DNA from: Enoplolaimus lenunculus
Lineage: Eukaryota
Length of the DNA: 64,000 bases
Assembly: GCA_030248215.1 (NCBI GenBank)
Contig: JASANG010001881.1
Location: forward strand, 248,001-312,000
Reading direction: 5' to 3'
Part shown: piece by piece, positions 1 to 64,000 of the stretch
Position numbering within the stretch: position 1 is the stretch's first letter
Layout of the letters: each line of letters opens with the position of its first letter
Made by a program: the position numbers and the translations under genes
Notes under the pieces: model-generated
The model's database searches: none
The model's input: the letters and a program-made list of their open reading frames with translations, nothing else
What the model was told of the DNA's origin: nothing

Positions 1-3000
1 AAGATAGGATCAACGGAACATAACCGATACTTTGACGTATGTACAACTCGAGTGATTATATTTTGCATACTTTTTTCCTTAATACAATAGGGTTTTCACG
101 GGCACCCTATTGTAGTGACCCGAATAAGAGGGGGGCTGATATTTATTTGGCCTCTCCAAAGCGTACCCCCCCTGTTATTTTGTTACGGACTATTATTTAT
201 TTTTAACCCACGCTTCGCAGCCATTCGTTACTGATATATCCGATACTGCAAATATCCGTTGAATTAAAGGTTTGTTTGTCTTGTGTCAATCGCTTGAGCG
301 ATAATACAGGGTTATACTTATGAATGTACTTTCAAAATTTAAGTACGCTTTAAAGTTTCGAACTAAAATTATTTGGTCCTGGAGTCATTTATGCACTGCA
401 AATAGAAATAACTGCCATTTATGAACTCTAATTTGGGTTTAGGGAATCTATCCGCTCACGGACTTTTATTAGAGATACGGACTCCTATTGATTCGGACCC
501 AAAATGGGGATTCTCCCCCTCTTATTGCCCCCTCTTATTCGGGTCAATCCAGTATGAACGATCTGAATACATATCTTAGTATAATTGTTGCACATGCAAT
601 ACGTCCAAACTTGATATAGTGAATTGCACAATAAAGTATGTATGCTTGCCAGCAGCATAAGTTTCGACATTATATAGTCGACGTTTAATGTTGTTAGGGT
701 TACGGTATACTTTTGTGTGCCGCAGAATGCCGGGCGGCGCCGGCCAACGTCAGGCGAGTATACATAGCGCCACCCTTGAAAAATCGGGCTGCATGAAACC
801 TAGAATGACGTACCTAGGGTTGCCCGACTATTACATTTGCTTAGGCGTAGGCTTAGTTACAGACCTCTTTTTATGCTGAAGTTCAGGCTTAGCCTTATGA
901 ATATGCTAAGATATATACTGTAAGCCCAACAACTCTGGTCATGTTTATCAGGTTTTCCAGCGTTACTGTAACCAAATATAGATTGTGAATGTACACAAGC
1001 GCATGTGAACATATACATTACCTATATGACAGGTAAAAATATATAAAAGTAAGTCAATCAGCTCCATGGTAGTTGGTATAAATACAAATGATGGTTTCAA
1101 TTTTCTGAAGTTTTGAAAAAATATCCGGTAAGTTAAAATACCGGAGCCGATGCTGGATGTCGATGTTTTTGCCGGAACCGGATATCCGGTTGCACCCTAC
1201 TAGGATATGAGATTGGTTGACCTTTCAGTTGGCGCTCAGTCTCAGGCCAATTAACTCGCTCTCTGTAATGATATTCTATATTTTTCCAGATCGAGCGAGT
1301 GAGCTGCATCGAGCTAACACGAGAGTACCAGCTTAAGTTGAATCAATTTTCACAAGCGAAGCCAGCCAGAAGCCATGCCCACAATTTTATTATATGCTAA
1401 CTCCAATAAAAAATTCAGTTCGGAGTGAAATCTAGGTTGATTTGAGATGGAAAGCAAGAAGCAAGACGCAATTTTAGTATTAAATCCGAAAACAAAGTTT
1501 TAGTTTCGTTAATACCCTACAGTGCGAATGTCACACTCCACGTAGTGAGTAAATTTCGCGACTGAAACAAGCCAGAAGCCGGGCGCATTTTCGTAGTTTT
1601 AAACTTTAAAGTTCATTTGTGAGCCCAGTGTGATTTTTAAAAATGATTTTCGTTAAAAACGCTGGGTCTTTTGTAGGCCGCCCTACCGTTTGTTCGAAGG
1701 GGGGTGAGTGCTAAACAAGGCCCTGTGGTGCAGCGTTAGCGCGGTGGCTTATAACGATATGTTGACCTCATTTCCAGCTGCTTAGTAAAAAGTGCTGATA
1801 GTCTTGATACACACAAAATAAATTGTCTTGTAGGTTAAGAAATATTGTGAGAAATTTAAGACAATTATGTCTTGATACAGACACCAGACATATATATGTC
1901 TTGAATTCAAGACCTTTATTTCTTAAATTTTGCAGAAATATTGGTCTAACAGTTTTCACACTTAAATGTCTTAAATTTAAGGCCTTGTTTTATGAACAAT
2001 TAAGAAAAATATTTCTGAAATATAAGACAAACATTTCTTAAAACACAGAGATTTGCCGTGGAAACCGACTTCAAAATCGGGGGATAAAGCTCAACTCAAT
2101 ACCCTAATTTACAACCTAAGATGCGTCCAAGACGTAAATTTATGTTGGGGAAGCCTGAGCTCAACCCGATATATCTTTTAAATTCAATTACTTATATACA
2201 AGCTTAAGAAAATAAACGGAACAACGATTTTAACACATATAAAAATCAGAAAATTATTTCTTGAATATAAGACAACTATTTCTTGAAAGAAAGAAACTTG
2301 TGTCTTAATAAATTGGCAATAGTATTTTCTTGAATATAAGATATTTATGTGTTTAACCATTTAAGAAACGAATTTCTGAGAGCTGTTTAAGACTATTAAT
2401 GTCTGATACACAAGACATTTATGTGCCGAAAATTTACTTTTAATCGCTTCATACATTTTTCAAATGCGGCAGAAGTTTGGAAAATTAGTAAAATGGTGGC
2501 TAATCTGCCTGATAAACACATCTACGCATTTTTCAAAAACTTGTGCTCAAAACATAAATGTGACCCATGCAAAGAACAGGGACCGTAACAGTAGTATAAG
2601 CATATTCCTAAACCTAAGCCTAAACCGAAGCCTAAGAGTAAAACGAGTTTATAGCTAAGCCTAAGTCAAAGTCAAAAAGTTGTCTAAATCATAACTTATT
2701 CTGTTGCGGTTGCGCAGAAAAACGTTTCGCCCCTGATCTTCGTTACATGGACAACAAGTGCACCAAAACAAATTTCAAATATTCTTTTTGTTCTGATTCA
2801 GGTGGTTGTGCCCACTTTGACAATTCAACTAAAACAGGGCTGTGTATTGTGAAGTTCATTTCGTAATGAATTTCATATTACGTAAAGCTTTTAAAAAAAT
2901 TAACTAAAATTACCTACATTTCCTATTTAGAAAGGAATGGTCACGACCAAACGACTATGCGCCTTTAGTCTTGTCAAGTTTTAAAAATTAGCACGCATGA

Positions 3001-6000
3001 TAAGCGCATGTTCTTTATTTGATGTGAGCGTAACCGAGACAATGCAATAGTGCTTTTACGGGCAACGTACGATCCAAAATGTCGGCCCATGTAAAGATCA
3101 GGGACGGAACGTTTTTCTATGAGACTGCAATAAAGTAAGCTTAAGCTTTAGGCGTTTTTTTTGCGTCGGCTTACGCTTCAGGAATAAGATCATTCTTACG
3201 CTTAGACTTTCGTTTATTAATATGCTTATATTACTGTTACGGCCCTGTCGTATACATTAGTCAAAAATGATAAGTGTTTAGTCAGAGTTTGCCTAAAAAT
3301 GGTTCGATTATATATTTTTTCGGAATATTTGAGCTCATTGACTATATAACAACAAAATTGGCAATGTTACTTTAAGGTGCGTAACAGTAAACGTATTCCT
3401 AAGCCTAAACGCTGTAAAAATGGGTTCCTAAGCCTAAGCCTAAGCCTAAGCCTAAGCCTACGCAAAAAAAGTAACCTGAAATTTAAACATACTTTTTAAT
3501 AGACCCACCAGAAACCTGGACGCTCTTTAAAATAACGTGAGCCATAAAATTTAACCTTCTAAATCTGTTTTACTGATCCAAGGATCTCCTTAAGTGAAAA
3601 AATGCATTTGTTCAAATTATTTCAATTAGTTAACTAACGAAGCTTACAGAGCTGTGTCGAATGATTATCAAGTTTTTTCTGCAATGATTCTATTGGTTCA
3701 CAAATTTGGGTCTGAAACAAAAAAGTACAAGCGAAGCGAGCGAGAATGCAAACGCAATTTTAGCACCTCAGAAAGGAATAAATATTGATAGCAACGAAGC
3801 TGCGGACGCCGTCGGCCATTTATTTGGTTTCGACCTTTGTCTCTAGTCCTAATATCTATTAAATCTGCCACCGATGTGAGGATCCGCATAGCACTGCATG
3901 CGTCAGCCTTAACAGACCTTGACACTACAGAATTCCGAGGCCTCATTTAAAATGGCAGGGTCGAAAAATTTTTTTTGAAGGCTCGGGCATAAATCAGCTG
4001 TCCACCTACGAACAAACGCATTTGACAAATGTTTCATAGAAATGTTTCTTATTTCTTGACATCAATTAATTTCCAATTTGATGATTGAGAAATGAAACGA
4101 CCATATTGTCAAAGGCGTAGCTTGGGTTTCAATTCAAGACGGGATTATCCGGCACACATGAAAATCCACAACATTTATTCTAAAAGTATTTTTAAAGTTT
4201 ATTTTCCATGTCTGAAAATATTTCAAACACCAGATGATTGTTGTTGTTTCGTGTGCTTGGGTGGATCCCAACTCAACGTGGTACCACAATTTTAATGATT
4301 TATCGCGTAAATGCGGTTTTTGGTGTATAATTTTTTACAACGTTTTCATTAAATTATAACATATTTCTAACTGACACATTTTTATAAAAAACATCAGATG
4401 ATGTGTAGGCGGTAGCAATTTAGCCTGCAGAAGCCAGCTAAAAAATACGTCAGCATAATGCGAATTGAATGGTGCCAAGGGCCATTGTGACGAACCTAAA
4501 ACGATGGTGCTACCTTCTTCGGTCCAGTCAATATATTCCGAGACAGGATTCTAAAGCTGTTTCGCAGTTTTCGGTTACGACTGTTATATTGCAAACTTTG
4601 AATTAGACTTTAAATTTAGTTTAACCCACCTTGGTTCAATGGACTTAAAAGGAAGGAAAAATAATTGGCAAAGACTGAAAATTATGTCAAATGTTCAGTT
4701 TTTCGTCGAAAGCACATATTTCGCACAATAAAATAACTTCGATTTTTACCGTTCAAAACGCATTACAAAATTGAAAAATTTCTTATTCCGGATCCGGCTT
4801 GAAAATTTAAAATTTTGATTAATTTTTTTAGCCAATGTATAGAGCAGGGTCGTAACAGTAGTATATAAAGCTTATACCTAAAACCTAAGGTATCTTCCGT
4901 GAAATTGATTTCATAACTTAATTTAATTTTCAGGAATGGAGCCCATGTATAGAACAGGGCCGGGTCATTCTCCGGAGGGGCTATAATATAGTCAGTTTAA
5001 GCGTTAGACTTATTTTTTGCTTAGGCTTAGGCTTAGGCTTAGGAATAGGCTCATGGACCAGAAATGTCGTCAATCAGGTGATAGCTGGTTGGTGTGTAAT
5101 TTTTGCCTTTCAATTTTAAATTATTGTTTTAGGCATTCTTGTCTATTTATTTATGTGTTGGGCTTGTGATCAGCGCTGTCTCACAAAATGTCAGTACAGA
5201 AAAATGCTTAAAATTAAACATTTGACTGTTCGAATAGCCGCTGCGTTATGATTTTTGCGATGTAAAACTTGAGGAAATATTTTGCTGCAATTATTTGTAA
5301 TTAAAAATAGCTGAATTTCATACAATTTTAATATATTCGGGTTTGTATTCGGGTTGATATTACATAATGTTTAGTCATGAAATTTTGGGTTTTAAATTCA
5401 CTTTCAGCCGAAGGATTTGTAAATAGCGGGGGTGGAGAACTTTAAGAATGTGTTTGAATGTCAGCGCTATGTGCAAATGGTCGTTAAAGCCCTATTCACA
5501 CGTGCAAGTTTATGCTACGAGAACTCACAGCTGCAATTTGCACAAGTTCCTTGCAGCTGCAAGTATTTGCAAGAAAATATCATTTTCATTTCGAAAATTA
5601 ACATGAATTTATATAAATGATTTGCAGTTGACTGTAATAAATTCCAAGCGTAAGCTATGTATTTGTTCAACCAATGATGATGACTTAATTCGACTGGCAA
5701 ATCTATTCATGCCTACGAATTAATTCTTAGCGCATGTTTATAATGAATAATATGTAGCTGCAAGTTTTAGCTGAAAGAAACAATCACGCATAAAGAAGGC
5801 TCTACTCGACATTTTTTGACTACAAAACGTTTCATAATGATACAATTTCTATTCAGTGCATAAAAATGTAAAACAAGCCCCTGTCACATTCACCGTGGAC
5901 GGCGTAATATCAAATATGTTTGATATTTCAATTAATTCAAGCTTTTTGAATTAATTCAAAAAGTCTGAATTAAATCAAACGCGTTCAACAACAAATCTTC

Positions 6001-7870
6001 CGACTGGCCAATCAAAATACAGGTGCAAGAAATTCAGCCGATTTTCAATTGCGTTCACACGTGCGAATTAATTTTAATAGCACGAATTCCAGTGAATAAT
6101 TTACAGCTGCAAGTGGCCCTGATTAGTAATACAAAATTAATGAAATTAACAGTGGTTTTGTGCTCCGGCCACGGTGAAGATGTTCTCATGAAAATTGTTG
6201 AAACATGGAAAAATTACTTTCAATCGTATTTAATCTTACGGATCGCAGACTTGAAATATTTTAACCGTAAAGTTATTAAATTCCCGAAACCGAATCCTGT
6301 AGCTATGCCGTTAGCTTTGGTGCTTAAAGCGAATAATTTATTATGATTTGTTAAAATTACTGGTCTGTCCTTAATGTTCCGGTTCCAGTGGATACTTTTT
6401 GTGTTTTGAATTTTTACAGTTTTGGACACCTCGTTCCGACAATATTCCGATATTTTACTACGCATTGTAAGCTTCTGATGAATCATTTTACGGAGCATAA
6501 TTTGACGAATGACAGCGCTGATAGGACGGATACATCGCCTACTTAAGGATCCTTCCACTTGTGAGACACCGTTTTCATGAAACACGAATTTGATTGGACA
6601 GTGTTTTTTTGCTTCAGATAACCAATTAAAATGCTAATTTGATTCGGGATATGGCATGGTTTTAAGCTTAAAATAAAACGCATTTAACGTTATTTCAGCT
6701 GGAAGAACGCGTGTCGATGTTTCAGGTTCATGTAATGAAACCGTTTCCAATCTTTACCGTAACCTGTTTGATCGTCGAGGTCAAAACAATTTTCTTGCTC
6801 GCTACATTCGCTGCTCGCAATTCACAATAGATGTATGGTTATATTTTTCCAAATCTGAATTGTTCATTGATAAGGATTTGCTGAAATGTTTACTGTCAAC
6901 TTGAACGACATTTAATAGTCGACCCAGGTGCCGCTGGACTATTTTGAAAAGTAGTGAAATTCGGGTTTAGTGAAAATATATTTTTAAATTACAGATTTAT
7001 ACAAAAATTGAAAAAGAAACCCAGATGAATGAAAGTTACACTGCTTGGCGAACGCCTGCCTGCAACAGTTAAATAAGTAGGCCCATGTATAGAACAGGGC
7101 CGGAACAGTAGTATAAGCATATTCCTAAACTTAAACATAATCCTATGTGTAAGGATAAGCCTATTCCTAATCCCCGAAACGGATATGGCAAAATCTGTGT
7201 CATAGTTTAAACAGTTTTTGACGCAATCTGTGTCATAGTTTAAACAGTTTTTGACGTATTTTTAAGAAGAAAATATACTCAAAATAAATAGCGAGTCGTA
7301 GTAATTAAAATAAACTTGCCTTTAATCAAAGTTATTACCTGTGGTGGAACTTAAAAATTCTGAGAGAGTTTGGGGACACGCAATATATATAATAGTGAAA
7401 AAAGTTCATTAATGACGCGATCGCGAAGCCAAGCGCAATTTTAATGCTAAATATTAATACAAAATTTTGGCTTTGATCCTTGTTGGGGGGGTAAGCCATG
7501 GCGCCCTTTTCTGGATAGCGGTCATTAGAACGCAATTATTCGTTTGCCTGACAGAAAACTTAAATGACCAAAATAGAATTCGTCACATCCCTCAGGGTAA
7601 AATAAGCGGTTTTAGTTGAAAACCTTTGTACGTAAGTCTTTAAACACAGCTTCGTTTAATCATTAATCAGTAACCCGGAATCTATAAATGTGTATATTTA
7701 GCACGTATCATCAGTTAGCGATAGGTTTTGTTACAATCGAACCTGGAGAAATATAAAGTTTCATTGTGTATTTGATTTTCTAAAATGCAGCTTAGAAAAC
7801 ACATTTTCTGAACTTCTGTGTTAAAAGATTATTTTTCGTATTCCTGAATTGGTTGTGTACTGACGAAAAC

Positions 7871-8313
7871 GACCTATGTATAGAACAGGGCCGGAACAGT
7901 AGTATAAAGCATATTTCTACGCCTAAGGCTAACTTAAGCGTACAGATGAGCCTATTCCAAAGCCTAAGCCTAAGCGTAAACCTAAGCGTAAAGATGAGCC
8001 TATTCCTAAGCCTAAGCCTAAGCTTAAACCTAAGCGTAAAGATGAGCCTATTCCTAAGCCTAAACGTAAGCCTAAGCCTAAGCTTAAACCTAAGCGTAAA
8101 GATGAGCCTATTCCTAAGCCTAAGCCTAAGCTTAAACCTAAGCGTAAAGATGAGCCTATTCCTAAGCCTAAACGTAAGCCTAAGCCTGAGTGTAAGAATG
8201 AGTTTATTCCTAAGCCTAAGCCTAAGCCTAAGTACAAAAGTTAGTCTAAAGCTTAAACTGACTCTATTACAGTCCCGCCGGAAAACGACCCGGCCCTGTT
8301 TTATACATGGGCC
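7871..8313. mobile_element. TTAGGC-carrying MITE with internally expanded array
   Basis: Family ends present; interior is repeated units of aaacctaagcgtaaagatgagcctattcctaagcctaagcc; produces the spurious L/S and G/L ORFs 7853..8317 and 7929..8237. Confidence 0.85.
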
Positions 8314-8578
8314 ATGAAGGTTACACAGGAACCCCGGAAATTTTGCGTTAAGTTGACACGTCTGTCTCCATCTGATTGCAAAATGTTCACAAATAACGAA
8401 GTTTAAGTGGAAAACGCCGAACTGAGTTTGTGTGCTTGTTTAGGTTCAGGCTCGCTTTGCATGCTTGTCAGGTTATTCTCTGTTATATTTGGGACGATGC
8501 ATCCGCTTTCAAATTTTTGGATCCACATCCGCTGCAAATGTATAGATTGAACTGAAATACATTTAAGTACAACTCAAA

Positions 8579-8797
8579 ATCCATGTATAGAACGGGGCCG
8601 GAACGTTTTCCTGCTGGGCTGCAATAGAGTCAGTTTATGCTTTAGACTAACTTTTTTGTTTAGGCTGAGGCTTAGGCTTAGACTTCGGCTTAGGAATAGG
8701 CTCATCCTTACGCTTAGGCCCATTCTTAGGCTTAGGCTTAGGCTTTAGGAATACGCTTGTACTACTGTTCCGGCCCTGTTCTTTCAATACATGGGCC
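8579..8797. mobile_element. TTAGGC-carrying MITE (opposite orientation to 7871-8313)
   Basis: ccatgtatagaacggggccggaac ... ggccctgttctttcaatacatgggcc. Confidence 0.8.
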
Positions 8798-9337
8798 AAT
8801 TCAAATATACCGTTGTTTACATCTGTTTATGTTTCTTGTATATGCTGCAATGTTTCACTGAAAAACAGGTGTTTAAAGATTTGAAACTTTTTCAACTGCT
8901 AATTGAAATATTCACTTTTAACTTTAATTGAAAAATCTCTTAAGTTGGTAAACTAACGTCTATTGTGGCACATATTGGTTCGTATTATCAGAGGTCCGAC
9001 TAATCTTTATTGTGAGTAACACGGCTGTAGTACACTTTACCCGATATTTAACGTTATGGCATAGGCTTAGGTTCATGCTTAAGCTTAGGAATAGGCTAAT
9101 GGCAGAGGAGTAGGCTTAGAAAAGTTTTAAGCTTAAACCTGAGCTTATAACCCAGTGTTGGAAAAGTGCCTTTGTATAGAACAGATCTGTTACAGTAGTA
9201 TATGCATATTCTTTCTAATGGAACATCCACGTTAAGATGCATGCACTAATGTAAAAAGGTTCATACCACGCGGTTTGGAACAAGGTACAAATCAATATTC
9301 TAGCGTGGACTTGCGGCACATAATATAGTACACATAG

Positions 9338-9720
9338 CAGGGTACAACCGGAGGTCTGCATCCAGCTCCGGATTCGGCAGAAAATCGGCCTCCGGCTCCG
9401 GCTCCGGTAGGATTTTTGCCGGAGTTTCCGGCAATTTCGGTCGTAAAATTTTGCATAATTTTACAAAATTTATCTGTTTAGCGCGTTTTGTTTTACTTGT
9501 GTCACAATTATCAAGAAAGAATTTCCAAAATTTCGTAGAAATTAGCGTAAAACCAAACATCTTGACAACATATTGCAGATATTGGCTAAAATGAACTCTA
9601 ACCATCATTTTTACTATCTAATTTCACCTCACATCCGGCTCTGGCTCCGGCTCCAACTCCGGCAAGTTTCGTTAATCTCCGGCTCAGGTTCCGGTATTTT
9701 CCATCTAAGGTTGCACCCTG
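9338..9720. mobile_element. hAT-like MITE (cagggtacaacc ... ggttgcaccctg, ctccgg repeats)
   Basis: TIRs plus degenerate 8-bp TSD acacatag/acgcttag; relatives at 14404-14853, 44838-44959 and a fragment ending at 50921. Confidence 0.8.
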
Positions 9721-10027
9721 ACGCTTAGCTAGAGATAAATGTCCCTAGTCCCTTGGAAGGGGGTTGAGACAAGATACTACGTAAGCAGATTGTGTGCGAA
9801 CAACGCACTCAATCGCAAGGGATGGACATTTTTTCACATTGGTGCGTTCAATATAGTGTGGACGACCAATAAGCAAAAGCCTAAGTCTAAGCAAAAATAG
9901 ACTAAAGCTTAAGCTTTACTCTATTGCAGTCATTCAGAAAAACGTTCCATCCTTGATTATTATATGAGCTGAAAAGTGTACAAAAGTAAAAAATTCTGCC
10001 AATTTTAAAATAAACATAAATTGAAAT

Positions 10028-10269
10028 GGCCAATGTTACTTTAAGGGGCGTAACAGTAGATTAAGCGTATTCCTCAGCCTAAGCCAGATCCTAAGCGTTG
10101 CAAGAATGTGTTCTATGCCTAAGTCTAAGCCTAAGCGTTGCAAGAATATGTTCCTAAGCCTAAGCCTAAACCTAATCCTAATCCTAAGCAAAAAGTGTAA
10201 TCTAGAATCTAAGCCTACTCTTTTATAGACCCACCAGAATCCTGGACGCCCCTTAAAGTAACATGGTCC
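10028..10269. mobile_element. TTAGGC-carrying MITE, subfamily with ggccaatgttactttaaggggcg ends
   Basis: Inverted ends; perfect 8-bp TSD ATTGAAAT; ends 45 bp upstream of paralog A ATG. Related copies near 3359-3543, 20076-20236, 24649-24838, 26789-26975. Confidence 0.85.
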
Positions 10270-10314
10270 ATTGAAATTATAAACCAAATTAGGTGTATCT
10301 AAAAACAATCATTA

Positions 10315-10719
10315 ATGTCGAAGCCTAAGCTGCAATCACACAAGGCGTTCGCGTTTTTAATTGCAACGTCGCAATCATCTGTATGGTTATTGCTAATACT
10401 GCATGCAAACTACGGCGCAATTGCAGTCCCGTATCGACTCCGGCCGCATCAAATATTGTTTCGCAGGCCAAGTGGAAAATTTATTATTATGTTTGGAAAA
10501 ACATTAAGCAACTTGTGCTCGAACCCTGTCGCCAGACGAGGACATTGTCGACATTCATTACTGCCAAGTTCGTCTTCAACTGAAATCTCTTTGATGTTGC
10601 CTCCTCCAACAACTGCAACACCGATATTGCAAAGCCCTGTGCCCGTCCGAATGAGCAATTCAGCGATTAAATCGATAATGAAAAACGGCGTGCCGCCTTT
10701 GATGGCCGCAGGCGTGTGA
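10315..10719 (+). CDS. Small putatively secreted protein of unknown family, paralog A (134 aa)
   Basis: Hydrophobic N-terminal stretch (VWLLLIL...AIA). Shares R..QI.FRRP..KF..MF.K, two Cys (C...HC), a Ser/Thr/Pro linker and AIxxIxKNxVPPLMxAGV* with 17576..18010. Shared residues mostly use different synonymous codons. Exact start uncertain. Confidence 0.75.
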   Translation: MSKPKLQSHKAFAFLIATSQSSVWLLLILHANYGAIAVPYRLRPHQILFRRPSGKFIIMFGKTLSNLCSNPVARRGHCRHSLLPSSSSTEISLMLPPPTTATPILQSPVPVRMSNSAIKSIMKNGVPPLMAAGV

Positions 10720-10754
10720 TCGGCCGGGTTTGAAGAAGTAAACTGCAACAAAAA

Positions 10755-11000
10755 TAAAAACAACAACAACAACGACGACGACGACTCCAACAACAACAAC
10801 AACAACAACGACGACGACTCCAACAACAACAACAACGACAACAACAACAACAACGACAACAACAACAACAACGACAACAACAACAACAACGACAACAACA
10901 ACAACAAGGACAACAACAACAACGACTCCAACAACAACAACAACGACAACAACAACGACAACAACAACAACAACGACGACGACGACCACGACGACTCCAA
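10755..11000. repeat. (CAA/CGA)n compound trinucleotide microsatellite downstream of paralog A
   Basis: Directly visible; source of the poly-L, poly-V and poly-C minus-strand ORFs. Confidence 0.95.
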
Positions 11001-12269
11001 CCAAAGCAACGAAAAAACAAGAATGACAACAAATATTTTGCAGTGCGGATCTGGATTACATATTTGGCGTGTCTGCCTTTACAAAACGAACAATTAAAAT
11101 GATGATTTGTTCGTTTTTCGTCAAGGCTGCCACTTGAATCCGTTCCTTTTTAAAATTCTGTACTAAATTCCAGTGAGTTAATTTTAACTGAGAATGAGTT
11201 GAATAAATTCAGAAGTCTGGAGCGCTGAATTTGGTTTTTTCGTCTTTCAGAACTCAGAATTCTTAACTGTTTGAATTCTTTATGAGTTAATAAATGAAGT
11301 CACCCGGAATTAAGAGGGTTTTAATAATCACTGTTATTAACGCAGAAATTGTAATTTTCTCGGTGAGTTGATTAATCAACTCATTGGAATTGACAGTATA
11401 GATATAGACTTCGGTTCAGTAATATGCTGAGATATATGTGTAGAATTAGGCTGAGAACACAGTTAGGCGATTAGTTACACGAAGAATTGTTGTAGATTCG
11501 TATATTTTACATTGCTAATGTACAGTAAAATTAATTAAAAGTGTCAAATTTGTCTAAATAAAAAATTGTCAAATTTTTATTAAATTTTTTATTAATAAAA
11601 ATTTGACAATTTTTTATTGAGATAAATTTAGCAAAATTTTGTTTTGGTAGCGTCAAAATTAGTGAAAGCGTCGCGTTTGTGAAGCAGTGAAATTTTGAAA
11701 TATTTTCATTTTGAATTATAAAGTCTGGGGTATGCGTTTAGGCTGTATTTGGACCTGACAGTATGGTTGCCAGCATACTTCGCACTGTTAATTGGAGTAC
11801 TATACTTTTGGTGATAAAAGTTGTTATTTAATAAATTTTATCTGTCTGTTGCTCGCTATACAATACGCGTTGTGCTATAATCGTCGCGGGCCGCCGGAAG
11901 CCGCCGTCGTCCAGCACGACAAAATTAGACTGACATCATTAGATTTTGCCTATGTTTTTGTTTGCATCTATAGCCGCGCCCGGAAACGTCCAGCGGTGTC
12001 CGGCGGCGTGCGTTGGCGTCCGGCAGTGATAAGTATAGCACATCCCTATCACTAAAATATAGCAATAAATACAAAACAAACAGCGTCTAAAACGTAAAAA
12101 ATTAAAATCCGAATCCTTAAGGATTTAACGAAAACGGGTCTATGCGCTTAGCACTCGACAAATTGAGCGTAACTTTACCAGTATCAATTTTAGAACGGTT
12201 CGAAATTATGGCACACAAAGTTCAGTGTAAACAGTGCGGATTTGAAAGTCTACCATCTATATACTTCAT

Positions 12270-12467
12270 GGTCCATGTATACAACAGGGCCGGAACACTT
12301 TCTTTAGGGACTGTAATAGAGTAAGCTTAAGCTTTAGGCTAACTGTTTTGCTTAGGCTTAGGTTTTAGGCTTAGTCATACGCTCATCCTGACGCTTAGGC
12401 TTAGGCTTAGGCTTAGGCTTAAAAATTTGCTTATGCTACAGTTCCGGACCTGTTCTATACATGAACC
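12270..12467. mobile_element. TTAGGC-carrying MITE
   Basis: Family ends, degenerate 8-bp TSD tacttcat/cgcttcat. Further copies or fragments near 2562-2752, 3084-3262, 4831-5052, 18649-18897, 26239-26483, 38950-39129. Confidence 0.8.
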
Positions 12468-12979
12468 CGCTTCATATTTGCCAAATATAAGCCACAATAC
12501 CTGTTTGCTGCGTATATTGAGGTTGCGGTTTACATATTATTGCTTAATATACCAAAAAACTTAAAGGGTGCTAACTTTTGAACCAGAGACCCTGCAGGTT
12601 AAATTCAGTACCATTGAACTCGGCTGTCTTCGAACCTATCAAACAAGGAACTTCAGCAAATTACAAAGGGTCACATATTCCGTACCTCCGCAGCGAATCC
12701 AACATTTCTGTCTTGATGGAAATCTATCATAATGCATTTAACCGCCCGCAGAAACAATTAAGCAATAGCCAATCATCAAGATTAAAGTTAACTTAAATTG
12801 GCGAAAACACTAAATAAACCGATCCTGTACACCTGATGGATTTAAGTGGACGTTTACCCCAAATTACACTCTTGTGGACATAGAAAAAATTGCCTTAATT
12901 GCTCGTACGACTTTCTCAACACAGAAATTAAGTTTAAGTTGAACCTAAGCTACATCTCCTGATAACAACCGGAAACTTT

Positions 12980-13038
12980 CCCACGGTTCGAACCTGCGAC
13001 CTCAGCCCTCAAAGGCAACGTTATCCACTCGACCATCC
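12980..13038 (-). pseudogene. tRNA-derived fragment / SINE-like head
   Basis: TGGTCGAGTGG (A-box-like) and GGTTCGAACC (B box) at tRNA-like spacing; no convincing cloverleaf. Confidence 0.4.
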
Positions 13039-13310
13039 ATCCATGATGGCGTCTTACTAATTCACGGTATGTACTCTGCGGTATACTGGGTACATGCAAC
13101 AGTATATCAACAACTATATAATATATAAAATATATGCAAATTAGAAATTTTAAACATTAGGAGATCAAAAATAGGTTTGGTGAAAACAGGGCGGGGAGAG
13201 CGAAGTGGATTTCACCAGGGGTCTATTTTTCAACAATCCATCCAAAATATCTCATTTTTCGAAATTAGCGATTGCGCAATTTTAAGAAAATTTAGCTAAT
13301 TTGAAAACCA

Positions 13311-13518
13311 CACTGCAAAAATGTTGAGTCAAATTGACTCGCTCTGAAATAGGCTCTACGGGACTACTCAAACTGAGTCAAATTCGACTTCGCCAGAGTC
13401 AAATTAGACCCACTGAATCGCACGTTTGACTCTGGTGGAGTCGAATTTGACTCAGTTTGTGTAGTCCCGTAGAGCCTATTTCGGACAGAGTCAATTTGAC
13501 TCACAATTTTTTGCAGTG
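13311..13518. repeat. Near-perfect inverted repeat (about 95-bp arms), probably a CACTG-ended MITE
   Basis: cactgcaaaa...gagtcaaattgactc...aaataggctctacgggactac mirrored by gtagtcccgtagagcctattt...gagtcaatttgactc...ttttgcagtg; CA on both sides. Confidence 0.8.
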
Positions 13519-14403
13519 CAGCATAGTTTCTAAATAGACTAAAATTAGTAATTCCTGTATAAGGGTTATTGTAAAATTGCTACCCCCAAGATATGAACTG
13601 CTGATAATAGAGACGGCCTCTGGGTCGTCTCAATAATTGCACAATTATTTAAATTTTAACATTTCAACCCAATGCAAAACCATTCAATTCGGTGTACGCT
13701 GAGCTTTTCGCGGTACACAAGATTTGATCCAGTTGAATCTAAGTTTGGAATGCTTCGTTGAAGACGCGTAAGGCAAACTCCTTTCATTGGGTTTTAATTC
13801 TAAAATTGCTCCTAACTTCTGTTCGCCTGGCTGGCGAGTTTTCGTTTACAATTTTCAAACTTTTTGTAATTATTGTGAATCTTAATTTCTGTGACACTCG
13901 ATGTATATGTGTATTTTATTGCGTAGGTAAAGATTGACAAACATATAATGACTTTTATGATTAGTAAAAAATATTTAAAATAACTTTATTTTCGGATATT
14001 TGCGAAATGTATCTGAAAACCTTTTAACCTGTTACTTAAAATTATTCTCAGAAAGAGTTTATTTTACCACCTGTTCTTCAGCCCGCCTACTGGATTCACC
14101 CATCATATATGCATATGTATATATGTATATACTCGTGTATTATCGTTGTTGAGCCATCCTGAGATATCTCTGACTGACGTTTATGACAGTCTTGGTACGG
14201 AAAACGTTAAATGCTGTGGTATGCTTTCCAACGCGCTGAGCTAAAGTTGGACTTTTGTCACATGGCTCATTAAGCCCTACTCACACGTGCAAGTTTTTGC
14301 TGCGAGAATTTTCAACTGCAATTTGCACGCAGAACTTGCATTTTTTCGTCAGCCAATGAGCAACCGGTTGTAATAATTTCAGTGAACTTGCATAGTTATT
14401 CAA

Positions 14404-14853
14404 CAAGGTACAACCGGAGGTCTGTCTCCGGCTTCAGGTCCGGCAGAAAATCGGCCTCCGGCTTCGGCTCTGGCTCCGGTAGAAAGGTACAACCGGAGGT
14501 CTGTCTCCGGCTTCAGATCCGGCAGAAAATCGGCCTCCGGCTTCGGCTCTGGCTCCGGTAGAATTTTTGCTTGAGGTTCCGGAACTTTCGTTAGTTAAAT
14601 TCTGCATAATTTTGAAAATTTATCTGTTTAGTGTGTTTCGTTTTACTTTTGTCACAATTTTTAGGAAAGAATTTCCGCAATTTCGCAGGAAATTATCGTC
14701 AAACCAGACACTTTAAAAACATTGCAGATATTGGCAAAAATTAACTAATTAACCAACATTTTTACTACCAAATTTCGCCTTACCTCCGGTTCTGGCAAGT
14801 TTCGTTGACGTCCGGCTCCGACTCCGGTATTTTTCACCTCCGGTTGCGCCGTG
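14404..14853. mobile_element. hAT-like MITE nested in a Harbinger-like MITE; carries a 79-bp tandem duplication of its left end
   Basis: TSD ttattcaa/ttattcac; host element spans about 14273-15010 (agccctactcacacgtgcaag ... cttgaacgtgtcgtatagggct). Confidence 0.8.
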
Positions 14854-16207
14854 TTATTCACACATGTAAAGTAAATTATTTCCAACTATGATTTTTAATG
14901 AATCATTTGCAGTTGCAAGATTTTCGAATGGGATTTTGGGCAAAACTTGCAAGTGCAAGTTGCAGTGGCAAGTTCTTGCAACAAAAACTTGAACGTGTCG
15001 TATAGGGCTTTACTCATAATCTACTCGATGTGAGAAGGGGTTAAACTATTGTTTGTTGATTTCATAGCAAGGCATCCGATTTAAAAGTTCTATTCGAATG
15101 TAAGTCAGTTGATGTTTTGACGGTGTTCACATAAAATTCAAACTGGACTGGTGCCAGACAATATTGGAGGGTATACAAAGTCATTAATTAGAGTTTCGAA
15201 TGAATAACCATGCAAGTTCACTGAATTTATTGCAGCCGCTTTCTCATTCGCTGATGAAAAAAATGCAAGTTTTATGCGTTGAATTTGTATCTGCAAGTTC
15301 ACGCAGCAAAAACTTGCTCGTAGGGCTTAATACACAATACACAGCATTTGATTTGTGATAATTGCAGGAAGTTTAAGCGTCCAGCGGTTTTAACATTACT
15401 CTAGAGTCTTGAAAATTTTTTTGACCATTTCGTCCTGTCCTGTAGTTGTTGCATTGGCACTTAATTTTTATTTTGATTCTAAAAATTTACTCGGGGACAT
15501 CGAGTTGACCGAAACAGAGGCTTGATTTTGCAGTTCACCTGCTTAAATTCAGGAACAAAAGGAATATGAAGGCGTTTAGATACGTATAGTAGGAGTACCA
15601 TTAAATGCCAAATATTCCCTGAGGCTAATTTAGCACCGCACCTAATTTTGGTTGGTTGAAAAATATGCATAATTGTATATTAATAAATACGTCATTTTGC
15701 GCACACAGTTTGCTAGATCAAAACAGTACGTTTACGCACGTCTCTTGCCTAGACTAACCATAATTAATCGCTAGTAAGACAAAGACAAAGGTAGGATTTT
15801 ATTTCGGAAATATACGACATTCATTTTTATAAGCAGTCAGTAGCGAGCGAGAAAGTTATTCCGAAATATGAACCACAAAAAGTAAATCTGTGAACCGTTC
15901 AAAACTTTCTATTTTTGCTTATTTTAACAGTTTCGTAGCAGATATTTGTTGTTATATTTTATCCGCTCGTATACATTTCCGATATTTGAAATTAATTTTT
16001 GATAACAAATCGCCTAAAAACTTTTATGAATGAAATTCATTTTTATAGATCATTTACACGTGAAAAGTCTCAGTGGAATATGCGTGAAGCTTAAAAAACT
16101 AGAATATTTGCAGTTGCGGTTGAAAATATTGTTGTGAAAGTTTGTATTTTTGACGAATTTTCGCGAAATCTTGCGTTTAAAATTAATTACGCAACTAATG
16201 AGTCAAG

Positions 16208-16528
16208 CAGGGTGCAACCGGTATTATAAAATACCGGAAACGGAACCGGAAAGTTAGCCTAAACCCTGAAACAAAAGCAGTAGCTCGACATGTATGATCA
16301 ATTATAAAGTATGACACAAATTTAAAATTTTGACAATACACGCTCAGACAATTTTAGAAAAATAAGTTACAATAATATGTCATGTTTTCTTATATTTCCC
16401 AATGAGAAAAAATTTTCAATGCCGAAAATACCGGAAAATTTCGGTGAAAAATAGCAGATTTTTTACCGGAACCGGATAGTAAAAATACTGTATTTCTCTA
16501 CCGGAACCGGAATTCCGGTTGCACCTTG
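16208..16528. mobile_element. hAT-like MITE
   Basis: cagggtgcaaccgg ... ccggttgcaccttg; TSD gagtcaag/gagtaaag. Confidence 0.8.
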
Positions 16529-17575
16529 GAGTAAAGTTGTTATCTTTTACTTGCCATTTCCTGAATGAATATTTTCTGTTTTACTGGTAACGTAGTTCCA
16601 AGTTAGAATTCGACCTTAAATTCTCGTGTTGGAAATGCTCACCATTTCGGCTTAGCTTTAACTGAACGTTCGATCTCTAGGAGGGTCACACGTCTTGTAA
16701 TACATTTCACTCTGCAAACTTATCATACCCCGTGTACTGTGTATACCAGTCAACGACGTTGGAACAATATTTGCAACGCTGCTTGTTATATTTTTCCCAT
16801 CAGTTCATTTTTGGACGTGATTCAAATTACGTATGTGGGACGCTCCAACTTTAATAATATATGGCACGTAAACTGTTTGTAATTGGTTACTTTTGATCAT
16901 AATACACTTTATGCAGAAATGGACTTTGTGTTTAGAGTTACTTTTGACTGCGAAAATTTCTTTGAGGAACAAGAAATCGATTATGTAAAACACTTTTTAT
17001 TGAACCCAAGCCCCCGTCTAAGCAAACATTTACGACCCACAACTTTATTGGGGGACTGCAGTTTTCGCGTTGGTAGCCACGAATTTTAAATTATACACAG
17101 GTGCAGTGGCCAGGCCAGGTTAAGGTATGGTCAATTCCAAATTGGGCAGGTAAAAAGCGGAAATACGACTTGCACTAGCCCAGGGCGGAATTATGTCTGG
17201 TAAAACTGTACATTTTCTAATTGGTTACTTCATAGCGGCAAATTAGCTATGAAAATCAAACTGCTTTGTAGCCAGCAGGTACTTAACGACTTAGCCAATC
17301 AATAAAAAGTATTCGTATTGGCATTAATGCAGTAACCAATCACAAGGCGTGCACCTGTAGCAGCGAAAGAATTACGCCATGGCTAATCCAAGTCGTAATT
17401 TCACATAGATTAACTACTGCCGAATTCGGAATTGGGCTGAATTCCGGGATACTAACTGAAAATGTTTCCATTAAAAAATTTCAGATGTTGCCGCTGACAT
17501 CGGAAATATACATGGACCCAATTAATTGTCAGATGTACTCTACATGGTAACCATAATTACAAAGATAAATAATAT

Positions 17576-18010
17576 ATGTTGTCACTGAGAAGTGTTGCAG
17601 TTTTAGCAATAATTGCAGCTGCATGCACGTTTAATTCAAAATTATCAGCCGGTCATCGAGCGAAGTACGTGACAGCTGTCGGTTGGCTACCAATACGGGC
17701 GAATCAAATATTTTTCCGACGTCCAAACCGTAAATTTTTCTTAATGTTTTCAAAAATTCAACTCCAATGCTATAAGTATCAACAAAAAAGGAATCATCAT
17801 CATCATCATCAACAACAACAACACAACATTCGGCATTGTCTAAAAATGATTAATAGATCAGCAACACAAACAACAACAACAACCACGGCGGCGACAACGC
17901 GACAGACGGCAACATTAAAGGAAAATCGACCCGTTTTAAATTTGACGCATGGAGCAATTCAAGCTATTGTTAAGAATTCTGTACCCCCCTTAATGACCGC
18001 TGGTGTCTAA
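17576..18010 (+). CDS. Small putatively secreted protein of unknown family, paralog B (144 aa)
   Basis: Signal-peptide-like start MLSLRSVAVLAIIAAAC; same conserved blocks as 10315..10719; tttcag acceptor about 90 nt upstream (near 17484). Confidence 0.78.
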   Translation: MLSLRSVAVLAIIAAACTFNSKLSAGHRAKYVTAVGWLPIRANQIFFRRPNRKFFLMFSKIQLQCYKYQQKRNHHHHHQQQQHNIRHCLKMINRSATQTTTTTTAATTRQTATLKENRPVLNLTHGAIQAIVKNSVPPLMTAGV

Positions 18011-18108
18011 ATTTTTAAGTTTAAGCTTAATCCCATTTTAGCATACAGTAACATATATAATACACTGTACATCAAGAAAGTATAACTGGATATTTATTTC
18101 CGGTTTTA

Positions 18109-18383
18109 AACCCTATTCACGCGTGCAAGTTTTTGCTGCGAGAACTTTCAGCTGCAAATTGCACGCAGAACTTGCCTTTTTTCATCAGCCAATAAGAAAG
18201 CGGATGCAATACATTCATTGAGCTTGCATGGTTATTCACACATATGAACTAAATTTATAGCTTTGATTTTTAATGAATTATTTGCAGCTGCAAGTTTTTC
18301 GAACTGGATTTCGGACAAAACTTGCAAGTGCAAGTTGCAGCTGCAAGTTCTCGCTGCAAAAAATTGCACGTGTGAATAGGGTT
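18109..18383. mobile_element. PIF/Harbinger-like MITE, about 100 bp downstream of paralog B stop
   Basis: aaccctattcacgcgtgcaag ... ttgcacgtgtgaatagggtt, TTA/TAA flanks. Confidence 0.8.
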
Positions 18384-19367
18384 TAATAAATAAAAAATTA
18401 ATTTGGAAAACAGAAAAAAACAAAACATCTTTGACCGTTTAGTATATCAGTATCAGTTTTCCGTTTCTGGTATTTTTACTATCCGTTTACACCCTGAACA
18501 CACAGTTTATAAAACATAACTCACAATGTTTAAACTGTTCGTGCACACTTGCGTTAAACAAATTCTCTGCGAGACATGAGCGTGTTCTTTGGACTCGAGC
18601 GTACAACACTTGTAGTCGATCGGAAATTATACTAGGCATTTACTACTGTGGCCCATGTAAAGATCAGAGGCAGAACGTTTTTTGTGGGACTAGAAAAGAG
18701 TAAGCTTAACTTTTACACTAATTTTTTGCTTGGCTTTAGGCTTAGGAATATGCTCATTCATACGCTTAGGCGGCCATGTAATGATCAGGGGCGGAACGTT
18801 TTTCTACGGGACTGTAAATAGAGTGCGCTTTAAGCTTTAGACTAATTTTTTGCTTGGCTTAGAAATATGCTCATTATTACGCTAGGCTTAGGCTTAACAT
18901 TCATGCGCAAAGAAGGTTATACTCGAAATTTCTTGACTTGAAAAGGTTTTCATCGCGATGCAATCTTTATTTAATGCTTAAAAATTTAAAACTAGTCCCA
19001 TTACTTTCGCCGTCGGTTGCGAAAATCAAACAAGTTAGATATTTGAATTAATTCAAAAGGCGCTCAGCAACATGTCTTCTGGTTGGCCAATGAAAATGCA
19101 AGTGCCAGAAATTCGAGCTATTTTTGACGGCGTTCCCACGTGCAAATTAAATTCAATCACATCAATTCTAATGAATAATTTGCAGCTGCAAGAACATCAA
19201 ATCTGCTTTGTGACCAAACTTGCACATGCAAGTTGCACGTGCAAGTTTTTGCTGCAAAAACTTGCACGTGTGAATAGGGCTTTATTTTTAACTCTTTTAA
19301 TTTGATCCAAATAAAATTTAATCGGTGGTTATTTTTACATGTTCAAGTTTGAATCTGTTGATCAATA

Positions 19368-19768
19368 CTGTAGTGACCCGAATATGAAGGGGTACTAATA
19401 TATGGCCTTTCCAGAGGGTACACCCTCCTGTTATTCGGTTACGGACAGTTATTTATTTTTAACCCGCCCTCCGCTGCCTTTTGATAGTTACTCATAACAC
19501 CCACCTCTTATGTCATTCTCTCTTTTGGGCAGGACTGACCTTCCGTAGCATATTTGTTGGTTGCCATTTCAGTTGTTTTCTGGATTATTTAATAAAATTT
19601 ATGCAGGCAGTTTGTACCTGTGTGTTATATTTTTGAGCAGTATACACCTAAGTACGGTTTAGGATCTCTATGCGCTTACGGACTCTTATTAGAGATACGG
19701 ACTCCTATTGATTGGAACTCAAAATGAGGACACCCCTCTTGTTACCCTCCCCCTTCGGGTCACTACTG
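19368..19768. mobile_element. Tc1/mariner-like MITE (TA flanks, c(t/a)gtagtgacccgaa ends)
   Basis: ta|ctgtagtgacccgaat ... ttcgggtcactactg|ta; relative at about 110-553, fragments at about 25470-25560 and 56080-56213. Confidence 0.75.
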
Positions 19769-21689
19769 TACCAAGGTTGAACTGGCCATAAAATTCGTCC
19801 CTGGTGTTTCGATATAAATCGGCTCAAATGTGATAAATTTTAAAAACCATTACAATAAGCAGGTCTCTTAGCCCATATTGAGCAACACAGATTTAAATTT
19901 TTCATTTTCCGTCAGCTTCCAAAATTCCAAGCCGCCCTGCATCCGTGTGCTCGGTACGTCATACCGCCCGCCTGTCGAGTAAATGGATGGCATACAGTTG
20001 CCATACGGTCTATTCTAGTGGTCTTTTAGCACTTTAGACTAAAAAACTAATGGGGTTTTTGGGGGTACAAAACCCGGTCCATGTTACTTTAAGGGGAGTC
20101 CAGGTTACTGGTAGGTCCATAAAAGAGTAGGTTTAGATTCTAGATTACATTTTTTGCTTAGGCTTACGCTTAGGCTTAGGCTTAGGCTTAGGAATACGCT
20201 TAATCTACTGTTACGGTCCGTACAGTAACATTGGCCCAAAAGGCTTCTCTGAAATTGATGACCAGGAATGTAAATATTGACCGTTTCAACAAAATTTTGG
20301 TTACATTCATGCCCTTGAACAAGCTGCCTTATTAAACTTTATTTCAGTCAATTAGGATCCACTTTTGGTTAAACCAGATAAGTCGAACCTGTTTTCGTAC
20401 AACGTCAAGTCATGAGACAAGGGCACAGGTGGCTGAAGGATGTTCGGGGGTCAAGCCTTCTTTTAGGATTTTTGTCCAGGGGTTTAAGGGTCTTTTCAAG
20501 TTATAGGAACGTAAGAGCTTCAATTTCAAAATTTTTATACCAGATGAGTGTCGCCTGACCAAATTTTTGGCTGCGCAGGCCCGTAACCAGAGGGGCTCAG
20601 CCCTCCCCCTGTACAGTTGCCCCCACCCATACAAAATATTCAACATTGCTTGTAAGTCATCGTAAACCCTTGTATGCCGCTCTTGAAAACACTTTAACCC
20701 CTCTAGCAAGGTGAGCTGGTTACCGGTTCGTTCTGCAATTGTTAACGAGATTAGCGAGAAGTTAAAGATAAATGTAGCCATACAATGGATCACATTACAA
20801 TAGGATCTTACATTATATACTACAACCCGCATTACAATAACCAATTTCAGCTTCGGATCAATTAAAGTTGAACGAATTTCACTTATAGTAAAGAGGAATA
20901 AAAAATATAATCTGTATAATTAAAGCTGGAATGCCCAACATACGTAAATAAACCGAGCATCATTTCAGCATAGGATAATTTTGTTGTTTGCAAACAATTT
21001 ATGACTTTACTGGAAACCTTAATATTTTAACGATACAAATCGTGCACCACCCCTGTGATTGGATCTGCGACGATTGCCCAACGACAATTACCCATGCGGC
21101 ATTTGAAAATATACGATACCCAAACGATAATTGCAAAATGCGACAATTGCTCAAACGAGACCATTACCTGAACAATGGGCGAATTCCGAGTGGAGACAAT
21201 GATTGATGACCAGTTACGACAATTTCAGGCCAAAGCTTTTACTCAGGTTTCTTCAAACCTGTTCAGCTAATGTTCAGATGCCTGATAAGCGAACTTAAAC
21301 GCAATTTATTGCATTTGCAGCATTTGTTGCATTGTCGTTTGGGCAGTTGTCGTTTGTGCAATTCTCGCAATCCGGATTCAGAAGTAAATGCCATAAATGA
21401 GAACGTTAATTGTTCCTCTATTAATACAGTAAGTTAGCAAAATTAAACAGAGAAAAATGCAAGAAATAACCCGTGAAAGCATTTGATTTGCCATGGCGGA
21501 TCCAATGGAAGCTTACATAAACCCGAAACTGTCCACAACAGGGATACAAACCAAAATTTTGTGTAAACATTTTTAGTACTAAAATGGCGTTTGTCTTTTC
21601 ACTGCCTTGGCTTGCGAGCTTTTGTCAGTTGTTTTTGCAGATTTTGTCTAAGAAATTTCTGGATCCGCCATTGATTGGTTACACACAAA

Positions 21690-21979
21690 TCGTCAGGGTG
21701 GATAGTTTCTCTGTGGGACTGCAATAGAGTAAGCTTAACCTTTAGACTAATTTTTTTTCTTGGCTTAGGCTTATGCTTAGGAATAAACTCATTCTTACTA
21801 TAAAGTTTAGGCGTAGGCTTCGGTTTAGGAATAAACTCATTCTATGTTTAGGTTTAGGCTTAAGCTTAGGATTAGGTTTAGGAATAAACTCATTCTATGT
21901 TTAGGTTTAGGTTTAGGCTTAGGTTTAGGCTTAGAAATAAGCTTATAATACTGTTCCGCCCCTGTTCTTTACATTGGCC
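21690..21979. mobile_element. TTAGGC-carrying MITE immediately downstream of the channel stop codon
   Basis: Right end ccctgttctttacattggcc ends 15 bp from the TGA at 21995; left end degenerate, approximate. Confidence 0.75.
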
Positions 21980-21994
21980 ACATTGTTCAATTTT

Positions 21995-22126
21995 TCACCG
22001 TAAAAGTTTTTTAATTCCAGTAGATATTCCAGCAGTTATTAAAAATACAACTTCAACACAAGATACCACAGACATCCCAAGCGCGAATCCCATTGTTCCA
22101 CCGATGTCGCTAAGTGCATCAGTCAG
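21995..22126 (-). CDS. Exon 43 (probably terminal): DEG/ENaC TM2 pore helix and short cytoplasmic tail
   Basis: tttcag acceptor, phase 0; LTDALSDIGGTMGFALGMSVVSCVEVVFLITAGISTGIKKLLR*. The TGA overlaps a possible donor (CG/gtgaaa), so a further exon cannot be excluded. Confidence 0.9.
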   Translation of the reverse strand: MTDALSDIGGTMGFALGMSVVSCVEVVFLITAGISTGIKKLLR

Positions 22127-25100
22127 CTGAAAATAAGAAGATCACATAATTGAACCAGTCTGCCAGCTTTGCGCGATGCGCAAAAGTACTTACAAACTTT
22201 CCTTTCATAGAACAATCACGTGTATTTCCTACGAAATTATTGTAAACAAAGTAATGCTGGAAAGTTGCCCAAAATACGTATGTAGGGTGTTCCTGTTTTA
22301 ATATATAGATTAAAAACAAAATTACAAGCAATAAGCAAAACCAACGGAGAGGCAGGATAATGTCACCCTGCCTTCAGTCCTTGCATGCTACAAGCTCCGA
22401 ACAAATCCATGGGCATAACGTTTTGGCTTAGGCTCGGCTTAGGCTTAAAAATACAGATTATCCTTCCGGAAATTATTATGTATATTGGCCTCACAAACAG
22501 TATTGGGTGTCGTGCTTACACCTTGCTAACGAGTGACTTATGGTAAGTTAAGGTGAACAGGCCCTGCAACAAAGTCGCACGCCTTTGGCGTTCTCTTAAT
22601 CCGTTTCAATATATGGATATATCCGAAGAATACTGATAAATCTTTTGGCCCATGTAAAGATCAGAGGCGTAACGTTTTTGTGTAAGACTGCAACAGAGTA
22701 AGCTTAAGCTTTAGACTATTTTTTTCGCTTGGCTTAGGCTTAGGAATATGCTCATTACGCTTAGGCTTACGCTTAGGCTTGGACTTAGGTTTAGGAATAT
22801 GCTCATTCTTACGCTTAGGCTTAAGCTTAGGCTTATAGGCTTGTGCTTAGGAGACGCCCCTGTTCTTTACATTGGCCAGTGTTTTGGGAAATCACCAAAA
22901 AAATTTTAGCTGTTAAAGATTTTTTGAACAATAAATCACTCACATCGTATGTTATCTGTTCTGTTAAACTTTGAAATACCATTGATTCAAAATAGATCAC
23001 AACTGCTGCTTTCCCTCTAAAATACATAAAACAAACCTTTTAGCCAGAATAAGGTCCACACACTAGCGGATCCAAAGGGGAACGTGGGGGGGCAGTACGC
23101 CCCTCCGTCAGAGTTTTTTGTGACGAAATGATAACGTCCCTACGTTACAAATTTAGTCCTCAAAATTTTTTGTAAAAAACACAATTTTTACGCTCAGAAA
23201 CTTTTTTTGTGATGAAATGATAAGGTCTCTCTATCTTACAATTTTTCTCTTAAAAACTTTTTGGTGATAAAATAATAAGGTCCCTACGTTACAATTTTTG
23301 CGTTTCATAACATTTGCAAGCCTGCCATTCCTCCGTCAGAAATTTTTGGATCCACTTCTGGCGCCACACTATTAGGGATGTTTAGAAATTTGCTGTCAAT
23401 TAATATATCCAAACAAGAGAATAAAACTAAGTGTATACACTGTAAATTTCAGTGAGTTGATTTTAACTCAGAATGAGTTGAATCCACTCAGATGTCTGAG
23501 CACTGAATTAGGTATTTCAGTACTCAAAATTCTGAAATGATTTAACTCAATGTGAGAACTCACCCAGAATTAAATTAACTCAGAGACTTAATGTTTACTG
23601 TTATTAACTCAGAAATAGCCTGAAATAACCCATTTTCCCTCTGAATTAATTAATCATCTCATTGGAATTTACACTGTATTAAAAAGTTACGGGTTTTAGG
23701 AAGAAATTCTTGAATTCGGTTTATTACAAATCATAAAAAGGGTCACAATTCTAAGTTTATGTGAGATATGCTTGTCCTGGTGCATATACATCATATTATG
23801 TTGTATGTTGGCCGGCAGCATACGTGTCGACAAGTGTAGTCGACTGTAAAAGCAGTTGGAGAAACGGGCTGAGTGGCACAGTGGTAGAGCGTTCGTTTAA
23901 GCATCCATAACTCAGAGTATGACGATCCTTGTAGGATCTGGAGTCCAGGACTTTATACTTAAACTGACAGTGGCACACGATTTATAATGGACACCAAGCG
24001 ACCAGACTAAACGTATTTCAAATGTAAAGGATATCACAGTTAGTGTTAGCAAGAGTGGATAAAAACAAAAGTGTGCAACTCTTTGGGGTTCCGCATAGTA
24101 CAAAACGTATCACCGGGTGTTGCGTTTGTGGAAAGGGGGGTTGGACAAAAACGCAACGCGTGCCGGGTATACATTCGTTTCTACATTGAATGTGCCCAGT
24201 TGCATACTCTTGTTAAATAGCGATTATCCACGCTTGAAGTTAGCGATAACAACTGAACGAAAGAATCAAATGGTTACACAAAGCCTTTAAATTATATACC
24301 CATCTGCTATCTTGTGACGGACCCAGTTGCTGAAAACCTTAGGGTGGGTCGGTTGCTTTCTACCGGTTAAAGTAATACACTGTAGGTCAAATCCAAGCAT
24401 AGTGTTATACTTCAAATGCATATGTGTCACTTCGCAATATACCTTTTATATGCTAATTTATAATTTAAAATAACTTAAAAACAATTGCGATACTTACGTC
24501 AGTTTGCCTTCCTAAAATCAAACCAAAATAGCATTTAATAATTTTAAACATTAAATACCTCTACGAGGTTTATGGTTTTTGAAGGTACATACCTTGGTAA
24601 CCTTTGCTAGATTTTCGAGTTGTCTCTACGCTTGCCGATAAACCAGCGGGTCAATGTTACATTTAGGGGCGTAGAAGTAGTTTAAAGCGTATTACTAAAC
24701 CTAAGCCTAAGCCTTAGCGTTGAAAAGTGTGTTCCTAAGCCTAAACCTAAGCCTAAGCAAAAAAAGTAATTTAGTATCTAAACCTACTCTTTTATACACC
24801 GGCTAGAAACCTGGACGCCCTTAAAAGTAACATGGGCCGACCAGCGGATAGCGTTGCTTTTCGGACAATATACCATGCATTGAAATGGTATTTATAAAAA
24901 TGTTGAATAAATTAAAACAAACCAAACTGGTGTAATATAAATGCATATACGAAATTAATAACATTTGTACAATGTGGTTAAAGCGTACTTACCAAACTAC
25001 TATTAAATACGACCTAGAAGACTTTTGGTAAACGTTAGTTAAATTGTACTTTTTGGCATATGAATCGGATTTTAGATTTTTAGGCAAATTTAAAATTTTG

Positions 25101-28100
25101 AAAGAACCTTAACATTTTGTGGCTGTGAGAACCAGTTGGAAGTATACAAAACGGCATAAACCCAATGCATTGTATTTACTCTGGTTAGTTACAATTACCT
25201 CAGCACTTTGTAGCTTCATCGCCTTTGTTTTTGTCGCTGACACAATGTACCGTTCACTCCTGTATAATTCAAAAATTCAAATTAATTTTTTAATCAAATT
25301 TAGAAAAATGGGTCAGTTGTTTACTTAAAAACAAACTTTATTTTAAAAATAACTGAGCGAGATTCGATTTCGCTTTTCGAAATTTACTATAAGTATAACC
25401 AAAATGGAATGTGGGTATGGAGCTTTTTTACCCGACCCGCGCTTTACTCAAGCAAATAAGAATTTCTTCATGGGGTAATAAGAGGGTGTCCCCATTTTGA
25501 GTCCCAATCAATGAGAGTCCGTATCCCTAATAAAAGTCCGCAAGTGAATAGGACTTTGTGGATCTGACCGGTGTAAATACCCAACACATTCAGCCGTACT
25601 GGAATATAGGCACAAGCGAAAATCTCAACTTATCCCACCATCCTTTTTCAGGGCTACTCGATAGTAGTAGAAATCCCTGGCGGGGGGTGAGATTGTATAA
25701 GAAGTTAAATCTGGGGGGAGATTGTACAAGAGTTCAAATCCGACGGAACATTGCCCAACAGGAGAAAACTGATAGGTTGATAGTCCGGTGGGGCGTGAAA
25801 ATATTGGCACTCAATTAAATCCCTACTTACCAACATGCTTCACGACATATCTTCGAAACTCCTTGTGGAGTCGTTGCTTCCATATCTTCAGCGCATTTTT
25901 CTGTCAATAAATTAATGTAAACATATGGCCGGTGACTTAATAAATAAACAAAATCCTACCCGTGGTAAACTGTAAAAACCTGACCATTAAGCCTAAACCT
26001 AAACCTAACTAGCCAGATCACCTTGTTAGGGTGCTAGAAAAATTTTAAAAGGGGCATTCAAAGGTTTTTAATGACTTCCAATCATGATTGAAAATTTAAT
26101 TTTGTAAATAACTGAAAAATTCTAAATGTAATTATAATACGAGCCCGCATTCTTAACTGTGTGTAGCACTTGACACTAGTTGGTGATAGGTATTGTAACT
26201 TTTGCACCAGACAACCAAAGTTGCTTCTTTCTTAGTTCGGCCAAAGAACAGGGTCGGAACAGTATTATAAGCATATTTGTAAGCCTAAGCCTAAGCCCAA
26301 ACCTAAGTGTAAGAATGAGCATATCCCTTAGGCTAAGCCTAAGCGTAACAATGAGAATATTCCTAAGCCTAAGCCTTAAGCCAAGCAAAAAATTAGTCTA
26401 AAGCTTAAGCTTACTCTATTGCAGTCACACAGAAAAGTATTGCAGTTCCACAGAAAAGCGTTCCTTCCGTAATCTTTAAATGTGTATTTAATTTTTACAG
26501 TATGTTTCTTTCAACCCTGCAATATTTAAAATAAAACATAACCAAAAACTAACTTAATGTCAGTCCACAAACTGTCGAATTTGGTGGTTTAGCAATTTTA
26601 GGATTACTGCAGTTGCACGATCCGATTGTTTCCATTTGTTTCAAACTCAATTCGCAACCCTAAAAGGGTCAAAATGCAATGAACAACAATTAAATTTTAG
26701 GCGAATAAACCAAAACGGCAGGACAGGACGCCGGCGGTTGCCATTTTTAAAGTCAAAAAACTTTGTATAAATTAGAATAAAATATTTAGCCAATGCTATT
26801 TTAAGCGGCGTAACAGTAGATTAAGCGTATTCCTAAGCCTAAGCCTAAACGTTGCAAAAATGAGTCCCTAAGCCTAAGCCTAAGCCTAAGCTTAAGTAAA
26901 AATGCAATCTAGAATCGAAACCTACTCTTTTATAGACCCATCCGAAACCTGAACGCCCCTTAAAGTAACATTCGGTCAAATGTTTTATGAAAAAACAGTA
27001 TTTAGTTCATTGACTTGCAAATTATTAAAATTACATATGGCTTCTGAATAGCTTCGCTTGCAAAGGTTCTTAAACATTAATATATCGCGTCCCAACATAT
27101 GGGTCTTGTTCATTAATACAGCTAATGTGCCCGTTGTTTATGCCTTTTAGCTCGAGCAGCCCATTTTGGTCAGAAATCTTAACTCTCCCGTACCTTGAAA
27201 CGCAATTAGAGCCCCAGCTATAGCTGGGTGTGAACATATTTTTTAAAAACGATGTCGCACGCATTTAAGTACCGAAATCACGCTTAATAATCAGTTTGTA
27301 AAGAATAACGATACTGGCTGGGTTTCTGAAATCTTACTTAAGTATTTACTACAGTTTTTACTTATAAGTATTTAGTCTTAAGTCGCTGAGTTAAAGTTAA
27401 TTTTTGAACAAAAACAAAAAAATAACACAAGTTTGGGGTCAGTGCCATAAACAAGGAAGTCACAGTTTTGCATCATACTGAAGCGGTTCCATGAGTCTAC
27501 AATTTCAACTGAACCATGGATAGCATGCCAGAACTGATAGTACACTGTAAATTCCAATGCGTTGATTAATCAATTCAGCTAGCGAGTTGGTTATTTCTGA
27601 ATTAATATCAGTAACGATTAATTCACTCTGAATTGAGTTGATTCTCGCTCTGAGTAGAGTTGACTCTGGATGAGTTGATTGATGAACTCACAATTAATGG
27701 AATCAACTCACAATTATGAGTTGTGATAGTCCTAACTCAGACTGAGCGATTCAATTTATTCTGAGTTAAAATCAACTCATTCAAATTTACAGTGTATTTA
27801 ATTCATTACATTTACGTGAACAACCTAAATATTTGCTTAAGTACACTTGCAGAAACAATAAATACTTTAAGCATGAAGTTGTACTTAAATAATGTTTTTT
27901 TGAATCCCAGCTGTTGAACCTCAAATTGGCTTGGAATATTCCTTTGGTTTCTGAATGGAGCTTAAAGTAAGCTGAATTAAGCTAAACTTTAAATTTATCC
28001 GTATGGACTTTTAAAAATCTTACAAACGATGAATATCCACCGGCATAGTAGTAGTGGTCAATTTCTGATGTCGAATTAATACACGTTCCGCCTTGTTTCG

Positions 28101-31100
28101 GTGGTAACATTGTCATTTGAGTCTGAAAATGATAATTTATTATCGCTAAATGTAAAACAAATAAGGTAAATATATATAAATTCGTAGCTTCTAGAACTAT
28201 GCTAAACACCAGGGTTCCATGGGAATAATACGATTCCGGCTAAAATTCCGGCAAAATTTGACTTCGGATTCCGATTCCGGCTGACTGCTGTTCCGATGTC
28301 GGAATTCTGATTTTTCGGTTATGAGTTTTTAAGATGATCGAGCTTAGATTTTACTTGTCGTTTTGTGTCGTTCATTTGCAATTATTCTGTTCGTTTTTTC
28401 TTAGTAAATATTCCGAGTTGTTACGTGTATTCCGTCAGATATATAAACAATTTTTACTGAAACTGTCAACAGTAACGGAAACAGGCATACTGCAACAAAA
28501 GTTAAAAGTCATACACCTTTAACTATTTAATAGAATTATTAAAACTTTATTCCGATTACGATTCCGGTTCCGACAGAAAAATTTGATTCCGATTCCGTTT
28601 CCGACAAAATCTAATTCCGGTTGGAACCCTGCTAAACACTTTATTAAAGTCATAGCAAAATATATACGGAACAGCAATCAACGCTACAACACCTAAGCTT
28701 TATTTTCTGGAGTTCATTCAACGTATTAGCAAGTCGCTATTGATAGGATATTCTTATGTTGAAAGGATCAGAAATAATGTATCAAGTGCGTCTATAAGGG
28801 TACACGATACAAGCCACCCGAAATTCCTATACAGAGATGGGAAATACGCAACTGATAAGCCTTATAATCAACCCAATTGGCTAAATTTATTTCGTAGCCT
28901 TCTGGACTGGTTCTAAACCTATTTTCTTTCAGGTTTATACCGTTTTGAAATCAAATTCTTGCTACGTCACTATATATGTTTTACTTACGCTTAGAAATAT
29001 GCTTAATAATTTACTGTTACAGTGCTAAAAGTAACATTGACCACTGCGGTTATGACTTACGTATTTTAACGAAAACAAATTTTGATATCCTGGCAAAACG
29101 ATGGTGCCTTCGTATTCCGGGAACGGTGCAATCCCTGGTGTATGAAAATTAATCTTAAATCCGACCGACTCGATTAGCGATGAATACAGATCAGGTTTTG
29201 CATCCAGAGTCATCCATAAACCTTAAAAATATTTACCTCAAAATATTAATAAATATACGTTCGACAATAAGTTGAACTCAATTATAAGGCGATAAATCTT
29301 AATAGAACACTAGGATTCCAACTGGACTGAAATTCTGTCGGAATCGAAGTTGTAGGTGAAATTCAATTTCTTGTCGGAACCGGAATCGGTTCAAATCGGA
29401 AGCATACGACTTGAGCTGATATAGGACAATGTTTCATTTCATTCAAGTTCGCTGTAAATTCCACTGAGTTAATTATTCAACTCAGACGAAAAGTTAGTAA
29501 TTTCTGAAATAATGCATCGTTTACATTTTGCCACCGAAAACTCTATGAGGTGGGGTTAACACGTGTCAAGTTTCAAAATGGTCATGCGTTAACTCTACCC
29601 TAACGCAAAAATTGCCTTAATCCAACCCTGACACGTGTAAGAGCCCTATTCTAATACGTGTTTACACAGCATTTCGTAACACGCGGTAGGGTAGGGTTAG
29701 CGCCATTTTTGTGTTATGGTAGGAATAACGCATGGCAATTTCGAAATTTTACACACGTTAACCCTATTTTATACTGTTTTCGGTGGCGAAATGACACGTT
29801 TTGATTGTGAACGATGCATAATAACAGCAAACTTTACTTTATCTCTCTCTGAGTTGATTTGATTCCGGAAAACTTGACTAATTAAATCAAAATAAGCTGT
29901 ATCAAGAGTGCATGATACTCTTAACAAGAGTATGCAACTGGGCACATTCTGTGTAGAAAACAATGTATACTGCACGCGTTGCATTTTTGGCCGACCCTCC
30001 ATACTTGGGGGGGGGAGTTAAAGTTTTCCGTAAAAATAAATACATTGCATGCCCATATGTTCATACATACTCCGTTTATTTTCGTAAGTGTTCGAAGCAA
30101 TATGGTGTGCATTAAAGCTGAAATCGACCCCCTAAACAAGGGGGTAAGGCGAAAAACGCGTGCAGATACATGTTGTGCCAGGCACCGCCCAGATAGTTGC
30201 GCACTCCCGTTTAAGATCATCCACTCTTGGTTGTATCACCTGACAATTATGAGTTTCGATAGTCTTAACTCAGACTAAGTGATTCAACTCAGTCTGAGTT
30301 GAAATCAACTCACTGGAATTTATAGTGAAGATTTGGCTTCAGTATTGTTAACCAGCTCTTCACTGACACAATACCGAAGAAGTTGAAATTCCGATATAGA
30401 AATAACATTCGGTTGCAATCGGAACATAAATTTTACCGGAATTTCAGTCAGAATTGGAATTGCGGTATAAGCCAGTAAAAACCGTTTTGAACCAAAATTA
30501 ACCCCTTAACAACTTCAAGATCAAAGCAAAGTAAGCGAGTTTTTAATAACAAAACACAATATCAAGAGTGCATAATACAAGAGTGTGCAACTTTTGGGGT
30601 TTTGCAGCATTTTTGATGCCGGATACATAAAATGCCATGGTTCCCACCAATTATACCTCCCTATAAGTACGAATTTGGTTAAAAACACAACGCGCGTTCC
30701 GGGTAAATTTTTACCATACGGAACCCCAAGAGTTGCATACTCTTGTATCAGGCACTCTTGATGTTAATTAAATTACCTTCATCCATACCGGCTCGTGATG
30801 TGACAAATCGATTTGTAATGTTTCCATTGAATGTATAACAGTTGCCAAACTGCGGATGATAAAAATCCAACCTTAAAAACTATTTTCTACAATTTTAACC
30901 ATTGCGAAACCCCCCCAAACTCAGGAAGCGCACATTTTTGACTAAAGGCCGCCAAATCCAGGGGTTGTTTCTTGGTATTCCTCCAGACGGTGTTTTCACT
31001 TCAAAAATCGGGTAAGATTTTGAACATTTTTGCATATTTGACTTTGTATAATGTTAAAATATTTTAACGAACTTTTTATTTCTAGTAATTTTTTTAGTTA

Positions 31101-34100
31101 ATACCACTAAATATTAAATCACACTGAGCTGATTTAATTTTAGGTGAGTTGTTCAATGTACTCAAAATGAGTTCAATCAATTCACAATTCTGAGTTCGAT
31201 AAGACATTAATTCAGAGCTCACGCTTCTAGAGTGGATTCAACTCATTTTGAGTCAAAAGCAACTCACTGGAATTTACAGTGCGCTTACCATGTACATTCT
31301 TTCCTCCGCCAAACACACGTTTGAACGCTTTCTTTCAGTGTGTATCCCATTGATTTTTTGACTTCATCTGATTGTTCTTCGACGAAAAATTTTGTCATTT
31401 CTCGAATATTCGCTTGAAGAGATTCGACAGTCATCGGTGGAGGTTCAAGTTTTTCTTCTTCCGTCACTGCTCCAGGCGCTCCAGTGGTTGTCTCGCCCGC
31501 TGGCGCGTCTGGTTCTTGTGAGTTTTCCTGAAAATCAAAATTTCAAAAAATTAATTTATTTTCTTCGATTCACACAGTGGCTGTATGTGCACTGTAAATT
31601 CCAGTGAGTTGATTTTAAGTCAGAATGAGTTAAATCCAGTCAGAAGTCTGAGCTCTGAGCTAGGTCTTTCAGAACTCAGAGTTCTGAATTGAATGAACTC
31701 ATTCTGAGTTAGTTAATCAACTCAATTCGAGGTAAATCAACTCATAGCGATTTAATGGTGACCATTTTTAACTCACAAATAAACCCGAAATACTAAATCG
31801 TTGTCTGTGTTGATTAATCAACTCACTGGAATTTACAAAAAAATTTATAAATCTTTCTGAAAAAATATAATTTGAAAACGTAAACAATTTCAAAGTCTGT
31901 AATGGTTTTCGTTTCTGAGTTTTTTCTTATTTTCAAAATGTATTTACGAACGAATTTTTTTCTTCGTTTCAGTAAGGATTTTGATGTATAAATTTGAAAA
32001 TATAAATATTAATTTTGAAATGAATAAAAATTTGAAAACATTAACACAGCGAATAAGTTTTGTAAAAAACGAAATCAGAGAGTAAGAAAGTTTATATTAA
32101 AATTTTTTAAATATCATAAATACCTGATGACGCGGACAAATTAGGCCCAAGCCTCTTCCTATGGATAATACGCGAATTTGCAAACTGTATTAATTCAGGA
32201 ACATTAGTGTTACAATGGCAACTATAAGTTTAATTTAAATTATACACTGTAAATTCCAATGATTTAATTAATTATCAACTAGCGGATTACAATTTCAAGT
32301 TAATATCAGTAAACATTAACTCACTCTGAGTTGAGTTAATTCAAGGTAAGTTGATAAATTAATTCAAAATGAATTGAATCAACTCAGAATTCTGAGTTGT
32401 GAAATTCCTAATTGAGATTTAGGTATTCAATTGATTCTGAATTAAAATCAATTTCCTAGAATTTTTAGTGTAATATAATGTTGATAAGCAACAGTATATT
32501 TTTTTCGAGCAAGCCATTGCTAAAACTTTCTTGAAAAAATACACTTTATGCTTACCCAGTAAATACTTATGACAAATTTGTAACTCAAAAATAATCCATA
32601 TCCAGAGGCGTATCGCTGTAAATTTCAGTGAGTTAAATTTAACACCTGAATGAGTTGTATCACTCAGTTTGAGTGTAGGTCTATCAGAACTCAGAATTTT
32701 GAGTTGAATCAATTCATTCTGAGTTAATTAATCAAATCATCCAGAGTCAGCTCAACTCAAGGTGAGAATCAGGTCAACTCAAGGTGAGTTAATGTTTACT
32801 GATATTAATTCAGAAGTAACCAAATCTGATTAATCAACTCATTGAAATTTACAGTGTACAATGGTAGTGATAAACGAATATGTCTCGTCCCGAAAGTTCT
32901 TAACAGACAATTAATTTAGATACTTACAGTTTTACAAATAACCTTATGCATCATAGAGGTCAAACAATTATTTTTTCTGTAAGTGGTTACACCCAGTCGA
33001 TGTCATACACTGTAAATTCCAATGAGTAAATTAATCAACTCAGACGGAAAGTTAATTACTTCTTAGTTAATAACAGAAAACTGTATACCTCACTTTGAGT
33101 TGAGACGATTCTCACTCTGAGTTGATTTGATTACGGGAAAGTTTATTAATTAAATCAGATTGAGTCGAACTCAGAATTATGAGTTCTGATAGTCCTAACT
33201 CAGACTGCGTGATTCAACTCTGTCTGCGTTGAAATCAACTCACTGGAATTTACAGTGTAACAATGGCTACGGCGTCGTCGACAACAAATCTAAACAAACT
33301 TACATCGATCACTGGACCAGGAATAGAAATCAGTGGCTCGGTGAACAGTTCGCTCAACACTGCGGCGACTTCTTGTTTCGCTTCTTCTTTCTGAAACCAA
33401 CGAAAAACAGTTGAATCGGCGGTACAATGTTTATAATGCAATTTTCACAATATCATGCGTACACACGGTAACTTTTTTCGCACAGTCGATGATAAAACTG
33501 AAGAATTTTCGGCTTCAGCGGTGTTTGGTTACTCGGCGGCAGTTAAGTTGACAGTTGTGATGAGAGATGCTGCGCGATACGCAATGGCAGAGAAGCTTTG
33601 CGAACGACAAGCCAAAACCAATTTTAGTAGGAAATTTTAACAAAAAATTTCGGTTGTGATTCTTATAGGGGTTGCCTATGCCTGGCTGTGCCCTCTTTAA
33701 ATCCAGCCGTGTGTGTTGGCTACTGAGAATTTTTGGCTTTAATGCGCATTCTCACATACCAAAGTTACCTGGTGTACGCATGATATTGTGGAAGTTGCAT
33801 TTATATCCAAACTTTAAATTACATCCAACTGCAGCATATTAGTAAAACATCATATTTCTGGTGTTGAATATACCGTTTACAGTTCATATCAGAGCTTAAT
33901 CCTTTCGAACCAGCGAATCAAAGCAAAAACAAAACTCTCCGCTTGCAGGCGGTGCAAAAAATCAAATCCTTAAATAAAATCCAACTTCACATTAAGTTTC
34001 ATACGGACTAACCTTTGCAGTTGAAAGACACGAGTATCCATTAACATAATCGATACATTCCGCATTTTCGTCGCACGGACTGCTTTCGCATTCGTCAATT

Positions 34101-37100
34101 TCTGAAAATAAAAAAATAATAAATGTTTACCACCTGAACATGAAATTGTAGGAATTTAAAACAATTTGTTTACAATTAGAAGCATATACAAAAGGGGAGA
34201 TAGTGGAGATATGTCACACCGCAAAATTAGGGACTCGAAAAACGTACCGGTACAGCCTGTAAAATAAGCGGCATCGATTGAAATTTTTTTTCACTCGGGT
34301 AAAACGTTTCGATGTGGTTTTGTTAAGCTCGAACTGAAATATTGGATACACCGCATCGTTGACAAAATTATTGTAAAACAGCGCAAAAAACTGCGTACCT
34401 GAATCACAATGATATCCAGTATATCCAGGTGCGCACTTGCAAGTGTAATTCAAATGCAGATCAATGCATTCAGCAGACACGTGACACGGTTGTTCTTTGC
34501 ATTCGTCTGTAGCTAAAATAAACTAATATGATTACTAGCGAATTGAACCTCGGCCCTTTTGCACTCGAGTCAAGCATGTTTCAACTACACCATGTTATGG
34601 TCACCGCAATAATTTCAATATTCAGGTATACATGCCACCTGTATGATAATCGATGTTTTTACATATACTTGCCGTTCATATATACCAAACATCCAGTTGG
34701 ATTTTCTGGTTGAAATTAAATCTCAGATGAATTTAAGAAATAATTGCTCTGAAAAGTTAACCTGATTTAAAACATAACCATTTTTTGAAAGACAACCAGT
34801 CTGAGATATTTCCATTTACTGCAGTTTCTACTGGCAGTAGCAGACTGTGGATTGATGATATATTTTCATTTTGATCATAAATTTCGGCCCATGTAAAAAT
34901 TAGGGGCGGAACGTTTTTCTGTGAGACTGCCGCAATAGAGTACGCTTAAGCTTTAGACTAAGTCTTTTGGTTAGCTTAGGCTTAGGCTTAGAAATATGCT
35001 TCGTTTTGCGATTAGGCTTAGACTTAGGCTTATAGTACTGTTCCGCCCCTGGACTCTTTACATTGGCCCAAATTTGGTAACTTTTGTTTTGACAGTTGAA
35101 CTTTTGACAAATTAAGAAAAGACACAACTACTTAAATGCCAGCATAATAAGTTAATGAAAGACAATTTGTCACCCGACAGTATCTTACAGTCTGTTAATA
35201 AATCTAAGAGTAATCCTAAGCCTAATGATGGTCGTCTATTTGTCGAGTCAATGAAATTTCGTATTACAAGTTGTCGAACGACGGGTTGTCTTGCCACGAA
35301 ACGTTGTGATACCATAGTGAATTGTGGTTTGAAAGACGAAATGCACAGCGAAGAATATTTTAAAATATTTTTAATATACGTTGGAATATGTTTTTCCACA
35401 AATGCATAGAATTGTTTAGGGAACGCGTCAGGTTCAGCGTACAGCTAAAACCCACTTTACATATCTGCCGGAGTCTGTATTCCCAGGTGATGGGTTGAGT
35501 TCTTAAAATGAAAAATGTCAAATTTTTGTAAAAATACTAAAAACAATTAGTAGTGTACTTAAAAGAGTGCATGATACAAGTGTGTGCAACTCTTGGGATT
35601 CCACATGGTACAAAATGTACCACCGGGCGATGCCTTTTTGGCCGACCCCCACTTGTTTAGAGCTGGGTCGCTATCACATGAAATAACCCTCAAACTATAA
35701 AAGCGGAACAATGTTTGTTGCCGGAGACATAAAGTGTCATGGTTTGCACTGGTTATACCCCCTCTAAATAAATTGGGGTTGGCCAAAAACACAACGCGTG
35801 ACGGATATATTCTTTTCTACACAGATTGTACTCAGTTGTATACTCTTGTTGAAGTATGCATCATCCACTCTTGGCGTACTCAACGATTGACTTACGCACT
35901 GAACAGTCTTCGCCAACCCATCCAGGCTTGCAGTAGCAATAGTAAGTGTCGTTGCTCATCACACAATCGCCATCATTTGCGCACAAATTTTCACCAAAAT
36001 CTTCACAACTTTTAAATCCTTCCATTAAAACTGAAAAAGAACTAATTTGAGCTGTAAAAGCGGAACACAAATTCATTTTTAAAAACAATTAAATTTCCTT
36101 AAGTTTTGTAATATTTTGAAATATTTCGAGTACAACCGAATAATCGACTTTGTCACAACCCCGATATCCAGTCGATCTATTTTCATCAGCTGGATGATTC
36201 GCAGTAATAAAATAACAATGCATCGTTGACGATAAAAAATTTCATTTTGCCACCGAAAACATTATAAGATAGGGTTAACACGTGTCAAATTTTAAAATTA
36301 TCATACGTTAACCCTACCATAACGTAGAATTTGCGTTAACCCTACCCTAACGCGTGTTACAAAATGCTCTGTGACACATATTAGGATTGGGCTGTGACAT
36401 GGGCTATGGTAAGGTTAACGCAATTGTTGAGTAAGCGTAGGATTAACTCATGACAATTTTCAAAATTGACCCGTGTTAACGCTACCTTATAATGTTTTCG
36501 GTGGCAAAATGAAATTTTTATTGTGAACGATGCCTAAACCTGTTCTGTTTAATCGCCTATTTTTTCTTATCTCCTATTGTTTTTAAGCAGGCGTATAATC
36601 ACTCCCACACTTTCAACGATGTAAAATCCCTTACATACCCCGCTTATGGTCTGTTTTGTCTGGTATCCGGTTAGCTGCCTTCGACGTACCTTCACATTTT
36701 GGTTCCGGATAATCATAAGTTCCATCCGCTTGGCAGGTTAATAAATCGTTTCCGGTTAAAACGGTTCCTTCGGAACACGTATATTGAACGGTAGTCCCAA
36801 GGATCAAAGCGTCATCACTGATTACGTGTTCGCCGTTAGGAATAAATACTGGATCAGGACAAGTTTCTGAAAACAGCTTCAGGATTAATCCCAATTATAA
36901 AGCTGTACAGCTATTTCGACAGCAGCTATTACCAGTTGGTGATAGGTCATGTAGCTTAAAAATCAGTGAACGAAATTATTTTGTTCGAAATTTAGCAGAC
37001 GGTTGCACTTTAATTAACTAGACTTCTGTGTCGATTTTGAGATCAGCAGTTGCCGATGTTCGCTTGTTTGAATACTGAATACTTACTAGTGATAAAAGTG

Positions 37101-40100
37101 CTATACACAAATTAGAATACGGCTCCGCGTGGCCTTAGATGCTTTGTTACAGGTGTGGTAAACCCAGGATTCGTCGATAGGCGAAACGTTCTTTCGTTCA
37201 AAACTAAGGTTTTGCACTACGCATACGCGTAATAAACACTGAGCATTGTCTTAATTCACTTACATATTTTACGCAGAATTGCTCATAGTACACTGTAAAT
37301 TTCAGTGAGGTGATTTTAATTTAGAATGACTTGAATCACTCAGTCTGAGTTAGGACTATCAAAGCTCAGAATTTTTAGTTTATTCAATATATTCTGAGTT
37401 AATTAATCAACTCAGACACAGTCAATTCAACTGAGAGTGAGAATCAACTCAACTCAGAGCGAGTTAATGTTTACTGATATTAATTTAGAAATATCCAACT
37501 CGCTAGCTAAATTGATTAATCAACTCATTGGCATTTACAGTGTATATTCTATGCGAAAAAGCGTTAAACTCACTAGCACAAACTGGCTGCTCAAGATCAT
37601 ATTCACCGGATTCCAAACACGTTAGCATCGGCTCGCCTTTGAGATAATAGTCCGTAAGGCAAACGAACGATACGGTTATTCCTGTAGCAATCGGTCGTCC
37701 ACTTGGTGTCCATTCTAATCCTTCGGCATTTGTAGGATCAAGGCAGATTTCTAAAAGTCAAAGGAAATAAATTAAAATTGCAATTTTACAATTTTTAAAA
37801 AATTTCATAAAATGTTTTCAAAAATTTCCATGTTTTCTAGTAAATTTGGCTTTAAACCAATCATAGCTTAAGGTGATGACGTCAATTTTTAAAAAATTTT
37901 CAATTCGAATTCTCTACTTACATCTACTGGTCGACCAGCTTGAGCCAATTTTGAAATTTACTTTTCGATCTCAACCTAAACCTAATCTAAATCCATATTA
38001 AAGTAATTACTTGATCCTACCCGTCCCGCCATGCTACCAGACCGACAATACTATCGAACGTAAGATAAAATATCAATTTAATCATGTAATTTGAGAAAAC
38101 TTACTTTCACAAACCGGAGCTTCCGGCTGATATTGTCCATCAGGCATACATATAATTTCCGAAGAACCTTGCAAATAATATCCGGTTTCACACGCGTAGG
38201 TCGCAACTGCATCCTCAAGCACTTGTCCGTCGGTTGATACCGTAAACGACCCACCGCTAATATCCGGTGGCATGCCACAAATTTCTGAAAAATACAAAAT
38301 TTACTTTCTAAAACATTAATATATTAGAAGTCTAGTCTGGTATTGTCAACTGTGTGTAGAACCGTTAACCAGCTGGAGATAGGTTTTGTAACTTTTGAAC
38401 CAGTCAATCAAACTTTATTAATAATTTAAACAAACGGTCTTGAATGATCTTTTACGACTGTGTGAAATGTCTTATATTCTGATGTATTACTTCGCCTGTT
38501 TGAAAACTTATCGCTAACTGGTAATACGTGCTTACAGTCACTTAAGAATGCTCCAAATAATTATAAAATTTTGCTGAATATCTTTAAAAACAACAAAATA
38601 TATATTTTAACCACAAAACTGAACCAGGTGGCAGGGATACAGTATTCTCTAAGCCGCAAGATGAAATTAGCTGGGCCCATATTCTCAAATGCGTATAGCA
38701 TCTATCATCAGTTAGTAATAGGTTTTTATACTGACGGACATTTGAAATTGCAACGCTCAAAATTGGTGCACAAGTAGGGCGCCAAAAAAAAAAAAAACAT
38801 ATTAAATCAAACGCGAACAATGTACCGATGAAATCGCTGGTCCATCGTATAGAACAGGGCGGACATTTGAAATTGCAACGCTCAAAATTGGTGCACAAGT
38901 AGGGCAAATCAAACGCGAACAATAGTAAAGCCGATTGTGGAAAAACAAATTTCCTAAGCCTAAGCTTAAGTCTAAGCCTTAGCCTAAGCCTTCGCGTATG
39001 CTAGAGCCTATTCCTAAGCCTAAGACTAAGCCTAAGCCTAAACCTAAGCATAAAAATTAGTCTAAAGTTTAAACTGACTCTACTATAGCCCCTCCGGAAC
39101 ATGATCCGGCCCTGTGCTATACATTGGCCCGAATTTCGAACGTCGCCATGCGCTGGTACCAAAGTCACAGGACCTATCGTCAACTGGTGATAGTTGCTTC
39201 ACACATTTGAGAATACGGGCACTAATTTTAGATTAAATATTCTCGCATTATAACACGAAAAATTTAAAATTTTCTACCAAATTTGAAATGTGTCAGAGCG
39301 TTTGCGTTCACTTCACATAACATCCCAGCGAACTCCAAACCATACCAGAATCCCTGAGTAAAAGACCATAATCAAGACTTACTTTTACACAAAGGTTCTT
39401 CGTTATCATAAACAGCGGACGACCCACAAGTGCGAACCGCATTCCCCACCAGAGAATAACCGTCATTGCAAGTATACGTTACAGTCAACCCATCATAAAC
39501 TACCGTATCCGCAGTGAATCCACCATTTGCAATATCAACAGGATTTGGACAAATAACTGCAACAAATCAACGCTCTTGCACCATTCACCCGATATTCAGA
39601 TTTTAGGCTAAGGCTTAAAATTAGGCTTAGAAAAAGGTTGAACCAAAAGCTTGAGCTATAGTACAACATTTTAGCAAAAATTTAGACTTGATCTAAGCCT
39701 AAAGCTGTGGTAAGAAGATATACAAAAGTTTTGAAGTCACTCAAAGATAAAAATTCCAAAAAAAAATCAAACGTAACTAAAATTTTGATTATTTAGCCAA
39801 GAGTTGATTAGTTGTGCGCTTAGGTATCCGGTTGTTTTGGAAGGCGTTTCATAGAGTGGTAACCCTCTACGCTTACATCTATAATATATTAATCAAGCAA
39901 AATACAGTAAAAAATAATAAATTATATATATATACTTAATATATGCCTAATTATAAACATAAATAGCGATTAAACAAAATAAATATATAAAATAAAAAAA
40001 TTAATTTGACTCACCTTTGCAGACTGGTGCATTGGTATCATACGTCCCATCGTTCTGACACAAAAGTGTCTTCGATCTCAATAAATGATATCCATCCTGG

Positions 40101-43100
40101 CACGTATAAGTCACGTTGACACTGCCATAAATAACATTCTGCGATTGTTTGAACGTTGCGTGTTCCACAACCGGAGAATCCGGACATATTTCTGCAATAT
40201 TTAACAAAATTAAAAGTTAATGCAATAGAATCTTGTACAATTTATCCATATTTAAGCTGAATTAATAGGCATTGAGCTTTTATGCTTAAAGTTAGGTTTA
40301 GGCTTTGGGATATGTTTACGCAAGGGTTTAAGTTTGACTGCAATAGCGTAGTCAGCATTTTGGTTTGTGGACAGCCATCCCAGTTATATTTGTATAATTT
40401 GAGCGTAGGTCAATTTATCTCATGTTGTTACTTTAGTTATTAGATGGGATATATTTTTGTTCAAAAGTACTGAGGGCAATGTCAACATTTCTGGTCGCAC
40501 TCAGGCCCGTATGCTCAAAACTAAGACTTCTAACTTTTGAACCAGCAACTGCAACAGTTAATGAGTCTGAAAACCTATTACTGATGATAATTGTTATACA
40601 CATTTGAGATTATAGACCCAGGACTTATAAAGTGGTAGAGGTGTTTTGGTGTTAATAAATTTTTAAATTATTGCAGACAAGTTATTCAGTATTGGTAACA
40701 GTTGAAACGACGAAATATGTTCCAAAAAGTTGTTAGATATTCGCTGAAGTATGGCAAATGTAAAATTTTCGTTCAGATAAGGTTAACGAGCATTAATTTT
40801 AATTTTTGACACATGTTAAACGCTTTGCTATAGCAATTTTGGGTCTTTTCCGTTATTCACCCCAGCCCGCGTTTGCGAAAAACGGTTCTATTTTGAATTT
40901 TTTTGCATATTTAAACTTCTCATGACCTCTCATGATCATTCCGCGTCTAAACTTTAATTTTTGAAAAATTCGATTTTTAAGGTCCCAAGGTACCCCGTCG
41001 GGAACATAAAAACATTTTTGTCAAAAAGTTTCACAAGCTATATATCATTCGATACAGTTTGCAAAGCTGACTCCAGCGGTGTTAAATTTTACGCAATCAG
41101 ACGATTGTTTAACGAGTTATTGTCAAATAACTGATTTGACAAGCTGCCATTACTGATTTGGGGCGGCGCCAAATCAGTTATTTGACGATAATTCGTAACC
41201 AACCGTCTAATAACGGAAAATTTAACACCATTTGCAACTCAGCTCTGCAAGCTTCATCAAATGATATATAATGTGTCAACCTTCTTGAAAAATTTTTTTT
41301 CAGGTCCTGACGGGAGACTTTGGAACCTTAAAAGTCTAATTTTTCAAAACTTCAAATTTAGACGCGGAATGAGTAGGGAATGTCATTTAAAATTCAAATT
41401 TGCAAAAATTTTCAAAATCAAACCATTTCTGGGTAAACGAGGGCCGGGGGTCGGTAACGTAAAAACTCCGCACTTTTTTGCCGCAGGGTGAAATTTTATA
41501 TTGTGAACGACGCATGAACGACCGTGGTATACTTGAACAAGTTGGTGAATCTTCTGCATAGCCGCCATTAATTGTACAGGCAATTGTTTGACTTCCAAGC
41601 ATATGAAAGCCCGCGTCACAAGAATATGTTACAGTCACATTTTCGATGATGGGTCGCGATGCTGGAGTCCACGATAAATACGCCACATCTGGTGGATCGG
41701 CACAGATTGCTTAAATTATTAAAAAAAAATGTTTTTTTTTGTATTTGCAGACAGTCGCCGAAATTTTGGCCCATGTATAGAACAGGTCCGGATCGTTTTC
41801 CAACAGGGCTGTAATGGAGTCAATTTAAGTTTTAGACTAACTTTTTGCTTAGGCTTAGGCTTAGGCTTAGGCTTTGGCTTAGGCTTAGGCTTAGGCTTAG
41901 GCTAAGACATATGCTTATACTAGTGTTCCGGCCTTGTTATATACATGGGCCGAATATACCGTTAAACCGTAAGAAATGAAGCAGAAACAGAAATTGTAGA
42001 CTCATGGTACCTCCTTAATTAAAGGATTTACTTAAGTCGGCGAGCTAAGTAATTACTTAAACATAACTTCACCTTAAACCAATTTATAAATAAATTTATT
42101 TTTTGCCTAAAAGAAATGACTAAAACACACTTTTCACACGAACTCTCTTCAAAAAATGTATTAATCTTCGGTCAATGCTTTACCCCCTAAAATAGACATT
42201 TTAGGCCTATTTTTGTTGTTTGAACCCAGTCTTTCAAACTACACAAATTATTCTTAGTCTAGAAAACTTTCTGTCGACAGTTTCTTTACCGATACAAACC
42301 GGAGACTCTTGATCATAAATGTTCGTCGCGGTACACGTCAACGACGCCACCCCGATCATGTGATATCCAACATTACAGGAGTACGTTGCAATATCACCAT
42401 CAACAATAGGAGTACCATCTGCGTTTGATGTTGTAAACGCTCCGTTTGATATTGTATCCGGAGTTGAACAAATTGCTTAAAAATTGAAAAAAAATATTTG
42501 AAAATCTATTAAAGTTTAATAAGAGTATAAAGAATATGAGCAGATGTGTTCGATTTTAATAGAATGAGCAGTTGAAAAATGGGTAAAAATTTAAAATTTC
42601 GAATTGAAGCATGAGCAAAAGGATTGAAATTATGAGAGCAGGACGAGTGGGAAAATGACGTAAAATTAAATAACATGAAACGGTGACAAACGGACTACGG
42701 ACAGCACCGTATATAACGCCGACATACCTTTACATTCAGGCGGCATAACATCATAGGTATGATCTGCCTGGCATGTTAGGACCGCTGGACCAACCAAATG
42801 ATGAAAGTTACCGGAACATGCAAATGTCAACGTTTGTTGTTCGTAGACCGGTGTACTCGATGCAGTGTAGTATCCATTGGTGATGTTTGCAAGATCAGGA
42901 CAAATTGCTAAAATGTACAATTTACAATATCACCGCCGAAAATACCAAAAAATTATACGATGCCACTGTCGATTCTTTGAAAATTCGTCGCCAGACAACA
43001 TGTCGTTCAAGCATAATCCTAAGCGTATCCCAGGCCTGACCCTAATCGTAAGCATTATGATGGGCGAAAAATTATCGAGTCGATGATATTTCGTAGTTGT

Positions 43101-46100
43101 CGGGCATTTAATTATCATGATTCTGTCACGGTCATACGAGAGTATGCGTATGTAACCCATACTCGGTGCGACTCGTAAATATTCCAGTGAAAAGTTTAAA
43201 TGGTAACGGGTCATGAGAAAGCCTAAACCTGAGCCTAAGCGTAATGACTTGATGCATTATAGTCATTATTTGGCAAATGCATAGGATAGGTTTGCCGACA
43301 AGATGTGGGGGTTACACTCGTCCTGGATATCGAAATTCTTTAAGAAATTTTAAATGCTTATTTGCTATCATTATAAACTAAAATCTAAGTTTAACAGTAC
43401 CATATAGAGTCGTTCGCAAACATTTCGCTGCTGATACGGCGCGGTTCGAACCCATGATGTACGGATTATTAATCCGCTGTTCTAACCACTGAGCTACGCA
43501 GCCATCCTTAAACCCGAGTCTAACGTTAAACCTTATTGAGTGACAATTACTTTTAAAGATATAAGATACCTTTACACACAGGCGGGCCGACATCAAAGGT
43601 TCCGTCGACTAAACAGATGGCAACGTTTCCTCCAAGCATATGATAGTTTGCATCACAAGCCCAAGTTACGGTATCTCCATTGACCAATGGAATTGAAACA
43701 TCTGACTGACTTCTGGCAGCAGTTGCGAAAGTAACAGGAGTTGGATCAGGACAAATTTCTAAAAAACAATTAGAAAAAACGAATAATAATGCAATGAGAT
43801 ATAAACAGATATTAAGAATTGTATTAATACAAAAAATACGCTTAAAGCCCTATTCACACGTGCAAGTTTTTGCTGCGAGAACTTGCATCTTCAACTTGCT
43901 CTTGCAAGTTTTGTCGGAAATCACATTCGAAAAACTTGCAGCTGCAAATAATTCATTAAAAATCAAAGCTAAGAATTTAGTTCACATGTGTGAATAACCA
44001 TGCAAGTTTACTGAATTTATTGCAGCCGCTTTCTCATTGGCTAATGAAAAAATGCAAGTTCTGTGTACAATTTATAGCGGCAAGTTCTCGCAGCAAAAAC
44101 ATGCACGTGTGAATAAGGCTTAAAAGTGATTTTTAGCTAAAGGCTACCAACGGTAAGATGAGTCAAAAATGAAATAAATACAAGCCCGTAGCCAGGTCAC
44201 CTTGATAAAGCGGCTAAACATTTTTCAGAACAGGCATGCAAGGGTTTTCGAAGACTTACAAGCAAAGTTGAAACCTTTCTGGGGGGAGCTAAAGTCTTTA
44301 AAATACCACTGTATTTAGCCAATAAAATCGCATTATATCAAGGGTCGCATCTAAGACGGGTTCATTAGGTGTCTGTAAGTAAATGATTGTACATTTCTGG
44401 CGCGTCCTTGACCTGAAAACCACCCCTTTAACCTTTTAATAATCCGATCCTGAAAATAATAAACCTGAAACTTCTAACAATTTTTAAGCTAAAAAGCTTA
44501 CAAATTGAATTTTAAGGAATTTAAAATTTGAGGTCAGTCAAAAATTTGTGACCTGAAGTATACAAGTTATTGCGATGGGTCCGCAGCCAGAGGGCAACCG
44601 GTAGAAGGTTTAGCCCCTGTAAACTTTTTGACCCTCTAGAAAAGTTTGCCGCGTATGTAGGTTTTGTGATATTAACTGTCCTTTTTTGATCCTTTCTAAG
44701 CATGTTGACCTGGTTACAGGTTGTATTGCGATAGGTATTAACATCATGATGCACTTTCTTAAAACAAAACTTACTAAACTGGTTCGCGTTTCTATTCATT
44801 TTACTGGTGACAACCGGATATCTGGTTTACAAAACAGTAGGGTACAACCGGAGGTATACCTCCGTCTCCGGCAGAAAATCTACATCCGGCTCCGGCAAAA
44901 AAGTTTGACTTACGGTTCCCGGTTCGGATCCGATATTTTTCACCTTCAATTGCACCCTGCCAAACAGATAAATAATTTTGGTTATGTAATTATTTATCTA
45001 AACAGCCAATGACATTCGGTTTATATAAAAAATGTCTATTTTCAGTGCCAGCCCAAGCTTCAGTTTACCAGATTTAAGCAGCTAAAAATTTTGTTGAACT
45101 TAAAAACAGCATAAAAATGAGTTTTATGCCCAAAAATATAACAAAGTTTACAGCTGAGCATTGCGGTAAAACAAAGTAGCATCAGCTAAAATTTTTCGAG
45201 TTTGGAAAACCATTTAATAATTAATAAACTCAAAAATGGGTCATTCCTTGTTATTCCGTTATCTGCTGCCTGCTGTCGTCATGAAATTGTTCGATTTTGA
45301 TTTTTTTGCATATTTCAACTTTTCATGATTCATAATTTTCCATAATCAATTCAGATCGAAATTTGAATGCCCACAAACGCACCGTCTGGACCAAGATAGT
45401 GTAGAAAAACTATCTACCGCTGCTAATTGTACAATTTTAATAAATGTACACTTATTTGGCGGCGGAGGAAGCGAATATGGACCCCTAGGAATTTAATGAA
45501 AACTTGCTAACTTTATAGATTTCGACGCGCTGAGTTCAGCGGTGTCATTTTAGGACTGTAGGGCTCTGGTTCGAAAGTAATCGATGTTTAAAATTTAACA
45601 TTTTACTGTATAAAACGTACACAACCGTCTGCCCCATTTGTACAACAAATAAACTTGGTAAAGTTTATATTTTACGAACATGTGAATGATCGACTCTTTG
45701 TGTTCAAATCTGTATCGTATTTTGCACTGTAATTTCGCGGTCCATAACTTTCGAACCGTCGGCCATACAACCATAAAAGAGGTACCGCTCAACTCAGCTC
45801 GTTGAGATCTATACAATACGGCAGTCTTCATTTAATTCCTATAAAGGTCCATATTCCGTGCTTTCACGCACTTACTTTCGCAAACAGGATACGCGTTATC
45901 ATACGTCCCGTTTTGTAAACATGTTATGCTGTTTGTCCCAACCACGTAATAATCCACATTTGCAGTGTACGATACAATAACTGCGTCAATTATTGGTGTT
46001 GAAGTTGTAGTAAAAGTACAGCTCGGAACACTGGGATCTTCACAAATTTCTGAAAAGCACAAAAATCATTAATTCTTGTACGCTTGCCAAGCAATATTTA

Positions 46101-49100
46101 AGCTAATGTGGCAAAGGTACGGGATTTGGACCCTCCTGGGATTTTGAGAAAAAGTAGTCCATCCGACAGATCTCGACGAGCTGCATTCGATGGTACCATT
46201 TTTATGGCTGCATGACCAACGGTTCAGATGGTTCTTGAAACTATAGTGCAAATACACACATTGAACCGGGGATACTGCAGCGCTAAAAATGGTGCCGTGG
46301 AACTCAGCGCGTCGAAATCTATGAAATGAACTATTATTTATTAAATTCCTAGTGTGGTCCATTTTCCTTTACCACCGCTAGCTAACGTTAAGTATTTGGC
46401 TTATGCTTAGTTATAGGAAAGCGCTTGCTTACCTATGTATTAAACATAAACCTAAGCCTTTGCCTGGGTTTTTTCCTAGCCCTGGGCATTAGCCATAAAT
46501 TCAGTGTATGTGGGTAGAAAGTCTATAAAAGCCTAATCATTTTTCAGCATAAATCTTTGCAGACAATTGTCCGCAACGGAAGGTGTAACGACGCAAAATT
46601 GTATTAAGCGCACAACTGTACATTACACGTATATCAGCTTGAACTATGGATCCGATACGGATTTTTTGGGATACACTCAACAACATGACCGGATGTAAAC
46701 TTGTTTTAGCTAAGAAACTCATCAACTGTCCAGCAGGACGGAGTATAGGCAGTTGCACCCGGGACACATTTGAACTTCCGCTATTAATATTCAAATTGCA
46801 AGTGAATACCGGTTCGGTAAAATAGCTAAAATCCTTTAAATCCGCTTGTTTCAGCTTACAAATATTTTAAAAAACAATTTTATTAAACTATAAATAATTG
46901 AAGTCAATACTTTTACAGACAGGTTCTGCATAATCGTACAAACCAGAAATCTGGCACGTCAAAACCGGATCTCCAACCATATGATATCCGGTATTGCACG
47001 AGTATGTGATGGTTATTCCGGAAGTAATATTAACGCCCGGCTGACTGGAAATGTAGCTGCCATTCGAGATGCTTGGTGTCGGACAAACTTCTGAAATACA
47101 ATAAATGAAAACCGGATCTCCAACCATATGATATCCGGTATTGCACGAGTATGTGATAGTTATTCCGGAAGTAATATTAACGCCCGGCTGACTGGAAATG
47201 TAGCTGCCATTCGAGATGCTTGGTGTCGGACAAACTTCTGAAATACAATAAATGTTCAGAAAAATCCGAGCCGAAAAAATAATCTTAAATCAATAAATAC
47301 ATATTCTTTCACCACTCAACTTACTTCCAACGGTCCACAAATTTATATCTAATATCCGGTTAACATCCGGATCCGGTAACCTCGCTATCCGGCTCCGATT
47401 CCGGTGTCCGGTAAAATTAATATCTGGTCGATCCCTGACTCTTGCTTCATTGCGACCCTTGGATTGTTTTTGATCTACTCAAACATTATGCTGGTTGCGG
47501 ATCTATTCAGATTAGAGAGTAAACAAAAGTATAATAATACTTTCACAAACAGGAACCGCGTTATCGTATGTCCCATCAGTTTGGCAAGTTAGTACCGTAG
47601 TTCCAATAGCGCTGTAGCCACCGTTACACGTATACTGGACCGATATTGCTTCAATGATTGGAGTCGATGTATCACTGATCACAAATCCGCCGTTCGAAAC
47701 AGTCGTTGGATCAGGACAAATTTCTAAAAAAATCAAACTTTACGATCGTATCCGGGGCATTCGGCCAATGGGAACCGGAAAACCTTGTTCCATCCCGAAA
47801 ACTTCACTCTCATCGAAATAGCTTGGACCAGGACAGAAACGATTTTTTTCTAGGGGTGAAACGACGCTCAGCAGTTTTGGTTTGGGCTGATTCAGAAACA
47901 ATTTTGAGTATTTGGAAGCAATTATGAGTTCAAACAGAGACAAAATTTGAGTAATAAAAAGTTCGCGAACGAAGCGATCCAGAAGCCAGCGCATTTTTTA
48001 TTAAATATTTAATTTCCAACACGAAACTTGTATTAATGGGATTTTTGCTGACGCTTGGGACACTCCTGTACCCTCGTGTTTGGATCAGGGGCGTAGCCCG
48101 AATTCTATTTTGGGATTAGGGCAGGCACGTCTAACAGATTATGGTACCGTTTCTCAAAATGCCTACTTTCGAGTCTTTCCAGCGGTTTTGACAAGATCTA
48201 TCCCCTATCTATTGTTTTTGCTTTATTTTTTAGCCCCATATAGGGTGGATTGCCCTATGGTATGGCCCATATCCGAACCGCCTTACCCCCCACCAATCTT
48301 TGGAATAACCTGCACAGAGTCCAAAAAGCAATATGAGGTTATTTTCCAACCGAAATACTAATTCTACGTCCTTGTGACTAAATGGGATCAGAAACGTACT
48401 TTTACAAATTGGCCAATCGGCGCTATACTGATCCGCTTGTAGACACGTAAGCGTTGCCGAACCAATCAAAAAATACCCAACATCGCAAGCATACGTAACG
48501 GTTATTCCTTCATATACAGGGTTGAATGCTAACGAAACATTGCCGTTTGAAATTTGAACTGGATTTGAACAAATTTCTATAAAATTAATAATTCAAATTA
48601 TAAATACAAAACGAAAAATAAAGAAATTCGGCTCGTAACCAAAGAGGGCCGCCCTTAAAACATTTCCATCCCCTCGCCAAAAAATATTTCAACGTTGCTT
48701 GTAAGTCAACGAAAACCCTTGTATTGCGTGTCATGAAAAATGTCTAGCAGCAAGGTGAGCTGGCTACGAGTCTGATTGAAACGCAAAAAATCCGACGCCT
48801 CGACGCTGTTGTTGTAAGAGGTACTTATTTATTTTCTCACCACAGTTTAATTTCATTTGTTGACTTGTATGTCCTCCAAATAAGAGAGTTGAAAATCAAC
48901 GTTGTAAACCGAAGTTGAGTTGAATGAGTGTTGTAATTGCGCCCCGAGGGGGGTACTTTTTTACCACTTTTGCCAAATGCTATCACATCAGTGGTATGCG
49001 AGATGTTTATCAAAGAAAAATTCAAATTTAGAAAATTAGTACACAATGTACAGTGTTTAACACTTATTACGCGGGCCAATGTAAAGAACAGGGGCGTAGC

Positions 49101-52100
49101 AGTATTTATAAGACATTACTAAGATTATGCCTATGCATAAGCTAAGCATATTCATAATCCTAAACTTAAATTTTAGCCTAAGCCTAAGCGTACGAATGAG
49201 CTTATTCCTAAGCTTAAAACTAAACCTAAGCGTAAGAATGAACATATTCCTAAGCCTAGGCCTAAGCAAAGAAAATTAGTCTACAGCTTAAGCTAACTCT
49301 ATTGCAGTCCCACAGAAAAACTCTCCGCCCCTGATCTTTACATGGGCCATTACGCGTATGGATGTGCAGTAACAAACCACTCGGTCAGTAGCCAGAGAAG
49401 GCCAGGTTAGGCTCAGCGCCCTCGTGGAAAAATTTTGCTCTCCCCAGAAAATTTTCAACTTTGCTTGTAAGTTAAAGACAAACCATGTATGCCCCTCCTT
49501 AAAAAATTTTAGCCCCTTTTATCAAGGTGAGGTGGCTACGGGTCTGCAAACAACTCGCGAATGAAAAATGACTTTAGTCATCTGGTTTTGCGCATTGCGT
49601 AAAATTTAGCAAATGCACACAACGCTGGATATAGATTTTATATTTATAGAACAATTAAATTACGTTTATACTCAACAGTTATTGCAAGCAAAGTGATACT
49701 GGAAAGTTGCCCAAAATACGTATGTGATGCATTCCAGTTTTAATTTACAAGGATAAGATAAAAATTAAGTGTACCTTTACAGACCGGTTGGCTTAGATCG
49801 TACGCAGCGGTCGCCAGACAGGTTAACACTGAATCGCCGACTAAATAATAGCCAGAATTGCAGGTATGCGTTACTGTGACAGCTTCGTAAACCGGAGAAT
49901 CATTCGCTATGTATGTGCCGTTGCCAAGCAGATCCAGAGTTGGACAGATTGCTGAAATAAAATTGTAAAAATTTCATTTTCAAAAAAATATAATTTTTTT
50001 TTAACTTTTATACTTATTTATTAGTTATTTTAGCTATTTTACAATATATTTACAGATTCGAGGAAACAAGTCGACGTAATAACAGTATCACATAAAAACT
50101 GTTCGTCGGACAATTGTTTGAAGTAAAAGTTGTCCGTCGGACACTTTATATCGATTAAATCTGTCCCTGTAGATAAATTGTGTTCCCTAAACATGCGTGG
50201 TATATTCTATCTCCAGTGCTCTCTAGAAGCTTAAACTAACTTAATTTAAGCTTAATGTTATCCAGCAGTATTAAACTAACATTCTAGAATAACCAATCTA
50301 ACAGGTAGATTTAAGCTTAAACTCATTTAAAACCTAACATATTTTCAGTTTAAGCTAAACTTAACGAACTCTTATACGCACATAATTTCTGGGCTGCACT
50401 TGTTACTTAAACTAAAAATAAGTTTACTTAAACTCGTGTTAAACTTAAAAACATGTTCGTTTAAGTAAAACTTAAAATTCTAGTTTAGTTACTCCGTCCA
50501 GCCATTTAAGTTTTGCTAAAACTAATATTTAAGTTTAGTTAAGCTATATTTTAAGTTTAAGTTTTTAGGGGCCTCAGAAAATTTCAAAATATGGAACTAC
50601 TACGGTATAAAGTTAATTTGTCTTTTAATAATTATGTACGTCGTTTGTAATTTTGTACCCGACCTACGATTACTCCTGTGAAAATGTCCACCTCAGCCCT
50701 TAGAACTTAAGACAGATCCATAATTCTAATTTTCTGCGAATTTTCCGAAATGCCTTCCTGAAAATTGTGACAAAAGTAAAACGAAACTTGTTCAAACAGA
50801 TAAATTTTGCAAAATTATGCAAAATACTACTACCGAAATTTCCGGAACCTCCGGCAAAAATTTTACCGGGCCGGAGGCTGATTTTCTGCCGGAGCCGGAG
50901 GCAGACTCGGGTTGTACCCTGATACTTACCTTTACACACAGGTGTGTTAATATCGTAAACGAAATCAGAATTGCAAGTAAGCATTGGTGGTCCAAGCATG
51001 TGATATCCCGAATTGCAAGAATACGTCACCGTCTGGCCGTCGAACATTGGATTTGCAGTTGCGTTATGCGACGCAAATTGCACTGCAGATGGTGCTGGGC
51101 AAATTGCTAAAATATAATAAATTTAAATAATTTAAAAATGAGTAATTCAATCGCTTTACCCTGAAGAAAGTTAAAGGATTTAAACCCCCAGGTTCCATGA
51201 ACCAGTTTGCGATTGTTGCAAAGGGACTTTAATAACTGGAACAACTTTTTGAGCCGGGGTTTGTGGGATTTAGTGATCGAACTAATCTTTTGTAACTCAC
51301 ACGAAATTGAAACTTTTCATTGGACACAACAATTTTAAATACTGAGTCAAACTTTTCGCTGGATTCCATTTGCTGTAACTCCTGTTTGCCCAGAATTCGC
51401 CCAGTTGAAAATCGCACGCGATTGGTTGTTCACGATGAACATACAAAGGTTTTCGGTTGAAAATCGCACGCGATTGGTTGTTCACGATGAACATACAAAG
51501 GTTTTCGGTTGAAAATCGCACGCGATTGGTTGTTCACGATGAACATACAAAGGTTTTCGGTTGAAAATCGCACGCGATTGGTTGTTCACGATGAACATAC
51601 AAAGGTTTTCGATGTCTTACAATCAAGGTTGAAAATTTTCTAGGAATCGGCCAAAAACCAAAACGCAACGCCTTTTTGGTACATTTTGTAGAATGTACAA
51701 CACAGTTAGTTGCATACTCTTGTCTAAATAACTGTTATCAACTGTTGATAACCAGTGCCGAAGCAGGCTAGGGTGGAGACCCGTAGCGAAGATTAAAATG
51801 TTTTTCAAATTTTTTGTTTAAAAAATTGTTAGGGTGGGGATCCGTCTTTGGTGTGGCCCCCGCCCCCTCCCGAAATGTGGGGGTATAGTGCCAACAATTT
51901 TCAGCCAATTTCAATGGTAATTTTGTGCAAAATTTTTTATTGACAAATTTGCAGGTCGCGTATTTGAATTTTCTATCACTAAATAACAATAAGGGCCCGT
52001 ATTCTCAAATGTATACAGCATCTATCGCCAGTTGATGATAGCTTTCGTAGCTTTCAAACAAGCGAATCACATTGAGAATATGAGCCAAAATGTTAATATT

Positions 52101-55100
52101 TTACTATCCGAGTTTAGCTTTACCTCGACATACTGGTGCACCATAATTGTACGTATGATCCGCCTGACAGGTAAGTACAGCGTTAGGACCCACTAAATGA
52201 AACGATGCATCGCACGAGAAAGTTGCGGTTGAGCCTTCATAGACTGGAGTTGTGCTGAATACCACGGTGCCATTTCCAATCTGGATCGATGATGAACATT
52301 GTGCTACAATTCAAAAAATAGTTGAAATATCACTAAACTGTTTCAGCGCAAGCTTTTAGCTGGGGCTCCTGTACATTTTGATCAACAATTAAGGTTAAGG
52401 CTTTAGGCTTAGGCTTTGGCTAAACCAAAAATTTAGTTAAAACTTTAGGCTAAGGCTTAATTAAAGGATTACGTCAGGCTTAGGCTTATAAGTAAGTCTG
52501 TTTCTATCGCATAAGTGACCAATGTAAGGAACACGACCGTAACAGTAGTACGAGCATATTCCTAAGCCTAAGGCCAAGCTTGGACCTAAGCTCAACCTTA
52601 AATGTTGTGAAAGAGCTCTAAAGCCTTAGTTGGTTTATGGATTTCGTATCTGATCCGCAGACAGGCGATTGATGTAAGATTGTATCCGAACAACAGTAAC
52701 CCATATATTTTTGGTGCGGAACAATTTTTAACAACCAGGCCCGCTGAAATTAGAGCGCCAATCAGAATCGAAAGAAAAATGTAGAGGTGACACTGAGACA
52801 TCCCAAAACTTTTATGCCAGAAGTAACCAATCAAATCCCATTATTTTGGACTAGTCCAAAGTTGAATCAACCTGGATTACGGCTATCAGCTAACCAATCA
52901 AATCACGCGCAGTTCAATCAGACATAATTTCGCCATGGACTAAACCAAGTCGCAATTCGGCTTTCGACTAGCCCAATTCGGATTGCGCTGATTTACGACT
53001 TGGACTACAACATATACACCACTTCTGAATTGAAATCCTGGTTAAGCCGATGGTAAAAAATTGGTTACCTTTACAAACCGGAGGGGTACGATCATAAGTG
53101 CCCCCACGAAGGCATGTCAATGTTGCATCGCCAAGCATATAATAATTGTTGTCACAAGTATAAGTGATGTTCACACCGTTTATAATCGGAGTTGCGGTTG
53201 TAGTTAAAACGTGAGATGAGAACGGAACCACAGGGACAGGCGGACAGATTTCTAAAATCAAACACAATAATTGGATTGCGATACAACAAAGATCGTGGGA
53301 CTTGATCCCATAGCAAAAAATGATTTAGGCGTCTCGACTATGTTTAGGTAAAATCACATGGCGAATGGTTATAAACAGTATCTGAACAAGTCGTTTTGTT
53401 AACGTTTAATATAAGTTTACTCTATTGCAGTCGCACAGAAAAACGTTCCGCCCCTGATCTTTACACGGACCAAAGTGTAAATAGTTTTTGAAAATTCAAC
53501 GTTCGATCGTTTATAATCTTATTAAAGCACTTGTAAGTTTTAGAAATTTGTTAAATGACACAAGAAAACTTTCGAAGGAAACGAGCAATAAGCGAGACAT
53601 AAACAGGAATAACGCAATGCTGAACTTGAATTTACGCCAAAGGCGCAACATTTTTTGAAATCGCATGGTGGATTGCGTTTTCCGATGGGCCGAGGTGTCC
53701 GAGGCCCCCCTGACTTATGAAAATATTGGCGGAGTGGGAGCAACGGCAGAACTGGTTACGGCATCTGGTAATATATCACATCAAGTCGTACACTGAAGAA
53801 TTTTGCATTCAGAATACGCTTAGGCTTAGGCTTAGGTTTAGAATATTTGCAGTACTTTCTTATTAAAAAGAATCATTTTTTAAATTTTCTTACTTTCACA
53901 AACAGGATAGTCACCATCATACAAGCCGCTTAACAAACAAGTCAAACTTTGACTGCCAACCAAGTAATATCCGGTGTCCGCGGTGTACGCAACGGAAACC
54001 TGATCAATGATTGGCGACGATGTCACATTGTATCCACAGTTCGCCGAAACCGGACTCGGGCATATTTCTGAAAATATATTTTCCCACGCTACAGTGCGAC
54101 CCATGGTCAACTGGGAAAGGTTCTCCACGGTACGGACCAACGATACGTCGGACTTGAACGATTTTCCCATGATACTTATCGACGCACATTGGACTAGAAC
54201 AATTTTCCCACGATACTTATCGACGGACATTGGACTAAAACATTTTTCCCACGATACTAATCGACGCACATTGGACTAGAACAATTTTCCCACGATACTG
54301 ATCAACGCACATTGGACTAGAACAATTTTCCCACGGTACTGATCGACACACATTGGACTAAAACAATTTTCCCACGGTACTTATCGACGGACATTGGACT
54401 AAAACATTTTTCCCACGATACTAATCGACGCACATTGGACTAGAACAATTTTCCCACGATACTGATCAACGCACATTGGACTAGAACAATTTTCCCACGG
54501 TACTGATCGACACACATTGGACTAAAACAATTTTCCCACGGTACTTATCGACGCACACTGGAGTAGAACAATTTTCCCACGATACTTATCGACGCACATT
54601 GGACTAGAACATTTTTCCCATGATACTTATCGACGCACATTGGACTAGAACAATTTTCCCACGGTACTTATCGACACACTTTGGACTAGAAAAATGTTCC
54701 CACGGTTCTTATCGACACACATTGGACTAGAAAAATGTTCTCACGGTTCTTATCGACACACATTGGACTAGAAAAATGTTCGCACGGTACTTATCGACGC
54801 ACATTGCACTAGAAAAATGTTCCCACGGTACTTATCGACGCACATTGGACTAGAAAAATGTTCCCACGGTACTTATTGACGTACGTTGGAGAAGAAACAC
54901 CACGGTACGGATTCAAGCATGTCAGATTGGCAAGAAAAATAAAACATTTTGACTTACTTTTACAGACAGGTTGTGCAAAATTATAAACTCCATGAAACTG
55001 ACACGTTAGCACAGTTTCACCGATCATGTGATAACCACTGTTACACGTATACGTCAGTGTTATGGGTTCAATTATTGGAGTTGACGTATCGCTAATGACA

Positions 55101-58100
55101 ACTGACGAATTTGTAACCAGCGGTGGATCGGAACAAATTTCTGAAATTAAATTTAAATTTTCTTTTTAGGCCGCGCCAACCCACCGTTTGCCTTTTTAGA
55201 ATAATCCAGGGGGGTACCAACAAGCTTCAATCAGAATAGCCCAGTGGACAAAGTACAATCGATGATACTTGAGTTATTCACTCAAATGACGTTACGCACA
55301 GCGGATGTCCTTGAAAATATTTTTCTCGTCTTATCAGCTAACTTTGATGGTATGGGTTACCTTCACCACATATATCCTGATAGCTAACAGCGTCGACTTA
55401 CTTGCACAAACGGGCGCCCCAAAATCGAACGTTTCTCGATCCAAGCATGTAAGCATTGAGTTACCGACCAGATAATAGCCAAGATTACACGAATAGGTAA
55501 CTGTGCTATTTTCAACTACAGGGTCACTGCTTGCTACGTAAGAACCATTCGGAACGTTTGATATTGTATCACATCGGCCTGAAAAAAATTCAAAAATTCA
55601 AATTAAAAATTTAATAAAATTCAGAGGTGGTAATAAGGGGTCGCATGGTCAGTCCCAGGCTCCGGGTGAATTTTTGCCGGGGTTTCGAATTTTTTGTACT
55701 TTAGTCTGTTCGTAAATTTCGGGCAATTTTCGTACAGTAAATTGTCGAAATATGTGAAAAATTGTAATCACAATAATTGTTTTTGGTCATCACTTTATGG
55801 ATTATTAAAATTTCAAAAATTCGTGTAACTTTAGCCATTTAATTTTATTACATCTCCAACGCTGGCTTCGGGTTCGGTTGCGGTTCCGGGTTTATCACTT
55901 TCTGCTGCACTTGAATATTTAAATAATTGTGCTGAGTTTTCAAAAACATTGTGCTTGGTATTGGTAAACAGTTGCCGAACCGAAAACACAACACATAAAC
56001 TGTAGTATGCTTTAAAGTTTCGAACTCAACTTTATTTGGTTCTGGAAACATTTATGCACTACAATTAGACATAATTGACATTTATGGACTCTAATTAGGG
56101 TTCAGTGACTCTATCCGCTTACGGACTCTTATTGCAATTACGGGCTCCTATTGAATGGTACTCAGAATACGGACCCCCTCTTATTACCCCACTCTTATTC
56201 GGGTCCCTACTGTAGGTGCTTATTACATTGACTTACAAAAAAACCTAAATACATTAAAAATGTTTAAGGCAGGGATCACAACCAAATACTGTATTAAGGT
56301 TTACCACTTAGGCCGTCCCCCATTTCCGAAATTTGTGCACCCACCACAGCCCTGAACACAAAACTCACCGAGACACATCGGAACACTAATGTTATACAAA
56401 CCAGTGTCCAGGCACTCCAAAACAGAAGATCCTACCATAAACCAGCCGTCATTGCATATATAAGTAGTTGTCATACCTTCGTACATTGGTGAGGCACTGT
56501 CAGAAACACTGCCGTCTGATATAGTTGCACCCGCTGGGCAAATTTCTAAAATTACAAAGTTAATGATTTAACAAAATGTTTGAAAAATGTTAAATTTTGA
56601 AAATTACATAGCTAGGCTTTTGGTAAAATTTTAAAAGATAGGTAAATCTTGAAAATTATATAGCTCGGGTGGCCCATGTATAGAACAAGTTCTCCCCAGT
56701 TTTACGGGTAATATCTCAATTTTCCAATATCCCAAAATCCCAATTTCCCAAAATCCCGAGCAAAAAAAAATGCGCCGAAAATTGCAATGTCTCGGCGAAG
56801 GCAAAATCCATATTTCTCAAAATCCCAATTTCTCGGGTATATCCCAATATCAAAATTTCCCAAAATTAGGAGCGAAACAGGTTCCGCCCGAAATCGGAAT
56901 TTCCCGACAGAATCCCAACTTCCCTGGTAATATCCGCGGATTTTTGCAGGGACCTCTCCAGTACATGGGCCGCTAGAGTTTGGATAAAATTATTGAAAAC
57001 TGATATCACTCGACAATTGCCATACCTTACATGTGGTTTGATAAAATCTTAAATATATTAACTTTTCAAATTAATTTAAAAATTTGAGGGCGAGATTCTG
57101 TCACAAGATATTCCGTTTCATCTGCGCCTGTTGCACAGTCTTCCAAAAGTATACAAACCTCAGTAATTTGATGAAATTTGAGAACAAAATACATTTTATA
57201 AAATTATATAAAAGCTGAAAAAATAATTGGTTAAAGTTTTTAAATATTTCAAATAAAACTGTTATCAGCAAGCAATTGTTTTTGCTTTTCAAATATTTAA
57301 TTTATTGTTAAACACCCAAGTCTGACAGGTTTTAGGGACAAAACATTTTGCCCTTTCTGGCACCGTTAAAAGTACCCCTACCGGCAGAACACGCGAGTCA
57401 AACGCTAGTGTTTACCCCAAACAATGATGGTACTCAATCTATATTAATAACATTAACGAAGAAAAGTGCTAACTACGTCTACTTTATAACAAGAGTGCAT
57501 GGTTCAAGAGTGAGCAACTCTTGGAGTTCCGCATGGTACAAAATGTACCACCGGGCGTTGCGTTTTTGGCCGACCTTCCTTGTTTAGAGGGGGGTCGGTA
57601 TCACATGAAAACCCCTAAATTATACAATTACGGAAGCATGTTTGATGCCGCATACATAAAGTGCCATGGTTCGCACCTGGTGTGCTCCTTCTAAATAAAG
57701 GGGGGTAGGGTAAAAACGCAACGCGTGCCGGATACATTCTTTTCTACACAGAATGTGCTCAGTTTCATACTCTTGTTAAACCGCGATTATCCACTCTTGG
57801 TAATAGCAAATGGAAATAATTGCAGGATGATGCAACCGGTTCGTGGATTACGCGAACATTTCGATTTGAGTTCATCGCAGTAGCGAGGATTTTTGAAGAA
57901 ACTGGACGTCTTAAAGTTGGATCAAAGGGGGTTTCTTAATTTGCCTACTGAAAAAGTGTCTAAAACCCAAACATGGCAAAAAACAGCGGAATGAGTTCTG
58001 AACCATAAAGACATTTCTTGGCTAAGTTTCTGCTTTGCTGGGTTTACTTTGACAAATTGGTTCGTCATAATCGTAAGTTCCGTTCAGTTGACACGTGAGT

Positions 58101-61100
58101 ACAGGTTGACCAAGCATGTGATATCCAGAATCACAAGTATACGTTATGAAAATTCCGTCAATAACATCCGCATCCGGTACACTTTGAGTGAATGACCCGT
58201 TAATCAACGTCGGAGCCGGACATATTTCTAGAATTTAAGTACTTTTTCCACTACACTAATGCTAATTTGATACAAGTCGAACATTTCTCAATATTATTAA
58301 TCATTTCTGTCGTAAGTCTAAGCATAAGCCTAAGCTTAACTCTATTTTACCGGTACGTTATCTGCAAGGGGGTAAACGTTTTGGCCCATGTACAGAACAG
58401 GGCCGGATCGTTTTCCGCAGGGGCTATAATAGAGTCAGATTAAGCTTTAGACTAAGTTTTTTGCTTACGCTTAGGCGTAGAGTTAGGCTTAGGCTTAGGA
58501 ATATGCATATACTACTGTTCCGACCCTGTTCTATACATGAGCCAACGTTTTGATGACAGTGATTCAGTACCAGACAATTATTTACTACAAACAAAATTTT
58601 GCGCACATTATGTTTTAACCATTTCTCGCATGAATATTTTCTATTTTAGCAGACTCGAACACATGTCTCAAGCCAAGAAGATGTTTGCCATCAAAACTCA
58701 GATATAGCAGCTTGACGCTCGAGTGCGTGTATGCTCACGTGTGGTGAAGATTTTGTACTGCATATACGTGTATTAATTATGCAAACTGCACAATAACTTG
58801 CGTGCAACATCGGTTGCTGAAACAGGAAGCTTGGAAGATTCAGGGATATGCGATCCTTGACTGATTAAAATCGCTCGCTACAGTTGCCGATTCCCTACTT
58901 TTGAGGCGTTCGCAGGTTTATCTTATTGAAATATCTTATTACTATTCATCTGGTTGAAATCTTAGCCTGTATTCTCACATGTGTGTAGCACCTATTACCA
59001 GTTGGTGACAAGTCCTGTAACTTTCGAATCAGAGGATTGCGAGATGAAAATTGAGCACATTTGTTGTATTCGATTTATACTGTACTTCTGTGTAAATTTG
59101 AGATCTGCAAGTGCAGCAGTTCGTTCAGTTTGAAAACCTATTACTAACCTGATGGTAGGTGCTATATTCAATTGAGAATATAGGCCATGATCACTAGCTG
59201 GACTCTACTCAATGTAGAGAATGACTTATAAACAGAAATTGAAATTTTTTCCGTTAACCATTTCTCTTAATACCAGATCAAGATATAACCATTAATAATG
59301 AACTTACTTTTGCAAACAGGTGCTGTGTAATCGTAAACTGCCGAACGCAGGCATGTAAGTACCGGTTGACCCACCAAGCTGTACCCGGAAGTGCAAGTAT
59401 ACGTTGCATTAACCGGATATATGATAGGAATCGACGTATCTGATAGTAAATACGATGCGTGTTCAACATCCGCCGGATTTGAGCATATTTCTGAAACAAA
59501 TAAATATTCAAAAATGTATGGCTTTGTTTGAGAAAACTTGAAAAATATAATCACAACTTTTCGTTTTTCAAATGTTGCATCATTTGAAAAATTTAGTGTT
59601 TCCAAAAATCGAATTTTTCAAAAATTTAAAATCTGGGCACTAATATTAAGCTAAAGCGGTTATAATTAATGCCTAAATAACGTTTTGACAAAAAAGCCAC
59701 TTTATTAATATCAATTTGCTATTCGTTTTTAATTTTTGAATTTCGCCTGAAACGGGATTAAAACAGTGTTTTATTGTTGACACAATTATTAAAATCTCAA
59801 AAACTTGAAATATGGCAAAATTTTCTCAGTTGGATATGAATGAAACCAACGTACCAGCACAATATGGGGCGGGCGAATCAAATATTCGGTCCTTTGTACA
59901 CATAAGGGTGCCGGAGCCTTCAAGGAAAAAACCCGAGTCACACGTATACGTTACCGTTGAATTTTGAATTATTGGAGTTGAACTTTGAACGTAAGTTGAA
60001 TTGATGACACCAGGAACGGTGGAACAAATGCCTGAAAATGTACATTTGAACTTTATTTCAAGAGCAGATACAGGGAATGACTCGGTCAATAATATATAGC
60101 CCCCTCTTTGAACGTAGCTAATACTAGGAATGAACACAAGCTTAGCTTGTTTTGCGAAGCTTTCAGGGTTCAGAATCTACATTTACGAATTAACATACCC
60201 AAAGTTACCCCCTATCAATAATTCTAGATTAGCCAATTAAAATATAGTTCATTAACTGTAACCCCCAATGCTATTTGTTTAAAAAAAGTTCACACAAAAC
60301 TATTAAAATTAGCAACACCCTTGTTTCGGATATTTGATAATACACAAGCTTTAATCACCAAGTCAACTGGTACAATAGATGCTACACACATTTGAGAATA
60401 AACATCACCGATTTACCTGAACAAAACGGCAGGGTCAAATCGTAGCCGCCTGTCGGTGTACACTGCCGTGTTGGCGTCCCAACCAAATGATAACCACTGT
60501 CGCACGCAATATCAACGGAAACTGTTTCGTAAATCACAGAAATTGACGAGTCAACAAAACTCCAAGATCCGTTTGTAATACTGGGTGTAAAGCAGATTTC
60601 TAAAAAAATAAAATATTTTTATTATTAATTTTAACCCTTTCTCACATGAATATTTTCTATTGTCCCTGAGACCTATTTTTATGCTAGGATTAGAACTCCA
60701 GTGACTGGAGTGGAGGCGTATACCATCACCACTCAGCTATAGGAGCTTGACGCTCGAGTCCGAGGGGGCTCTCACGTCTTGTGGTGATTTAGTACTATGT
60801 ATACGTGTTGCAATTGTTAAACACGATGCGATATATATTATTTAACGTACATACACTGCGCTAAGTTGCCTTGTCATTTTTATATGAAAAATACTGATTA
60901 TATAGAAGCAGGGAAGAAACTAAGGAGGCCTGAATTTTCCACTAAGCGCCTGATCGTTTTTAATATTTTTCAAAAATTTATTTTAAAAATAGTTTTCTTT
61001 ATTATCGACCTAAAAGCTATCGCCATCCTCGGTGGACAATCCCGAAATTCAGTTCTGTGTGAAATGACTGTTTAGCAGTGGTCCATAGCAGGATATACAA

Positions 61101-63911
61101 AGACAAGTGTATAGGGAACGAATACCGTCTAAATAGCTGAAAAAGTACAGAAAATGGACGGATGTACAGGATAAGGATGTCGCTATACTTTTGACGACGT
61201 CCGGCACTGTATGTCGCTACCCGTCATCGTGCGCCACCATACGGTATCAAACGCGAATTGCTCACATACGATACAGGATGGTGACGGACGACGCCGGACG
61301 TTGCCACACGTCACATATAAGGCCATCCTTAAGGAGCCTAAGACCCTTGGTTTTGAACCTCAATAATAAGCACGAGACATATCACTTACTCATGCACTGA
61401 GGGGCAGATAGATCATACGCTCCACTGGGCATGCAAATTAGCGTAGGCGATCCAAATAAATGATATCCAGGATCGCATGTATACGTCACGCTGATTGGAC
61501 GAATAATCGGAGTTGATGTGTCATTAATTGCATAATTTCCGTTTACAACCACTGTGGGTGTCGGACAAATTGCTAAAATTCATTTTGAAAAAATATAAAA
61601 TTATGCCAAATAATAGTTGATGTTAATAAAATACAATTAAAAAAATCAAAAATTCTAAAGCCCCAATTCACTCGTGCAAGTTTTTGCAGCAAGAAGCAAG
61701 GTATTTTCAAAGGAACATTTGGATTGACCAATCAAACTGCAGGTGCAAGAAATTCAAGCGACTTGAAACTGCGTTCACAGGTGCTAATTAAATTATATTG
61801 CATGAATTCCAGTGCATTAATACTTACCTGCGCATACTGGAGGATCATAATTGAACAATTGTGTATCAAGACACGTCAGAATCGCTTCGCCAATAAGATA
61901 ATAATTCGCTGCGCAGGTATACGAAACAGTGATATTTTCAATTACAGGGTTGCTACTTTCTACGTAAGTTGCAGAGTTAACATTTGGTATATTGGTGCAT
62001 ATTCCTGAAATTTTATAATATTAATTGTACTAAAAATGGGTTTTTCTACAGGAACAACTTTGATTTAAGCTTAAAAGTAAGGATTAGACTTAAGTTTAGG
62101 TTTAAGAAAAAACTTAGGCAAACGAGAAGGCTTGTGCTTAGCCATAGGTAAGCATATGATGTTAGCCTGAGTCTAAGCCTAAACCTAAACATAAATAAAT
62201 ATGATGGGATGTGTTCAAGAATCAAAATTACTTTAAAATATCTTGTGAAAAGATTTCCGTCGGTAAACTTGTAAGATTTAGAATTTATTTTTCAAAATTT
62301 CGACACGTATTTTAAGTAGGATTTCAGGACAGAACAGTTTTTAGGAATTGCAAAGTTTTGGCTTCAGGTAAAAGTTTATGCTTAAACTTAAGCAAGAGTT
62401 TCTGCACTAGGTTTTATCTTAAGGTTAAGGTTAGTCTTAAGGATAACATTAAGAAGGTTACGTTAAAAGTTACGTGAATTTTAGGCAAAACAAAGCAGCA
62501 TCTGGCTATGGTTATCACCACGGTTGCTTTATATACTGGCTAAGCTTAGAATTTTTTTAAAAATTAAGCCAATTTTAAATAAATCACCAAATTTTTCTAA
62601 GCGGAACGGCCTATTTGACAGGGTGCAATCGAGATTCCGATTCAGATTAGAATTTCGATTCAATTCCGATTCCGATTGCACAATCAGTCGAAATCAGAAT
62701 TTTGCTATTTTAATTTTAAAGCTACTTGATGTGATACGTTGCATAAAAATTTTGTATTATTTATGTATTAAATTGCTTTCGTTGAGTTAACTTATCAATA
62801 ATGGATTGTAGTTTAGCTTTACTTAACCAAAACTCATCGCCAATTTGATCATACTACCTTTTTGAAAATTGTTACCACCCAACAGACACCCAAATCAATA
62901 TTATGTCATTACAAAATATCCGTACAGCCACAAAAGTTCCAGTTCCGATTCCGATTGAGATTACAATTCCAGTATAAGTTTGCTGTTCCGTTTCCGATTC
63001 CGGTATAATCCAGTTCCGCTTTGCACCCTGCTTATTGAGTGTAGTATTCCTGTATATTTTTAGGCTAACATTCAAACACCTTTGGTTTAGGATTTAGGCT
63101 TAAGCCATAAGCTAATTTTTTCATTTTAGATAATTTTTTAAAAAAGTAATTAAATTTCACCTGAACAAAACGGCAACTGACTATCGTAACCGCCACTGCT
63201 GGTACAAGCTGAAGACGCAACTCCAACGAGAAAATAATCCGTTTGACAACTGAAGCTCACCGAGATTCCATCGTAGACTTCGGTTTGCGTCGGTCCAATA
63301 TAATTCCAAGCGCCATATGGAATATTGGGATTAGGACAGATTTCTGAAACATTTTTATCAATAAAGCCTAAGAGTGCCGTATGCCCGTAGCCAGCTCACC
63401 TTGCTTGGTAGGCTAAAACATTTTCAAGAAGGGCATACAAGGGTTTTCGTTGACTTACAAACAAGGTTGATAATTTTCTAAGGCGGGGCAAAGTTCAGCT
63501 AAACAAAGTTAATTTATTGAAGTTATTTTGACAAATTTTACTCATCACATGATGGAAGCAGAAATTTATTAATTTAAAACAATTAAATTACGAAAAATTC
63601 AAATTTGGGTATGGAATGATTAGCACTGTTCGTCGTAAGCTCAAATCAACAATTTTCAAAATACGACAATTTTTGGCAATCGCTAGCTGACAGACTATAG
63701 TCAAAAGTCCGTTTTGCTAAAGGATATTTCATACTTAAACAACTCGGAGCCGGAACATCGTACAGTCCAGATTGTTGACAAATCAATGTTGAACTTCCGT
63801 TCATGTGATATCCCGCGTCGCATGTGTACGTCGCATTCTCCGGATTTATTATCGGTGATCCGCTGACGACAAAATTTCCATTACTCACCGTGTCCGGTGT
63901 CGGGCAAATGG
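21995..63911 (-). CDS. 5'-partial multi-exon gene: >=29 Sushi/CCP modules + 3 EGF-like modules fused to a DEG/ENaC/ASIC (ASC family) channel C-terminal ectodomain and TM2
   Basis: 43 exons with GT-AG boundaries and matching phases, summed length 6677 nt (2 nt of a split codon + 2225 codons incl. TGA). CCP consensus C-x(25-30)-[YF]xC-x-x-GY-x-[LM]-x-G-x(4)-C-x(5)-[YF][DN]-x(3)-P-x-C. EGF consensus. DEG/ENaC motifs GYTL..C.W, FGNCYTFN, GxxxGL, GFK..H, CxC thumb, IYFES, LSDIGG..G..GMS..E. Individual exons are listed below. Confidence 0.9.
22647..22877. mobile_element. TTAGGC-carrying MITE
   Basis: ggcccatgtaaagatcagaggcg ... cgcccctgttctttacattggcc. Confidence 0.8.
22944..23016 (-). CDS. Exon 42: DEG/ENaC pre-TM2 strands
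   Basis: 73 nt, phase 2-0, ttttag/gtgagt; GKAAVVIYFESMVFQSLTEQITYD. Confidence 0.9.
24498..24511 (-). CDS. Exon 41: 14-nt micro-exon (EGKL-T)
   Basis: gattttag GAAGGCAAACTGAC gtaagt; phase 0-2, the phase change needed between exon 40 and exon 42. Confidence 0.7.
24993..25013 (-). CDS. Optional 21-nt micro-exon candidate (VVFNSSL), not counted in the 43-exon model
   Basis: phase 0-0, ttctag/gtaagt; frame-neutral, so not required by the model. Confidence 0.35.
25199..25259 (-). CDS. Exon 40: DEG/ENaC palm strand after the thumb
   Basis: 61 nt, phase 2-0, atacag/gtaatt; SERYIVSATKTKAMKLQSAE (CxxxxY spacing typical of the family). Confidence 0.8.
25831..25900 (-). CDS. Exon 39: DEG/ENaC thumb, C-terminal part
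   Basis: 70 nt, phase 1-2, tgacag/gtaagt; KCAEDMEATTPQGVSKICREAC(W). Confidence 0.85.
26554..26659 (-). CDS. Exon 38: DEG/ENaC Cys-rich thumb
   Basis: 106 nt, phase 0-1, ttttag/gttagt; GCELSLKQMETIGSCNCSNPKIAKPPNSTVCGLTL. Confidence 0.9.
27543..27794. mobile_element. TA-flanked MITE with CACTGTAAATT ends and aactca/tgagtt internal repeats
   Basis: ta|cactgtaaattccaatg ... tcaaatttacagtg|ta; about 10 copies: 11161-11398, 23438-23676, this one, 29450-30327, ~31110-31281, 31590-31837, 32245-32470, 32614-32856, 33008-33257, 37291-37542. Confidence 0.82.
28024..28122 (-). CDS. Exon 37: DEG/ENaC, entry to the thumb
   Basis: 99 nt, phase 0-0, tttcag/gtaaga; TQMTMLPPKQGGTCINSTSEIDHYYYAGGYSSF (LPxPxGxC...YS-like). 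Confidence 0.9.
28210..28631. mobile_element. hAT-like MITE (CAGGG ends, ttccgg/ttccga subterminal repeats)
   Basis: cagggttcca ... tggaaccctg; perfect 8-bp TSD CTAAACAC. Confidence 0.85.
29061..29221 (-). CDS. Exon 36: DEG/ENaC palm/beta-ball
   Basis: 161 nt, phase 1-0, tttaag/gtaagt; LWMTLDAKPDLYSSLIESVGFKINFHTPGIAPFPEYEGTIVLPGYQNLFSLKY. Confidence 0.93.
29513..29818. mobile_element. Palindromic MITE (tgcatcgtt...ttttgccaccgaaaa ends), TAA TSD, nested in a CACTG-ended element
   Basis: TAA duplicated relative to the uninterrupted host copy at 33008-33257; second copy at 36219-36534. Confidence 0.8.
29902..30229. mobile_element. MITE with CAAGAGTG ends, second insertion in the same host element
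   Basis: caagagtgcatgatac ... atccactcttg; relatives at about 24050-24236, 30563-30760, 35562-35873, 57490-57799. Confidence 0.78.
30777..30871 (-). CDS. Exon 35: DEG/ENaC ectodomain, FGNCYTFN motif
   Basis: 95 nt, phase 2-1, tttaag/gtaatt; LDFYHPQFGNCYTFNGNITNRFVTSRAGMDE(G). Confidence 0.93.
31289..31527 (-). CDS. Exon 34: acidic Pro/Thr linker and start of DEG/ENaC ectodomain
   Basis: 239 nt, phase 0-2, tttcag/gtaagc; ENSQEPDAPAGETTTGAPGAVTEEEKLEPPPMTVESLQANIREMTKFFVEEQSDEVKKSMGYTLKESVQTCVWRRKECT(W). Confidence 0.88.
33008..33257. mobile_element. CACTG-ended TA-flanked MITE
   Basis: Complete TIRs and TA flanks. Confidence 0.82.
33304..33390 (-). CDS. Exon 33: linker between EGF region and channel ectodomain
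   Basis: 87 nt, phase 0-0, tttcag/gtaagt; KEEAKQEVAAVLSELFTEPLISIPGPVID; higher GC than flanks; phase matches both neighbours. Confidence 0.72.
34013..34101 (-). CDS. Exon 32: truncated calcium-binding-type EGF module 3 (4 Cys only)
   Basis: 89 nt, phase 1-0, tttcag/gttagt; IDECESSPCDENAECIDYVNGYSCLSTAK. Confidence 0.8.
34399..34512 (-). CDS. Exon 31: calcium-binding-type EGF module 2
   Basis: 114 nt, phase 1-1, ttttag/gtacgc; TDECKEQPCHVSAECIDLHLNYTCKCAPGYTGYHCDS. Confidence 0.9.
34886..35068. mobile_element. TTAGGC-carrying MITE
   Basis: Family ends, degenerate TSD taaatttc/caaatttg. Confidence 0.78.
35896..36030 (-). CDS. Exon 30: EGF-like module 1
   Basis: 135 nt, phase 1-1, tttcag/gtaagt; LMEGFKSCEDFGENLCANDGDCVMSNDTYYCYCKPGWVGEDCSV (6 Cys, CxCxxGWxGxxC). 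Confidence 0.9.
36690..36866 (-). CDS. Exon 29: Sushi/CCP 29
   Basis: 177 nt, phase 1-1, tttcag/gtacgt; inside ORF 36631..36894 (TCPDPVFIPNGEH...YDYPEPKCE). Confidence 0.9.
37291..37542. mobile_element. CACTG-ended TA-flanked MITE
   Basis: Complete TIRs and TA flanks. Confidence 0.82.
37574..37750 (-). CDS. Exon 28: Sushi/CCP 28
   Basis: 177 nt, phase 1-1, ttttag/gtgagt; ICLDPTNAEGLEWTPSGRPIATGITVSFVCLTDYYLKGEPMLTCLESGEYDLEQPVCA. Confidence 0.88.
38105..38284 (-). CDS. Exon 27: Sushi/CCP 27
   Basis: 180 nt, phase 1-1, tttcag/gtaagt; inside ORF 38082..38297 (ICGMPPDISGGSF...YQPEAPVCE). Confidence 0.9.
38735..38923. repeat. Short dispersed direct duplication (46-bp block plus 18-bp block)
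   Basis: cggacatttgaaattgcaacgctcaaaattggtgcacaagtagggc at 38735-38780 and 38860-38905, each followed (the first after an A-rich gap) by aaatcaaacgcgaacaat. Confidence 0.85.
39383..39556 (-). CDS. Exon 26: Sushi/CCP 26
   Basis: 174 nt, phase 1-1, ttgcag/gtaagt; ICPNPVDIANGGFTADTVVYDGLTVTYTCNDGYSLVGNAVRTCGSSAVYDNEEPLCK. Confidence 0.9.
40015..40191 (-). CDS. Exon 25: Sushi/CCP 25
   Basis: 177 nt, phase 1-1, ttgcag/gtgagt; inside ORF 40001..40207 (ICPDSPVVEHATF...YDTNAPVCK). Confidence 0.9.
40858..41490. repeat. Long degenerate inverted repeat / foldback-type element (caccc...gggtg ends)
   Basis: ccgcgtctaaa..tttgaaaaatt..ttttaaggtcccaag mirrored by ttggaaccttaaaa..aatttttcaaaa..tttagacgcgg; centre tcaaataactgatttg / caaatcagttatttga. 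Confidence 0.7.
41533..41709 (-). CDS. Exon 24: Sushi/CCP 24
   Basis: 177 nt, phase 1-1, tttaag/gtatac; ICADPPDVAYLSWTPASRPIIENVTVTYSCDAGFHMLGSQTIACTINGGYAEDSPTCS. Confidence 0.86.
41768..41951. mobile_element. TTAGGC-carrying MITE with a near-pure (TTAGGC)n core
   Basis: ggcccatgtatagaacagg ... ccttgttatatacatgggcc. Confidence 0.8.
42290..42475 (-). CDS. Exon 23: Sushi/CCP 23
   Basis: 186 nt, phase 1-1, tttaag/gtaaag; ICSTPDTISNGAFTTSNADGTPIVDGDIATYSCNVGYHMIGVASLTCTATNIYDQESPVCI. Confidence 0.88.
42728..42907 (-). CDS. Exon 22: Sushi/CCP 22
   Basis: 180 nt, phase 1-1, ttttag/gtatgt; inside ORF 42666..42920 (ICPDLANITNGYY...QADHTYDVMPPECK). Confidence 0.9.
43431..43503 (-). pseudogene. Degenerate tRNA-Ile(AAT)-like sequence or tRNA-derived SINE head
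   Basis: GGCTGCGTAGCTCAGTGGTTAGAAC-A-GCGGA-TTAATAA-TCCGT-ACATC-ATGGG-TTCGAAC: A box, B box and anticodon arm intact; acceptor and T stems pair poorly. Confidence 0.6.
43570..43758 (-). CDS. Exon 21: Sushi/CCP 21
   Basis: 189 nt, phase 1-1, ttttag/gtatct; ICPDPTPVTFATAARSQSDVSIPLVNGDTVTWACDANYHMLGGNVAICLVDGTFDVGPPVCK. Confidence 0.88.
43846..44120. mobile_element. PIF/Harbinger (Tourist)-like MITE with tgcaag/cttgca repeats
   Basis: TIR agccctattcacacgtgca; TAA on both sides; relatives at 18109-18383, about 5488-5810, about 19000-19282 and fragments near 15200-15330 and 61660. Confidence 0.82.
45876..46049 (-). CDS. Exon 20: Sushi/CCP 20 (variant: YTA instead of YTC, extra Cys at the NG turn)
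   Basis: 174 nt, phase 1-1, tttcag/gtaagt; ICEDPSVPSCTFTTTSTPIIDAVIVSYTANVDYYVVGTNSITCLQNGTYDNAYPVCE. Confidence 0.88.
46911..47090 (-). CDS. Exon 19: Sushi/CCP 19 (alternative in-frame acceptor gives exon start 47237, from a 147-bp tandem duplication)
   Basis: 180 nt, phase 1-1, tttcag/gtattg; inside ORF 46888..47127 (VCPTPSISNGSY...YDYAEPVCK). Confidence 0.88.
46961..47254. repeat. 147-bp tandem duplication covering the acceptor and 5' part of exon 19
   Basis: 46961-47107 vs 47108-47254, one visible mismatch (synonymous ACC/ACT). Confidence 0.92.
47541..47723 (-). CDS. Exon 18: Sushi/CCP 18
   Basis: 183 nt, phase 1-1, ttttag/gtatta; inside ORF 47512..47736 (ICPDPTTVSNGGF...YDNAVPVCE). 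Confidence 0.9.
48400..48576 (-). CDS. Exon 17: Sushi/CCP 17
   Basis: 177 nt, phase 1-1, ttatag/gtacgt; ICSNPVQISNGNVSLAFNPVYEGITVTYACDVGYFLIGSATLTCLQADQYSADWPICK. Confidence 0.9.
49074..49348. mobile_element. Non-autonomous DNA transposon (MITE), GG-ended TIRs, internal TTAGGC-type array; Merlin-like by end/TSD pattern
   Basis: TIR ggcc(a/c)atgtaaaga(a/t)caggggcg; perfect 8-bp TSD ATTACGCG on both sides. Confidence 0.85.
49775..49951 (-). CDS. Exon 16: Sushi/CCP 16
   Basis: 177 nt, phase 1-1, tttcag/gtacac; ICPTLDLLGNGTYIANDSPVYEAVTVTHTCNSGYYLVGDSVLTCLATAAYDLSQPVCK. Confidence 0.9.
50930..51106 (-). CDS. Exon 15: Sushi/CCP 15
   Basis: 177 nt, phase 1-1, ttttag/gtaagt; ICPAPSAVQFASHNATANPMFDGQTVTYSCNSGYHMLGPPMLTCNSDFVYDINTPVCK. 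Confidence 0.9.
51404..51611. repeat. Tandem repeat, 52 bp x 4 identical copies
   Basis: Unit gttgaaaatcgcacgcgattggttgttcacgatgaacatacaaaggttttcg. Confidence 0.95.
52124..52303 (-). CDS. Exon 14: Sushi/CCP 14
   Basis: 180 nt, phase 1-1, ttgtag/gtaaag; QCSSSIQIGNGTVVFSTTPVYEGSTATFSCDASFHLVGPNAVLTCQADHTYNYGAPVCR. Confidence 0.88.
53069..53251 (-). CDS. Exon 13: Sushi/CCP 13
   Basis: 183 nt, phase 1-1, ttttag/gtaacc; inside ORF 52968..53267 (ICPPVPVVPFSSH...YDRTPPVCK). Confidence 0.9.
53894..54067 (-). CDS. Exon 12: Sushi/CCP 12 (variant: YTA instead of YTC, extra Cys at the NG turn)
   Basis: 174 nt, phase 1-1, tttcag/gtaaga; ICPSPVSANCGYNVTSSPIIDQVSVAYTADTGYYLVGSQSLTCLLSGLYDGDYPVCE. Confidence 0.88.
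54161..54882. repeat. 41-bp minisatellite, about 17 copies, filling most of the intron between exons 11 and 12
   Basis: Consensus ttttcccacgatacttatcgacgcacattggactagaacaa. Confidence 0.95.
54958..55140 (-). CDS. Exon 11: Sushi/CCP 11
   Basis: 183 nt, phase 1-1, tttcag/gtaagt; ICSDPPLVTNSSVVISDTSTPIIEPITLTYTCNSGYHMIGETVLTCQFHGVYNFAQPVCK. Confidence 0.9.
55402..55578 (-). CDS. Exon 10: Sushi/CCP 10
   Basis: 177 nt, phase 1-1, tttcag/gtaagt; RCDTISNVPNGSYVASSDPVVENSTVTYSCNLGYYLVGNSMLTCLDRETFDFGAPVCA. Confidence 0.9.
56369..56545 (-). CDS. Exon 9: Sushi/CCP 9
   Basis: 177 nt, phase 1-1, ttttag/gtgagt; ICPAGATISDGSVSDSASPMYEGMTTTYICNDGWFMVGSSVLECLDTGLYNISVPMCL. Confidence 0.9.
56671..56971. 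mobile_element. MITE with the same ggcccatgta ends but an aatccc/tttccc-rich interior
   Basis: ggcccatgtatagaacaag ... cctctccagtacatgggcc; degenerate TSD gctcgggt/gctagagt. Confidence 0.7.
58048..58227 (-). CDS. Exon 8: Sushi/CCP 8
   Basis: 180 nt, phase 1-1, ttctag/gtaaac; ICPAPTLINGSFTQSVPDADVIDGIFITYTCDSGYHMLGQPVLTCQLNGTYDYDEPICQ. Confidence 0.9.
58383..58543. mobile_element. TTAGGC-carrying MITE (same family)
   Basis: TIR ggcccatgtacagaacaggg / ccctgttctatacatgagcc; perfect 8-bp TSD AACGTTTT. Confidence 0.85.
59308..59490 (-). CDS. Exon 7: Sushi/CCP 7
   Basis: 183 nt, phase 1-1, tttcag/gtaagt; inside ORF 59267..59605 (ICSNPADVEHASY...YDYTAPVCK). Confidence 0.9.
59855..60031 (-). CDS. 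Exon 6: Sushi/CCP 6
   Basis: 177 nt, phase 1-1, tttcag/gtacgt; inside ORF 59826..60137 (ICSTVPGVINSTY...DSPAPYCA). Confidence 0.9.
60417..60599 (-). CDS. Exon 5: Sushi/CCP 5
   Basis: 183 nt, phase 1-1, ttttag/gtaaat; ICFTPSITNGSWSFVDSSISVIYETVSVDIACDSGYHLVGTPTRQCTPTGGYDLTLPFCS. Confidence 0.9.
61390..61572 (-). CDS. Exon 4: Sushi/CCP 4
   Basis: 183 nt, phase 1-1, ttttag/gtaagt; ICPTPTVVVNGNYAINDTSTPIIRPISVTYTCDPGYHLFGSPTLICMPSGAYDLSAPQCM. Confidence 0.9.
61828..62004 (-). CDS. Exon 3: Sushi/CCP 3
   Basis: 177 nt, phase 1-1, tttcag/gtaagt; ICTNIPNVNSATYVESSNPVIENITVSYTCAANYYLIGEAILTCLDTQLFNYDPPVCA. Confidence 0.9.
62619..63030. mobile_element. hAT-like MITE
   Basis: cagggtgcaa ... ttgcaccctg; degenerate TSD ctatttga/cttattga; attccg repeats. 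Confidence 0.72.
63161..63343 (-). CDS. Exon 2: Sushi/CCP 2
   Basis: 183 nt, phase 1-1, tttcag/gtgaaa; ICPNPNIPYGAWNYIGPTQTEVYDGISVSFSCQTDYFLVGVASSACTSSGGYDSQLPFCS. Confidence 0.9.
63735..63911 (-). CDS. Exon 1 (first in window): Sushi/CCP 1
   Basis: 177 nt, phase 1-1, ttgcag/gtatga; ICPTPDTVSNGNFVVSGSPIINPENATYTCDAGYHMNGSSTLICQQSGLYDVPAPSCL. Confidence 0.9.
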
Positions 63912-64000
63912 CTGCAATCAAATCATAAAATTAATAATAAAACTGTAATAAATAAATTAGGAAATAAATAACGATGAAAGCGTTAACGTTGACTTAGATA

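What the first reader, a model, noticed from the sequence alone, without database searches (positions are those of the whole stretch)
21995..63911. A DEG/ENaC-family ion channel fused to a giant array of at least 29 Sushi/CCP modules plus EGF modules
Seen: 43 phase-consistent exons join about 1,730 aa of tandem CCP modules and three EGF modules in frame to clear DEG/ENaC motifs (FGNCYTFN, thumb cysteines, IYFES, LSDIGG..GMS), and the array continues off the window edge. Established: typical DEG/ENaC subunits are roughly 500-900 aa, and C. elegans has EGF-plus-ASC (egas) genes, so EGF fusion has precedent. I do not know of a described channel with a long CCP array. Inference: this may be a channel with a covalently built-in extracellular tether or ligand-binding antenna. 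It would replace the separate matrix proteins (MEC-1, MEC-5, MEC-9) proposed to couple to MEC-4/MEC-10.
Basis: partly seen in the sequence, partly recalled or inferred. Interest (0 to 1): 0.92.

Follow-up and report, generated by a model that had tools for sequence, protein, structure and literature searches.

The report
Half ion channel with Sushi rod
A nematode-like gene strings at least 29 Sushi modules and three EGF modules in frame onto the rear half of a DEG/ENaC sodium channel, likely making a relative of the worm EGAS proteins that would need a small partner subunit to form a pore and likely uses its long rod to anchor the channel in the matrix around a sensory ending.

Summary
On the minus strand, 29 phase 1-1 Sushi exons, three EGF exons (the third cut to four cysteines), a linker exon and ten DEG/ENaC exons form a 43-exon, stop-free chain of 2,224 aa that runs off the window edge. 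No transcript was available, so the join rests on splice sites and frame. This is the build of C. elegans EGAS-1 to -4 (hydrophobic N-terminus, EGF repeats, rear channel half), and several motifs point to EGAS/degenerin kinship. The Sushi array, with Tyr/Phe for the usual Trp in all 29 modules, found no precedent in my limited searches. Two short C. elegans proteins, probably DEGL-1/-2, consist of exactly the missing front piece, and degl genes share IL2 neuron subtypes with egas genes. Best reading (0.45): a split channel whose rear half carries a matrix-anchoring rod. Main rival (0.25): a complete channel with TM1 beyond the window edge. New variant of a known kind.

The parts
36690..63911 (-). 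Array of 29 Sushi/CCP exons, all phase 1-1, 174-189 nt, four Cys each, three residues between modules; open at the 5' end (89 nt of intron to the window edge). Exons: 63911-63735, 63343-63161, 62004-61828, 61572-61390, 60599-60417, 60031-59855, 59490-59308, 58227-58048, 56545-56369, 55578-55402, 55140-54958, 54067-53894, 53251-53069, 52303-52124, 51106-50930, 49951-49775, 48576-48400, 47723-47541, 47090-46911, 46049-45876, 43758-43570, 42907-42728, 42475-42290, 41709-41533, 40191-40015, 39556-39383, 38284-38105, 37750-37574, 36866-36690
   Evidence: CCP fold of module 1
47091..47237 (-). 147-nt tandem duplicate of the acceptor and front part of module 19; use of the upstream acceptor stays in frame
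   Evidence: (99% match)
35896..36030 (-). EGF exon 1 (phase 1-1, six Cys)
   Evidence: PF00008 25.4 bits
34399..34512 (-). EGF exon 2 (phase 1-1, six Cys)
   Evidence: 34.7 bits
34013..34101 (-). EGF exon 3, truncated after the fourth Cys, phase 1 in, 0 out
   Evidence: 22.2 bits, profile 1-22 of 32; acceptor 18.9, donor 8.0
33304..33390 (-). Acidic linker exon, phase 0-0
   Evidence: 9.4/7.1; codon score in top 2.3% of 916 intron windows; other open frame -0.62
32124..32221 (-). Orphan open stretch with CNTN and VPEL, like the degenerin beta2-alpha1 segment; not in the best chain (phase 2 in, 1 out, weak acceptor)
31289..31527 (-). Linker end and finger helices with the C-x6-C pair, phase 0-2
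   Evidence: 15.1/8.3; no Pfam hit on its own
30777..30871 (-). Channel exon with FGNCYTFN and TSRAG
29061..29221 (-). Channel exon, palm and beta-ball strands
   Evidence: (30 of 30 Atlas hits in PF00858 clusters)
28024..28122 (-). Channel exon, first thumb Cys with CINS and SEI..YYY motif
26554..26659 (-). Thumb exon
25831..25900 (-). Thumb exon
25199..25259 (-). Channel exon after the thumb
24498..24511 (-). 14-nt micro-exon that restores the frame (0 in, 2 out)
   Evidence: 9.1/7.8
22944..23016 (-). Channel exon with IYFES
21995..22126 (-). Last exon: SDIGG, TM2 with G-M-S filter motif, short tail, stop codon
   Evidence: (PF00858 28.6 bits, cut-off 23.6)

Best explanation
The minus strand carries 29 Sushi exons, three EGF exons and the rear half of a DEG/ENaC channel in one open frame, which likely encodes a single EGAS-type membrane protein that is predicted to have only one membrane helix, would need a small DEGL-type partner to supply the missing front piece of the channel, and likely uses its long Sushi rod to anchor the channel in the matrix of a sensory ending. 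Shown: the exons, their phases, the domain identities, one hydrophobic helix, no HG/TM1/beta2 inside the window. Inferred (about 0.88): one transcript. Inferred (about 0.65 of that): the unseen N-terminus is a signal peptide, as in EGAS. Inferred: a partner made of cytoplasmic N-terminus, HG loop, TM1, beta1, beta2 and alpha1 docks into the gap, its beta2 cysteine pairing with the kept GNCYTFN cysteine, three such pairs forming the trimer. Inferred: the modules, joined by three-residue linkers, acidic and glycosylated, form a stiff rod of roughly 100 nm (module length recalled) that binds cuticle or matrix, fixes the channel in place and may pass strain to the finger domain, where it is attached.
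For: Frame and splice sites: EGF3 leaves in phase 0, unlike the 31 exons before it, and meets phase-0 acceptors; all six sites from EGF3 to the first channel exon score 7.1-18.9, inside or near the top of the range of confident sites. No start exon, TM1 or HG in the junction, with or without the transposon copies. Channel half looks maintained: it aligns to a DEG/ENaC profile at E 5.9e-12 and has lost two thumb cysteines that pair with each other in ASIC1 (pairing recalled; positions). Array under constraint: pN below pS in 406 of 406 module pairs. EGAS kinship, by eye against PMC10507113 supplements: EGAS start with a short hydrophobic stretch, then EGF repeats, lack HG/TM1/beta2 in the trimmed alignment and keep GNCFTFN; CINS occurs once in that alignment, in EGAS-4 at the matching place; same C-x6-C thumb spacing and same 15-residue tail after VE.(V/F)F as EGAS-4. 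Partner: Q7YTI3 and Q7YX13 are short C. elegans proteins with HG, TM1 and FPSITFCN that end just after alpha1; degl-1 shares lateral IL2 with egas-4, degl-2 shares dorsoventral IL2 with egas-1/-3 (PMC9478639); P. pacificus degl and egas are all in IL2 (10.64898/2026.09.04.749377). CCP arrays cluster ion channels in LEV-9, Hig, Hasp (PMC9083331).
Against: No transcript, no N-terminus and no partner gene of this organism were seen. The EGAS motifs were picked by eye after the fact, without a tree; TSRAG at the matching place points to Trichinella MEC-10 instead, and the window keeps features that EGAS lost (finger Cys pair, PFP, IYFE, SDIGG), so it may predate loss of TM1. That Q7YTI3/Q7YX13 are DEGL-1/-2 is my inference; no call maps the ids. 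The bioRxiv text gives the degl-1/degl-2 subtypes the other way round from the PNAS paper. EGAS gave no current alone in oocytes, but neither did MEC-4, MEC-10 and 13 others, so this says little. The orphan stretch 32221-32124 may be a beta2 remnant, which would weaken the need for a partner's beta2.
Confidence: 0.45

Rival explanations
1. A complete two-helix DEG/ENaC subunit whose HG, TM1, beta1 and beta2 lie beyond the window edge, with the Sushi-EGF array inserted in the finger domain; the array is then a giant loop or antenna on a self-sufficient channel.
For: The channel sequence resumes in the finger, where inserts end in other family members; hemichordate entries in PMC10507113 supplements carry cysteine-rich repeats (LDLa-like by eye) right after PAVTICN with TM1 intact. 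The post-EGF ectodomain has 11 Cys, leaving the GNCYTFN Cys unpaired. The pore motifs (Asp of SDIGG, G-M-S) are more canonical than in EGAS.
Against: EGAS keep the same cysteine without beta2, so it does not decide. EGF next to the channel half, the CINS motif and the short tail match EGAS. A loop of 29 or more modules would have to return to its start.
Confidence: 0.25
2. An EGAS-type protein that is not part of a conducting pore: the channel half serves as trimerisation core and membrane anchor for an adhesion or matrix-organising Sushi rod, or as a modifier subunit of ordinary degenerins.
For: 78% of the residues in the window are Sushi modules (1,734 of 2,224); the HG lower gate is missing (its role: PMC10148893); EGAS homomers gave no current.
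Against: The TM2 gate aspartate and filter motif are intact, which is not expected without a pore; DEGL-like proteins keep HG and TM1.
Confidence: 0.15
3. Two neighbouring genes or a decayed locus: a secreted Sushi-EGF protein ending after EGF3, next to a channel fragment.
For: Reading through the EGF3 donor gives six more residues and a stop. Merged gene models are common in this family: two of four hits are fused beetle channel predictions.
Against: No AATAAA in the 622-nt intron after EGF3; junction introns are of ordinary size (median 736 nt, longest junction intron 1,776); no start, signal or TM1 exon for a second gene; no stop in ten channel exons.
Confidence: 0.1

Closest known systems
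C. elegans EGAS-1 to EGAS-4 (EGF plus ASC domain; Q9U1T9, Q9U1T8, Q9XTS9, Q20852)
   Same: EGF modules joined to a channel half that begins in the finger; no HG/TM1/beta2 seen; GNC(F/Y)TFN kept; C(I/V)..SE(V/I)..YY motif; C-x6-C in the thumb; very short tail.
   Different: EGAS are 883-919 aa where lengths were shown with many EGF repeats and no Sushi seen in the first 400 residues; this protein exceeds 2,224 aa, has 29 or more Sushi and three EGF, and keeps the finger Cys pair, PFP, IYFE, SDIGG and G-M-S that EGAS have partly lost.
Nematode degenerins (MEC-4/MEC-10 type; T. spiralis MEC-10, C. elegans DEL-1)
   Same: GNCY.FN followed by N....R..SRAG, PFP, thumb layout.
   Different: They have cytoplasmic N-terminus, HG, TM1 and beta2, longer tails and no Sushi or EGF array.
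C. elegans Q7YTI3 and Q7YX13 (probably DEGL-1 and DEGL-2)
   Same: Not homologous to the chain but complementary: they hold HG, TM1, beta1, beta2, alpha1 and stop. The orphan stretch 32221-32124 resembles their CNTN...VPEL.
   Different: No such gene was found in the window (weak profile).
LEV-9, Hig, Hasp (CCP-array proteins that cluster acetylcholine receptors)
   Same: Tandem CCP modules next to an ion channel; 8, 5 and up to 17 modules (PMC9083331).
   Different: They are separate secreted proteins acting on Cys-loop receptors; here the array is longer, fused, and has Tyr/Phe for the conserved Trp.
Hemichordate DEG/ENaCs with repeat inserts after beta2
   Same: Modular extracellular repeats in front of the finger helices.
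   Different: They keep TM1 and beta2, and the repeats are LDLa-like, not Sushi.

Membership tests
DEG/ENaC channel subunit (PF00858) | ASC-domain sequence with colinear palm, beta-ball and thumb motifs | tested here: met
DEG/ENaC channel subunit (PF00858) | TM2 with gate aspartate and G-x-S filter motif | tested here: met
   SDIGG and G-M-S in 22126-21995; role of these motifs in PMC10148893
DEG/ENaC channel subunit (PF00858) | TM1 and HG re-entrant loop | tested here: inconclusive
   absent from the chain and the junction; the 5' end lies outside the window
DEG/ENaC channel subunit (PF00858) | beta2 motif FPxxTxCN with its cysteine | tested here: inconclusive
   not in the chain; possible remnant at 32221-32124; could lie beyond the edge
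DEG/ENaC channel subunit (PF00858) | Trimeric, amiloride-sensitive cation current | not testable with these tools
   needs expression
EGAS subgroup | EGF modules directly before a channel half starting in the finger | tested here: met
EGAS subgroup | N-terminal hydrophobic leader instead of cytoplasmic N-terminus and TM1 | not testable with these tools
   gene runs off the window; no genome held
EGAS subgroup | Common descent of the channel half with EGAS | tested here: inconclusive
   motif comparison by eye only: CINS, thumb spacing and tail fit EGAS, TSRAG fits MEC-10; no tree
Sushi/CCP module (PF00084) | Four cysteines, about 60 residues, CCP fold | tested here: met
   four Cys in 29 of 29; 28 of 29 above cut-off; model pLDDT 87.8, TM about 0.75-0.8 to beta-2-glycoprotein I, E-selectin, CD55, CR2
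Sushi/CCP module (PF00084) | Conserved tryptophan before the last cysteine | tested here: not met
   0 of 29 have W, 29 of 29 have Y/F; a derived subtype, fold kept

The most novel reading that the evidence does not exclude
EGAS-type proteins are the rear halves of naturally split DEG/ENaC channels: a small DEGL protein supplies HG, TM1, beta1 and beta2, and the rear half, freed of its first helix, gains a signal peptide and an exchangeable extracellular rod. This gene is an extreme case, a mechanosensory channel with a covalent tether of 29 or more Sushi modules, about 100 nm long, reaching from the finger domain to the cuticle.
Probability: 0.3. Interest if true: 0.88.

Novelty: new variant of a known kind. 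Interest (0 to 1): 0.66.

Why it matters
The tether model for degenerin gating lacks an identified link between channel and matrix; a subunit with its own rod lets one shorten or delete the tether directly. The missing front half points to a concrete, cheap test for the orphan EGAS channels of C. elegans, whose function is little known (PMC12867699) and which were expressed without a DEGL partner in the one screen I read: co-express EGAS with DEGL. A split DEG/ENaC would be a new way to build this channel family and would explain how its ectodomain could gain large modular arrays.

Tried and rejected
No genome is held for this window. No RNA holder was listed, so no reads were laid. Word-index protein searches with single channel exons found nothing (5 and 9 candidates, none passing); they cover proteins up to 2,000 aa only and would miss the full product. 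The Sushi-profile search gave 212 proteins, 120 listed; 0 of 120 carry PF00858 and none matches the channel half (best E 0.72). The full HMMER search with the 43-aa TM2 exon gave 4 hits: two merged beetle channel predictions and two unnamed fragments; EGAS itself did not appear, so power was low. The metagenome scan gave one chance bacterial-looking match. Atlas search with the 33-aa CINS exon gave only weak unrelated hits. PDB sequence searches with single exons gave E 0.11-0.18 (TM2) and 0.26-0.34 (palm) to DEG/ENaC chains and nothing relevant for the finger exon. Rejected readings: the arginine-rich frame of 33390-33304 with a furin-like site (codon score -0.62); a TM1-like exon at 32615-32556 (weak acceptor at a transposon end, score -0.94); a micro-exon at 31856-31837 (score -1.54); the unpaired cysteine as proof of an upstream TM1 (EGAS keep it too). 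No regular higher-order period in the array (mean identity 0.36-0.40 at lags 1-15). The EGAS-DEGL complex could not be folded because those sequences are not among the session's proteins. Earlier scan notes held nothing on this gene.

Full report
Observation. The gene lies on the minus strand. A scan for AG..GT exons in phase 1-1 with four cysteines finds 29 between 63911 and 36690, none on the plus strand and none in 10 shuffles. 28 of 29 pass the Pfam Sushi cut-off, the other scores 19.0 against 20.7. A profile of the 29 finds no further full module in six frames, only a 147-nt duplicate of the front of module 19. Three EGF exons follow; the third stops after its fourth cysteine and leaves in phase 0. 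A linker exon and ten channel exons complete a 43-exon chain of 2,224 aa with no stop. Four channel exons hit PF00858 in order, only the TM2 exon above cut-off; the joined rear part aligns to a small DEG/ENaC profile built from two beetle proteins at E 5.9e-12, from thumb to TM2. The first module is preceded by 89 nt of intron, so the gene runs off the window. The host looks like a nematode: TTAGGC occurs 146 times and 31 of 43 acceptors end in TTTCAG or TTTTAG (the link of these motifs to nematodes is recalled).

The junction. With splice models trained on 39 acceptors and 38 donors of this gene, the six sites from EGF3 to the first channel exon score 18.9/8.0, 9.4/7.1 and 15.1/8.3, against ranges of 1.7-19.3 and 2.8-12.6. 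EGF3 is the first exon to leave phase 1, and its phase 0 fits both the linker exon and 31527-31289. The linker exon's codon score is reached by 2.3% of 916 open intron windows; its other open frame scores -0.62. Introns there are of ordinary size and have no excess of AATAAA. Against this: reading through the EGF3 donor gives six residues and a stop, so a secreted form is possible, and no RNA could be laid. I put one transcript at about 0.88.

What is missing. The chain has a single hydrophobic helix, at its end; the best window elsewhere is 1.27 on the Kyte-Doolittle scale. No HG, TM1 or FPxxTxCN appears in the chain or the junction, also after removing four transposon copies; the profile used there is weak, since it also misses most true channel exons. 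One loose end: the open stretch 32221-32124 reads CNTN then VPEL, like the beta2-alpha1 segment of degenerins. The pattern was met in 0 of 3,000 simulated junctions and not in 30.5 kb of other introns, but I chose its second half after seeing the match. Its acceptor is weak (2.2), its codon score is intron-like (-0.34, though one true exon scores -0.32), and no good bridge leads into it. It may be a remnant or a rare exon.

The array. All 29 modules have four cysteines and three residues between modules. All have Tyr or Phe where Sushi modules have a tryptophan (0 W, 29 Y/F); none of the 25 best-scoring database proteins shown was of this type throughout. The fold is kept: a model of module 1 has pLDDT 87.8 and matches beta-2-glycoprotein I, E-selectin, CD55 and CR2 with TM about 0.75-0.8. 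Modules are 36-40% identical on average, at best 63%, with saturated synonymous sites and pN below pS in 406 of 406 pairs (uncorrected): an old array under constraint. It is acidic (155 D+E, 45 K+R) with 27 N-glycan sequons; no RGD or RxxR site occurs in the chain. Short linkers suggest a stiff rod of about 100 nm (inference; module length recalled).

Kinship. In the supplements of PMC10507113 (passages of files 1, 2, 4, 11, 12; sequences cut at 400 letters, the untrimmed alignment too large to read), EGAS-2, -3 and -4 begin with a short hydrophobic stretch followed by EGF repeats, and in the trimmed alignment all four EGAS lack recognisable HG, TM1 and beta2 but keep GNCFTFN. EGAS residues from about 400 to 520 I saw only in trimmed form. 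CINS occurs once in that alignment, in EGAS-4 at the place matching exon 28122-28024; TSRAG at the matching place occurs once, in T. spiralis MEC-10 (line breaks can hide matches, motifs picked after the fact). Thumb spacing C-x6-C and a 15-residue tail match EGAS-4 (with the primer). The window keeps canonical features that EGAS lost: finger cysteine pair, PFP, IYFE, SDIGG. So it belongs near the nematode degenerin/EGAS group; membership of EGAS proper is open without a tree and a 5' end. The same files hold hemichordate channels with repeat inserts after beta2 and an intact TM1, the precedent for the main rival.

Mechanism. Two short C. elegans entries, Q7YTI3 and Q7YX13, consist of a cytoplasmic N-terminus, HG, TM1, beta1, FPSITFCN and alpha1, and then end (I saw 7 of 17 places with the C. 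elegans tag). That is the piece that EGAS and this chain lack. I take them to be DEGL-1 and DEGL-2, which PMC9478639 (passages) calls small transmembrane proteins with an ASC domain and places with egas-4 in lateral and with egas-1/-3 in dorsoventral IL2 neurons; the id match is my inference and the paper's supplement could not be read. In P. pacificus one degl and nine egas genes are expressed in IL2 (10.64898/2026.09.04.749377, passages; supplements closed; it gives the C. elegans degl subtypes the other way round). EGAS alone gave no current in oocytes, as did 15 other subunits, and that paper does not mention DEGL (PMC10424705, passages and section 15). The HG loop forms the lower gate (PMC10148893, passages). 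My best reading is therefore a split channel: a DEGL-type front half completes the sheets and pore, and the rear half carries a rod that binds matrix, holds the channel in place and may load the finger. CCP arrays do cluster channels in LEV-9, Hig and Hasp (PMC9083331, passages). Every step after the exon chain is inferred; no partner gene was seen in this organism.

Novelty. EGF plus ASC is known (also PMC5203786, passage; PMC12867699, passages: little known of function, 11 genes in P. pacificus). For Sushi plus ASC, full-text searches gave 0 papers, and degenerin + sushi gave 4 whose titles and abstract starts do not concern it (listing only); searches also gave 0, the latter with a phrase that cannot match a slash. 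Six Sushi-like motifs gave five matches, none in a Sushi module by eye, in the first 400 letters of the entries of one supplement (numbered to at least 1,045). 0 of 120 listed Sushi proteins carry PF00858. These are weak negatives: no InterPro query, a 2,000-aa limit and short queries. PMC7933985 and PMC9822975 (passages) added nothing.

Verdict. The feature is real, most likely one gene, and best filed as a new variant of the EGAS kind rather than a whole channel with an antenna. Odds: split channel with anchoring rod 0.45; complete channel with finger insert 0.25; non-conducting anchor 0.15; separate or decayed genes 0.10. Interest 0.66, carried by the size of the array and by the direct test it suggests for EGAS with DEGL.

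Noticed in passing
PMC10507113 supplement file 11, entries Q7YTI3 and Q7YX13: Two short C. elegans proteins that are the front piece of a DEG/ENaC subunit (HG, TM1, beta1, beta2, alpha1) and complement what EGAS lack; candidate halves of a split channel.
   Followed up: partly
window 54067-53894 and 46049-45876 (-): Modules 12 and 20 both replaced the second Sushi cysteine by alanine and gained a new cysteine near position 10, keeping four; they are each other's best match (54%).
   Followed up: partly
window 10315-10719 and 17579-18010 (+): Two paralogous single-frame ORFs of 134 and 143 aa, 34% identical over 106 aa (E 7e-12), both ending in VPPLMxAGV; no Pfam family.
   Followed up: partly
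window 10746-11001: Long (CAA)n-type repeat, about 76 copies, right after the first of those ORFs.
   Followed up: no
window 33257-33003, 32856-32613, 32476-32240, 31837-31585, 37542-37291, 27794-27543, 23676-23438: About 250-nt miniature inverted-repeat elements with CACTGTAAAT ends, mostly flanked by TA; four sit in the EGF-channel junction.
   Followed up: partly
throughout, e.g. window 7871-8319, 22636-22878, 26242-26440, 38951-39138: A second repeat family in about 20-25 copies with internal TTAGGC runs; interspersed repeats cover 27% of the window.
   Followed up: no
window 54150-54890 and 51404-51611: Intronic minisatellites: 41-nt unit x18 and 52-nt unit x4 (100% match).
   Followed up: no
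P0121, P0122: Public beetle protein records of 901 and 2,330 aa that hold several channel copies in one chain, most likely merged tandem gene models.
   Followed up: partly
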